From Chiloscyllium plagiosum (taxonomy: Eukaryota): a stretch of DNA of 64,000 nt. How positions within the stretch are numbered: the stretch's first letter is position 1; every line of letters begins with the position of its first letter. The stretch spans positions 8,967,306 to 9,031,305 of the forward strand of contig NC_057755.1 of assembly GCF_004010195.1 (NCBI RefSeq), written 5' to 3'. A program made the position numbers and the translations under genes. Below are positions 1 to 64,000 of this stretch, piece after piece. The notes beneath the pieces were generated by a model that saw only the letters and a program-made list of their open reading frames with translations, searched no databases and was not told where the DNA came from.

Positions 1-1639
1 CTTCCCTTTTCCCACTCTGTCTTCCTCACTGTATGTGTCTCCCTGTCTTCCTCTCTGTGTCTCACCCACTATCCTAACACCATGCCCAGTGAATTGTTCC
101 TCTCTCCCCATGCAGTGTCCTTTCTGCTTGTGAAACGTCCACCTCTTTGTCTCCTTCCTGTCCTACAGTGACACCCCCCCCCATCAGCAGGGGGAGAATG
201 AGGTACATGTGCTTGTGGGAACCCCTCCCCCCTCACTAGACAGCAAATACTTCCAGTGTGCCAGTACTCCCTGCGCCCTCCACACGAACATTATTTGCCC
301 CTCCCCTGATTTTTCTGCCCCTCAACTTGCAGTACCCACTAGTTGGCATCTTGCCATTTGCCCCCACTTCTCACTCCAATGAGCAACTTCCAAATGCCAA
401 ATGCCAAATATCCCGACCACCCGGTCAGTGTTATAATCCAGGATCAGACCTCAGAATCAATGCGACAGTTTGTTTAGGAATTTCGCTTTATTGCAGACAG
501 ATTGTCACAGAATTACAATGAAAATAAGCCATATGTTTTTTCAAGTTTATATAAATAAGCTAAAATTTAACCCAGACTTAGAAAGAGAGAACAATCTCAC
601 GTGCACATATCAGTTTCTCTTTCCATTCAGTTATTTTGAGTTTATTTGGACTGGGAACAGGGACTGCAGTTTCGAAATAACAGAATGTACCACAAAGAAA
701 TCACAATTTTTTTGTTTTAATTGAACGTCAGTAAACTTTCTGACACAATGTGCTCTCCATCCACTACAGGGCAGACTATTTGAACTTTACGTGGAGCAGT
801 CAAACAGGTTACTTCATAATGAAAGACTGAGCAGATTTCACTCTGGCAAAGGTCATCGTATCATTGGATTTAATGGCTGCTTTGAAAGAAGAAGTTGTCA
901 TATTTTGATAAAGACGAAAGTGGCGAGAATATTTAAAGATCTTTAAGATAATAATGTGAAACAAACCAAATTGAATTTCGGTAAAATTAAAGCTTGTGAA
1001 AAGCATATATTCAGCAGACATCAGTTTAACTCAACACATATAACAAAAGATCAAGGAAGACTTCAGTCTTGTGAAGATCGGAATGAAGGATTATGCAAGA
1101 AATGTCGACTCTCATGTTCCTCAGATGCTACCTGACCTGCTGTGCCTTTTCCAGTGCTTCACTTTACTGATGCCATTAATGCGTTCTTTGAAAAGGAGAA
1201 GGGTAACAATTCCCACTATTTTATATCATAACGAATCTCAAGTGATGGGAAGTCACAATGATCACTAAAGTGGAAATCTGAACCAAAATGCAATTTGATA
1301 AAGTTACAGGTTTAGAAAACAATGCCTTTAAGTGGCATTACTTTAATGCAACAATAGTTCTCCATGTGAATGCTGCTTGATTCACTAACAAAAATGGTCA
1401 AGAACATGATTGGAGGTCACATTAAGAGGGAAAAAGGTCTGACCGAAACATGTTAAGACGATGGTAGACCTAAAGCAGAGGAGGATGTTAAAACACAGGA
1501 AGAAATTGTATCGACTCAAGAAATTATAAGGCAGGATGTTGTCGCTGAGTGCTGTGTGCACTTTATCTATTATGAACAGATAGCGAAGGATGTGGTTTGA
1601 TTCACTTTCCCATTCGCTGCAGTGTATACTGTCTACAGC

Positions 1640-1930
1640 ATGCACTGAGGGTTCTTCAGACACCTGGCAAACCCATAACAACCAACATCTAGAAGGACAA
1701 GGGCTGCAGATACATGGGAATGCCAACCTCTGCAAGTTGTCCTCCAAGCTGGTGACGATTCTGACTTGGAAATATACCCCCCGTGGCCTTAGGTTTGTCA
1801 GGGAGTGAATTCCAGGAATTTGACCGAAGGGCATTGTGTGTCGACCAGTTGTACATGGACAACAGCAATTCAAGAAGTCAGCTCGACATCACCTTCTCAG
1901 GGGGACAAGTAGGCACGCTGGGGAACTAAG
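1640..1930 (+). mobile_element. LINE 3'-end repeat fragment
   Basis: catctagaaggacaagggctgcagata..ctgacttggaaatata..ttcaagaagtcagctc..caccttctcagg, same family as 24830-25312. Confidence 0.7.
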
Positions 1931-2205
1931 AGAGGATAAAGTTACTGGGATGCAATTAACACTTACCCTGGTTCAGAAGAAAGAAAGAAATGTGAAATAT
2001 AATGATTGTGGTGTACAGATTTCCTGTTGCAGTACTGAAATTTGTCAATGAGCAAGGGAAGAAAATAGGACTGATTATCACATTATGCAAGAGGTTGGAA
2101 TTAGTACTCTTATTTCCATCATCAATTGGAAGCAGAAAGAGTCTTTATTTAAACAGAAATTTCAATTAACTGCCAGGAAGAATTCTGAAGTAATATGCTC
2201 TGAAC

Positions 2206-2219
2206 CCACTAGAGGGCAG
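2206..2219 (+). promoter_or_regulatory. CTCF-consensus motif
   Basis: CCACTAGAGGGCAG inside a paralogous copy of the cassette flank. Confidence 0.6.
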
Positions 2220-3734
2220 ATTAGGATCAAGGGGATTGCAACTTGACAAGAGATCAGAACAAAATTACATTCAATGTTTGCATTTAAGACAAGAAACGAC
2301 ACTCATTTTCCCAACATTTTACATCTTGATGGCGCATACTGTAATGAGAAGGAGAAAAGAGCCGTAAAGTAGCAATTACATCATTTGGATACAGCATTTG
2401 GATATAGTTACAGATTAATGGGAGGAGATTTTCAACTGGACGTTAATTTACTGAAACATTCTTTATGCGCCCAATTTTGACTTGATCTGTGTTTCAACCC
2501 AAATAAAGCTAACTGCAGAAAATGCTTAGTGATAACATTAAGCATAAAACAAGAAGACCTTGAGACATAGGAGCCGAAATGAGGCCATTTGGCCCATCGA
2601 GTCTGCTCCATCATTCTATGCTGGCTGAAAGGTTTCTCAATCCCATTTCCCCACTCCCCGCCCCCCCCGCCATAAACTTTTCTTTCTGCTTGACAATGTC
2701 AAGAACGTATCCATGTCTGCTTTACATATACTCAATAATCTGGCCAGCACAGCCATTTCTGGCAGTGTGTATGGCTGGGATGGAATTAGACTTGAGTGCA
2801 GGTCAGAGCAGGGTTACCGGATTGATTGCAGTGATCAGGAGTTTGTCCTGTGAAGTGAGATTGAGCAGTTTAGGCAGGCGCTTTAAGGATTTGGGAAGAT
2901 TGAGAGGACGTGTAACTGAGGTGTACATGACACACATAAAGCTTGAGGAAACAGACTGGATACTCAACACCTTCTTGCTTCCATTCTGCCACAATGTCAT
3001 TCTGAGCAGCATCGCCATGGCTGTCCTTTCTAACAAAATTGAACAGAATGAGGTGATGCTGCTAATTGCATCTGTGTGAGGGACTAACCCAATTTGTCCC
3101 ATTCATTTCCTTTGTACGGATAGCTCCACATTCTGTTAAACATTGTAACTACTTTATCAGTAAAATTGGAAAGGAACATTACTCATTGCTGGACATCAAT
3201 TTACCCAGAGGTTTCAGCATATGCAACCTGATCCAATTTGATCCTCATCAAACTGCACTGGTATACCTTTTACATCTATTGCACACTACCAGTAAATAAT
3301 TTTGTCCTTTTTAAAATTTGTTTGTAGGATGTGGGCACTGCTGAGGCCACAAATCAGCCAAGCAACTGCTGTAGAGCGGAGAGCTAACTGCCCATCTAAC
3401 AAATTGTTCTCAAAGAAATTAGAAAATACTCCTTATCCAAGGTACATTTTCACGTTAAACGTACTAGCAGTACAAAGAAATATCACAACGAAGGGAGATC
3501 AGCAGCTGGAACATTGAAGACAGGGGGGAGAGAGAGAGATTGTGTGGACTTGACATTAAGCGAGTGTAATGTTTAATAAGTGTATTATTGAACAGCAATT
3601 GTTTTATACAGTTGGGGTCAGATAGTAAGTAGTTAAGAACAAAGGAGTTCGGATTTTTTCATACATACTGTTCAGTATTTAATATTAGAGAAAGGAAAAT
3701 AAATTATTTTTTCTTTAAGTAGTGGGAATCTTTT

Positions 3735-4045
3735 TTTAGATTAGATTCCCTACAGCGTGGAAACTGGCCCTTCGGCCCAACCAGTCCACATCAACCCTTT
3801 GAAGAGTAACCCACCCAGACCCATTTCCCTTTGACTAATGCACCTAACACTATGGACCATTTAGCACGGCCAATTTACCTGTCCTGCACGTCTTTGGACT
3901 GTGGGAGGAAACCGGAGCATCCCACACAGACACGGGGAGAATGTGCAAACTCCACACACAGACAGTCACCCGAGGCTGGAATTGAACCTGGGACCCTAGT
4001 TCTGTGAGGCAGCAGGGGTAACCAATGAGCCACCGTGCCACCCAA
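3735..4045 (-). mobile_element. tRNA-derived SINE (HE1/V-SINE type)
   Basis: Minus-strand head GGTGGCACGGTGGCTC..GGTTCAATTCC (A/B boxes), core gtgtggagtttgcacattctcccc, and a CR1-like tail ending in ctaat repeats. Confidence 0.9.
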
Positions 4046-5009
4046 ACCAGCAGCCCTCCGTCACTCAATCGCATTGTAACTGGTTACGAGATGAAGCAAG
4101 CTTTTCTGGGTGATTGTTTTTAAATAACAGAGGGCTTTGACCTGCTGCATCATAAATCCAGATTGTCACTGAATTCATATTCCATCATTTGCCGTGGTGT
4201 GATTTTAGTTCAAGTGGACAGAATAGTTCCTGGATGCCTGGATGAATAGTTTAACAGCAGAACTACTGGTTATTTAGCTGACAACATGGGAAAGTGTGGT
4301 TGACCAATTGAGAAGTGCGATCAGCATGTTCCATGCATTGTCATGGAGAATCCCAATACAATCTACTGTCACACATTATTTTACTGATATCACAATAATA
4401 CAGAGTTCGGACATCTCCAATGCTTTTGCAAAAAGGATGTCCATGTTTCCAAAGCTTCCAGCAATAACAATTGGTCACATTGACAGTTCTCCTGAGAATC
4501 TTAAATTGGAAGTTAATTTCATGCATGGCATACTCAGGATTGTCCATTCAGAGCTGTTCAATTAAAAATAGCCTCTAACTTTGATATGATGGCCTCTTTT
4601 TTACAAACTCAGACCATTTTCATGCCACCAATGCACTGACCATTCTGAACCCTGAAGGGCGGTACTATATGACAGGAACCATGGCATATGAGGAACAATG
4701 GGTCATCGCATCACTCACATTTACACAGCTCATGATTCACTTTTGGTGTGGCAGGTGGAGCATTCTTAACTTACCCAAACAGGTGAAAGCTGATAGTGTA
4801 CATTATGACAAATGTTACTAAATAGATCCAACGCCTGTTTGTGTAACGATTCACAACCCATACTGCGAATGTTCCAGTGTGTGGGCAACATTCAAATCAC
4901 GTTGACATGAAGGTGCACCTCCCGGGCATAACTTGCTGCTGGAACCACTGCTCCTGCAATTATTAAATTTCAGATTCAATCAGCTGGAGTAATCATTTTT
5001 ATCTGTATT

Positions 5010-6295
5010 TTACCTGGGAGGAGCGGATCAGGAAGATGAGACAGAAACTAGACAGATGGGAGCAACGGTCGCTCTCCATCGCTGGAAAAAACCTGGTCAT
5101 CAGGTGTGAGGTACTCTCAGTATTGTTATACGTGGCACAGGTCTGGCCTATCCCCAGAACCTGTGCCGCCGCAGTCATCCGGGCCATCTTCCACTTCATG
5201 TGGAGATCAAAGATGGACCGGGTCCGAAGAGATGTAATGTACAAAGACCGGTGCAATGGGGGAAAAAACACACCCAATGCAACCCTCACCCTGATGGCCA
5301 CCTTTGTGTGTGGCTGCATCAAGCTGTGCGTGGATCCCCGGTACGCAAACACCAAGTGTCACTACGTACTGAGGTTCTACCTGTCCCCGGTGTTGCAAAG
5401 GATGGGCCTGGCCTCGCTGCCGCGGAACGCTCCGAGTAGTTGGACCGTTCCGTATCACCTGTCCTTCGTGGAGAAATTTATCAAGAAAAACACATTTTAC
5501 CACAAGTCCATCAGGAAGTGGTCAGCATGTAGTGTCCACGAGACGCTTCGGGAAAAAAGAGAGGGCGGATTCTGTCGAGCGGTTCCCTGAGCAGACTGTC
5601 TAAGCCATTTGGCAGAATGCCTCATCGCCAGAACTCTCCAACAAGCACCAAGGCATGGCTTGGCTGGTGGTGAGAAGGGCTCTGCCTGTGAGATCCTGTA
5701 TGCACGCCCGGACTCTCTGCTGCACCACACGCTGCCGTCGAAGCGGCTGCGGGGGGGGGGGGGTGTGCCTATGCAGAGGAAGTCTGGAGAGGAATGCAGT
5801 GGTGTTTGTCGAGGTTCATCCCGAGCAGCGCCGTGATGCGGGACTCCGTGCTCTACGGTCTGTTCCCCGGGACGCACATCAACTGTGCCTGGAGGATTAT
5901 CAATTCGATGAAGGACGCTCTCTGGGCGGTCCGAAACCTGCTGATCCTCCAGCTGAAGGAGTTGACCCCGACTGAGTGTTGCAGACTGGCACATTCCATG
6001 GTCCAGGACTATGTGTTGAGGGACGCGCTGAAGCTTGGGGAAGCTGCTGCCAAGGCACAGTGGGGAAAGACCACTGTGTAATATCTGCCTGCCTAAGAAG
6101 AACAGAGGGCCCACGTAGTCATTTGGGCTCCGCTGGCACGTCAGCTCAAAATGTAATGTACCGACCTGTAAATAGGAATGTTTACTCTGTTTTGGTATGC
6201 AAAGAAATGGAATGTTTACATATGCATGGCATGTCCAGTTGTATAATTCATCAAAGTATTTATGAATAAAGTATATTTTTGAAATAAAAAAAATA
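5010..6295 (+). mobile_element. 5'-truncated Tx1/L1-clade non-LTR retrotransposon (3' part of ORF2, 3' UTR, A-rich tail)
   Basis: Frameshifted ORF2 segments (WEQRSLSIAGKNLVIR..., AWLVVRRALPVR, INSMKDALWAVRN) typical of the Tx1 post-RT region, AATAAA and an A tail. Flanked by the 15-bp direct repeat atttttatctgtatt at 4995-5009 and 6296-6310. Confidence 0.88.
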
Positions 6296-6553
6296 ATTTT
6301 TATCTGTATTATTCCCTGTCCCACGGAAGAAAATCCAACTGCATCAGTCCCAGCCCCATGCACTCATCCACAAAAATCCCTTTAATCCTAAATGCACCAT
6401 CGTCCCAGAGGTCAATCAGCTCCACCCACATTGGTTGAGATGACTTTGAGATTCACTGTGCTGCAGATAGGGGGCAGGTTTGAGATGGCAAGGCGTTCTT
6501 CGTGATCTCAGCTGGAAAGAGAAATGAATTGATGTGAGATCAGAAGGTCTGCG

Positions 6554-6559
6554 TTTATT
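6554..6559 (-). terminator. Candidate polyadenylation signal of GPCR gene 1
   Basis: AATAAA on the minus strand (tttatt on plus) about 250 nt downstream of the stop codon. Confidence 0.3.
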
Positions 6560-6805
6560 AGACTAGAATCCTCCTTCTTCATGTCAAGATAATTTGAAAG
6601 GTGCTCACACACTGTAACAAATTTCACTTGTTTTCTTTCATTGATGCGAGTAACTTCCAAAATATCATATAACCCAACAGTTTTCATTTTTTCTTCAAGT
6701 ATCCTGTTTTCATTAAGAGAAAGTAAGATTTGCGGGACTTATTTCCCCACTATAGAACTTTTGGAGGTCGAGGAAGGCAAAAGAGAGTGTGACAGTGTTA
6801 AAATT

Positions 6806-7722
6806 TTATAACTTTTTCTTTCGACTGAACAACATCAGAATAAAGGACAATGGGAATGTCAAAACCTTCTTCAGTTCTTCCCTGAATTTCCTTTGTGTGG
6901 CTGTATAAATGCACACGTTACTGCATGAACTCAAATACATGAGCATGTAGCCAGTTTCAGTGGCAATGTAGGCAGGAGCTGTGTGATCACCTCGATAATG
7001 TGTAGCGTTCGTTATCCTCGAAGATAAGAAGCTCACAGCTGCTGTCAGCCAGAGAAGAATAAAACTTCCCGATATCGTGAAGAGTAAAATAATGGACCTT
7101 CTTCGACCTTCCATCTCTGGGTCTCTTTGACTCTCACTATTGCTTCCCCGGACAGCTCTGCGAGACCTATTGGCGACGACAATACGTCTGATGGTCAAGC
7201 AGTTAAATGTGAGTAGCAAAGAAAATGGAAGCCAAGGAACTAAAACACTTTGTAACCAGGAGAACGCTGTACCCCATGGTGAAGTGAAGAAGTTCAACTT
7301 AGTGCGACAGCCCCACTTTAAATGACCAATTGCTTGCTCAGGTTCATATGCAAACCAAAAGGGTATGTTCTCCAGGGAAACCAGGGCAGTGGTGATCACT
7401 ATCACTGCAGCTGCTATTCTAACTCTGCAATACTTTGTTTTCAGCCTCTCGCAACATATCGCTACGTATCGATCAAATGTGAACAAGACTGTGAACCATA
7501 CCACCATTAACAGTGTGACTGAGCTCATGTAGATCATAAACTTGCAAACTCCAGTGTAGGACAAAAACGAATGTGCAAAGTGGTAACTGAAAATGCGAAA
7601 CGCAGTTACGTTGAAGATCATGACCAGAAAAGCTGCTGTTGCCATGGCCACCATGTAGGCAGAGGTACAAGAGGAAAGGCCGCAGTTTCCTCGAGAGAGA
7701 ATGACCATTGTCAACAGGTTCG
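6806..7722 (-). CDS. GPCR gene 1, coding exon 2 (class A 7TM receptor, GPR139/GPR142-like; spliced product 328 aa)
   Basis: Uninterrupted ORF with hydrophobic helices, FTFDRYVAICC (DRY motif), TM3 Cys (GVCK) and ECL2 Cys (WGC), ILLWL in TM6 and SSCSNVCIY..TQRKFREE in TM7/helix 8. Acceptor tcttacAG precedes 7722 and gives (G)CG AAC CTG TTG = A-N-L-L, in frame with exon 1. Confidence 0.93.
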
Positions 7723-8037
7723 CTGTAAGACAAATGGATAGAAGGCATAAGCAGAATCTCTCGGAATAAAAGCCAACAAACAGTGTGGTGAACTACTGAA
7801 AGATTTGCGATGCAGAATTCTTCAGAATGATAATATTGATTAAATAAATGGAGTTTGGAAAGTGCATTATGGGAAAATAAATCTCTGTATGGTGAGAACG
7901 AAGGGACTGAGTTGACTTGTTTCCAGCACGCTGACTTGACCTGATGAAGTAGCCGCGCTCTGAAGTTTTGGAATTTCAAACAAACCTGTTGGACTGGAAT
8001 ATGAGTGATGATGCTGCTCCTTTGACAAGGTTTGGTT

Positions 8038-9129
8038 GTATGTTTTTTCGGATGGTTGTGAAAACACAGGTCCTGAAAAGTCTGTACTTTGATGGGTTAT
8101 AGGGCCAGTGTGATTACGGCAAACAAATATTGCCTCAGGAAAAAGACTTTCAAGTGTTTATATGTTAAAAAACTCTTGTACAATGAAAGCAAAATGTCCA
8201 GTTATCCCAGCTCAACATTTCTCTGGTTTGGTTTGGTCTGGCTGTTCACTGAAAGCATCAGGCTCTTCTAAAAGCTGCTGAACCCAAAGAAGCACATCCA
8301 TGCTGAGACTCTTCTCTCTCTGACATCTCTCCTGTAAGACCCTGTGTTTGACTTTAATTTTTATGTCAAGGGGTGTTTTAGGGACTGTTGCAAGTATTGG
8401 TGACAACATCATTACATTGGGATGCTGTGTTGGGTTTGGTGACGTTAGTCAGTATTCTGCTCTCTTCTGTTTGTATTTAATTCGGTAATTAGAGTCACAG
8501 AGAGCTACAGGACGGACACAGACCGTTTGGTCAATACGTCCAGTCTGACCCAGTACCCTCAATAAATTGAATTCCAAATGCCAGCATTTGGCCCATATCC
8601 CTGTAAACCCTTCCTATTCATATATCCACCCAGTTGGATTTAAATTTTGTAATTTTACCAGCCTTCATCAATGCCTCTGGCGGCTCATTCCACGCAGCAT
8701 CTACGTGATAAATGTTGCATATTTGGTCTTTTTAAAATCTTGTCCGTCTGACCTTAAACCTATATCCTGTCATTTTACTCTATCCATGGCCTTCGGGATT
8801 TTATAAAGCTCGACACGTCACCCCTCAGCCTCTGACGCTCCGGGGTATACAGCCCCAGCCTATTCAGCCTCTACTTATATCTCAAAGACTCCAAACTGGT
8901 CAACATCCTTTTCATGTTTTCTGAACATGTTCAAGTTTCACAACATCCTTCCAAAAGCAAGAAGAGCAGAACTCTTGTAAATAAATTCTGCTTTGTTTAA
9001 AAGTAAGTGGTTTGATCAGCTGCATCTCCTCTGTAATATTCACAATACATCTGCATAAAACAATGAGGAAAGTTAGAGTCTGGGCTAATTTGTTCCAGTG
9101 TTCTGATGGGGTCCGGCCTGATCCATAAC
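8038..9129 (+). mobile_element. Solo-LTR-like element (interrupted by a CR1 fragment) in the intron of GPCR gene 1
   Basis: Colinear with 51457-52069 (tagggccag..tgatta, ctctgacatctctcctgtaagacc, cttgtaaataaatt). TGT...ACA-like ends and an internal AATAAA. Confidence 0.65.
8490..8975 (-). mobile_element. CR1 LINE 3' fragment nested in an LTR-like element
   Basis: Reverse complement of the CR1 3' end seen at 17700 and 49075 (gtcacccctcagcctc...). Confidence 0.8.
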
Positions 9130-10299
9130 ATGTGGGACCACTTGGTTTGCCCCCTCCAGTCCAACAGCAGTACCTCCACATCATGGCAATTAACTCAAAA
9201 TGTGTGATAGAAGCTGTCCTGAAAATGGATCACATTTATGCAGATACAAAGAGTGACAGCCAAATCAAATCAGATTTCCTATTCTTGCATTTACAACACA
9301 GTAAAATGAAGATGCTTAATGATCCTCAAAATTGACCTCAACGGTCCCTGAATAGTCTTTTCGAATCGCCAGTGTTCGACTTTTATGATTAATCCAATAA
9401 GAAACACCAGGCCTTTTGCTCAAACAAAAGACTAAACAATTTAGTAAACATGCCTTAAACCAGCAGAGCAGTTTTAAGCAGCAAAATAATCTAAATAATA
9501 CCTCGGTTTTAACCCCAATCCTCTCTAATTATAACCTGTATTCTGACACCAAAACATCCGGACAAACACATTAAGGAATAAATGGAAAACATAAAAAAAA
9601 AGCTTGCTTAAACTGTTTCCACATTCCACAATATCACTGTCACCAGAGATTGTAACTTGTTGGGTTTCAGATCACACGGTGTGACAATACTCTCACTTCA
9701 AAAGGTTATTGTCTCTTGGTTATTTTTTTGTTTGTGCGTTGGGTGTAGGATAGCGCTGCCCGTCTGGCTACTTGAAGACCAATTCAGAAATCAACTTGTG
9801 ATGCTTTTGGGGTATTGCTTTCCAGTTGGATCAAAGGGAGCAGTCTGAATCTGGGAGTGTCCAGCTCTCACTGATCCAGAGATCTGGGGTTTTGGTGTTT
9901 TCAGTAAATCAGAAGCTGTGTGGGGTCTCAGAAGAGTTGGAAGCTTGAGTGAATGATTCCAGCTGCTAATATCTGTGAAAACTTTCCGGCTGCTTTATCT
10001 TGCTGCATTAGAGAACTGTATATAAGAAACTGTGTCTGAGTATGCCTTTTTATTTGGTCTACTTATGGAATGTTACTGTATTGAAACAACTAGTTAGGAA
10101 AAGGTACTGTATTCATTATTTGGTTGTTTCCCAATAGTTACGTTGTTCTAAATTCCTTTTCCTTTTGTGTGTACTCATTTTCTTAATATGAGTATGAACA
10201 TATCCTTGAACATTACACACTATGAACATGCGTCTTCTATTCCCTCAGCTGCACATCCGTGAAATGGTGTTTTATTTTGATTATCCTGTATTACAGAGA

Positions 10300-10600
10300 T
10301 ATTCACAGTATAAGAATAAATAGTAAGCCATTTAGGAATGAGATGAATTTGAAGTTCTTCACTCAGGGAGTTGTGAACCTACGGAATTTTCTCCCACAGG
10401 AAGCTGCTGTGGACAGTTCACTGGATATATTCTAGAGGGAGCTGGATGTGGCCCTGTGTCTAAAGCGATACAGAGGTATGGAGAAACGGCAGGAATGGGC
10501 TAGTGAATTTGTATATCAGCCATGATTCTATTGCATGGTGGGTCAGGATCGAACGGCTAATTGGACGACTCTTGTACCCATTTTCAATGTTTCTGTGTTC
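10300..10600 (+). mobile_element. CR1 LINE 3' end fragment
   Basis: ttcttcactcagggagttgtgaacct...cagccatgat...ggtgggtcagg, homologous to 22790-23050. Confidence 0.75.
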
Positions 10601-11462
10601 TACCCCAAAGAGCATCGATTCACACGAATTTGTGAAAAAAAACTGTGTACACTTTTTATGATGCAGAGATGGAACTCCTTTGTTAATGAAAACTAAAACA
10701 GCAGAAAAGCTCGCCTCAACTCATATTTTATTCAAAGTGTGAGTGAATGGTTGAGAACTCCTAATTTCTTCTATTTAAAGAAAAATAACTATTTGTTTAT
10801 CTCGCTCTAAAGTGAGCACTAAACAAAACTATTAACACACTGAGCACACTTCTTAAGCAATTCTTGTCTGTCCCCCAATTCTATAAATATGTGCTTCTAT
10901 CATACACTTATCAAACATTACATTAACTTATTATCAAGTCCACACAATTTCTGTCTTCTCCGCTACCTTCAGTCTTCTGTTTGCTGATCTCCCCAGGTGG
11001 TCTTCTTTCTTTCTACTGCTTTTACATGGAAACATACCTTTTGATAAACAGTGCGTTCTAATTTCTATGAGAGCAAGATGGTGATGGGCAGTTAGCTCTC
11101 TGGCTTTACGGCAGTTGCACTGTGATATAATGGCAATCACTCTGACCAATTATCAACATGCCTTGCTTTTACATGCCCCCAACATCATTCCCTGTCATTA
11201 GTCCGATCTTGTCAATACAATAAATTCTAACTCAGTTCGCTTTTCGCATCTTGAGCATCATTTCAATTAATTGATTAATTTGGAATTACCGTCAAAACGG
11301 CAACCAAAACTCAGGTATCCATTTAACAGCCAATTGCTGCAAGGATCCATTTTGGAAAGCCTGTCCCTGAGCTGCTCTGTTCTGGCCGCAGTGGCTCTGT
11401 GGCTGTATTTTAAATTTATTTTAAAAATTCAGAAAACTCTTTTTAGCTTAAAGTATGCCAAG

Positions 11463-11890
11463 TAAAAAAATCACACAACACCAGGTTATCGTCCAACAGG
11501 TTTATTTGGAAGCACTAGCTTTCAGAGCGCTGCTCCTTCATCAGGTGGTTGTTGAGTATAAGATCCTGCAGCACAGAATTGGCAGAAAAAGGTTACCGTA
11601 TGATGTAACAGAAATTACATATTGAAAAAGGCTTTAGGAAAGTTCTGGCATTTGCATATGAAGTAACTGAAACCAACATGCCCATTCCAAAAGATGGGGG
11701 ACTTAACAAGCAATGCCGTTTTTTCTCAATATATAATTTCAGTTACATCACACGGTAAACTTTTGCTATAAATTCTGTGTCGTCCAATCTTAGACTGTAC
11801 AACCTTTTGATGAAGGAGCAGCGCTCTGAACGCTAGTGCTTCCAAATAAACCTATTGGACTATAACCTGGTGTTGTGTGATTTTTAACTT
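11463..11890. mobile_element. Fold-back element made of inverted Penelope pseudo-LTR ends
   Basis: Arms of about 175 bp (11463-11635 and 11720-11890) are reverse complements of each other and match the terminus of the Penelope element at 62290-62460. Confidence 0.85.
11513..11547 (-). ncRNA. Minimal type I hammerhead ribozyme-like motif (Penelope-associated)
   Basis: Minus strand reads CAC CUGAUGA A GGAGC AGC GCUCU GAAA GCUA GUG: core boxes, a 5-bp stem II, a palindromic AGCU stem III and a 3-bp stem I. Confidence 0.6.
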
Positions 11891-11899
11891 GGTATACTT

Positions 11900-12425
11900 T
11901 CAGCTAGTGTTCCAGTTAAACCTGTTGGACGACGACCTGGTGTTGTGTGATTTTTAATTTTGTACACGCCAGCACAACACCAAATCATATCCTAAAGAGA
12001 ACAAGGACTCTTTTGATCTTGTAACATCGCCCATCACTTTATCCCTGCTCATGTTGTGTCGCTGGCCCCTGTGTACCTCACGGTTACTTATTACATAGAA
12101 CTCTTAAATCAAAACAGCATGTGTAGAATGATCAAAAAAATCAATTGATTGAATGAACACAAACTAATGTATGAGTACACAGTCTGTTGTAATGCAATTC
12201 CGATGAAGAGGGATCTGGGTGGATGCGTCGCTGACATTGGCAGGATAAAATTAAAAGTCACACAACACTAGGTGGTAATCCGACAGGTTTATTTGGAAGC
12301 ACTAGCTTTCAGAGCACTGTTAGGAGGAGCTCCTGCTTCCAAATAAACCTGTTGGACTATAACTGGGTATTGTGTGATGTTTTAACTTTGTCCACCCCAG
12401 TCCAACATGGACACCTCCAAATCAT
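11900..12425. mobile_element. Additional Penelope pseudo-LTR fragments (11900-11990 and a short inverted pair at 12250-12425)
   Basis: Same acaggtttatttggaagcactagc / ccaaataaacctgttggactata sequence as 11463-11890. Confidence 0.8.
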
Positions 12426-12499
12426 TTCCAGGATAAGTTGCGACAGTGGTTTGTAAATCACCACACATCCACGGTTCATTGCTGGGGGAAGTAGAGTAC

Positions 12500-13280
12500 A
12501 GATGCATGTAGCTTATGTTCAATGAGTGTCAGGCACTGCTTTCACCTCATTTGGAATATTGTGTTCAGTTGTAGGTACGTTCTAAAAGATGTGAAGTCAC
12601 TGAGGAGACAAGGATCTTGTTAAAAAAATGAAGAATTGGTGCAGAAGTAGGATATTCCGGCACTGAGGCCTGTTCAATCATTTGATGCAATCAGGACCGG
12701 ACCCCCTCAATAGCCACTTTAATGCCGACTCTCCATCTCCCCTCAACACATGACTTACCAAAAATCTTCCTCCTTCCTTAAAGTTATACATTGTCCCAAC
12801 ACATACTGCACACCACCGATGTGAATTGCACTGATTAAGTAAATACTTAATTAACTTCATTTTAAAACTGCTCTCCTTCATTCTAAAACTGTGACCTCTC
12901 ATTCCAGATTGTCCCACGTGATGAAACATCCTCTCTGCAGCTACTCTGCTGATTCTGTTTCACATCCAATATTCTTTGAACATTTCTCCCCTCACTCTTT
13001 AAATGTCCCAGAGAGTATAGGATGAATTTTTCTCCAACAGACTAATCTCTGAATTCAATTGAGTGAACTACCTTTGATCTGCGTCCAAAGTAAAATCATC
13101 CCTTCTTAGTTAATGGGACCAAAATAGTTATGCAGTAGTCCATGTTCAGACTCTGTCATGCTTTGTATCACTTCAGAAACATCTCTCTACTTTATACCCC
13201 ATTCCGTTTGCAATAAGAGAGAATATTCAAGTTGTTTTATTGAATACCTTGCTCTCCCTGAAAAGAGGAGGTCGCTGATT
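12500..13280. mobile_element. Old CR1 LINE fragments (short plus-strand piece, then a minus-strand piece)
   Basis: cctcatttggaatattgtgttcagtt on plus; GHSFRMK-like 3' ORF2 region on minus. Confidence 0.6.
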
Positions 13281-13359
13281 CATGCCCACGAAAGTTGGTG
13301 AAAGCTCACACTTACGAATGTACTCTTATTTGAAGGACCGAATCGCCTCCTCCACCCCC

Positions 13360-13662
13360 CATTTAGATTACAATCTCCTCAGTATGGAAACTGCCCATTT
13401 ATCCCCACACCGACCCACTGAAGAGTAACCCAGCCAGACCCATCACCTAGCATATCTTTACCCCTGACTAAAGCACCTAAAACTATTGGCAATTCACCTG
13501 ACGTGCACATCTTTGGATTGTGGGAGGAAACCGGAGCACCCGGAGGAAACCCACGCAGAAACGGGTAGAATGCCCAAACCCCACACAGACAGTTACCAGG
13601 GGTGGGAATTGAACAAAGTTCCCTGATGTTATGAGTAGCATTACCAGCCACCGTGCCACCCA
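13360..13662 (-). mobile_element. tRNA-derived SINE (HE1/V-SINE type)
   Basis: Homologous to 3735-4045. Confidence 0.85.
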
Positions 13663-13862
13663 CAATTTCCATGTTTCAATGTGATGTACATACCTCTTCA
13701 CTGAGCATATTGTTCGAAAGCTGTCACACAAACAGTAGCAGGGAGTTAGATATCCCTTTGTGCTCAGTATCATTGTGCTTAGTAATCATGTGAAATAGGT
13801 GAGAGTGACGCCACAGTGTGAGACAAGTGAATGTGTGAAACAACAGAATATTATTCACTTAC

Positions 13863-13932
13863 CAGGAATGCCAAAGGCTGCGAGAATTGGGTAGAAAATT
13901 ATCTTCATCTGAACTATTATTGACTGCACCAT
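13863..13932 (-). CDS. GPCR gene 1, coding exon 1 (MVQSIIVQMKIIFYPILAAFGIP, phase 1)
   Basis: 70-nt ATG-initiated exon ending G|gtaagt (consensus donor). It is homologous to exon 1 of gene 2 (YPILA..GIP) and its phase matches the exon 2 acceptor at 7722. Intron is about 6.1 kb. Confidence 0.9.
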
Positions 13933-14730
13933 TCTCAGAGGTATGTCTGAAATGTATCCCGATTGTTGGCATCACTTTGCAATTTATCTGCTGACAGGCA
14001 ATAGTCATTATTTGTAGAGCAATCTGTCCCCAGCTGAGGGCAAAATAAACGTGATGCAACATTATCAAAATAACGTTCACTGAAGAGATTTTTTTGCCGC
14101 TCCATTTCACTCATGTGTCCATGAGGAGATGACACAGCTGAATAACAGATACACCTTTCGCCAAAACGAACCAATGGAACAACATCACAGGAACTAATGT
14201 TGGTTGGCACACACCCAGTAAGCCGTTGATCTCTGTCGTTATGTTGGCTTCCTTTCAGTTCTAGTCAACATGACAAATCATGCGCCATCCATTGCATCCT
14301 TCATTCAGACAATAACATGGGCATTTTTTTTTCCTGAACATTTGAGTAATTGATCATCAATTGTGACCAGCATCATTTGAAATTAGCAGAGCATGCATGA
14401 CCTGGATTTATTGCCATTGTTCAGTTCTCCTTTCCATAGGGAGCTGTGGGGGCAGTGTCCCTCTGTGTATTGAAGGCTGTGAAAGAGATATTCTTTATCA
14501 GGAGGGGAATCTAACATTATGGGGAAAGGGTGGGAAAATAGACATGATGAGTATCCAATCAGATATGATTCTATTGAAAGATGGAGCAAGTTTGATGGGC
14601 CAAATGGCCAATTGCTGAACGGCTATTTCTTGTAGCTTTCTGAGATGGAACGTTCTTGAATTGCTGCTGCAACGAAACTAAGAAAGATAAAGAAATGACA
14701 AACACGAAGAGGTGAGCGAGATGAACATGA

Positions 14731-15720
14731 TCAATGCAGAGCGATCCTTGGCGTAGAAAAGCCCGATATCCTGCATGTGATTGCTTCGATATTCGTCAGA
14801 GAGAAGGCGTTAATGGACTGTAATATAAATATTATAAATCCAAATAATCTTTCAAGAGCGATTAACTGATGAAGTTCAACTCGAAATTGTGAGATGGGAT
14901 ATAGGTAAATAGCTTGGGGGAGACATAACAATGACACATTTACATTATTGCAGACAATTATGTCAGTTGTATAGACCAAATTGTTGGCAGTAACTAATGT
15001 GATTCCAAAGTTTGTATAGGACAACTGGCAAAATTGTAATTCAGATAATATAACAACGTTCAGCTCAGTTTCGATATGGAAATTCATTGCTTGATTCAAG
15101 TTCCTGACTCTGTTGAAGATGTGACTGTAATAGTTGAAAGGGCTAATGATGCAAACGTTGCATCTTATAAAATCTAAATGGCCCTGAGCAAGGTACCCCT
15201 TTGTTGTTTCAGAACTAACATCAGACCATGACGAATCGTTGAACGTCTCACAAGGTCTCGACCGTTCTGGAGATAAAGATTGTACAGAGTTAAATCGTTC
15301 AAGGCAACTATTCCCAACGTCCACCCTTGTCCCTCTCCTTTTCTCTCTGACCAGAGATCTGGGTGTAAAGGAAAACGTGACCGCAAAACTGTGGCCATCA
15401 AACCTTATAAATGTTTTCGTCCCAGTTGGTCGAATGTTGGGGTCGCGGCGAGGGGGATTGAAACCACCAAAATTGGCAGGGTACTGTGTGCACAAATGAA
15501 CAAGAAGTAATGTCAAGCTAGCTGTGTTTGAATGGAAAGTGATCACTGAACATTGACAGCAGATCTGTAAAGGCCCAGGCCTACATGAGAGAGAATGTTT
15601 GAAAAAAGAACAACGTTCTGGTGCAGAGAAAGCTCCGAGAAAATATATGGGCAAGATATAAGCTTCACATTGACAAGCTCCTTGTATTTGATAACAGAAC
15701 ACAATATCTCCCTTCCCCAC
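14731..15720 (-). other. Unexplained 329-codon ORF (orphan; possibly viral or mobile-element derived)
   Basis: Stop-free for 990 nt in non-repetitive sequence, while the other frames I translated have many stops. CpG is barely depleted. No family recognised. Confidence 0.35.
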
Positions 15721-15734
15721 GATTTCACGTGCTC

Positions 15735-16056
15735 ACACACACACACACACGCACGATCTCTCTCTCACATACACACATGAAAGCACACACTCTCCCTTTC
15801 TCTCATACACACTCTCTCTAACACACACACACATTCTCTAATACATAAAAGACTCTCTCACACAAAACTCTCTCTTTCACACACACACACTCTCACTCAT
15901 ACGCACTCTCTCACACACATGCACATGCACACACACTGTCTTACACACACATTCTCCCTCCCACTCTCACATACATATGCGCACGCGATCTCCCTCAGAC
16001 ACACACATTCTCTCTCCCTCTCTCACACACATGCTCTCTCTCTCTAACATACACAC
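15735..16056. repeat. Compound (CA)n/(CT)n microsatellite
   Basis: Read directly. Confidence 0.95.
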
Positions 16057-17049
16057 TACCATTTCCTGTTCAGATACCCATCCTGTGTAGGTTTTATTCT
16101 GCAAAACTCATGGTGGATTTCAGTGTTCTCAATGAGTTTCCCTCCAAAACTGCTTGGAGACACAATGAGAAAACCAGAATTGAAAAATAAAAGTGACAAT
16201 GCTGGAAGAACATTCAGTCTACTTTTCCACAAACGCACCAGGGCCATATTACAAGAGGTGGTCCTTCAGCATTATTTCGTGAGGCCCTGTCACAAAGTAA
16301 CCTCTATTGAGACTGCAGTAATGTCTGCTTATCATAACAGGAGCAGATGATTATCACTTAGTCATCTTCATTTTATAATTTGTATTCCATGACCTGAGTA
16401 TGAATTTTTCCCCACTTTAAAATAAGAACTACATTATTAATAATATATTTTTGAATGATTTTGAAAGTTGCCCTTATGTTTTTTTGAAGAGATCATTACC
16501 CGTTTACTCACAAGCCTGTGCATTTATCAACATTGAATTTAAAAAAAAAATGCAAACTGTGTGTTGCTGGAGAGGAATTGAAAGACAGTAATAATCTCTC
16601 ATAGTGTTACCAAACGCCTTCCAACATTTCGTGTCAGAAGCATTTTCTGCAGTTGTGGTTTAAAAATATCAGCCTCCCACTTCTCCCCACCACAGCCACA
16701 GCAGAGATGTGATGGCGAGTGGGACGATTGGTAACGGGGTAGCCAGTGCTGTCACTCTGCTTTTGGTGATAGTGAAGGCTAGATACTTTATCCTCGATGT
16801 CATCCTGGCATTGAGTGATGAATGTTGGTGTTCTCCTTCCGGGAATTGAATTTGTTTAGTTTGAAAAGGGCGTGCCTTGTTTAGCTAAGGCTATTCCAGT
16901 CGCTAAAGGTCTCCTGGGTAGGAGGATGTCACTTCGAGAGATCTACACAAAGTGGGGAAGGCAAAGCTTTTGAAATTGGCAGACTGGGTTCACCTTTGGC
17001 CGTGCAGATAGGAGAGAGGTAGTTACAGCAATAGCTTGACATTTATGAT

Positions 17050-19135
17050 TCCTTGGAATGCTATCAGAATCATTGGAATTGGCAGAAATTCAATTGTAAA
17101 AGAAGCAGCCGGAACATGAAAAAGAAATGAAGCATGGAAAAGAAAAATAATCGAGCAGAGAAAAAGGGAGAAAGTGAGAGTTTTGAATTTCGGAGTTTGT
17201 CACTGAAAACTCAAGGTCGCCTCGTAATGGCGAATGTAATGTAGGAGTCGCAATCAGGACAATGATTGAGTTCAGTCACATCGTGGCGTAAGATCTGGTG
17301 GGGATCAGATTTAACACATCCAAGTATTGCGAAAGTTTTACAAGAAGGATGTGGAAGCTTTTTAATTTCATTTGAGGAAGTGGCTAAATAAATCAATTGG
17401 CCAGTGACCAGGTATTGTTAATCCAAACCATGTCGGTTGGTATAGCTAACGGAGCATTTGATTCACTAACAGAGAAGGAATCTGAGGAAGACGAGAACGT
17501 GAAAAATATCATTTTAAGTGCATATGAGCTTGTACTAGAATTCTGGAGAAAATATTTTAGGCATCAAAAGACAGAAGTTGGTCAAACATACATTAAGTTT
17601 GAAAGAAAGAAGCAGAGCAGATTTGATAGGTGGATAAGAGCATTCAACATAGATCAAATTTCTGTCACCCTCAGATCAACGACTAATTCGTAAGATTTAT
17701 TGGTCAGAGCATTGAGTATAGGATTTGGGGAGTCACGTTGCAGGACATTGGTTAGACCACTGTTGGAATATTGCGTGCCATTGCAGTCTCCCTGCTATAG
17801 GGAGCACGTTGTGAATCTTGAAAGGGTACAGCAAATATTTACAAAGATGTTGCCAGGTTTGGAAGATTTGCGCGATAGGGAGAGGTTCAATCGGCTGGGG
17901 CTGTTTTCCCTGGAGCATCGGAGACTGAGGGGTGACCTTATAGAGATTTATAAAATCGTGAGGGGCATGAATAGGGTAAATAGACAAGGTCTTTTCCATG
18001 GAGTGAGGGAGTCCAGAGCGAGAGGACATAGGTTTAGTGTGAGAGGGGAAAGATATGAAAGAGACGTAAGGGGAAAGTTTCTCACACAGAGAGTGGTGCG
18101 TGTATGGAATGAGCCGCCAGAGGGAGTGGTGGAGGCTAGGTTCATGGCAACATATAAAAGGCACGTGGATGGGTATATGAATAGGAAGCATTTAGAGGGA
18201 TATGGGCCACATACTGGCAAATGAAGCTAGATTTGGTTTGGATGATTGGCTGGCATGGAGGAGTTGGATCGAAGGGTCCATTTCCGTGCTGTACATCTCT
18301 ATGTCTCTATGTCTATGACTCTAAGAGTTCAAAAATTCATTTCCTGAAGTAGTGAGGACTTGAGCAGAGAAGAGCAGAGAGTCACTGGTGGAAACGGCAG
18401 ATGATTTTGAGTTGGTTCATAAATCAAAGTTTCACATCCAACATCAATTTCAATTGATGAAGGATAGACATTGGAAGAAGGAGAAATCGTCAGGCGCTAA
18501 GGGAAAAGGAGATCTCATTAAGATAATAACGTTAGCTATCCTTATTAAGGAAATTCTTGAAGTGGAAAGAGAAGTGAAAAAGCTCAGATGTTTTCACTGC
18601 AGTAAATAGGCCACATGCAGTCACAGTGTTGGTGGTTTTGGAAAAGTACTGGGAAGACAGATGTGGGAAAATGAGATAAATCCGTGTGTCTTGTTGAAGT
18701 GGTGAAGGCAAGTATAGTTGTAAAAGCTACAAATCAATACGAAACCTGCTCAGGTTGGTGAAGAAGAAAGAGCCAGAACAACTTAATAATTTACTGTCGA
18801 GAGCATGGTTTCCTCGTGTATTCCAGGAGGAGCAGGTAAAGAAATTACATTTTTAAGACATACAGGAGCAAGTCAATCTTTAATGGTAGAGATGCGGAGA
18901 TGTGTATTGCTAGACGCTGTGATAATATGTGGAACATACAGTGGGAAGAGCAGTGTTCCATGAATTAAATGAATTTGGAGAGTGTATTGAAAAATGGTAA
19001 AGTGGTGGTCAGAGTAATAGAGAAATTCTCACATCCAGAAATGTAGTTTATCCTTCTTAATAATGTAGCTGCGTTACAGCTGAGAATGCTGGCTATGGTA
19101 CTTGAGAAACCAGTGGAGAATAAGAAGTTCCTGTT
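17050..19135 (+). mobile_element. Degenerate Gypsy-group (Gmr1-like) LTR retrotransposon gag-protease fragment, interrupted by a CR1 3' fragment
   Basis: Gag-like VKNIILSAYELV..F..FDRW segment, EFKNS and ADDFELVHK, zinc knuckle CFHCSK*GHMQSQC (about 18590), and a degenerate protease active-site region FLRHTGASQSL (about 18850). Confidence 0.75.
17700..18323 (+). mobile_element. CR1 LINE 3' fragment
   Basis: LVRPLLEYC, RRLRGDLIE and RVWNEPP motifs, a 3' UTR, and a ctatgtct/ctatgact tail. Confidence 0.9.
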
Positions 19136-19139
19136 GAGA

Positions 19140-22100
19140 GAAGAGAGAGTCTTTAGCTCAGGAGTCTTCTACAAGGAGGTTGAGTGAAGTGATTACGCCA
19201 CAGTTGTAGAGGGTGAAGACATGACTGCCAAGCTGGTTCAGTGTGCTACGTGCTTGATGTGGGAGGTCAACGAGGTCAACGACTCTGGTGTGTCTGGCTC
19301 GTATAAGTGTGGAAAGTGTGTGCACGTTCATCTACAGACAGAGCATATTGCAGCACTGATGAAAGAACTCAAGGACCTTCGGCTCATCCGAGAGAATGAG
19401 ATCTTTCCGGACCGGACCTTCCGCGAGGTTATTACACTGACCATACCAGAAGAGAGCAAAGGAGAGCAGACGATGAGGAAGGCAGAGAGGAGACAGGTGC
19501 AAGAGACCGTGGGGGAAGTAACTGTCAGGAACAAAATGAATCTTTTGGAAACAGTAGAGACAGACGACACTGCCAGTCCACGAGGTGGCCAGGTCTGTCA
19601 ATCAAAAGTTGGCACAGAGGCAGAGTGGAAGAGTCGGACATCGCACAGAGCTGTGGTGATAGGGGAGTCCATAGTGAGAGGAACTGACCGGGGTTTCTGT
19701 GACAACAGGCGGGATTTAAGGATGGTGTGTTGCATTCCTGGTGCCAGGATTAAGGACATCGCAGACAGAGTGCAGGAAATCTTCAAGGGCGAGGGTGAAG
19801 AACCAGAGGTGGTGGTACATGTCGGCAAAAATGATGTCGGGAAGAAGAGGAGCGACATACTACAGCGGGACTTAAGAGAACTAGGAAGAAGGCTGAAAAG
19901 CAGGACGTCCAGAGTGGTTATCTCCGGTTTGCTTCAGTTCCTCGGGCTGGTGAGGCCAGAAACAGAGAGATAATGGACTTGAACGTGTGGCTGGGGAACT
20001 GGTGTAGGAAGCAAGGATTTAAATTCTTGGATCACTGGGGTATGTTTTGCGGTAAGTATAAATTATACAAAAGAGACGGTTTGCACCTTAATAGGTTAGG
20101 GACCAGTATTCTGGAAGGCAGGTTTGGTACTGCAACACAGCTACATTAAAACTAAGTAGCGGGGGTGGAGGGGAAAAAACTGCATGTTTAAGAAGGAAAT
20201 TGAAGGGAAAGTTAGAACAAGGGAAGTCAAGAAAGACTGTATCAATGAGGCAGAAAACTCAAAAAGGGATCATGCCGTAAGGCTGAGTGAAATAGAGGTT
20301 GATAGGAAGGGTGATGGCAGTAACAAATTAAAAATACTATATAATGAATGCACGAAGTATTAGAAATAAGATGGATGAGCTTGAGGCTCTTTTGGAAATT
20401 GGCAGCTACGATATTGTGGGGATAACGGAGACGTGGTTTCAAGTGGACATGGCCTGGGAAATGAATATTCAAGGCTATACATACTGTCGAAAGGACAGAT
20501 TGACGGGCAGAGGGGGTGGGTTGGCCCTGTTAGAAAGGGATGATATTCAGTCACTTGCAGAGGGGGACCTAGAATCAGGGGATGTAGACTCAGTATGGAT
20601 AGAGCTGAGAAATTCTAAGAGTAGAAAGACCCTCTTGGGAGGGACCCTCTACAGGCCCCTAAACAGTAATATTGATGTAGGGTATAAGTTGAATAAGGAG
20701 CTGAAATTGGTTACTACAGTTGTTATGGGGGAATTTCAGCATGGAAGTAGACTGGGAGAATCAGGATGGTATTGGACCTCAAGAAAGAGACTTTGTGGAG
20801 TGCCTCAGAGATGGATTCTTAGAACAGCTGGTGCTGGAGCTTACTAGGGAGTAGGTAATTCTAGATATGGTATTATGCAACAAACCAGAATTGATCAGGG
20901 ACCTCGAAGTGGAGGAGCCATTAGGAAGTAGTGACCATAATACAATAAGCTTCAATCTGCAATTTGAAAGTGAGAGGGTACAATCGGTAGTGACAATATT
21001 TCCGTTGATTAAAGGGAACTATGGAGCTATGAGAGAGGAGCTGGCCAAAGTTCAAATGGAGCAATACCTTAGTAGGGATGACAGTGGAGCAACAATGGCA
21101 GACATTTCTGGGTATAATGCGGAAGATGCAGGATCAGTTCATTCCAAAAAGGAAGAAAGATCCTAGGAGGAGGCATGGGTGGCCATGGCTGACGAGGGAA
21201 GTTAAGAAACATATAAAGTCAAAAGAGAAAAAGTATAACATAGCAAAGATAAGTGGGAAAACGGAGGACTGGGAAGCTTTTAAAGAACAACAGAGGATTA
21301 CTAAGAAGGAAATACGCAGAGAAAAAATGAGGTNNNNNNNNNNNNNNNNNNNNNNNNNNNNNNNNNNNNNNNNNNNNNNNNNNNNNNNNNNNNNNNNNNN
21401 NNNNNNNNNNNNNNNNNNNNNNNNNNNNNNNNNNNNNNNNNNNNNNNNNNNNNNNNNNNNNNNNNNNNNNNNNNNNNNNNNNNNNNNNNNNNNNNNNNNN
21501 NNNNNNNNNNNNNNNNNNNNNNNNNNNNNNNNNNNNNNNNNNNNNNNNNNNNNNNNNNNNNNNNNNNNNNNNNNNNNNNNNNNNNNNNNNNNNNNNNNNN
21601 NNNNNNNNNNNNNNNNNNNNNNNNNNNNNNNNNNNNNNNNNNNNNNNNNNNNNNNNNNNNNNNNNNNNNNNNNNNNNNNNNNNNNNNNNNNNNNNNNNNN
21701 NNNNNNNNNNNNNNNNNNNNNNNNNNNNNNNNNNNNNNNNNNNNNNNNNNNNNNNNNNNNNNNNNNNNNNNNNNNNNNNNNNNNNNNNNNNNNNNNNNNN
21801 NNNNNNNNNNNNNNNNNNNNNNNNNNNNNNNNNNNNNNNNNNNNNNNNNNNNNNNNNNGATGTAGTGTACCTGGACTTTCAGAAAGCCTTTGATAAAGTC
21901 CCACATAGGAGGTTAGTGAGCAAAATTAGGGCGCATGGTATTGGGGGCAAAGTACTGACTTGGGTTGAAAATTGGTTGGCTGACAGGAAGCAAAGACTAG
22001 TGATAAATGGCTCCCTTTTGGAATGGCAGGCGGTGACCAGTTGGGTACCGCAGGAATCAGTGCTGGGACCGCAGCTTTTTACAATATATATTAATGATAT

Positions 22101-23065
22101 AGAAGATGGTATTAATAGTAACATTAGCAAATTTGCTGATAATACAAAGCTGGGTGGCAGGGTGAAATGTGAAGAGGATGTTAGGAGATTACAAGGTGAC
22201 CTGGACAGGTTAGGTGAGTGGACAGATGCATGGCAGATGCAGTTTAATGTGGATAAATGTGTGATTATTCACTTTTTGGCAAGAACAGGAAGGCAGATTA
22301 CTACCTAAATGGAGTCCAGTTAGATAAAGGGGCAGTACAAAGAGATCTGGGTGTTCTTGTACACCAGGCAATGAAGGCAAGCATGAAGGTATAGCAGGTA
22401 TTGAAGAAAGCTAATAGCATGCTGGCCTTCATAACAAGAGGGTTTGAGTATAGAAGCAAAGAGGTTCTTCTGCAGCGGTACAGGGCCCTGGTGAGACTGC
22501 ACTTGGAATATTGTGTGCAGTTCTGGTCTCCAAATTTGAGGAAAGGCATTCTGGCTATTGAGGGAGTGCAGCGTAGGTTCGTGAGGTCAATTTCTGGAAT
22601 GGCGGGACTATCCTATGTTGAAAGATTGGAGCGACTAGGCTTGTATACCCTTGGGTTTAGAAGACTGAGAGGGGATCTGATTGAGACGTATATTATTAAA
22701 GGATTGGATACTCTGGAGGCAGGAAACATGTTTCTGCTGATGGGTGAGTCCCAAACCAGAGGACACAGCTTAAAAAATAAGGAGTAGGCCATTTAGGACA
22801 GAGATGAGGAGAAACGTCTTCACCCAGACACTGGTGGGTGTGTGGAATTCTCTGCCCAGAAGGCAGTGGAGGCCCAGTCTCTGGATCTGTTTCAGAAAGG
22901 GTTGGATAGAGCTCTCAAGAATAGTGGAATCAAGGGTTATGGAGATAAGGCAGGAACAGGATACTGATTGAGGACGATCAGCCATGATCATAATGAATGG
23001 TGGTGCAGGCTCGAAGGACAGAATGGCCTACTCCTGCACCTATTGTCTATTTTAAATTGTCTATT
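19140..23065 (+). mobile_element. Near-full-length CR1-clade LINE (HER1-like), disrupted, spanning the assembly gap
   Basis: ORF1 from 19221 with N-terminal CxxC..CxxC and SGNH-esterase motifs (GESIVRG, HVGKND, DGLHLN). ORF2 from about 20344 with APE motifs (NARSIRNK, ITETW, GSSDHN) and RT motifs (YLDFQKAFDKVPH, FADNT, RLRGDLIE). Ends in a short ctatt-type repeat tail. Confidence 0.92.
21334..21858. other. Assembly gap (525 N)
   Basis: Run of N inside LINE ORF2. Confidence 1.
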
Positions 23066-23199
23066 AAGTTAACTGACACGATACTGGAAGTAAATCTCGG
23101 AATTGTTCCTGACTGAGTGGGAACAAAGTCACAAAGGCAGAGGTTGTAGCTGGAAGAGAAATCAAAGAACAAAGAGAAGAATACTGAAGTTCTATTTTC

Positions 23200-23875
23200 A
23201 GAAACCACATTTGATTAATGCGATAGTGATGAAGGCATTTGGGATGCTTTCCTTTATTGGTCAATGCATCGATTATAGGAGGAGGGAGGTAATGTTGTGG
23301 CTGTACAGGACATTGGTTCATTTCTTTTCGAATATTCTGTGGCATTCTATTCTCCCTCCTATCAGAAAGGGTTTTGAATCTTGAAAGGGTTCAGAAAGGT
23401 TTTACGAGAATGTTGCCAGGGTTGGAAGGTTTGAGTAATAGGGAGAGGCTGAATGGGCTGTTTTTGCTGGAGCGTCGGAGGCTGAGGGGTGATCTCATCT
23501 AGGTTTATAGAACTATGTGGAGCATGGATAGCCTAAATCGACAAGACCTTTTCTTGTCTATGTAGTGGGAGAGACCAGAAGTGAGGAGCATAAGTTGAGG
23601 GTGAGTGGAGAAAGCTTTAAGAGGGACTCAAGGAGCAACGTTTTCACGCAGTGAGTGGTCTATGTATGGAATGAGCTGCCAGAGGATGCGATGGAGACTG
23701 GTACAATTACAACATTTGAATGACATCTTGATGGGTACCTGAATAAGAAGGGTTTCAAGGGATATGGGTCAAGTGATGGCAAATGGGACTGTATATGTTC
23801 AGGATATCTGGTCAACATGGAACGGGTTAAACCGAAACGTCTGCTTCCACGCTGTACATCTCTACGACCCTCTGT
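23200..23875 (+). mobile_element. CR1 LINE 3' fragment
   Basis: KAFGMLSFIGQ..EVMLWLYRTLV, with the same 3' UTR as 17700-18323. Confidence 0.88.
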
Positions 23876-24354
23876 ATCCTTTCCCTCTTTGTCCTTAGAA
23901 ACTTGAATCCTTGCCTTTTCCAGGGAGAAATTCTGTCATTGTCGTTATGTGAGGACTTGCAGTCTTGCAGCATCATGGGCAGTCTCCCGGCCTCCGAGTC
24001 AGGAGCTCTGAGTTTGAATCCCACTCCAGGGGATTTGGTCGATGAGGAAGTCAATAAAGAAGAACAAACAGACTGAACTTCAACTTGTAAACCCTTACAG
24101 TGCAGGCCAGCAGAGAGGGGAGAAGAGTTCCCTCATCTTTCCCTGATGGAAGCAACGCTGAAGTCTCCCCATTGCTGTCCATATCTCCCAAGTACTCGAT
24201 GCACGCGGAAATGTATGTTTCTGCAGTCGAAATGGGATTAGGAGATCAGGAGGCTTCTGAGACATGGGGATGGAGTATCAATCTGGAGGAGACAGGTGCT
24301 ATCAGCTTAGGGTTCAACACCCAGTTCCTTCTGAGGGTACATTGCCAGGCTTTG

Positions 24355-25312
24355 TTTTATTAATTTGTGGGACTTGGGTGTCGCTGGCTGGGCCAGCATT
24401 GATAGCGCATCCATATTTACCCTTGAGAATGTGGTCGGGACCTGCCTTCTTGAATCACTGCAGTCTGCCTGCTGTGGGTTGACCCACAAAGCCGGTAGGG
24501 AGGGAATTCCGGGATATTAACCCAACGACTGTGAAGGAACGATGGCATATTTCCAAGTCAGGATGGTGAGTGGCTTGGAGGGTAACCTGCAGGGGGTGGT
24601 GTTCCCAAGTACCTGCTGCCTTTGTGCTTCCAGATGGAAATGGTTGTGAGTTTAGAAAGTGTGATTAAAGGATCTTTGGTAATTTTCTGCAGTGCATTTT
24701 GAAGGTAGTACACACTGCTGATACTGAGTGCTGATGGTGGAGATATGAATGCTTATCCATTTACTTCCTCTGGGAGAGGTATAGGTGAGACCTGATAAGA
24801 ATAAGTTCGAATGAATTGAGCAAAGTAATTCACCACAAATCCTCAGACAGCACCTTCCAAACCCGAGACCACTTCCATCTGTCAGGGCAAGGGCAGTAGA
24901 TGCACAGGAACACCACCACACCCCCTGCAATTTCACTCTCCGAGCCCCTCAACATCCCGACATGGAAATATATTTTCGTTCCTTCTTATGCCAAAATCCT
25001 GCAATTCCCTCCCTAAGGGACATTGTGGGTGCAACCACAGCACGCGGATTGCAGCGGTTCAAGAAGGCAGTTCGCCCTCACCTTCTCAGGAGTGTTGCTG
25101 GAAAAGCACAGCAGGTCAGGCAACATCTGAGGAGCAGGAAATTTGACGTTTCAGGCCAGAGTCCTTCATTAGGAATGGTCCTGATGAATCATCCTGATGT
25201 AGGGCTCCGGCTTGAAACATCAATTTTCCTGCTCCTCAGTTGCTGCCTGACCAGCAACACATACTCAACAATAAATACTGGGCCCAGCCAGTGACACCTA
25301 CATAAAGTTCCA
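24355..25312. mobile_element. Two copies of a LINE 3'-end repeat in inverted orientation (minus 24355-24740, plus 24830-25312)
   Basis: atatttccaagtcaggatggtgagtggcttggaggg and ctgccttcttgaatcactgcag are reverse complements of the plus-strand copy. A third copy lies at 1640-1930. Confidence 0.75.
25090..25270. mobile_element. Inverted Penelope-type terminal repeat pair inserted into a LINE-tail repeat
   Basis: Same family as 45530-45745. Confidence 0.7.
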
Positions 25313-25544
25313 TTGCCGTGGGACCGAAAGTCCAACCTGTTCTTCAAGATTGCTTTATTTGAAACAGAGCATGATATGATTTGGTCATTATGGCTCCGTA
25401 GAAGCTACAGCCCGGGGAGTGGGTGGAGCTGAAACATCAGAGAATGGAGCGTGTCCAATTGCCTCTCTCACTGCTCTCGAGTGTGTGAGAGAAAGCAAAG
25501 CTCTTCTGCTGGGGCCTGCAGGAGTTGGTCCTTGTAAAACTTTT

Positions 25545-25835
25545 CCGTAGAATCCCTACAGTGTGGAAGCAGGCCCTTCGGCCCAACAAGTCTACATCAG
25601 CCCTCTGGAGGTTAATCCACACAGACCAATTCCCCCACCCTTCATTTATCCCTGACTAATGCACCTAACCTCCACATTGCTGAACACTCAAGGACAATTA
25701 AGCATCCCAATTCATCCAACCTGCACATCTTTAGACTGTGGGAGGGAACCCACGCAGACCCGCAAGAGAATGCACAGACACCCGAGGCTGGAATAAAACC
25801 CGGAGTTCCCAGCACTATGAGGCAGCAGTGTTAAC
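25545..25835 (-). mobile_element. tRNA-derived SINE (HE1/V-SINE type)
   Basis: Homologous to 3735-4045. Confidence 0.85.
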
Positions 25836-26819
25836 GGAAAAGCTACTGTGCCTCTTCATTCTGATCCCCTTCATGTTTCTCAATTTCTTTCCTATCGCAT
25901 CCTTGTAGTTCATCAGTCTTCCGTTAACGCTGCAGTTTCAAAAATGAATAGTTACTTTGTTGTTAATGTTATAATGGGCCAGAAGGAGAGGCTGGAAAAA
26001 AAAAACTCAGGTTGTGATCTCTGGAGCGGAGGTGAAGTGATTACATTCTGAGATGGCGTTGACAATGAGAATCTTGTTCCCAGAATCTAAATGTGTAATG
26101 CTTGGGGGTGGGGGAGCATTTATGCTGCGACAGGATAATATCAAAGGAGATGTGAGGGTAAGATTTTTAATGCAGAGACAGGTAGGAGTCTGGAATGCAC
26201 TGCAGGAGTGTTGGTGGAGGCAGACACTGTAGGGGTGCTTAAGGGGCTTGTAGATAAACACGTGAATATGGAATGAATGGAAGATATGGACTAAGGCCAG
26301 GCAGAAGGGATTACTTTCATTTAGCCTCATGTTCGGTACGACATCGTGGTCAGTAAGGCCGTTCCTGTGTTGTACTGCTGTTTGTTCTATGATCTTAGTG
26401 CCCAAAAGCAGTTGTTGATAAGGTTTGGTTAGAAACAACTGAAGCAATATTGAACCTCGTGTTGTAATTAACTGTGTTGTGAATCCCATGATAGTCAGAC
26501 CGATTTGACCTGGCTATCTATCCCTGTGTGCTAAGATAATTGGGAGAATGGCTCAGGATCTGGGAACACAAGCAATGTGCAATTGGATATTAGAGACGCT
26601 TTACAGTAGGTGATAAATTTGGTTTCAGAATGAAGCTGGCATGATAAGTTGTTGAAATCGTTTCAGATGTTCCGGGTCAGGCCAACAGCTAAACCAACAG
26701 AGTCAGCCAGGAGACAGGAAATAGAGTTGTCAGGGTGAGTTAAGACGGTAGACATTGTGGTTTCACACCAAAACTGTTGGTTTGAAGGAAGTTTTGGAGA
26801 GGCAAAGTAGGCCATCGAG

Positions 26820-28930
26820 TCAGAGAGTCAGAGAGATGTATAGCACAGAAACACACCCGTTGGTCCAATTCATCCTTGCCGAGTGATAACCCTAAATTAA
26901 TCTCGTCCCATTTGTCAGCACTTGACCCATATCCCTCTCAACCCTTCATATTCAGATACCCATCCAGATGCCTTTTAAATGCTGTAATTGTACTAGTCTT
27001 CATCACTTCTTCTGGCAGCTCATTCCATACATGTACCACCCTCTGTGTGAAAAAGTTGCCCCTTAGGTCTCTTTTATATCTTTCCCCTCTCATCCTAAAC
27101 CTATGCCCCTCCAGTTCTGGACTCCCCCAACCCAGGGAAAAGACTTTGTATATTTATCCTATCCATGCCCCTCAAAATTTTGCAAACCTCGATTAGGTCA
27201 CCCCTCAGCCTCCGACATTCCAGGGAAAACAGCTTCAGCCTGTTCAGTCTCTCCCTATCGCTGAAACACTCTAGCCCTGGAAACACCCTTGCAAATCTTT
27301 TCTGAACCCTTTCAAACTTTCCAATATCCTTCCGAAAAGAAGGAGACCAGAATTGCATGCAAAACTGTACAAGTGTCCGATCCCATGTCCTGTACAGCCT
27401 CAACATGACCTCCCAACTCCTCTACTCAATACTCTGATCAATAAAGGAAAGCATACCAAATGCCATCTTCACTATCCTATGAACCTGCACATACGTTCAA
27501 GGAACTATGAACCTGAACTCCAAGGTCTCCTTTTTCAGCAACATCCCCTTATCATGAAGTCATAAACTGATTTGCTTTTACAAAATACAACACCTCACAC
27601 TTATCGAAAATTTCACTCCATTTGCCACTCCTCAACCCATTGGCCCATCTGATCAAGATCCCTTATAATCTGAGGTAATCTTCGCTGTTACTATTCCTAC
27701 AATTTTGGTGTCATCTTCAAATTTACTACCAACCTCCTATGTTCGCATCCAAATCATTTATAGAAATGAAAAAAAGAAGTGGACCTAGCACCGATCCTTG
27801 TGGCACTCCACTGGTCACAGGACTTCAGTCTGAAAAGCAACCCACCACCACCACCCTCTCTCTTCTACCTTTGAGCCAGTTCTGTATCTAAATGGATAGT
27901 TCTCCCTGTATTCCATGTGATCTAATCTTGCTCACCAGTATCCCATGAGGAACCTTGACGAATGCCTTACTGAAGTCCATATAGATTACATCTACAGCTC
28001 AGTCTTCATCAATCTTCTTCGTTACTTCTTTAAAATGAAAATCTGAATCAAGTTCGTGAGACATGATTTCCCACGTACATACCCATGCTGATGATTACGA
28101 ATCAGTCCTTGCCTTTCTAAATACATGTCAATCCTGTCCTTCAAGATTTCCTCCAACAACTTGCCCACCACCGACGTCAGGCTATAGATCTATAGATCCC
28201 TGGCTTGTCCTTAACACCTTTATTAAACAATGGCAGCACGTTAGCCAACCTCCAGTCTTCTGGCATCTCACCTATTGCTATCAATAATCCACATATCTCA
28301 GCAAAGGGACCAGCAATCACTTATCTAGCTTCCCACAGAACTCTCGAGTACACCTGATCCTTGGAATTTATCCACTTTTGTGCGCTTTAAGACATTCAGC
28401 ACCTCCTCCTCTGTAATGTGGAGATTTTTAAAGATGTCACCATCTATTTCCCTACAGTCTATATCTTCCATATCCTTCTCCACAGTAAGTATTGATGCAA
28501 AATACTTGTTTAGCATCTTCCCCATCCACTGCTGTTCCACACAAAGGCCGCCTTGCTGATCTTTGAGGGGTCCTATTCTCTCCTTAGTTACCCTTTTGTC
28601 CTTAATGTATTTGTAAAAACCCTTTGGATTCTTCTTAACTCTATTTGCCAAAGCTAGCTCATGTCCCATTTTTGCCCTCCTGATTTCCCCCTTAAGTATA
28701 CTCCTACTGCCTTTATACACTTCTAAGGATTCACTTGAGCGACATATGCTATCTTCTTTTTCATAAGCAAGCTCTCAATCTCTCCAGTCTTCTAGAATTT
28801 CCTCCACCTACCAGCCTTTCCTTTCCCCCTATCAGGAACATACTGCCCATCGACTCTTGTCTTATTTTTGAACCCCTCCCACTCTGCAGCCAGCCTTTAC
28901 CTGCGATTATCTGCTTCAAATTAGAACTTC
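26820..28930 (-). mobile_element. 5'-truncated CR1 LINE (about 2.1 kb) inserted into cassette copy A
   Basis: Minus-strand ORF2 fragments (KNPKGFYKYIKDKR, RRLRGDLIEV). Absent from the paralogous position (about 31975) in cassette copy B. Confidence 0.88.
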
Positions 28931-29532
28931 AACTTTTCGACAGAAAACAAGATACAAAGTCAGAAATGGCTGGAAGAGCTCAGCAGGTCCAGCAGCATTT
29001 GTGGAGAGCAATCAGAGGTAACAGCTCCTGTCTGGTAACCCTTCCTCAGAACATTAGATAAATCAGACCGGCTGTCACTAACACAATTGGAAATGAGGTA
29101 TTTGAAGGTGGAACTCCAAGCAAAACTGAAATTTCGAAAGTGAATAAAGAGAAAGAGAACAAAACTTAAAAAAAAAGCGCAGAGGGGACAGACATACAGG
29201 AGCGTAACATTATTAATGAGGAAGCTAAAGCAGGCTAAAACAAACGTTTGGAGGAGTTTCAGCAGTTGGGAGTGTCATGGTAGCTTAGGGTATTGCACTA
29301 TTGCCTCACAGTGCTGGGGACCTGGATTGGAGTCCACTCATGAACCATGTGGCATTTGAATGGCCATCCCTTATCTGCCATTTTTTCCCTCCATATCTAA
29401 AGATGTGGAGGTGAGGTGGGTTGGCCATGGGAAATGTATGGTTCCAGAGATAGAGAAGAGTGAAGTTTCTGTGTGGAAGATCAGTGCTAAGGGGGTGCTG
29501 CTCTGTCGGAGAGTCGGGAGTGCCCGAGATAA

Positions 29533-29802
29533 AGTACTGAGGGAATGCCGCACTGATGGATGGTCAGTACTGAGGGAGTGCCACACTGACGGATGGTCAG
29601 TGCTGAGGGAGTGCTGCACTGTCAGAGGGGCAGTACTGAGAGAGTGCCGCATTGTTGGAGGGACAGTGCTATGGGATCACCACACTGTTGGCAGGTCAGT
29701 ACTGAGGGAGTGCCACACTTTCAGAGGGTCAGTACTGTAGACGTGCCACACTGTTGCAGAGGCAGTACTCTAGAAGTGCCACACGTTGGAGGGTCAGTAC
29801 TG
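29533..29802. repeat. Short array (about 8 units) of the same 33-bp satellite
   Basis: Same unit and same flanks as 32625-39295. Confidence 0.95.
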
Positions 29803-29828
29803 TAAGCTGCAGTTTTTTCCAGACTTAT

Positions 29829-30156
29829 TAGATTAGATTACATTACAGTGTGGTAACAGGCCCTTCGGCCCAACAAGTCCACACCGACCTGCCGAAGCGC
29901 AACCCACCCATACCCATACCCCGACATTTTACCCCTAACCTAACACTACGGGCAATTTAGCATGGCCAATTCACCTGACCTGCACATCTTTGTGACTGTG
30001 GGATGAAAGCGGAGTACCCAGAGGAAACCCACGCAGACACGGGGAGAACGTGCAAACTCCACACAGAGAGTCACCTAAAGCGGGAATTGAACCCGGGTCT
30101 CTGGCGCTGTGAGGCAGCAGTGCTAACCACTGTGCCACTGTGCCACCGTGCCGCCC
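29829..30156 (-). mobile_element. Young full-length tRNA-derived SINE (HE1/V-SINE type) with a 6-bp target-site duplication
   Basis: Intact A/B boxes. acttat at 29823-29828 and 30157-30162. The empty site is visible in paralogous sequence at about 575 and 39325. Confidence 0.92.
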
Positions 30157-30339
30157 ACTTATGAAGAGAGAACAATCAAGGATGTATATATCCTCCATTA
30201 CTTCCATTCGCAGTTTTCAGGATTTATTTGGGCTGAGAACAGGGACTGTCATTTCGATTTAATAGAATGAACAGCTGAAAGAAATCACTTCTTTCATTTC
30301 AATTGGATTCCAGGGAAGATTCTGAAGTTTGCTCTCACG

Positions 30340-30409
30340 TCACTAGAGGGCGGACTATTGCGAGCTCAACTGGCACACAGCATTATGCTCTGAATCCACT
30401 AGAGGGCAG
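30340..30409 (+). promoter_or_regulatory. Two tandem CTCF-consensus motifs, 56 bp apart
   Basis: tCACTAGAGGGCGG (30340) and CCACTAGAGGGCAG (30396) compared with the CTCF core consensus CCASYAGRKGGC. Confidence 0.6.
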
Positions 30410-32317
30410 TCTATTGTAAACTCAACTTGCCTATGCTTCACAATGAAAGATCAAGGAGATCAGAATAAAATTGCATTCAATGCTTGCATTGAAGACATGA
30501 AGCAGTAAGCATTTTATATTTTGGTGAAGCACACTGTAATGAGAAGGAAAGAAGAGCCATAGAGTAGCAATCTCAACAAAGCAGTATTTGGATATAATTA
30601 CAATGAAAATAAAACAGGATATCTTCAACTGGACGTTAATTTAATGCAGCATTTTTTACACGTCCACACATCCAAAATAAAATCATAATCCAGAAAACGC
30701 ATGGAGATAAAATTAAGCATAAAATCATAACTCCACTTTCTCCCCATGCTCTTGTATCCATTTAGTGTCTCCTTGAAAATATTGAATGCATTTTCTAAAC
30801 TTGTGGGTGTGGCAGAGAAAAGCTGGGTATATTTTGCAAACACCGCGACCTTACCCCCTGTGACTTTGCCCCGCATGACTTTGCCCTCCTAACTTTTCAA
30901 TCCACACACCTCCCCCCATGCCCAGTTTAATTGACACCTCCACCCCACGCAGTGCCCTTTCTGCCCCTGAAACCTCCGCTTGTCCACCGCACTCCGTTCA
31001 CTATAGACCCCTGCTTTGTTAAGGCACCCCCCTGAATTTTGGTAAATGGGTCTGTGTGGCGGGACTGGCCTGTGGCTGCTTCCCCACCCCTCTGCTGTGG
31101 ACGCACAGCAAGATCCCAACCCAAACACAGATTGTGATCTCTGGAGCAGGGGAGAAGTTTACAAAATTCTGAAATGGGATTGACAATTAGAAGTTTGCTC
31201 CCAGTGTTGAACAGTCAAATGCTAGGCGGAGGGCGGGAGGGGGTGCGGGGTGGGGGATGGGGTGTGTGCACGGGCAGGCGGCCACGCATATAAGGTGAGG
31301 TGGGGAAGGTTCAAAGGAGATGTGAGGGGCAGGTTTTCTAACACAGAGGGTGGCCAGAGTCTGGAACGCACCGTCAGGAGGGGTGGTGGAGAGTGATACA
31401 ATAGGGCGTTTAAGGGGCTTTTACATCAGTATGAATAAATGCAGAAAGATGGACCACAAGCAGACAGAACAGATTAGTTTCATTTGGCCTCAAGTTCGGT
31501 AAACATCTGGTGCAGTCCGGCCTGTACTGTTATATGTTCGATGACCTTGGTGCCCAAGATCAGTTGCTTATAAAGACCAGTTAGGAAAAGCAGATGCAAT
31601 TTTGAGGCTTGTGCTGTAATTTCTCTATGTTGTGAATCCAATAATCGTCAGACCGATTTGGCCTGGCTATCCATTCTTGTGTCCTAGATTAATCGGGAGA
31701 TTCGACCAGCATCTGTGAACAAAGACAACGTCAATCTGAAATTAGATATCGGGGATGCCTGAGAGTGGGTAATAAATTTGCTCGCAGAATTAAGATGGCA
31801 CTATAAGTTATTGAAAATGTTTCAAAGGTTGAGGGTCAGTGCAATAGCTAAACCAGCAGAGTCAGCCAGGAGACAGGAAATACAGTTGTCAGGGTGAGCT
31901 AAGACAGTTGAAATTATGCATATCACATTGAAGCTGTGGGTTATATGGAAATATTGGAGAGACAAAATAGGACATGAGGTACACAAGATGAATAACCAGA
32001 AATGGGTGGAAAAGCTGATGAGCTCCAGCAGCATCTGTGGAGAGAAATCAGAATTAACGTTTCCTGCCAGCGAACTGTCAACAGAACACAAGATAAATCA
32101 GATCAACTGTCATTAATGCAACTGGAAATTAGAGGTGGATTCCCAATAAGATGTGCAACCTAAGGAAAAACAAAATGAATTTCCCAAATTGGAAAAAGAG
32201 ACAGAGAACAAAACATTCAATATATAAACTGAAAGTGGTCAAAAGGCAGGAGTTTTGAATTATCAATGAGACAGCTGAAGCTGGTGAAAGCAAAGGAATG
32301 GAAGAGAGTAAACATTT

Positions 32318-32560
32318 GGGCGTGGTAAGGTGGCTCAGTGGTTAACACTGCTGCTTCCCACCGACAGGAATCTCGGTTTGATTCCAAACTCGGGCGACGT
32401 TCTGTGTGGAGGTTGAACATTCTCCCCGTGCCTGCAATGGATTTTCTTTTGCGGCTGCCCCCTGGATGCATCTCATATACAAAGACGTGGATGTGAGCAG
32501 GATTGGCCATGGAAAACGAAGGGCTCCAGGGAGAGGGAAGGGCGAACGGTATGTGTGGAT
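32318..32560 (+). mobile_element. Degenerate tRNA-derived SINE just before the long satellite array (paralogue at about 29270-29450)
   Basis: ggtggctcagtggttaacactgctgc..ggtttgattcc head and cattctccccgtg core. Confidence 0.75.
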
Positions 32561-32624
32561 AGCCCTTTGGAAATTTAGTGCTAAGAGAGGACCGCTACGT
32601 CAGAGAGTCTGGGGTGCCGGAGAT

Positions 32625-35600
32625 TCTGTGCTGAGGGAGTGTTGCACCGTCAGAAGGTCATTACTGAGGGATTACCAGACTGTCGGAGGGTCAGTACTGA
32701 GGGATTATCGCACTGTCGGAGGGTCAGTACTGAGGGATTACCAGACTGTCGGAGGGTCAGTACTGAGGGATTACCGCACTGTCGGAGGGTCAGTGCTGAG
32801 GGATTACCAGACTGTCGGAGGGTCAGCGCTGAGGGATTACCGCACTGTCGGAGGGTCAGTGCTGAGGGATTACCAGACTGTCAGAGGGTTAGTACTGAGA
32901 GAGTACCGCACTATCGAAGAGTCCATGCTGAGGGAGTGCTGCACTGTCAGAGAGACAGTGCTGAGGAACTTCCACACTGTTGAAGAATCAGTACTGAGGG
33001 AGTGCCACACAGTCGGAGGGTCAGTGCTGAGGCAGTGCCGCACTGTCAGAGGGTCAGGGCTGAGGGAGTGCCGCACTGTCAGAGGGTCAGTACTGAGGGG
33101 TTTCCAGACTGTCAGAGGATCAGTACTGAGGGAATGCTGCACTATCGGAGCGTCAGTGGTTGGGGAGTGCCGTACAGTCAGAGGGTCAATACTAAGGGAA
33201 TGCCCCACTTTTGAAGGGTCAGTACTGAGAATGTTATGCTAGGTCGGAGGGTCAGCACTGTGTGAGTGCTGCACTGACAAAGAGTTAGTGCTGTGGGAGC
33301 GCCACACACTTGGAAGGTCAGTGAAGAGGGAAAGTTGCAGTGTCAGAGATTCAGTATTGAGGGAGTGCCGTACTGTCGGATTGTCAGCACTGAGGGAGTG
33401 CCACGCTATCAGAGGGTCAGTACTGAGGGAGTGCTGCACTGTCAGATTGTCAGCACTGAGGGAGTGCCACGCTATCAGAGGGTCAGTACTGAGGGAATGC
33501 TGCACTGTCAGAGGGTCAGTGGTTGGGGAGTGCCGTACAGTCAGAGGGTCAATACTAAGGGAATGTCCCACTTTTGAAGGATCAGTGCTGAGAATGTTAT
33601 GCTAGGTCGGAGGGTCAGCACTGTGCTGCACTGACAAGCAGTTAGTGCTGTGGGAGCGCCACACAGTTGGAATGTCAGTGAAGAGGGAAAGTTGCAGTGT
33701 CAGAGATTCAGTACTGAGGGAGTGCTGGACTGTCAGAGTATCAGTCTTGAGAGAGCGCTGCACAGTCAGATGGCCGGTACCATGGCTGTGACACTCTCTT
33801 GGAAGGTCTGTACTGAGGGTGTGCTGCACTGTCGGACGGTCAGTGCTGAGGGAGTGCCACAGTGTCGGAGGTTCAGTGCTGATGGAATGCTACGCTGTCA
33901 GTGGGTAGGTGCTGAAGGAATGCTACATTGCTGAAATGTCAGTAATGAATGAGTGAGGCACTTTCAGAATGTCAGTACTGAGGGAGTGCAGCATTGACAG
34001 AGGCTCAGTATTGAGGGAGTGCCGCACTGTCGGAGGGTCAGAGCTGAGGGAGTGACGCACTGTCAGAGGGTCAGTGCTGAGGGAGTGCTGCACTGTCAGA
34101 TTGTCAGCACTGAGGGAGTGCCACACTGTCAGTGGTTCATGGCTGAGGGAGTGCCACACTGTTGGATTGTCAGTGGTGAGGGAGTGATGCACTGTCGCAG
34201 GGTCAGTACTGAGGGAGTGATGCACTATTAGAGGGTCAGTGCTGAGCGAGTTCTGCTATGTCGGATGGTCAGTACTAAGGGAGTGCTGCACTGTCAGATC
34301 GTCAGTACTGTGGGAGAGCTGCGCTGTCAGAAGGTCACTGCTCAAGGAGCACTGTAAAGTCGGAGAATCAGTGTTCAGGGAATGTGATGCTATTGGAGAG
34401 TTAGTACTGAGGGAGTGCTGCACTGACAAACGGTCAGTGCTGTGGGAGCGCTGCATTGTCGGCACATCAGTACTGAGGGAGTTCCAATGATGGGGTCAGT
34501 CAAGAGGGTTTGCTGCAATGTCGGAGTCTCAGTACTGAGGGAGTGCCACACTACTGGATGATGAGTACTGAGGCAGTGCTGCACTGTCAGAATGTCAGCG
34601 CTGAGGGAGTGCCACACTGTCAGAGGGACGGTACTGTGGGTGCGCTGTACTCTCGGAAAGTCAGTATTGAGGGAGTTTCACACTGTTGGAGGGTCAGTGG
34701 TGAGGGACTGCCGCACTGTCAGAGGGTCAGATCAGAGGGCATGTCGCACTGTCAGAGGTGCTGTATTGGGAGGGCATTGCACAGTCGTAGGGTTAGTACT
34801 GAGAGAGTGTTGCAGAGCCTGAGGGTCAGTACTGTGGGAGTGCTGCACTATTGGGTGGTCAGTACTGAGTGGGTGAGGCACTTTTGGAACGTCAGTAATG
34901 AGGGAATGCTACACTATCAGAGGGTGAGTAGTCAGGGAATGCTACACTATTTGAGGATCAGTACTGTGAAAGTGCTGCACTGTCGGAGGGTCAGTACTGA
35001 GGGAGTGCGGCAATGTCAGTGGGTTAGTTCTGAGGCAGTGCCACACTGTAAGAGAGTCAGTGTTGAGGAACTGCCGCATTCTCAAGGGTTCAGGATGGAG
35101 AGAGTGCTACATTTTTAGAGGGCCACTACTGAGGGAGTGCCACGCAGTCGGAGGGTCAGTATTGAGGGAGTGCTGCACCGTAGGAGGGTCAGTACTGAGG
35201 TAGTGCTGCACTGATGGAGGGTCAGGACTGAGGGAGTGCTGCACTGTCAGAGGGTCAGTACTGAGGGAGTGATGCACTGTCGGATGATTAGTACTGAGGG
35301 AATAATGCACAATCAGATGGGGAATTTTGTGGGCATGCCACACTGTCCAAGGGTCAGTGCTGAGGAGCGCTGTGCCAATGGAGGATCAGTCCTGAGGGAT
35401 CGCCGCAGTGTCGGAAGTGTAGTACTGAGGGATCACCGCACTATTGGAGGGTCAGTAGTGAGGGAGGACCTTACTGTCAGAGGTTCACTGCTGAGGGAGT
35501 GCTGCACTGTCGAGGGGTCAGTGCTGAGGAAGTCATGCACTGCTGGAGAGTCAGTACTGGTGGAGCACCGCAATGTCTTAGTATTAATACTGAGAGAGGG

Positions 35601-38600
35601 CCGTACTGTCAGAGGGTCATTACTGAGGGAGGGCCGCACTGTCAGAGGGTCTGTACTGAGGGAGTGCCGCACTGCGGGAGGGTCAGTACTTAGGCAGTGC
35701 AGCACTCTCGGAGGGTCAGTGCTGAGGTAGTGACACACTGCTGCAAGGTCAGTACTGAACGAACGCCGCATTGTCTTAGCATAAGAGAGGATGGTTCTGT
35801 TGGAGGCTGTGTGCTGAGCGAGTGTCGTACACTCAGAGGGTCAGTGCTGAGGGACTGCTGCACTGTTGGAGGGTCAGTGCTGAGAGAGTGATGCACTGTC
35901 AGAGGAACAGTGTCCAAGGGTCTATGCTAAAGTAGGACTGCACTTCCGATAGATCTGCACTGAGGGTCAGATACACTTTTGATGGGTCAGTAATAAAGGA
36001 GTGTTAATATATTGGAGGGTAATTATCCAGAGAGCGCTACATTATCAGAGGGTAAGTAGTGAAAGTGTGCCACACTGTTGGAGAGTAAGTAGTGAGGGAG
36101 TGCTTTACTGTTGGAGGGTAAGCAAAGAGAGAGTGCCCTACTGTCGGAGTATAGTACTGATTATGTTCTGCTATAATGGACGGTCAGTACTGAGGAAGTG
36201 TGCACTGTCAGAAGATCATTAGTGAAGGAGCACCATAATGTTGGAAGCTCAGTCCTTAGGTAAGGCTACACTGTCGGAGGGCCAGTACTGAGGGGGTGAC
36301 CACTGCCAGAGGTTCAGAGCTGAGGGAGTGCTGCACAGTCACAGGGTCATTACCGAGGGAGTGCTGAACTGTCAGAGGGCCAGTACTCAGTGAGGGCCGC
36401 ACTGTCAGAGGGTCAGTACTGAGGGAGTGCCGCACTGTCAAAGGGTCAGTACTGAGGGAGTGCTGCACTGTCAGAAGTTCATTTCTGAAGGAGCACTACA
36501 ATATTGGAGGCTCGGTAGTGAGAGAATGCTACACTGCCGGTGGTTCAGTACTGAGGGAGTGCTGCACAGCCAGAGGGTCAGTGTTGTGGAAGTGTTGCAA
36601 GATGGGAATGTCAGAAGAGACAGAGGGCTATAATATTGTGGTGACACGACTGAGGGAGGTTTGCACTGTTGGAGGATCCGTGCTGAAGGATTGCCTCATT
36701 GTCCGAGGGTCAGTGCTGAGGTGGTGTTGCATTGTCTGAGGGTCAGCACGAGGGAGAGCAGCACTCCTGGAGCATCTACGCTGAGGGAGTGCCATCCAAT
36801 CGGAGGGTCAATGCTGAGGGACTGCCGCACTGTTGGAGGATCAGTACTGAGGGAGTGCTGTACTGTTGGAGGGTGAGGATTGAGGGAGGCCGCACTGTCA
36901 GAGGGTCACTACTGAGGGAATGCCATACAGTCGGAGAGTTAGTGCTGATAAAGTGATGTATTGTCGTATGGTCAGTACTAAGGGTATGCTGCACTGTCAG
37001 AGTGTCAATGCTGAGGGAGTGACACATTGTCGGAAGGTCAGTGCTGAGGGAGTGATGCGGTATCAGAGGATCAGTACTGAGTGAGTGCAGCACTGTTTGA
37101 GGGTCAGTGCTGAGGCAGCGACACAGTGTGCAAAGGTCGGTGCTGAGGGAGGGTTGCACAGCACACAGAGCAGCAGTGGGGGTCTGCTGCACTTTTGATG
37201 GTCCAGTACTGAAGGAATGCTAATATATTGGAGGGTAATTACCGAAGGATCGTTAGACTGTCAGTGCTGAGTACGTGCTTCACTGTTAGAGTGTCAGTAC
37301 TGAGGGAGCACTGCACTGTCAGAGCGTCAATGCTAAATGGAGTGCCGCACTGTCAAAGGGTCAGTGGTGAGGGGGTGCCACACTGTAGGAGGGCAAGTGC
37401 TGAGTGAGTGCCCTAATGTCAGAGGGTCAGTACTGAGGGAGTCTGCATTATCAGAATGTCATTACTGAAGGAGCACGGCAATGGTGGAGACTCAGTAATG
37501 GTGGAGTGCCACACTGTTGCAGCGTCAGTGCTGAGAGGGTGCTGCACAGTCAGAAGGCAATTTCTGAAGGAGCACTGCAATATTGGAGGCTCGGTAGTGA
37601 GAGAATGCTGCACTGCCAGTGGTTCAGTACTGAGGGAGTGCTGCACGGCCAGAGGGTCGGTGTTGTGGGAGTATCGCAAGATGGGAGGGTAAGTAGAGAC
37701 TGAGGGCTACAATATTATGGTGTCACTACCGAGGGAGTGTTGCACTGTTGGAGGATCAGTGCTAAAGGAGTGCCGCATTGTCCGAGGGTCAGCTTTGAGG
37801 GGGTGTTGCATTGTCTGAGTGTCAGCACGTAGAGAATGCTGCACTGTTGGAGGATCTGTTCTGAGGGAGTGCCATGTAGTCAGAGGGTCATTGCTGAGGG
37901 CCTGCCGCTCTATCGAAGGGTCAGTACTGAAGAAGTGCCATAATATCAGTGGGTCAGCGCAAAGGGAGTGCTGCTCTGTCGGCGGTTCTGTGCTGAGGGA
38001 GTGCTGCACTGTTTGTGGGTCAGTATTGAAGGAGTGCGTACTGTCAGAGGGTCTGTGCTGAGGGATTGCTGCACTGTCAGAGTGTCGGTGCCGAGGGACT
38101 GCCGCACTGTCAAGGGTCAGTACTGAAGGTATGCCGTAATGTCAGAGGGTCAGCGCAGAGCAAGTGATGCTCTGTCGGAGGGTCTGTGCTGAGGCAATGC
38201 TGCACTGTTAGTTAGTCAGTAGTGAGGGAGTGCTGCACTGTTTGTAGGTCAGCATTGAAGGAGTGCTATTCTGTTGGAGGGTTTGTGCTGAGGTAATGTC
38301 TCACAGTCAGAGGGTTAGTGCTGAGGGAGTTCTGCACTTCTGAGTTTCAGCACTGAGGAAGTGCTGCACTGTTGGAGGGTCAGTGCTGACAGAGTGATGC
38401 ACTATCGGAATATCAGTACTGAGGGTGTGCCATCGTGTCCAAGGGTCTGTGCTGAGGGGAGACTGCATTGTCTACGGATCAGCACTGAGGGTCAGCTTCA
38501 CTATTGATCCGTCAGTACTGAAGTAGTGGTACTATATTGGAGGTATCTACTGAGGGACACCACATTATAAGAGAGTTAGTGCTGACACACTGTCACAGTG

Positions 38601-39295
38601 TGAGTGCTGAGGGATTGCTGCCCTGTTGGAATGTCAGTGGTGAGGGCATCCTGCACTGTCGGAGGTCAATACTGATGGCGTTCTGTAATGTTGGACTGTC
38701 AGTACTGAGGGAGTGCTGCATTGTCAGAGGGTCAGTGCTGAGGGAGTGCTGCACTGTCAGAGTGTCAGTACAGAGGGAGTGCAACAATGTCAGAGGCTCA
38801 GTGCTGACGGAGTGCTGCACTGTCAGAGGGTCAGTGCTGAGGGAGTGCCGCACTGTCAGAGTGCCACACTGGCGCGGGGTCTGCACTGAGGGTGTGCCAC
38901 ACTATCAGATAGCTAGTGCTGAGGGACCGCCGCACTGTCAAAGGGTCAGTACTGAGGGTGTACCACACTGTCATCGGGTCAGTGCTGCAGGAGCGTCACA
39001 CTGTTTGAGGGTCAGTACTGAAGGACTGCCGCACTCTCGGAGGGTCAGTACTGAGGGACTTCCGCACTCTCGGAGGGTCAGTACTGAGCAGTTGCTACAC
39101 TGATGGACGGTCAGTGCTGAGGGAGAGTCGTACTGTCAGATGGTCAGTAGTGAGGGAGTGCTGCATTGTCAGAGAGTAGGTATTACTGGAGTGCCGCACT
39201 GTCAGAGGGTCAGTGTTGAGGTGTTGCTGCACTTTCAGAGGCTTAGTGCTGAGGGAGTGCCGCACTATCACAGGGCCACTGTTGAGGGGGTGTCA
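32625..39295. repeat. 33-bp tandem satellite array, about 200 diverged units (consensus about TGAGGGAGTGCCGCACTGTCAGAGGGTCAGTAC)
   Basis: 33-bp period read directly; translated ORFs show 11-aa periodicity (RECRTVRGSVL). Confidence 0.97.
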
Positions 39296-39499
39296 GCATG
39301 GTAAATTGCAGTTTTTTTACAGTCTTAGAAAGTGAGTATCAAGGGTGCATATTTCCATCCCCATTTCCATTCACTTTTTAAAATTTAATTGGACTGGGAA
39401 TAGCGACTACAGTTTAAAAATAATCGGATTAATTGCAGAAGGAAATCACTTTTTTATGTCAGTTGGATCCCAGTGAAGATTCAGAACTATGCTCTGAAT

Positions 39500-39513
39500 T
39501 CACTAGAGGGCAA
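39500..39513 (+). promoter_or_regulatory. CTCF-like motif
   Basis: tCACTAGAGGGCAA about 200 bp downstream of the long satellite array. Confidence 0.5.
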
Positions 39514-41044
39514 TATTTGGGAAATAACACAGAGCAGTCAAGCAATATGCTCTTATTCCACTTAGACTGCAGATTAATATGAACTTGACTTATACTTAGG
39601 TTCACAATGAAAGATCAGGGGAACTGCAGTTTGACAACCATCAGAATAAAATTGAATTAAATGTTTGCATTGAAGACAAGAAGTAGTATACAGTTCCCCT
39701 CGTTTGCATCTTGATGAAGCACACTGTAATGAGAAGGAAAAAAAGAGACATAATTTAGCAACATAAAGCATTTGGATATAATTACAAGTTTAAAAGCGGT
39801 TAATTACAAAATAGACATTAATTTAACATGGCATTCTTTATACATCCAAACACAACTTGATCTACTCATAACCCCCCACAAAAAATGCTTCAAAACAATT
39901 GGAGATAACATTAAGCATAAAATCACAAGACCACTTTCTCTCCACGCTCTTTTATCCATTTTGTGTTCAGAAAAAAACTATCTGTCTCCTTGAAACTATT
40001 GAATGCTTTGTTCTCAATCTCTTAGTGTGGCAGAGAAAAAGAACAGGGTCGATGAACTATTTTCACCTTGTGCAGAGTCCAGAACAATGGAGCATAATCC
40101 TGGAATTAGGGCCAGAGGGGCCGAGAGAGATGTGCTGAATGTGAGACATTGCCACCCTCTGGTGGCCTCCCCACTCCACTGCAGAGATGTGTTTCTTGGA
40201 GACTTTGCTCATTTCTGCTATTCATTGAATTATTTCTAAATTGTAGGCCATGTTCGAAGTCCAAATAAATTTAAAGAATACTGAATGAAAGTAGAGATGA
40301 ATATATACATATGTACACACAAACACATACACAGACGCACACACATTATGTGTATATGTCTATATAGGTATAAAAACACGCGCTCACATGTATATAATAC
40401 AAACGTTACCTTATTTGTTTAATCCGTTATAAAAAGTTTGTTCTATTTTCTGAGCCACTGCGTGTGGTCACGCAATTAACCTCCAACACAGACAAAGCAA
40501 GATACTGATCCCTAAGCTAATAGTAACATTGATTTCAAGGTCAGGTCCTGAATTGGAACATTGACTGGAAGGGTTGGGGGGAGCCGTGGAACTGTTGTGG
40601 CATTGCTGCAGGGCTAGGACGTTACTCAATGCAGAATTCTCATAATTTGTCTGGCTCTTCTTTTCATTTGGAGTATTGGGATAGTTTTGATGATGTTTAC
40701 CAGTAACACACTGATGGTGACAGACACGGGGTATTGTGTTGTTACATGTCAATATCAGCTGGTCAACTGTTCTTCACTGGTCTGAACTTTGTCACAGAAT
40801 CTTTCAGACTTGTCTGCTCAAGTCAGGCCTGTCCTATCTGTCCCTTTGTGTAAACCATTTCTGATCTCAAACTGTAAAGACACTGTGTTCATTCACAGAA
40901 TATACATCCCCTACAACAATGTGGTACATTTCCTGCAACACTTAATACATTTTGCTTTTAGTGTTGTTGGATATCTTTAAAATAAAACATTAATCAAGGC
41001 GGTCAGCGGAAACATTGTCCAAAGGAAAAAGCACAATTTTTATG

Positions 41045-41320
41045 CCTCCCCAGTGACAGAGGTTAAATTTTTACTGTTGGTGTTTCCCTGCTTGAATTTG
41101 TTCATTCTCCTCATGTCTATGTGGCTTTCCATTAGGTGTTTTCGTTCCCTCCCACAGTGTAAAGGAGCGCAGATTAACTGGATTGGCCAGGCTAAGTTGT
41201 ACATAGCGTCCAGGGGTGTGCAGGCTTGGTGGGATAGCAATGATGAAAAAGAAATGCTCATTATAGGGTTGGTGCAGACTTCAAGGTCGAATGGCCTCTT
41301 TCTGCAATATCTGGATTCCA
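41045..41320 (+). mobile_element. Degenerate tRNA-derived SINE
   Basis: cattctcctcatgtctatgtggctttcc..ttccctcccacagt..ggattggccaggctaagttg core. Confidence 0.7.
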
Positions 41321-42004
41321 GAAGGAAACATCAATTCTACATCTGCTTTTCAATCATCTTATATCCTGTAATTAGATCAGTTACCATTCTTCAAAACTTC
41401 AGAGAGGATAGGACTGAACTGCTCGATCTGTTTCCACAAGAGAAACATTGGGATAACAGGATGGGTGTTCACTCAATTTTTGGAAGACGCTCTGAAATGG
41501 ATCTTGCGGGTTTTGTTCGGAAAATAGAGGATCTCTTTGTACCGATCAAAGAAAGATTTTAGGACAAAATGGGCATTCATCAATGTTGCAATTTGAATCT
41601 CTACTTCTGGGCGGAATGACGCAAACGTGGAAAATTTAACTGGCTCAGTGAAACGAACAATCCACGTCTAAAACTGAAGGAATTGGCTGGTAACCCAACT
41701 CAATTGTGAACATATCAAAAATTGTTTGCTTTGTTCCCTTTTTACGAGAACCTCAAAAAAATCATTGGTCCTGGCAAAGTAATTAAACAGGGTAGGATCA
41801 GACACCTCAGGCAGAACTTTGTCCGAACACAGTGAATCAATACCAGCATATAAACGATGGATCAGATCTGTAACATCGGAGTAAATAACATCTTTCGTCT
41901 ATGTATTCTACCTAGTCCTGTTAGAAGGTCATAGATGGATATGGGATTTCAGCTTCATTGCCTGAAACCCCAGAGAATATATTTGGAATTGATCTAGACT
42001 TTCT

Positions 42005-42305
42005 TCAGATTAGATTCACTACAGAATGGAAACAGGACCTTCGGACCAACAAGCTGACACCATCCATCCTAAGAGTAACCCACCCAGACCTATTCCTCTC
42101 CCATCTATTTTCCCTAACACCGTGGGTAATTTAGCACAGCCAATCCACCTCCCAACAGCGTTGGGTAGAAACCGGAGCACCAGAAGGAAACCTGATCAGA
42201 CACAGGGAGAATGTGCAAACTCTACACAGACAGTCGCCCGAGACGGGAATTGAACCCCGGTCACTGGCGCTACGAGTTAGCATTGCTAACCACTGAGCCA
42301 CCATG
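42005..42305 (-). mobile_element. tRNA-derived SINE (HE1/V-SINE type)
   Basis: Homologous to 3735-4045. Confidence 0.88.
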
Positions 42306-43099
42306 TCTTCACAAGTCAACCTTAGGAATCATATCACGAACGCTTCGCTGCACTCCCTCTATAGCAACAATATCCTTCCTCAGACTGAAAGTGTACACAT
42401 TATTCGAGGTGTGGTCTCACCAATGCCTGTATAATTCCAGCACAGTGTCTGTGTTCAGGTATTCATATCTTCTCCCTATGAAGGCCAACATAGCATTTCC
42501 CTTCTTCAGCACCTACTTCACTTGCACACTTACTTTATGTGATATTAATCAACGTTTGCCCTTGTTGAATAATAAATATATTAGATATATCCGTGTTGTA
42601 GATATTCAATAAGAATGACGGTGTTAGTTTATATCATTCGTGACAGGAGCAGGAAAGTAAAATTCTTTATCTTTATTAAATCAAGTATTGTCTCACTGCC
42701 AAATGTCCTTAGGATACTCAAAACAATTCCCTTAGAATGGGCTTGAGTCAAGTCTCGTTAGGATCAATATCTCGGCAAATTATGTAACTGACGTGGTAAA
42801 TGTAATTTTAAACGAAAATAATGATTCGAAGTATTTGTTTTTCAGAGATCCTGGAACACAGCGAGAACTTACTAATCATAAGTTGACAGAAATGTGGAAA
42901 ACTGCAGAGAGCATGGATCAGGAAGGACTGAGAAATCAGTGAAAATATTATCTCAGCAAATCAGTAAATGCATTGAAAACGCTCTCAAAGGTTGACAATG
43001 TGAGTGTGAGTTTAAGTTGTAGCAGGAAAAGCGAATCAATGGTACAGAGGAGATGCAAAATGTTTAAATACAAATGCCTTTGGAAAGGCAGAATAACAA

Positions 43100-46000
43100 T
43101 GGGATCATCAACAACATATATTCAGATTAAAGCTTTCAATGCAATAACCCTTCAATTATTCTTCTCCAAGATTAGGAACTAGACTTTCCGGGATGTATTG
43201 CATTTGGAAAACGGGAAGCTGAATGGAATTGGACCAGGAGTAACCCGGACAATGAACATGTCTGATGAAATTCAGTGTGAAATGGTTTGGGGTATAGAGG
43301 ATCAGAGAATGAAGGCGATTTCAAATAATAAAGGGCCAGGAAAGACTTGTGGCATTCTTCTCTAACACCTGCCTTACTGACAACAGTTAATACAATTGGT
43401 CGGAGAATTAAACAGCAAAATAGTGTAAGTGAGAATAGAAACATGACAATTGTGCAGGATGTTAATCTGCACACCCTTTGATCGAATTCTTTTGTACAAA
43501 AATGATCCAGTAGAGCTGTTTGTTGATTACATCTATTCCGAGAACATTGTGAAACAACACGTTGTGTAATCACGTTGGGGGCGGACAATATTTCGCGATA
43601 AACGCTTCATTTTTGATCGGGGAGAAAAGGACTAGAGGGAATTAGCGACCAAAACACAATTAAATGTAACATCTGAACCCATGAGCAGGTGGAGGAGAAG
43701 ATGTCGAAACTTTGAGCCTTGTAAATGGCCCTTCACTCAACACAGTAATGTATGACCTGTTTCATAATACTGAAGGGTGATATATCAAATAAGATTTCAA
43801 AGAAAGGCAAGATTAATTCGATTACACGTTGCAAGATTTAAAGGTTTAAAATGCAGGAATTTTTCAATGTCTCTTTGCAAGGTAAGTCCCATAGTGACAT
43901 GTCAGAAATTGAGGTCTGGCGGCAGGATGCCAAATCTGAAGTAATGTTTGTAACAGCGTCAGCAATTTCTGAAATAAGAAACACTGAACGGACACTTTCC
44001 AAGGTTTTACCTTCCATTGTGGGGAACAAAAGCCAGCTGGAAAGACAGTGAAAGGTATTTGGAAATAAGTTGCTGGGGTAAACTCAGCATTTTCATTCTC
44101 GGTAAATACTTTTTGAGTTTTGCAAGGAACATTGCTGGGTTCTGAGTCATAGCATAACATATTGATCACTCGGGTGAAGAAACAGGCAGGAATGGATTTA
44201 GGTTTGCAGACAATGCTGAACAAAAAGTGACGAGGAAGTTACAAAGTTTGCAAAGTGCCATAAGCAAGTTCAGTGAGTGAACAAAAAAAACAAAAGCCAC
44301 ACAGAGTATATGGTGGGAAGTGCCAAGTTAATCATTACAAAGTGTTGATGAGATTCGGCAGGTCAGGAGTATTTGAGGAGAGATGCAAATGTTAATGTCA
44401 AACCCTATCGTGACTCCTCTTCAGAACTCAGCAGAGAGATGGAAAGGAACACGTTTCCTGGTGTTCTGCTTTTGTGATGACGTCATTCACTTTGGGAGTG
44501 TGAATACGAAGCCACAATGTTGTTCATAAGACATGCAACTTGTGAATGTTGTTGTTTAGCGGATCTTGTGCGTACTTGCAGGTTGACGGTGAAATATTTG
44601 GGTGCATGGACCACACTCAATGTGGCAAACAAAAGGTTTTTACATCATCTTACAGGTGGATCAGAAGACAGCCATTTTGACACAGTTCCGAGAGTTCACT
44701 TGGACACTTACTTTTCTGAACAACTTAGATCTTTAGAATCCAATTGCTTTGGGAATGACGGCTCGACAGGTTTGTCCTTGGCGTGAGAGCACTCTTTAGC
44801 AATAAGAAACTGAGGAAAGTGGAACTATCTGTATGAAGTTGAGAACAACGAGAATCTGAAGAACAATTCCGAATTGCTTTGATAGTACAGGCACTGTTTT
44901 TCCTCCTGGTTACTGAATCTGGAGAGATAGAGAGAGAGAGAAATATTAACTTTTGCGAGGTCCGTTCAAAATTGTGAAAACTGTAGGGACGAAGTTGTTC
45001 TTGAATGTGCTCGTGAATGTATTTAAACATTTAGATCCTCTGCCTGAAGAAGAAGGTGGGAGAGATCATAACCAGGATTGGACGTGTCTTTGATGATATT
45101 GGTTCAATGTGGACATGTGTGAGCTGGTGTAGTTTAGGCCAAAGCATATGGAGAGACAATATTTTGTGACCTCAACTGTTCTAAAGGATGTGCAGGAACC
45201 CGGAAATTTGGGTGTGCATATGCATAAAGTCATGAAACGTAGTAGAACGGAAATAGAGGGAGAATTGAAGTAACAGCAAACTGATTAAAATTAACTTATC
45301 AAAGGTGCGAGCTGTAACTTAACTGGAGTATCATAGACAGGTCGAACCTTTAGGCGCAATGGGAATGCACTTGGAGAGATGATTTATAAGAAGGTCTCCA
45401 GGGCTGAGAAAGATCAGTGCAATTAGGCGAGGCAGTTTTCCCAGAAGTGAAAGAAAAAAAAAAACAAAGTGGAGATTCATTAGAAATTATCACAATGGCG
45501 AAAAGCTTGGCCAGAATAGATGGGGAGAAAGTATCGAGAATGTGGTGCTGGAAAAGCGCTGCTGTTCAAGCAGCATCCAAGGTGCAAGAAAATCGACGTT
45601 TTGGTAATAAACCCGTCATCTGAAATTGTTGATGAAGGGCTTATGCCCGAAACGTCGATTGTCCCGCTCCTCAGATGCTGCCTGACCTGCTGTGCTTTTC
45701 CAGTGCCACACTCACGACTCTGATCGCCATCATCTGCACTCCTTATTTTCTCCCCGGGGAGAATGTGCACCCATTCAGACATGGATCGACACATGGCAGG
45801 GCCGTGTGGCCACAGTTGAGATAGAAATTGGAAGCGAGCTAAGTAAGAAACAAGGACCTTTTCCAGATTGTGCGTAGTTAGGACATAGAAAGCTCTGCCT
45901 GGGAGTGTAGTCGAGGCAGCTTCAGTTGAGACATTGAAAATGGCGTTAGATGATTAATCAAACACAAGCAATGTCCATGTTTAAAGGGAAATGCCAAGAG

Positions 46001-47240
46001 ACTGGCACCAAGACAAAAGCAGGATAAGACTGAGGTGGTACAATTCTGTCTAATGAACATTGAAAGAGAGCATTAAGCAAGGATTGCAATTACAAAGGAG
46101 GTGCATGTTTGAAGAGGCTTGGATGCGCACGTATATGAATTCCTGAAGGGGGTACGTCGAGCGATCTCTTTGAAACGCATGCAGTACCTATGCTTCATTA
46201 ACTGGGGCAGGGATTACAAGAGCAATGATTTTATGATAGACTTCCATAAGGCATTTGTCAGGTCTCAGTGATAGAGCTATTTCCAGATCTTTACTTCAAT
46301 TACGAAGCATGTGAAGATATTAAAGTGAGTGTAGAGAAGGTTGAGAAGAATTGTTTGAAGATGAAAACCTCCTATACTGGGCATTGATTAGAGAAGTGGG
46401 AGCTGTTTCCGTTGGAGAGGAGAAGGCTCAGTGGAGACATGATCGAAATATCAAAATACTGGTCAGCTTGGAGAATGCAGACAGGGGGAAGTTGTTCCAC
46501 TGATATAAAGTAAAACCAAAAAAGTACCGTTTGACTTCACGTTTCACATGCCGAGATCTTTAAAATACACAAACCGGTCCAGAAAATGATCCAGGGGCTC
46601 CTAGGATTTTGGCCTTTTTCTTTGATATGATGGGGTATAAAATGTTGCAGGTAGACGGAGTCCAGTTTAGACCCCTCTTGGAGCACTGTACGCAGATCTG
46701 TGCATGATATCTTAGGAAGGACAGTTTGGCTTTTGGAGGGAGTATAACATAGGGTTAATCCGGACATCGAAGTTAAGCTAGGAGGATACATTATGTACGT
46801 TAGGCCTGTTTCCCCAGTGATTTTGAAGTTTATACTGCAATTGAAGTCTTCATGATTTAAATCAAAATACTCTAGCTATCAACAGGAAAATGCAGATAAC
46901 ATATGAAAATGAATCGCTTCCACTCTTCGCTTTTCACACATTAAGGGTCATCATCTGAGAATTCGTATCCAACTGTTCAGAGGGATTGCCAGAAGCATTT
47001 GTATAGACAAAGGGGGAGACGTTTTTGAACGTTTTTCCTGAAATAGCAATGGATACGCAATAATTTGGTAATTTTAAATCTGAGAGGAATGGCTTTTTGT
47101 GCTCAGCAAAGATATTTGTGGAAATGAGATGAAAACAGATATGTGGAGTGAGACCGCAGACCAAACGTGGTCTCACTGAATGGCAGAAGAGGGTCAAGGG
47201 GCTGAATGGCCTCCTCATGGGTCTAAGCTCCTGTGGTCCT
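43100..47240 (+). mobile_element. Patchwork of highly degraded CR1 LINE fragments
   Basis: Recognisable but decayed APE, RT and 3' UTR segments (e.g. gaggagaaggctcagtggagacatgatcgaa; gggctgaatggcctcctc). Confidence 0.55.
45530..45745. mobile_element. Inverted pair of Penelope-type terminal repeats (second family) with a hammerhead-like motif
   Basis: gctggaaaagc...aatcgacgttt faces UGAUGA A GGGC UUAU GCCC GAAA CGUC...cctgacctgctgtgcttttccag. Related copies at 1080-1165, 25090-25270 and 55780-55940. Confidence 0.75.
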
Positions 47241-48029
47241 TACATTAACAGTCACAGCTTTGTCTTCCGCCCACTATTTGTACTCCCAAAACGTCTGCTA
47301 CCGGTGGGGCCCCATGTTGCACCTCAAAAGTCTCTGTTCCTCTGATACTGGTGCTGATGTTCTGTTACACTGCAAATTGCATCGTGTGTCAACCCTTCAT
47401 TGACTGACATTGTAAAACTGATGTCCCATCAAAATTAGAAGCCGGCACTCTTTGCAATGCCATTAATGTTCATCCATTACTCCTGGTATCATGTACATCC
47501 AATAACTTCAATACTACTTATGTTTCTCATGGAACCGACTGCCATATACACTGTATGGTCATGCTCATATACAATTAAAAGAAACTTTAAAAACCAAGTT
47601 GGTTGTGCAGCAATAGACGACTTTAAATACTTCTAATCCTTCTAATTGGAGATACTTTCACACACCTCTGGAGCAGGTAGGTGTTAAACCCAGGCCCAAA
47701 GGCAGGAACCCGACCACTGCCATACACAAGCTGTAAAGAAACACCATTTTATGGCACTCTTGTTTGATGGTTTACATTCTCTTGGATCAAAAACAATCAC
47801 CTGACTCTTCAACTCCTGTGATATAGCACCTTGTATCTATCTTTGTAAGTCCAAGCAGTATCGCCTGGTGCTCCATGAATTTAGAAAACAAAATCTGAAG
47901 GCAATTTATGTCCCAAGACAAAAGGATATTGTACAAGTGATGAGGGGATTTTTAACTTATCTTGGTATAGCCAAAACACGCTAGTGTAATACACCAAGAG
48001 GAATCGCAAGCATGCACAGAAAAGCAATG

Positions 48030-48350
48030 ACATAATGCCCTTATCGCTAGACTGTTAACTCAGAGACCAGAGTAATGGTCTGTGGACGCCAGTCCGCATC
48101 CCACCATGGCTGAGAGTGGAATTTGAATTCAATAACTAACTTTAATGAAGGAGTCTGGTGATAAATCGATTGTCAGGAAAAAAAGAAGACTCATCTGGTT
48201 AACCACTGCCGTTAAGGGAAGGAAACTGCTGTCTGTACCTGGTCTGGGTACAGAGAGAAGTGTCAGTCCCTTAACTGCCCTTTGAGTGATCAAGGATGGG
48301 CAATAAATACAGCCCAGCTGACGGTGTCCTCATCCAATGCAAAAAAAATG
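48030..48350 (+). mobile_element. DeuSINE-type (SacSINE1-like) element
   Basis: catctggtt..ttaagggaaggaaactgctgtc..cctggtctgg resembles the Deu domain; tail ggatgggcaataaat. Confidence 0.65.
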
Positions 48351-49074
48351 CACAAAATAACTTTCTTGACTGGCATGTTTGAAACTCAGAAAGAAAACTG
48401 AATCTATTGGAGATGGATGATCATCCATGCAAAAAAATGAAGTTAACATTTCTGGTTATTATCTGTGATAAAAGGGAACGCACGATGAATGGTGGGACCC
48501 TGGAAAGCACTGGGTATCAGTGGAAATTTGTTGCATATTTATTGCATGGACACGTGACTCTAAAGGTCATAGGACACGTAGATGCTGCTGTTGGAACATT
48601 ATATGGTAGCTGGTGTTTTTATCAGATGAGTTTGAGAGCAGGGAGGATACGCGAGAACTGGATGAAACGTCTGGAAAGCCAGAGCTCGAATAAATTGGGC
48701 AGCTCTGGAATCTACATTTTAAGAAGCACAGGATAGAACTTGAGTTGGCGCGAAAGATATTGTTGGGCTGGAGAATATAAATTACGATGAGAGATTAGAC
48801 ACGATGAGCTGTTTTGGTTAGGACAGAGAAGATTGAGAGGGGACATGCACGAGAAGTATCAAAACGTGAGAGGCATAGAGAGAGAAAGCATACGCGACCT
48901 ATTCCTTGTCATGGAGGGATCAATATCGGAGGCATTGATTAAAACTAAGATGATGAATGTTTTAAGGAGATGTGAGCAGAAATATGCTTTTTATAAACCT
49001 GGAGGATGTCGGGAAGGTGGAAATCACTGCCTGAGAGCGTGGTAGAGGCAGAGACCCTTGTAACATTCAATCAA

Positions 49075-49752
49075 TATGTAGATGTAGGTAGATAGGATAG
49101 TGAAGAAGGCGTTTGGTATGGTTTCCTTCATTGGTCAGAGTATTGAGTACAGGCGTTGGGAGGTCATGTTGCGTCTGTACAGGACATTGGTTCGGCCACA
49201 GTTGGAATATTGCGTACAACTCTGCTCTCCTTCCTATCGGAAAGAGGTTGTGAAATTTGGAAGGGTTCAGAAAAGATTTGCAAGGATGTTGCCAGGGTTG
49301 GAGGATTTGGGATAAAGGGAGAGGCTGAACAGGCTGGGACTGTTGTCCCTGGAGCTTCGGAGGCTGAGGGGTGACTTTATAGAGGTTTACAAAATCATGA
49401 GGGGCATGGATAGGATAAATAGACAAAGTACTTTCCCTGGGCTGGGGAATCCAGAACTAGAGGTTATAGATTTAGGGTGAGAGTGGAAAAATATAAAAGA
49501 GACTGAAGGGCAACGTTTTCATGTAGAGTTTGGTACCTGTATGGAATGAGCTGCCAGAAGAAGTGGTGGTGGCTTAGTACAATTTCAAATTTTAAAAGCA
49601 TTTGGATGGTTTTATAAAAAGGTAGGGTTTAGAGGGATATGGGCAGGGTGATGTCAGGTGGGACAAGATTGGGTTGGGATATTTGGTCGGCATGGACGAT
49701 TTGGACCGAAGAGTCTGTTTCTGTGCTGTACATTTCTATGACTCTATGACGC
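49075..49752 (+). mobile_element. CR1 LINE 3' fragment
   Basis: KKAFGMVSFIGQSIEYR..LVRPQLEYC, a 3' UTR and a ctatgact tail. Confidence 0.9.
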
Positions 49753-50417
49753 TATGTGCACTTGTGATAAGGTAAACGTTAAATAGGTTGGGAACCTACT
49801 CACTGGAGTTGATAAGAATTTGAGGTGATCTCATTCAAGGACACAGGATTCTTAATGGGACTGACAGGGTTAATCATGAGAGGGTATTTTGCCTCCTCCC
49901 TCCCTTCTCTATCAGAGAGGTTTCGATCACAAATCATCATATCAGAATGAAGGGGCACCGATTAAAAAGTGAAATGAGGAGAGATTTCTACTCTTAGAGG
50001 GTTGAGATGTGGTTGGAGCTGCTTTTGACATGAAGCACTGGGGACAGACTCCTTGTGTATATTTAAGGTTGAGAGTCACTGATGTTTGACCAGTTGGAGA
50101 ATCATAGGATACTGGGAAGAGGCAGGAAAGTGGATGTGAGAGATGTCGGATGAGTTGTGATCATATTGCATTCGGAAAAAGGTTCAAGGTGGGAAGTTCC
50201 CTGCTCTTGCAGCTAGCATACACGGTGTTATTTCTAATCACCACGATTGCCCTTGCATTTACTTGATTATTTGTTTCAAAAACAATTTAAAAGATGTATG
50301 TTCCTGCGATTGATCAAAGCAAAACCATTCACGTGAGTTTAACTGTGAAAAGCCTGCGCCCACTGTTCATTCAAAACAGAATTCGTCAATTCCTTTGAGG
50401 CTGGGCGAGCAGTTAAT

Positions 50418-50423
50418 TATAAG
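50418..50423 (+). promoter_or_regulatory. Candidate TATA box of GPCR gene 2
   Basis: TATAAG about 70 nt upstream of the ATG at 50495. Positional evidence only. Confidence 0.35.
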
Positions 50424-50494
50424 ACGCCTCTTCTGGCACAGGTGAGCACTTGTCTGAGTCTCTCACGTCGAAAAGAAAATCTCTCCTCAGAAAA

Positions 50495-50564
50495 ATGGAA
50501 CGACCAATAATTCTGCTGATAAAGGAGATTTATTATCCAATTCTCGCAACCATTGGTATTCCGG
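50495..50564 (+). CDS. GPCR gene 2, coding exon 1 (MERPIILLIKEIYYPILATIGIP, phase 1)
   Basis: aaaATGG start context, 70 nt long, ends G|gtgaga. Homologous to gene 1 exon 1 and supplies the first half of TM1. Confidence 0.9.
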
Positions 50565-51456
50565 GTGAGACCTGTTTGAACTTTTTATTGTCATTTTGTA
50601 TCAGTTGATTCCCAACCTATTCTTGAAAAACTATAATGTGTCACTGATCTCAACACTGCATTGGCTGACGTTTCTCATATTGACCTGTCCACCCACATTG
50701 TCCTCATTTCACTGAACTGAGAAATGTACAGATGGTGACATATTTTCAAGATTTGGAAAACGCTAAAAGGGGCTGACAAAGGAGGCACGGAGAGGATGGT
50801 TCATCATATGGGGAAGTCTGGATCAAGATTTCGCAGGGTGTGTGGAGGGGCAGGAGATTTTAAACAGAAGCGAGGAAAAATTCATTTTCTCAAAGGGCCG
50901 TGAATCTGTGGAATTGTCTGCTTCAGCGTGTCGTAGAAGCTCGAACATTACATAAACTTTAAGGAGAAAATTGCAGATTTGTAAGTTGTCATGTGTGGAA
51001 GGTTATGGAGAGTAAAATGGTGTTGAGGCTAAGAGGAGATCAGTTATGATCATGTTGTATGGCACAGAAGGTTCTTGGAGCTGAACGTCCTTCTTCTGCT
51101 TCTAGTTCTTATTTTCTTAGAAAGATGATCTCATGGTTGCTTGGATACCTTTCTCAATAAGGATCTCATTAGAATGTTTCAATGCACATTTCCTCGTGAT
51201 GGCTTGAAAACTCTCTGATTGCCCTGGTCCGTACAAACACAATCGCAACAAAAATCACATAACGTGAAATTGAATCCTCAACTTAATCTGACTATGAAGA
51301 TTTTGCCCTTAGTGTTTGTTTCAGTGCCAGAAATGTAAAGATGTTATCCGACGTTATATGGAGAACATTTCAAACTTTTTCTGCAAATTATATATGCAAT
51401 TTCCACTGCTTCCTTCTGTGATGCTGCTGCTCCTTGAATAAGTCTATGCTGTCCAT

Positions 51457-52069
51457 GTCTTTTCTTCCAGACATGTTGTAAAAGGCACGGAGTCTGAAAT
51501 GTCTGCGTTTGAATAGGTTTTAGGGCCAGTTTGATTATAGCTAATAGATACTGCCTCAGGAAGAAGGCTTCAATGTTTTTTTTTGTTTTAAAGCAAAACA
51601 TCTGCGCAGTTAAAAAGGGAACCAATTCTCCCAGATCAGCTTATCTCTGGTTTAGCTTAGTACAACTATTCACTTAAAGGAGGCAGGCAGCTGTAAGAGC
51701 TGCTGGGCGCAAAGAAGCAGGGCCAGGCTGATCCTCCTCTTTCTCTGACATCTCTCCTGTAAGACCATGCGTTTGATTTTGCCTTTTGTTCCAAGGGGTG
51801 TTTGTGGGGATTGTAGCTAGTATTTGGATCAGCATCGCTAATTTGGGATTATATGTTGGGTTTGGAAAGGTTACGTTATTCTGTACTCTGTTCTCTTTTG
51901 AGTTTCATTCGGTAATCTTGTAAATAAATTGTTTTACTTAAACGACGTCATTTGACCAACTGCATCCCTCCTAGAATATCTGCTTTACACCTGCTTAAAA
52001 CAGCTACCAAAGTTAGGGGCCAGGCGAATTTCCTGAAATGATTTGAGGGGGCCTAATAGTCCATGACAA
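51457..52069 (+). mobile_element. Solo-LTR-like element in the intron of GPCR gene 2
   Basis: Homologous to 8038-9129. About 600 bp, non-coding, ends in ACA. Confidence 0.65.
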
Positions 52070-53456
52070 TATCCTTCTCCGTTATCACCGCTGTTGTTCA
52101 GTGTACATCCATGGCACAAAGCGTATGTAGCTTCTCGATTTATAGTTAAAAACCATTCAAAGTGGTTACATCGTCACCTAATTTCCCTTGAACACTCAAG
52201 CATCAAATGTTTTTTTCGATACTGTTTGCTTTTTAATTTAATTTCATAGAATTGCATTATGTCGTACAATGGAGACAGCAAGACATCTTCAATGTAATAA
52301 GCTGAAGAAATTGGCGAGTCAATGGGAAGGCATTGGCTGAGGTTGATTGATTTTCCTTCAAAACTGTTCCTATGTTGTAATGTCAATGTCACTCCACGTA
52401 CATTCAGGTTTCAGATGTTAAGACTGATTTGCTTATGCAGAAAAATAATTATTTGCATACAAATGTTATATTTGTCCGCGTTATGTCTTTGCCAATGATG
52501 AGAGAGACAGAGGGCCAATTCACTATCAATATGAAGAGTTGTACTCTATCGAGTAAAGTTGTATTTTTACAAATTGACTAATCATGAGAAAATATATAGA
52601 GTGAAAACAAATATGGAAGAAGGTTCATTGGTTGAATGTTTGTGAACATGATTTTTCGATTTATAGACAAAAAAATCTGAAGTTTTCAGATATTCACCCA
52701 AACATTCAAGCATCACTTGCAAATGATTTTTTATTGTTATTGTTGCAGTGCACATTTTAAACCCAACTTCATGGAACTGAGTTTTGTCTTACAGTAGAGG
52801 GGGCAAGATATTTTCAATTTAATAAACAGGAGAATTTGTTTGGTTTGACTGATTTTTCTTAAACTCTTCATGTATAATAATGTCGTTCATATTCCATTAG
52901 CATTCGAGTTTAAGATATCAAAACTGATGTGTTTCCATAGAAAAATAATCGACCGGCAAATGTAACTTTTGTTTGTTTTATGGTTTGCCAATGATGATAA
53001 AGGTATAAGATTCTGGTCATAGCATTCCACCAATATGATGAGTTGTGCTCTTTTTTAAAAGTTGTAATTTTTGTCAATCAAATGGCCTTGAATGGGGCAT
53101 TGAGACACATAAAATGTTATTATGATTAAAGGACGTTCTCCATCAGAATTTTCATGTCACAACTTTGAACAATGGGCATTACTTTTGGAAAGTGTTTTTA
53201 ATTGTGAGCAGTTCTGGAATCCACACTATTAGGGTTGAGGGCGGGGCGGTTGGTGTGATGGTTCTGCTTGCACTGGCAATAGTAGTGAGGAGATTTACCA
53301 GATAACAGAGATTGGTTTGAGTGGAGTTTCAGCATCAAACAGAACAAGAGTGAGAGGAATTTAATGAACATCTAATAAATTGATATAGACAATTTAGAAA
53401 GGAAGCACTTTCCACTTGTTGAAGTAATGATGAACTCTCTTGTGTTTTGCTTGCAG

Positions 53457-54352
53457 CAAACAAGATGACGATTGTTATTCTTGTACGAGGAAACTGTGGC
53501 CTCTCGAAATGTATCTCTGTCTACATGCTTGCCATGGCAACAGCAGACCTACTGGTCATAATCATTAATGTACTGGTTTACAACATTCTTACGTATCACT
53601 TTCCATTCTCCCTTCTGTCTCATACCCATATTTGTAAGTTTATTTTTTACCTGGGTTGTGTTATGCTGAATTTGTCAGTATGGTTCACTGTTGCGTTCAC
53701 TTTTGATCGCTTTGTCATCATCTGCTGTCCAAAGTTTAAGACAAAGTATTGTACTGTGCGAATTCCAGTCACAATTATAAGCATGATTTGTGTCCTCATG
53801 TGGATCAAGGAATTCCCCATTTTCTTTGCATATGAACATGAATACATTGTGAACAATGTGAAATGGAACTGCCAGTCAAGTGTGGCATTCTTTTCTTCAG
53901 TTGCAGGAGGAGTGTACATCTGGTTTTTCAGCATCTGTTTAGTTTGGCTTCCTTTCATTTTAATTGCTTTGTTTAATGCATTGACAGTCAGACATGTGCT
54001 AGTGACTAGCAAAGCCCGCAGAGTGCTTCGGACTCACAGAACTGACAATCAATGTGATCCCGAGATGAAGAATCGAATGAAATCCATTGTTTTCCTCTTT
54101 GCTATCTCCGGGAGTTTCATTCTCTTGTGGCTGACAACTGTCATAAATCTTGTAATGACCAGAATCACAAATCCCAATTATTACCGAGGAGACTTTGGAA
54201 ATCCAACGTACATCATTGTTGAAACAGGAGCCATGTTGAGGTATTTGAGTTCATGTTCAAACACGTGCATCTATGCTGTGACTCAGAGAAAATTCAGAGA
54301 AGAGATTCTGGATATTCTGAAATCGCTCTGTGCATTCAATGCAAAGAGATGA
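53457..54352 (+). CDS. GPCR gene 2, coding exon 2 (class A 7TM receptor, GPR139/GPR142-like; spliced product 321 aa)
   Basis: Acceptor tgtgttttgcttgcAG, then (G)CA AAC = A-N. Motifs LAMATADLL (TM2), ICK, FTFDRF, WNC, WLPF, ILLWL and SSCSNTCIY..TQRKFREE. Clear paralogue of gene 1. Confidence 0.93.
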
Positions 54353-54471
54353 AACACGAGGCAAGATGATTAAAGAATGCTGAACCAAACTAGAATTCAT
54401 ATTTACTCGTGCTTTTTTATACCAGCATTCTCTTGTCACGTTTGCGTAAGGTTAATTAATGGAGAGAGAAA

Positions 54472-54477
54472 AATAAA
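54472..54477 (+). terminator. Candidate polyadenylation signal of GPCR gene 2
   Basis: AATAAA about 120 nt after the stop codon. Confidence 0.35.
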
Positions 54478-54559
54478 TGTTCCTCGACTTTTAGTATATT
54501 GCGCAGGAATGTGTTATTCCATATTGGCTGACCTATGCATTGCTCTTGATTATATATTC

Positions 54560-55600
54560 CCCTTCATATGAAAACAGTGCCTCAGATGCAGTGGGATTTG
54601 CGGCACAAACATGATGATCAATTATAATATGTATGAACTATCACTGACAAATGACCATTATGTTCATGGTTGGGGAGAGATTGGCCCATATTGTTTTTGG
54701 ATGAGTTGTCTGCATTAAACCAAGTGATCACTTTGGGTGGAGCGATCATGATTGTTTTAGTTTCAAAATAGTTACGGGAAAGGGTCCGCCTTAAATACAA
54801 GCTGAAGTTTTTAATTGGACTTAGGCAAGTTTTAATGGCATGAGGGAAGAACGTTCAAAAGTTGTTTGGAATAGACTTTTCAATGTCAAAGGACATCTCT
54901 CAAGGGGGAGGCTTTTAAGAATGTGATGACGACAGTTCAGAGACATCATGTTCTTGTTAAAATAAGGGGGAAGACCGGTCAGAATAAGGAACAATGGATG
55001 AATGAAGGTATTGAGGTTCTTGTTAAGAATAAAACAGTATCTGATTTTAGAGAGTGAAAACTTAGTTCAATTCATATTCTTCATCAATATAAAGAGTTAG
55101 AGACAATCTTAAGACAGAAATCAAGATAGCAAAGAAGATATGTGACATAGCATTATCAGACAAACTTAAGGATAATTCAAAGAGATTCTACAAATACATT
55201 AAAAAGAAGCGGTTAACTTGAGATAGTGAATGGCCCTTTAAAGATCAAGGTGGTCACCTTTGTGTTAAACCCCAGGAGATGGGATATATAGTCAAAGAAG
55301 ATTTCACACCTGCTATTATTGTGGAGAAAGAAATGGAGTCCAGAGAATGCAGAGAACTAAGTATTGATTTTCTAAGAACCGTTCACATTGCAGAACAGGG
55401 AAGTTCAGAAGGTATGAGATAACTTAAAGATAGATCGGGATCTATTTCCAAACGTTTTGTGTAGTAAGGGAGGAAATTGCTGGACCTCTTTAGAAAATAC
55501 TTACATCATCTCTCCGGGTGAGGTAAGGTGCCTGATGACTGGAGGTTGGCTAATGTCGTTCCCTTCTTAAAGTAAGTTCGGAAGGAGAAACCTGGGAATG
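54560..55600 (+). mobile_element. Degraded CR1 ORF2 fragment
   Basis: KDNSKRFYKYI..KR, GPLKDQ-like and PDDWRLANVVP segments. Confidence 0.7.
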
Positions 55601-55934
55601 AAATAATCTGTTGTAGTTTCCCTCAAAATTAAGTATATGGTTTTCAATATTGCTTGGAAGGTTGGGGTGGTGGTGGTGGTGGTGGGGTGTGTAAATGGGG
55701 ATCCTATCAGTGGAAAGCCAAAGCTTCTGGAACTGAACGTAGCTTTGTGGCTCACAAGGGAGACAGGGAGAACAGGTGACCAATAATGATAAGGAGGCGA
55801 AAGTGAGTACTGCAGATGCTGGAGATTAGAGTCAGGCTTAGAGTGGAGCTGGAAAAGCACAGCGGGTCAGGCAGCCTTGATTTTCTGTCTCCTCGGTTGC
55901 TATCTGAACTTCGTGTTTTTCTGGCACCACTCTA

Positions 55935-56063
55935 ATAGTGATAAGGAGTCAAGCTTGAGAAGAACAGACGTGGGATTCTATGGCTGCGAGCGAAACTCCC
56001 AGATGGTATGTTACCTCCCAGGTGCCAGGTTGAGGAATATATCGGATCAAGTCTATAGATTTC

Positions 56064-56094
<31 letters not shown>

Positions 56095-56778
56095 AAGAGT
56101 AGCCAGAATTCGTGGTATGCATCGATACCAATGACATAGGTAGGGAAACGTTTGAGGGCACGAAACGAAAATATCTTGAGTTATATTGGAAGATAGAAGG
56201 CAAGACAAGCAGATTCGCAAACTCAGGTTTACGACCTGTGCTCCGTGCTATTGAGTCTAGGAATAGAGAGCGATTGCAGATGAACACGTGTCTGCAGGTC
56301 GGGTATAGGACGGAGGTATTCAGATATGTGGAACGTTGGGATACCTTCTGGGGATGGTGGGACCTGCACAAGAAGGACAGTTTACACCTGACCAGGAGGA
56401 CACCAATGTCCTGAGTGGAAGGTTATTCGAGTTTTTTCCAGAGAGTTTATTCTAGATTGTCAAAAGATCGGGAACATGAGCTACGGATTAGACGATGGTG
56501 TATGTGGGGAAAAGCCAGATACAGTTGCAGACAGTCTATGGAGAGGGTAAGGGAATCGATAGGGCCAAGGTGACGTCAGTATGATGGGTTGAATTGTGTC
56601 TATTTTATGACAAGAAATATCAGGAAAAAAGGGGACGAATTCAGACCATGGGTTAGTACTTGGAACTATTATGCTGTGGCCATTCTGGAGACATGAATAT
56701 CATAGGGGCAGGAACAGTTGTTGGATGCTGCAGGGTTGAGATGTTTCAAGAGGAATAGCGGGAGAGGTAGAAGAGGTC
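55935..56778 (+). mobile_element. CR1 LINE, 5' portion (ORF1 esterase region and ORF2 start), continued at 60815
   Basis: MVCYLPGARLRNI, IDTND and DSLHL motifs, then the decayed APE N-terminus. Confidence 0.75.
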
Positions 56779-59700
56779 CATGTGCATGTCGAGCAATTGC
56801 ATAAATGTCCATAATGACTCTGCTTCCACCACCACCACTGGCAATGCATTCCATGCATTCACAACTCTCTGTGGAAAGAACCGACCTCTGATATTTCGTC
56901 TCTACTTTCCTCCTAACATTTTATAAATATGACCCTCGTGCCAGTCAATTCAAATTGGGGAATAGCTCTGGTTATTGATTCTGTCCATGCCTTTCATTAC
57001 CTTGCACACTTTGATCAGTTCACCTCTCTTCCTCCTTCTCTCCAGAGAGAAACGTCCGAGCTTAGCCAACTTCTCTTCGTAAGACATGAATTGCAGTCCA
57101 GTCAGCATCCTGGTAAATCTTCTTTGCACTCTCTCCAAAGCCTCCATATCATTCGTATAATAGGGCGAGCACAACTGGGTACAATGTTCCAATTTTGGTC
57201 TCACCAGAGTCTTGTGGAGCTGCAACAAAACCTCACAGCTCTTAAACTCGAGCACTCTGTGGACGCCGAAACACCATGTGCTTTCTTAATAAGCCCATCC
57301 ACTTGGGTGGCAGATTTGAGGACCTATTCACTTGAACATCAAGATCCCGCTGTTCCTCTGCACTGCCAAGAATCCTGTCTTTTCTATAAAGATTCAGCAC
57401 TCAAGTTGTACCTTCCAAAATGCATGACTTCGCATTTGCCAGGTTGAATTCCATCTGCCATTTCTGAGCCAGGTTCGGCATCCTATCAATGTCGCGCTGA
57501 AGCCTGCAACAGCTGTTGATACTATCAACAGTACCTCCAACCTTTGTGTCGTCGGCTAATTTACTAAGTCACCCCTCAACGTCCTCATCCAAGCCATTTA
57601 TAAAATGTACAAAGACCAGAGGCCCAAGAACAGAGCCCTGCGGGACACCACTCACCACTGTCCTCCAGGCAGAATACTTTCCATTTACAATCACTTTCTG
57701 CCTTCTCTTAGCCAACCAATTCTGAAACTAAACAGCTACATCTCCCTGTATCCCATACTTCCTGGTTTTATGAATGAGCCGACCATGGGGAACCCCATCA
57801 AATGACTTGCAGAAATCCATTTACACCACATCCACTGCTCGACCATCGTTGACACCTCATAAAAGAATTTAATAAGATTTGTGAGGCATGAGCTGCCTCT
57901 CAAAAAGCCATACTGACTGCCTTTAATCACGCAATGCATTTCCAAAATATCATAAATCCTGCCCCTCAGAATTTTTTCAAAACACTTTATGACCACACTG
58001 GTCTGTAATTGCTAGGAATTTCCTTATTACCCTTCTTGAAAAGACGAGCAATATTCAACTCCCTCAATCTTCTGCTATGACTCCCGTGGGTAGTGAGGAA
58101 GCAAAAATCATCGCCAATGGCTTAACAACTTCTTTTCTTGCTTCCCAGAGCAACCTAGAATAAATCTGGTCTGGCCCTGGGGACTTATCACTCTTATTGT
58201 TTGCCCAAATTTGTAGCACATCAACGTCATCAATCTTGATCTGTTCAAGCCTGTTTCCCAGCTCCTCAATGTTCTCAGTCAAGCAAAGTCCTTTCCCCCA
58301 GTGAAAACCGAAACAAAAAAAAACTCATTTAGGGCTTCCCTATCTGCTGATACCTCCCACACAAGTTCCCTATGCTATCCCTAACTGGCCCTACATTCTC
58401 GCGGATCATTCTTTTATTCCTCACATATGAGTAACATGCCTTTGGAATTTTCCTAACTCTTCCTGCCAACTCGCTTTAGCGTCCCCTCCTGGCTCTCCAC
58501 AGTCCATTTCTGAGCACCTTTCTAGCAAGCCTGTAATCCTCTAAAGCTGTGCTCGACCCTTGCTTTCTCCAAATTGCGTAAGATGCCTTCTTCTTTTTCA
58601 CAAGAAGCTCCTCTCTTCTCATCATCCAAGTCTCCTTAATCTTACCCCTTATTGTCTGTCTCAGAGAAACAAATTTATGCATCACTCTCAACAACTGCTC
58701 CTTAAAGAGTTCGAATATGTCTGTTGTGCCCTTTCTCTGGAACAATTGCTCCCAAACTGTACTTGCCAACTCCTGTCTGATAGCGTCATAATTTCCATTC
58801 ACCCAATTAAATACCTTCCAATGGTAATTGCTCCTTTCCTTCTCCTTGGCTATGGTAAATGTGAAGCAGTTATGGTCACTCTCACGAAAGTATTCTCCCA
58901 CTGTGAGATCTGACACCTGTTCTGGCTCATTGCCGAGCTTCAAATCCAAAATGGCCGCTTCCCTAGTCGGCCTGTCTACATACTGATTATGGAACCCTTC
59001 CTGAAAACTCCTGACAAAAACGGCTCCATTCAAATCGTCTGCACGAAGGAAGTTCCATTCATTATTGGGAAAGTTGAAGTCTTACATAACAACAACCGTA
59101 CTACATCTGTTTTTTTCCAAAATCTACCGGCCTATCAATTCTTCAATCTCCCTACTGCTTTTGGGAGGTCTGTAGAAAACCCCCAATGAGGTGGCTGCTC
59201 CTTTGCTGTTCCAACCTTCCCCTCATTCTGACTCAGTAGACAACCTTCCTCGACAACCTTCGTTTCTGTATCTGTGATGCACTCTCTAATTAGCAATACG
59301 ACACCCCTCCTCTTTTTACACCCTTCCTGTTCTTTTTAAACGGTCTAAACCCTGGAACACTTGGCAACCATTCCTGACCCTGTGAAACGCACGTCTCCGT
59401 TATGGCCACAGCATCATAGTCATAAGTACTGATCCATACCCTAAGTTCATACTCTTATTTCTGACACTCCTTGTGTTAAAACTGACGCACTTTAACTGAT
59501 CCCTTTGCTTCATCACATGAAACGCCCTGTCGATAGATTCATTAAATCCTGTCATTGCCCCATAACACTACCCCCATCTCAGATGTGTAGCGCTGGTTCC
59601 CACCCTCCGACAAACTAGTTAAAATTCTCCTGATCCATACGAGGATCTCTCACCAAGGAGTGTTGTACCCCGCCAGCTCAGGAGAAACAAATCTTTCATG

Positions 59701-60810
59701 CACACATTACACCTTCACCTGAAGGCATCCCAATAGTCTAGGTATCAGAAGCCCCCCCGCCCCCCCGCCGCACCAGCCACGTGTTAAGCCGCATGCAATC
59801 CTTGTTCCTCAACTCACCTTTTTGTTGCACAGCACCAAACCTGAGAACACAATTCTATTCGTGCTTCCAACCTAGCTCTCTTTAGTCACCTTTCACATCC
59901 TCAGCCCATTTCCTGGCCATATCGTTAATGCCACGATGTATCACGATTTCCGGCTGCTCCCCCTCCCCCTTCAGAATCATGTAAACCCGATTGGTGACAC
60001 CCTGGACCCTGGCATCGGGGAGGTAGCATATCTTCCGGGTGTCCATTTCCTGACCACAAAGTCGCTTGTCAATCCGTCTAACTATTGAGATTCCTACCAC
60101 ATTTCTATTCGCCCCCTGTCCATTCTGAGTCACAGTGGCTATAGCCTTCCCCTGGTAGGCCGTCCCTACCAGCAGTATCCAAAACGGTATATTTATTGCC
60201 GAGGGAAACGGCCACAGGGGATCCCTGCTCCGTCCGTCGGTTCCCATTTCTCACCCAAATAAAACCCAGCTGTCGTTATCCTGTGGATAAGGAGTGACCA
60301 TCTCCCTGTACATTCTCTCAATTTCCCCCCTCAGCCTCCTGGATGATCTGCAGTTCATCCAGCTCCAGCTCCAATTCCCTATCTCGGTTTTCGAGGAGCT
60401 GGGGTTAGGAGTACTTCCCGCAGATGGGTCGGCAGAGACATTTGTTGTGTCTCTCACCTGTCTCATTCTGTAGGAGGAACATGCAACTGCCCTAACTGTG
60501 GAAGCCCACACAGGACTAAACAGAGAAGAGACAAAAAAAACACAAAACATGAAAACAGGTTCTGAATAAGGTTGGAGGAGGTGGGTGTGAGGGACACCCC
60601 ATGATGTATGGTGCCAGGTTTAGATCTCACTCACTTAAAATCTTCCCAGCAGACCTTGCTTCTCTCCATCCTCCCTCCTCGCCGCTCTAATCAAAATGGA
60701 GGTCCGACTCCAGAGGTAAGTCCCTTTTATTGAGTGGGAAAAGTTTACCTATACGGCAACCCTCGCTTGTCGCCGCCTCTCTCCTCACTGCTCTGTTCAA
60801 AATGGATTGT
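56779..60810 (-). mobile_element. Near-full-length CR1 LINE on the minus strand, nested in another CR1
   Basis: ORF1 remnants (CYLPDARVQ, HRGIND) at 59880-60550. ORF2 remnants include PTREAAILDL, ESDHN, KSPGPD, QYGFLRGSSCLTNL and LVRPKLEHC. Confidence 0.88.
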
Positions 60811-60814
60811 CTCC

Positions 60815-62260
60815 CAGCTGTCGAGGAGCGATTGTCTACAGAGTCAGTATGGGTGGAGGTCAGAAACAGTGAAGGACAGTCACATTATTGGGAGTTTTCT
60901 CTCCACTGAAATGTGGAGGTAGTTGAGGGAAGCACTTGCTGATAGCACTGGACATGTTTGTCCCACTGAGGCAAGGAAGGGTCGATAGGTTTGAAGAACC
61001 TTTGGTGACAAGGGAAGTGAAACATTGAGTCAAGGGGAAGAAGAAAACTCATTTAAGACAGAGGAAACAAGGATCAGCCAGGTCTTTAGAGGGTCAGACG
61101 GCATCCAGGGAGGAAATGAAGAATGGACTTGGAGAGCGCGAAGACGGCATGTAAAAGCTTTAGAGGGTAGGATTAAGGAAAATCCCAACGAAGTGTACAC
61201 TTATGTGAGGAACAAGAAGATGGCCAGAGTAAGGTTAGCGCTGATCAAGGATAGTGGAGAGAATTGGAGAATTAGAGACATATGGATAGGTCCTTCATGA
61301 ATACTTTGCTTCAGAATTCACTAATGAGAGCGAACTTGATGTTTCGGAGTACAGCACGAAACAGAATGATATGCCAGAACAGGTTGATGTTAGGAAGGAG
61401 GTTATGCTGAACGTTTTGAAAACGTAAGCATAGGTAAACCTCTTGGGACATGACAAATAAACCAAAGTTACTTCAGAAATCAACGGAAGCGATTGCTGTA
61501 CCATTGGCGATAACCTTTACGTCCTTACTGTCCTCTAGAGTAGTGTCAGATGATTGGGGGATGAGTAATTAATGAAAGTGAATAGGGATACTCCTGGGTA
61601 TTACAGACAAGTCAGTCTTACGTCAGTGGTGCGCACAATACAGGAGAGCATTCTGAGATACATGATTTTCGATAACTTGGAAAACCATAGTTTGATTCGA
61701 GATAGTTAGCATGGCTTTGTACGGCAAGATCACGTCTCACAAATATTACTGAATTCTTTGAGGATGTGACAAGACACGTTGATGAAGTAGAGCAGTGGAT
61801 GTGGTGTACTTGGATTTTATCAAGGGAAATGATAAGGTTCCTCATAGTACGCTCACTCAAAAAATAAGGAGGCATGGGATGCAGCTGCGCCTGTGTGTCT
61901 GAACAGAGAATTGGCTGGCACATAGAAGCGAGAGGGTTGTGGTGTCTGGAGTGCATTCATCCTGGAGTACAGTAACCAGTAGTGCTCGACAGGGATCGGT
62001 TCTTGGAACTCTGTTCTTTGTGATTTTTATAATTGACTGGATGAGGCAATTTAAAAGTAAATTAGTAAATTTTCCAATAACACGAAGGTTAGTGGAGTTC
62101 CACAATGTGGAAGGCTGTTGCAGTTTGCAATGAGACATTGACTTTGTGAAGAAGACTGCCGCTAAGTAGTAGATGGAGTTCAAACCAGAAAAGTATGAAG
62201 TCATATACTTGGAAAGGTCGAATTTGAATGCAGAATACAGGGTGAAATACATGGTTTGGA
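60815..62260 (+). mobile_element. CR1 LINE ORF2 fragment with internal deletions (continuation of 55935-56778)
   Basis: ESVWVEVRN, IKENPNEVYTYVRNKK, QGSVLGTLFF and MEFKPEKYEVI segments. Confidence 0.8.
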
Positions 62261-64000
62261 GATGCTGGTGTTGGGCTGGGGTCTACAAAGTTAAAAATCA
62301 AACAACATCAGGTTATGTTCCAACAGATTTACTTGGAAGAACTAGCTTTCAGAGCGCTGCTCCTTCATTAGGTGGCTGTGGAGTATAAGATTGTAAGACA
62401 CAAATTTGTAGCGAAAGTTCCATGTGTGATGCAACTGAAAATATATGTTGAAAATGACCTAGAATGTTTGTTAAGTCATCTTTTCAATGACCATGTTGGT
62501 TTCAATTCTTTCATACATAAATCCCAGAAGCTTTTTATGAAATTTACATTCTCAAATGAACTTTAACAGTACGTGCCATGTCAACTCGGATCATGGATTG
62601 AACATGTGAGGTGCGCAATGTTAGGCTGTTTGTGCCTAATGTTCAGACTGATTCTATTACTTAAAAAAAATGGATTTACAGAATCTAACATGGATTCACG
62701 CAGTTTATCAGGAAAATAAACGTAATTCTTCAAGTAAAAATTCACCTCACAAGCGTGTGTGTGTGCGCGTGCATGCATGTGGGTATGTGTGTGTGCGGGG
62801 GGAGGGGAATGACTGCCTGTGACAGAGTATGTATATATATCTGTGTGTGAGTGTAAAGAGGTATCAGTCTATGAGAGGGTGCGTGTGCGGTTATGGGTGG
62901 AGATGAGTATGTGTGAGCATATAAGAGAGGGTTTATATGTGAGAGAAGGTTTGCGTGAGTGTATGGGCGTGTGTGTGTGTGTATATATGTGTGTGTGTGT
63001 AGTGCAGTGGGCTTACATGCACTGTAACATGAACACAAGTTCCCCAGTTGAGGCGATCCCCGTGGGTATTGAACTTGGCTATTAGCTTCTGCCCGACCAC
63101 ATTGCGTTGTTGCCTGTTGCGAAGTCCGCCTTGGAGAATGGTAACCCAAGGGTCCGAGGTCGAAAATCCTGGACTGCTGAAGTGTTCTCCGACTGGGAGG
63201 GAAAACTCATAGCTGGTGATTGTTGTGTGGTGTCCATTCATCTGTTGCCATAGCCTCTGTTTGTTCTTGCCAATGTACCATGCCTCAGGGCATGATTGCC
63301 TGTAGCGTATGAGAGAGACAACATTGCCCTGGTCACATGAGTAACATGCCACGTTAATGGTGGGTGGTGCCTCCTCGTGTAATGATATTATTTATGTTGA
63401 CACACTTACACGTCTTGCAGTGTCTGCCATGACAAAATTATATGTCCTGAAAGCCGGGAAGGTTGCAGCAAACTTTGATCTGTTTGAGGTTTGGTATTGT
63501 TTAAAGGCGAGAACTGAATGCATGGGGAAGGTCTTGGCAAGGTGCACATTTCCATTCATAATGTGTTACAGACTGTGATGGACATGCGCACATTTTCCAC
63601 TCCTGAAAAGTACTAGACAACGAAGGGTACCCTGTCAGTTGCAGCTCATGTGTGTCTCTTGAGGAGGTCATTATAGTTTCTCGCAGGGCACGTCTAACTT
63701 GGCGGCCGATGAGTTGAGCATCAGACTGTATTCTTATGTGGGCATCCCTGAGTACTTGCAAGTGCCCGTCATTTTCCTCTTCATCTGAACACATCCTGTG
63801 CATGCGTAGCGCTTATCTGTAGGGGATGGCTGTTTTAGTATGTTTTGGGTGGAAACTGGAGAAGTGTAGCACCATGAAGTTATCCGTGGGTTTGTGGTAG
63901 AGTCATGTGCTGAGTTGCCCATCCTTGATGTCGGTGCATGTATCGAAGAATAAGACAGACATGAATACGTAGTACATGGTGAATTTGATGTTGGGTTGAA
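62255..64000 (-). mobile_element. Penelope-like retroelement, 3' part (RT thumb, GIY-YIG endonuclease, pseudo-LTR)
   Basis: YSCDQGNVVSLIR..C..WYIGKNKQRL..MNGH..PVGEHF..KLIAKFNTH..LN (62933-63352) is a GIY-YIG domain. HRMCSDEEE thumb region upstream; terminal repeat with a hammerhead-like motif near 62340-62375. Confidence 0.88.
62755..63002. repeat. Degenerate (GT)n microsatellite inside the Penelope 3' region
   Basis: Read directly. Confidence 0.9.

What the first reader, a model, noticed from the sequence alone, without database searches (positions are those of the whole stretch)
6806..54352. Divergent pair of intact, N-terminus-less GPR139-like GPCR paralogues with identical exon architecture: candidate expanded receptor repertoire
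Seen: two intact two-exon genes in head-to-head orientation, with start codons about 36.5 kb apart. Both have a 70-nt phase-1 first exon that splits TM1 at GIP|AN and almost no extracellular N-terminus. Intracellular motifs are shared (RGNCGLS, FTFDR, KTKYC, DPEM, ISGSFILLWLT, TQRKFREE) while much of TM3-ECL2-TM5 differs. Established: GPR139 and GPR142 are aromatic amino-acid-sensing class A receptors, single-copy in mammals. Inference: these genes belong to a clustered, lineage-expanded family with a conserved signalling face and a diversified ligand face, the pattern seen in chemosensory or immune receptor repertoires.
Basis: partly seen in the sequence, partly recalled or inferred. Interest (0 to 1): 0.7.

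Follow-up and report, generated by a model that had tools for sequence, protein, structure and literature searches.

The report
Unrecognised shark receptor repertoire, mislabelled GPR139
These two intact shark genes belong to a large family of orphan cell-surface receptors that sharks and rays carry in dozens of copies with highly variable predicted binding pockets, likely forming an overlooked chemical-sensing repertoire rather than copies of the brain receptor GPR139 whose name databases give them.

Summary
All 146 best named homologues are from sharks and rays, with at least 36, 31 and 20 distinct copies in three species, often on one chromosome. They are not GPR139/GPR142 orthologues: bamboo shark has those genes separately, human GPR139 scores only 66 bits against the family profile, and its pocket residue R6.51 is present in 0 of 148 members. 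The nearest non-elasmobranch relative found is a salamander orphan gene. Predicted pocket positions are 1.5-1.8 times more variable than other helix positions, against 0.63 in an apparently single-copy sister clade of equal divergence. Ligand and tissue are unknown, no exon junction read was seen, and this genome could not be counted. Ten literature searches found no description. Best reading: an undescribed birth-and-death receptor repertoire for varied outside ligands, most likely chemosensory.

The parts
13863..13932 (-). Gene A coding exon 1 (70 nt; ATG at 13932; N-terminus and outer half of TM1)
   Evidence: matches the first 23 aa of many homologues
7723..13862 (-). Gene A intron, 6,140 nt, GT-AG, phase 1
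   Evidence: splicing inferred, no reads laid on this gene
6806..7722 (-). Gene A coding exon 2 (rest of TM1 to stop); lacks D2.50 (Ala), a state shared with its carpet-shark relatives
50495..50564 (+). Gene B coding exon 1 (70 nt; ATG at 50495)
   Evidence: same register as zebra shark P0122/P0123
50565..53456 (+). Gene B intron, 2,892 nt, GT-AG, phase 1; contains dispersed repeats at about 51450-52080
53457..54352 (+). Gene B coding exon 2; 93% identical to Chiloscyllium plagiosum XP_043539096.1
   Evidence: covered from 53459 by contigs of runs X1 and X2
21334..21858 (.). Assembly gap (525 N) between the two genes
32631..39275 (.). Degenerate 33-bp tandem array in the intergenic spacer

Best explanation
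Genes A and B are two old, intact members of an orphan class A GPCR family expanded to dozens of clustered copies in sharks and rays, and the family likely works as a sensory repertoire in which each paralogue would bind different outside, water-borne small molecules or short peptides through its variable predicted pocket and would signal through one shared G-protein output, most likely in chemosensory cells. Shown: gene structure, family size (lower bounds), clustering on shared contigs, phylogenetic position, pocket-versus-G-face variability, purifying selection. Inferred: that the variable positions line a ligand pocket (generic class A numbering), that ligands differ between paralogues, Gq/Gi-type coupling (by analogy to GPR139 only), and the chemosensory site of expression. 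About 0.65 that it is a ligand-diversified repertoire of some kind; about 0.45 that it is chemosensory in the broad sense (nose, taste, skin or gut).
For: Expansion: 146 of 146 distinct best hits are elasmobranch; 37, 33 and 24 from Heterodontus, Pristiophorus and Heptranchias, of which 36, 31 and 20 stay separate at 90% identity; 134 clusters at 50% identity with E<=1e-30, many fragmentary; 17 of 17 looked-up members of the expanded clade are elasmobranch. Clustering: 24 of 37 Heterodontus proteins share one contig length, 11 of 11 in Scyliorhinus canicula; nearest relatives of A and B share one contig in C. plagiosum and in Stegostoma. Pocket/other-helix entropy ratio 1.54 (148 seqs), 1.49 (50 distant representatives), 1.63-1.81 within single species, p<=4e-4; G-face entropy about a third of pocket entropy; control clade 0.63 at mean identity 0.58 versus 0.60. 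Positions fixed in the control (3.33, 5.42, 6.51) are among the most variable in the family. Constraint: A versus B dN 0.38, dS 1.78; 18 amino-acid-changing and 22 silent among the 40 listed differences to run X1, pN/pS about 0.23 (classed by hand). Exon 2 of a B-like gene is covered from the splice acceptor onward in two runs guessed to be RNA, with zero depth on most unique intron bins. No N-terminal ligand domain. Known shark chemoreceptor repertoire is small: 65 genes in catshark (PMC6368271, section read).
Against: No tissue, cell type or ligand evidence at all. Paralogues compared with orthologues will show more pocket change under relaxed constraint as well as under selection; no site-wise dN/dS above 1 was shown and A-B dS is near saturation. 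Sequences are not independent, so the p-values overstate certainty. The catshark olfactory top-50 list held no GPCRs and the known olfactory expression is dominated by V2Rs (PMC11979771, PMC10116579; passages). Elasmobranch monophyly against the salamander gene is weak (81/56). The exon junction was not seen and exon 1 had no depth in X1 or X2. Relatives in this branch include peptide receptors with endogenous ligands (PMC8557429, passages).
Confidence: 0.45

Rival explanations
1. Immune or barrier-tissue repertoire: leukocyte or mast-cell-like receptors that read microbial or host-damage peptides, in the way FPRs and MRGPRs do in mammals.
For: The same pocket-variable, clustered, birth-and-death pattern. 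Cartilaginous fishes are reported to lack MAS1 and its relatives (PMC8455134, passage), so an analogous role is open. A single member reaches word depth 5-30 in two bulk runs guessed to be RNA, tissue not known.
Against: No hit for the gene name in supplements of a bamboo-shark immune single-cell paper (4 files) or a spleen/kidney transcriptome (12 of 15 files); weak, because these genes may be listed under LOC or other names. No acidic N-terminus as in chemokine receptors.
Confidence: 0.25
2. Endocrine or neural receptors for a family of endogenous peptides or metabolites, subdivided among tissues, as in the protostome MIP/FMRFamide/myosuppressin/proctolin receptor expansion.
For: The GPR139/142 branch is sister to an expanded protostome peptide-receptor group (PMC8557429, passages); fold and sequence neighbours in the PDB are peptide receptors; ECL2 hairpin and disulfide cysteines are kept.
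Against: Species-specific bursts of near-identical-age copies would need an equally fast-evolving ligand family; receptors for endogenous ligands usually keep the pocket, as the control clade does.
Confidence: 0.15
3. Largely redundant copies produced by segmental duplication in repeat-rich chromosome regions, with relaxed constraint and no new ligand specificities; some may be signalling-weak.
For: P6.50 is present in 3 of 148 and P7.50 in 40 of 148 members, and gene A lacks D2.50; the spacer is full of retroelement fragments and a satellite; many database entries are fragments.
Against: Variation is concentrated at pocket positions while the G-protein face stays conserved; dN/dS well below 1; A-type and B-type lineages are kept across carpet-shark species and have relatives in distant shark orders; the single-copy control clade also lacks P6.50 and P7.50.
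Confidence: 0.13
4. The genes are the shark GPR139 and GPR142 orthologues (or their direct duplicates) and sense tryptophan and phenylalanine.
For: RefSeq names; GPR139 is the best PDB hit of the family profile, E 2e-17; W6.48 kept in 146 of 148 and H5.42 in 70 of 148.
Against: gpr139 and gpr142 are listed separately for C. plagiosum and group with human genes (PMC13689627 supplement rows); gene A alone does not hit GPR139 at E<=0.001; R6.51 0/148, F3.33 7/148, N7.39 6/148; A and B keep only W6.48 of these.
Confidence: 0.02

Closest known systems
GPR139 / GPR142 (human orphan class A receptors; GPR139 structure 7VUG)
   Same: Best PDB match of the family profile (66 bits); similar TM1 (YY...G.PAN), W in TM3, W6.48; no large N-terminal domain. 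A shared TM1 intron position is recalled, not tested.
   Different: Separate true orthologues exist in bamboo shark; R6.51, F3.33, N7.39 not kept; C3.25 present in 147 of 148 members but aligned to a non-cysteine in GPR139; multi-copy rather than single-copy.
Salamander orphan 'probable GPR139' (Pleurodeles XP_069092602.1, Ambystoma, Lissotriton)
   Same: Sister to or nested with the elasmobranch family (100/99); shares FTFDR, the LxYC motif of ICL2, DPEM-RR-S and the short N-terminus.
   Different: 34% identical to A and B; one cluster of 5 entries from 3 species, no sign of expansion in what was retrieved.
Apparently single-copy gnathostome orphan clade (Latimeria XP_005988539.1; sharks, fishes, amphibians, reptiles); may be one of the 'GPR210' sets of Rinne et al. 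(PMC6504862)
   Same: Next relative (31-33% identity); short N-terminus; C3.25 and ECL2 cysteine; T at 6.50; also auto-named GPR139.
   Different: About one protein per species in the list, including its own shark copies; invariant pocket with R6.51, E2.61, D3.29. Link to GPR210 not verified.
Vertebrate chemoreceptor and sensor repertoires (OR, TAAR, V1R/ORA, V2R/OlfC, T2R; FPR, MRGPR)
   Same: Works-like resemblance: clustered paralogues, lineage-specific bursts, variable pocket, conserved inner face, short N-terminus.
   Different: Only Pfam 7tm_1 is hit; coding intron in TM1; origin in the GPR139/peptide-receptor branch; sensory expression unshown.
Protostome MIP/sex-peptide, FMRFamide, myosuppressin, proctolin receptors and nematode Srw-type receptors
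   Same: Sister group of the GPR139/142 branch, independently expanded (PMC8557429); Srw/Srx clusters appear among feature neighbours.
   Different: 22-26% identity for the unnamed invertebrate-type hits; defined peptide ligands; outside the chordate clades in the tree.

Membership tests
Class A (rhodopsin-like) GPCR | 7tm_1 domain above the curated cut-off and seven-helix fold | tested here: met
   69 and 68 bits versus cut-off 30.5; model pLDDT 77, seven helices plus helix 8, Z 24.4, rmsd 3.2 over 275 residues to class A receptors
Class A (rhodopsin-like) GPCR | N1.50, D2.50, D/E-R3.50, C3.25-ECL2 cysteines, W6.48, N7.49, Y7.53 | tested here: met
   All present in B; A has Ala at 2.50; P6.50 and P7.50 absent in both
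GPR139/GPR142 orthologues | Being the species' own GPR139 or GPR142 gene (one each) | tested here: not met
   C. plagiosum has gpr139 and gpr142 in an orthogroup with the human genes; the family has many members per species
GPR139/GPR142 orthologues | Pocket residues F3.33, H5.42(5x43), W6.48, R6.51, N7.39(7x38) | tested here: not met
   Residues from PMC5430874 (abstract) and PMC8807744 (first part of text); mapped by the alignment: 7, 70, 146, 0 and 6 of 148; A and B keep W6.48 only
GPR139/GPR142 orthologues | Grouping with GPR139/GPR142 in a tree | not tested
   No true GPR139 or GPR142 sequence was retrieved, so trees lack them; only scores bear on it
GPR139/GPR142 orthologues | Activation by L-Trp/L-Phe; habenula or islet expression | not testable with these tools
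   needs assay and tissue data
Wider GPR139-related branch (with amphioxus and fish orphans) | GPR139 is the best human structural-sequence match; amphioxus 'GPR139' and fish orphans are nearest non-shark relatives | tested here: met
GPR210A/B sets of Rinne et al. 2019 | Orthology to the named coelacanth Ensembl proteins | not testable with these tools
   Ensembl ids could not be mapped to retrieved proteins; that survey has no shark
OR, TAAR, V1R, V2R, T1R/T2R chemoreceptor families | Family-specific domain or nearest-neighbour relationship | tested here: not met
   Only PF00001 at E<=0.01; no such receptor among named homologues or top PDB hits
Sensory receptor repertoire (functional kind) | Many clustered paralogues with lineage-specific turnover | tested here: met
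   in other elasmobranchs; not countable in this genome
Sensory receptor repertoire (functional kind) | Pocket more variable than the rest of the helices | tested here: met
   ratio 1.5-1.8 versus 0.63 in control
Sensory receptor repertoire (functional kind) | Positive selection at pocket codons | not tested
   only two coding sequences available; dS near saturation
Sensory receptor repertoire (functional kind) | Sparse, mutually exclusive expression in sensory cells | not testable with these tools
   runs carry no tissue label; about one read on exon 2 in 2% of single-cell run X7

The most novel reading that the evidence does not exclude
Sharks and rays have built a further vertebrate chemoreceptor family from the GPR139/neuropeptide-receptor branch, as large as or larger than their V2R set, hidden under the database name 'probable GPR139'; it would help explain keen shark chemosensation with few known receptors and would parallel the independent sensory expansions of this branch in invertebrates.
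Probability: 0.3. Interest if true: 0.9.

Novelty: new variant of a known kind. Interest (0 to 1): 0.66.

Why it matters
Cartilaginous fishes are described as poor in GPCRs and in olfactory receptors (PMC8455134; PMC6368271: 65 chemoreceptor genes in catshark, 35 of them V2R). A family with at least 36 distinct members in one shark, counted from truncated hit lists, rivals the largest known shark chemoreceptor family, yet repertoire surveys query only the known families and would miss it. Whether it is sensory or immune can be tested at once with existing catshark and bamboo-shark tissue atlases. It also shows that the label 'probable GPR139' covers several distinct vertebrate lineages, which matters for anyone using these annotations.

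Tried and rejected
Own genome not held, so no genome-wide count. Six-frame HMM scan of the window: no third copy. Shared non-coding sequence between A and B flanks: only dispersed-repeat-like matches, no promoter block examined further. A bidirectional-promoter reading was rejected: 36.5 kb apart with retroelement fragments, a satellite and a gap between. Run search: no RNA holder listed. Lay on gene B: no listed joint at the predicted intron (17 joints not shown); single-cell run X7 gave about one read on exon 2 in 2% of the run, uninformative. Fold searches gave generic peptide-type class A receptors; GPR139 was not among the 50 rows shown in either list, which is inconclusive. The first 87-row tree finished only in quick mode; a 39-row tree with bootstraps replaced it. 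Literature: ten full-text searches found no description of the family; term searches in PMC8455134, PMC11979771, PMC10116579 and bioRxiv 10.64898/2026.08.31.747588 found no GPR139, and PMC12208981 no shark. Supplements: no hit in PMC8455134 (12 of 24 files), PMC11372145, PMC13188829, PMC4067322 (12 of 15 files); those of PMC11979771 (catshark tissue atlas, the most relevant) and PMC10924892 could not be read. Subscription papers are not covered. Earlier scan findings: none.
Full report
Observation. The window holds exactly the two genes described. Gene A runs on the minus strand (exon 1 13932-13863, exon 2 7722-6806; 328 aa) and gene B on the plus strand (exon 1 50495-50564, exon 2 53457-54352; 321 aa). 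Both first exons are 70 nt, both introns are GT-AG and phase 1 at GIP|AN, in-frame stops precede both ATGs, and the ATGs are 36,563 bp apart. Both hit only Pfam 7tm_1, and exon 2 of A folds as a class A bundle (pLDDT 77; Z 24.4, rmsd 3.2, 275 aligned). A profile scan of all six frames found no further copy. The spacer contains retroelement fragments, a 6.6-kb 33-bp tandem array and a 525-N gap, so 'head-to-head' carries no regulatory implication and depends partly on scaffolding.

Source and family size. Gene B is 93% identical to a Chiloscyllium plagiosum protein, which points to a bamboo-shark-like species. Searches with exon 2 of A and B returned 1,073 and 1,294 clusters at 90% identity; only the best 120 of each were listed, 146 distinct proteins, and all 146 are from sharks and rays of 16 species, most named 'probable G-protein coupled receptor 139'. 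The unlisted remainder could not be broken down and may include other families. Within these truncated lists Heterodontus has 37, Pristiophorus 33 and Heptranchias 24 proteins, of which 36, 31 and 20 remain separate at 90% identity over the helical core, so isoforms or alleles do not explain them. A profile search of 50%-identity representatives found 134 clusters at E<=1e-30, many of them fragments; 17 of 17 looked-up members of the expanded clade were elasmobranch, including skates and rays, on several further chromosomes. No chimaera protein appeared among the named entries seen, which is not evidence of absence. The window's own genome is not held, so its copy number is untested.

Position in the tree. 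The name GPR139 is a best-hit label. Gene A alone does not hit GPR139 in the PDB at E<=0.001; the family profile does, as best hit, at 66 bits, while the same profile gives 212 bits to a salamander protein, 206 to a coelacanth protein and 133 to an amphioxus-type protein (different libraries, bit scores compared). The coelacanth protein defines a separate clade with about one protein per species across sharks, bony fishes, amphibians and reptiles, itself only a 70-bit match to human GPR139. In a 39-row tree the elasmobranch family and the salamander gene form a clade at 100/99; elasmobranch monophyly against the salamander gene is weak (81/56); A and B fall in different well-supported carpet-shark subclades with relatives in distant shark orders, so they are old paralogues, not a recent tandem pair (the 87-row quick tree agrees). 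No true GPR139 or GPR142 sequence was retrieved, so their placement was not tested; however, supplement rows of PMC13689627 list gpr139 and gpr142 for C. plagiosum in one orthogroup with the human genes. Rinne et al. (PMC6504862, passages) noted unnamed 'GPR210' sets near GPR139/142 in coelacanth, gar and fishes without sampling sharks; I could not map them to my proteins.

Architecture. 72 of 82 homologues with a locatable TM1 motif have the same very short N-terminus, and 1 of those 72 has an N-glycan sequon in the first 22 residues. The salamander, coelacanth and amphioxus proteins are as short, and several database models in the sister clades switch to unrelated sequence exactly before the x-N of TM1, from which I infer that the intron position is ancestral for the branch. 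That human GPR139 has the same intron is recalled, not checked. These two features are therefore inherited, not innovations of the pair.

Pocket versus signalling face. Using generic class A numbering, I compared entropy at 31 pocket-type, 21 G-protein-face and 123 other helix positions (TM1-3 and TM5-7; position sets from general GPCR knowledge). Pocket/other was 1.54 for 148 close members, 1.49 for 50 distant representatives and 1.63, 1.72 and 1.81 within three single species (p<=4e-4; sequences are not independent); G-face entropy was about a third of pocket entropy. In 95 proteins of the single-copy clade (hits under 300 aa dropped), at nearly the same mean identity (0.58 versus 0.60), the ratio was 0.63. 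Between A and B alone, 11 of 31 pocket and 12 of 21 G-face positions are identical, but the first half of ICL3 is the least similar window of the core. Of the GPR139 residues that mutagenesis and structure tie to agonists (PMC5430874 abstract; PMC8807744 first third of text), the family keeps W6.48 (146 of 148) and partly H5.42 (70), but not R6.51 (0), F3.33 (7) or N7.39 (6); A and B keep only the tryptophan. Trp/Phe sensing in the GPR139 manner is thus unlikely. C3.25 and the ECL2 cysteine are nearly invariant; P6.50 and mostly P7.50 are absent, and gene A's subclade has lost D2.50.

Function and expression. A versus B gives dN 0.38 and dS 1.78. Contigs of two runs guessed to be RNA (X1, X2; a related organism, about 94% identical) cover exon 2 of B from 53459, two bases inside the predicted acceptor, to just past the stop, with zero depth on most unique intron bins; exon 1 had no depth and no junction was listed. 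This fits a spliced transcript of B's orthologue or a close paralogue but does not prove the junction. Of the 40 differences listed for X1 (of roughly 54), 18 change the amino acid and 22 are silent, pN/pS about 0.23 with 694 and 197 sites (classed by hand): constrained, not a pseudogene, and no sign of overall positive selection. No tissue is known.

Mechanism. The best-supported model is a birth-and-death repertoire: one ancestral orphan gene, kept at low copy in salamanders, multiplied in elasmobranchs; the inner face stays compatible with one G-protein pathway while pocket residues turn over so that paralogues would recognise different ligands entering from outside, with no N-terminal capture domain. 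I put about 0.65 on a ligand-diversified repertoire, split 0.45 chemosensory (broad sense) and the rest overlapping with an immune role (0.25 as a rival), then endogenous-peptide subfunctionalisation (0.15) and near-neutral redundancy (0.13). The choice of chemosensation over immunity rests on analogy and on the small known shark repertoire (65 genes in catshark; PMC6368271 section), not on direct data; against it, reported shark olfactory expression is V2R-dominated.

Novelty. The genes are in RefSeq, but ten full-text searches of the open library and term searches in five relevant papers found no description of this family or its expansion; subscription papers and the unreadable catshark atlas supplement could hold one. 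Papers seen: PMC8455134, PMC11979771, PMC6504862, PMC8557429, PMC12208981, PMC10116579 and the bioRxiv preprint as term passages; PMC8807744 first of three parts; PMC6368271 abstract and one section; PMC5430874 abstract; PMC13689627, PMC11372145, PMC13188829, PMC4067322, PMC8455134 as supplement searches; PMC10924892 listing only. As a kind of system a variable GPCR repertoire is known; this one has a different origin from all catalogued vertebrate repertoires, hence 'new variant of a known kind', interest 0.66.

Noticed in passing
window 32631-39275 and 29533-29802: Degenerate 33-bp tandem array of about 6.6 kb, strongly G-skewed, giving many spurious repeat ORFs; a short copy lies 3 kb upstream.
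   Followed up: partly
window 53377-54593 versus 50200-53405: In run X3 the pieces over exon 2 of gene B differ more from the window (14/195, 5/191, 16/656) than upstream and intron pieces (2/271, 4/645, 1/231, 5/535, 2/565): a close paralogue or a divergent allele.
   Followed up: no
gene A residue 54 (exon 2, about 7631): Ala replaces the sodium-site D2.50; shared by five carpet-shark relatives (P0001-P0004, P0029), so a subclade trait that may alter activation.
   Followed up: partly
P0236 clade: A conserved, apparently single-copy orphan GPCR of sharks, fishes, amphibians and reptiles with an invariant charged pocket (E2.61, R3.28, D3.29, R6.51, D7.36); some models are fused to TMEM183A annotations; no bird or mammal in the 120 rows listed.
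   Followed up: partly
P0230 cluster: Salamanders retain the closest non-elasmobranch relative of the expanded family; a candidate for deorphanising the ancestral receptor.
   Followed up: partly
P0145, P0161 cluster: A whale-shark model carries a PF03727 hit besides 7tm_1, and a C. punctatum cluster has a 'RING-type' member: probably gene-model fusions with neighbouring sequence.
   Followed up: no
window 50410-50423: TATA-like and homeodomain-like words about 75 bp upstream of gene B's ATG; significance untested.
   Followed up: no
window about 4967-6081, 17694-22787, 28325-28774, 49067-49456, 56917-59081: Decayed non-LTR retrotransposon (reverse transcriptase-like) fragments, judged by eye from ORF translations.
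   Followed up: no
window 14731-15732 (-): A 333-codon stop-free frame 0.8 kb upstream of gene A with no Pfam hit; the opposite strand is closed in all frames. Unexplained.
   Followed up: partly
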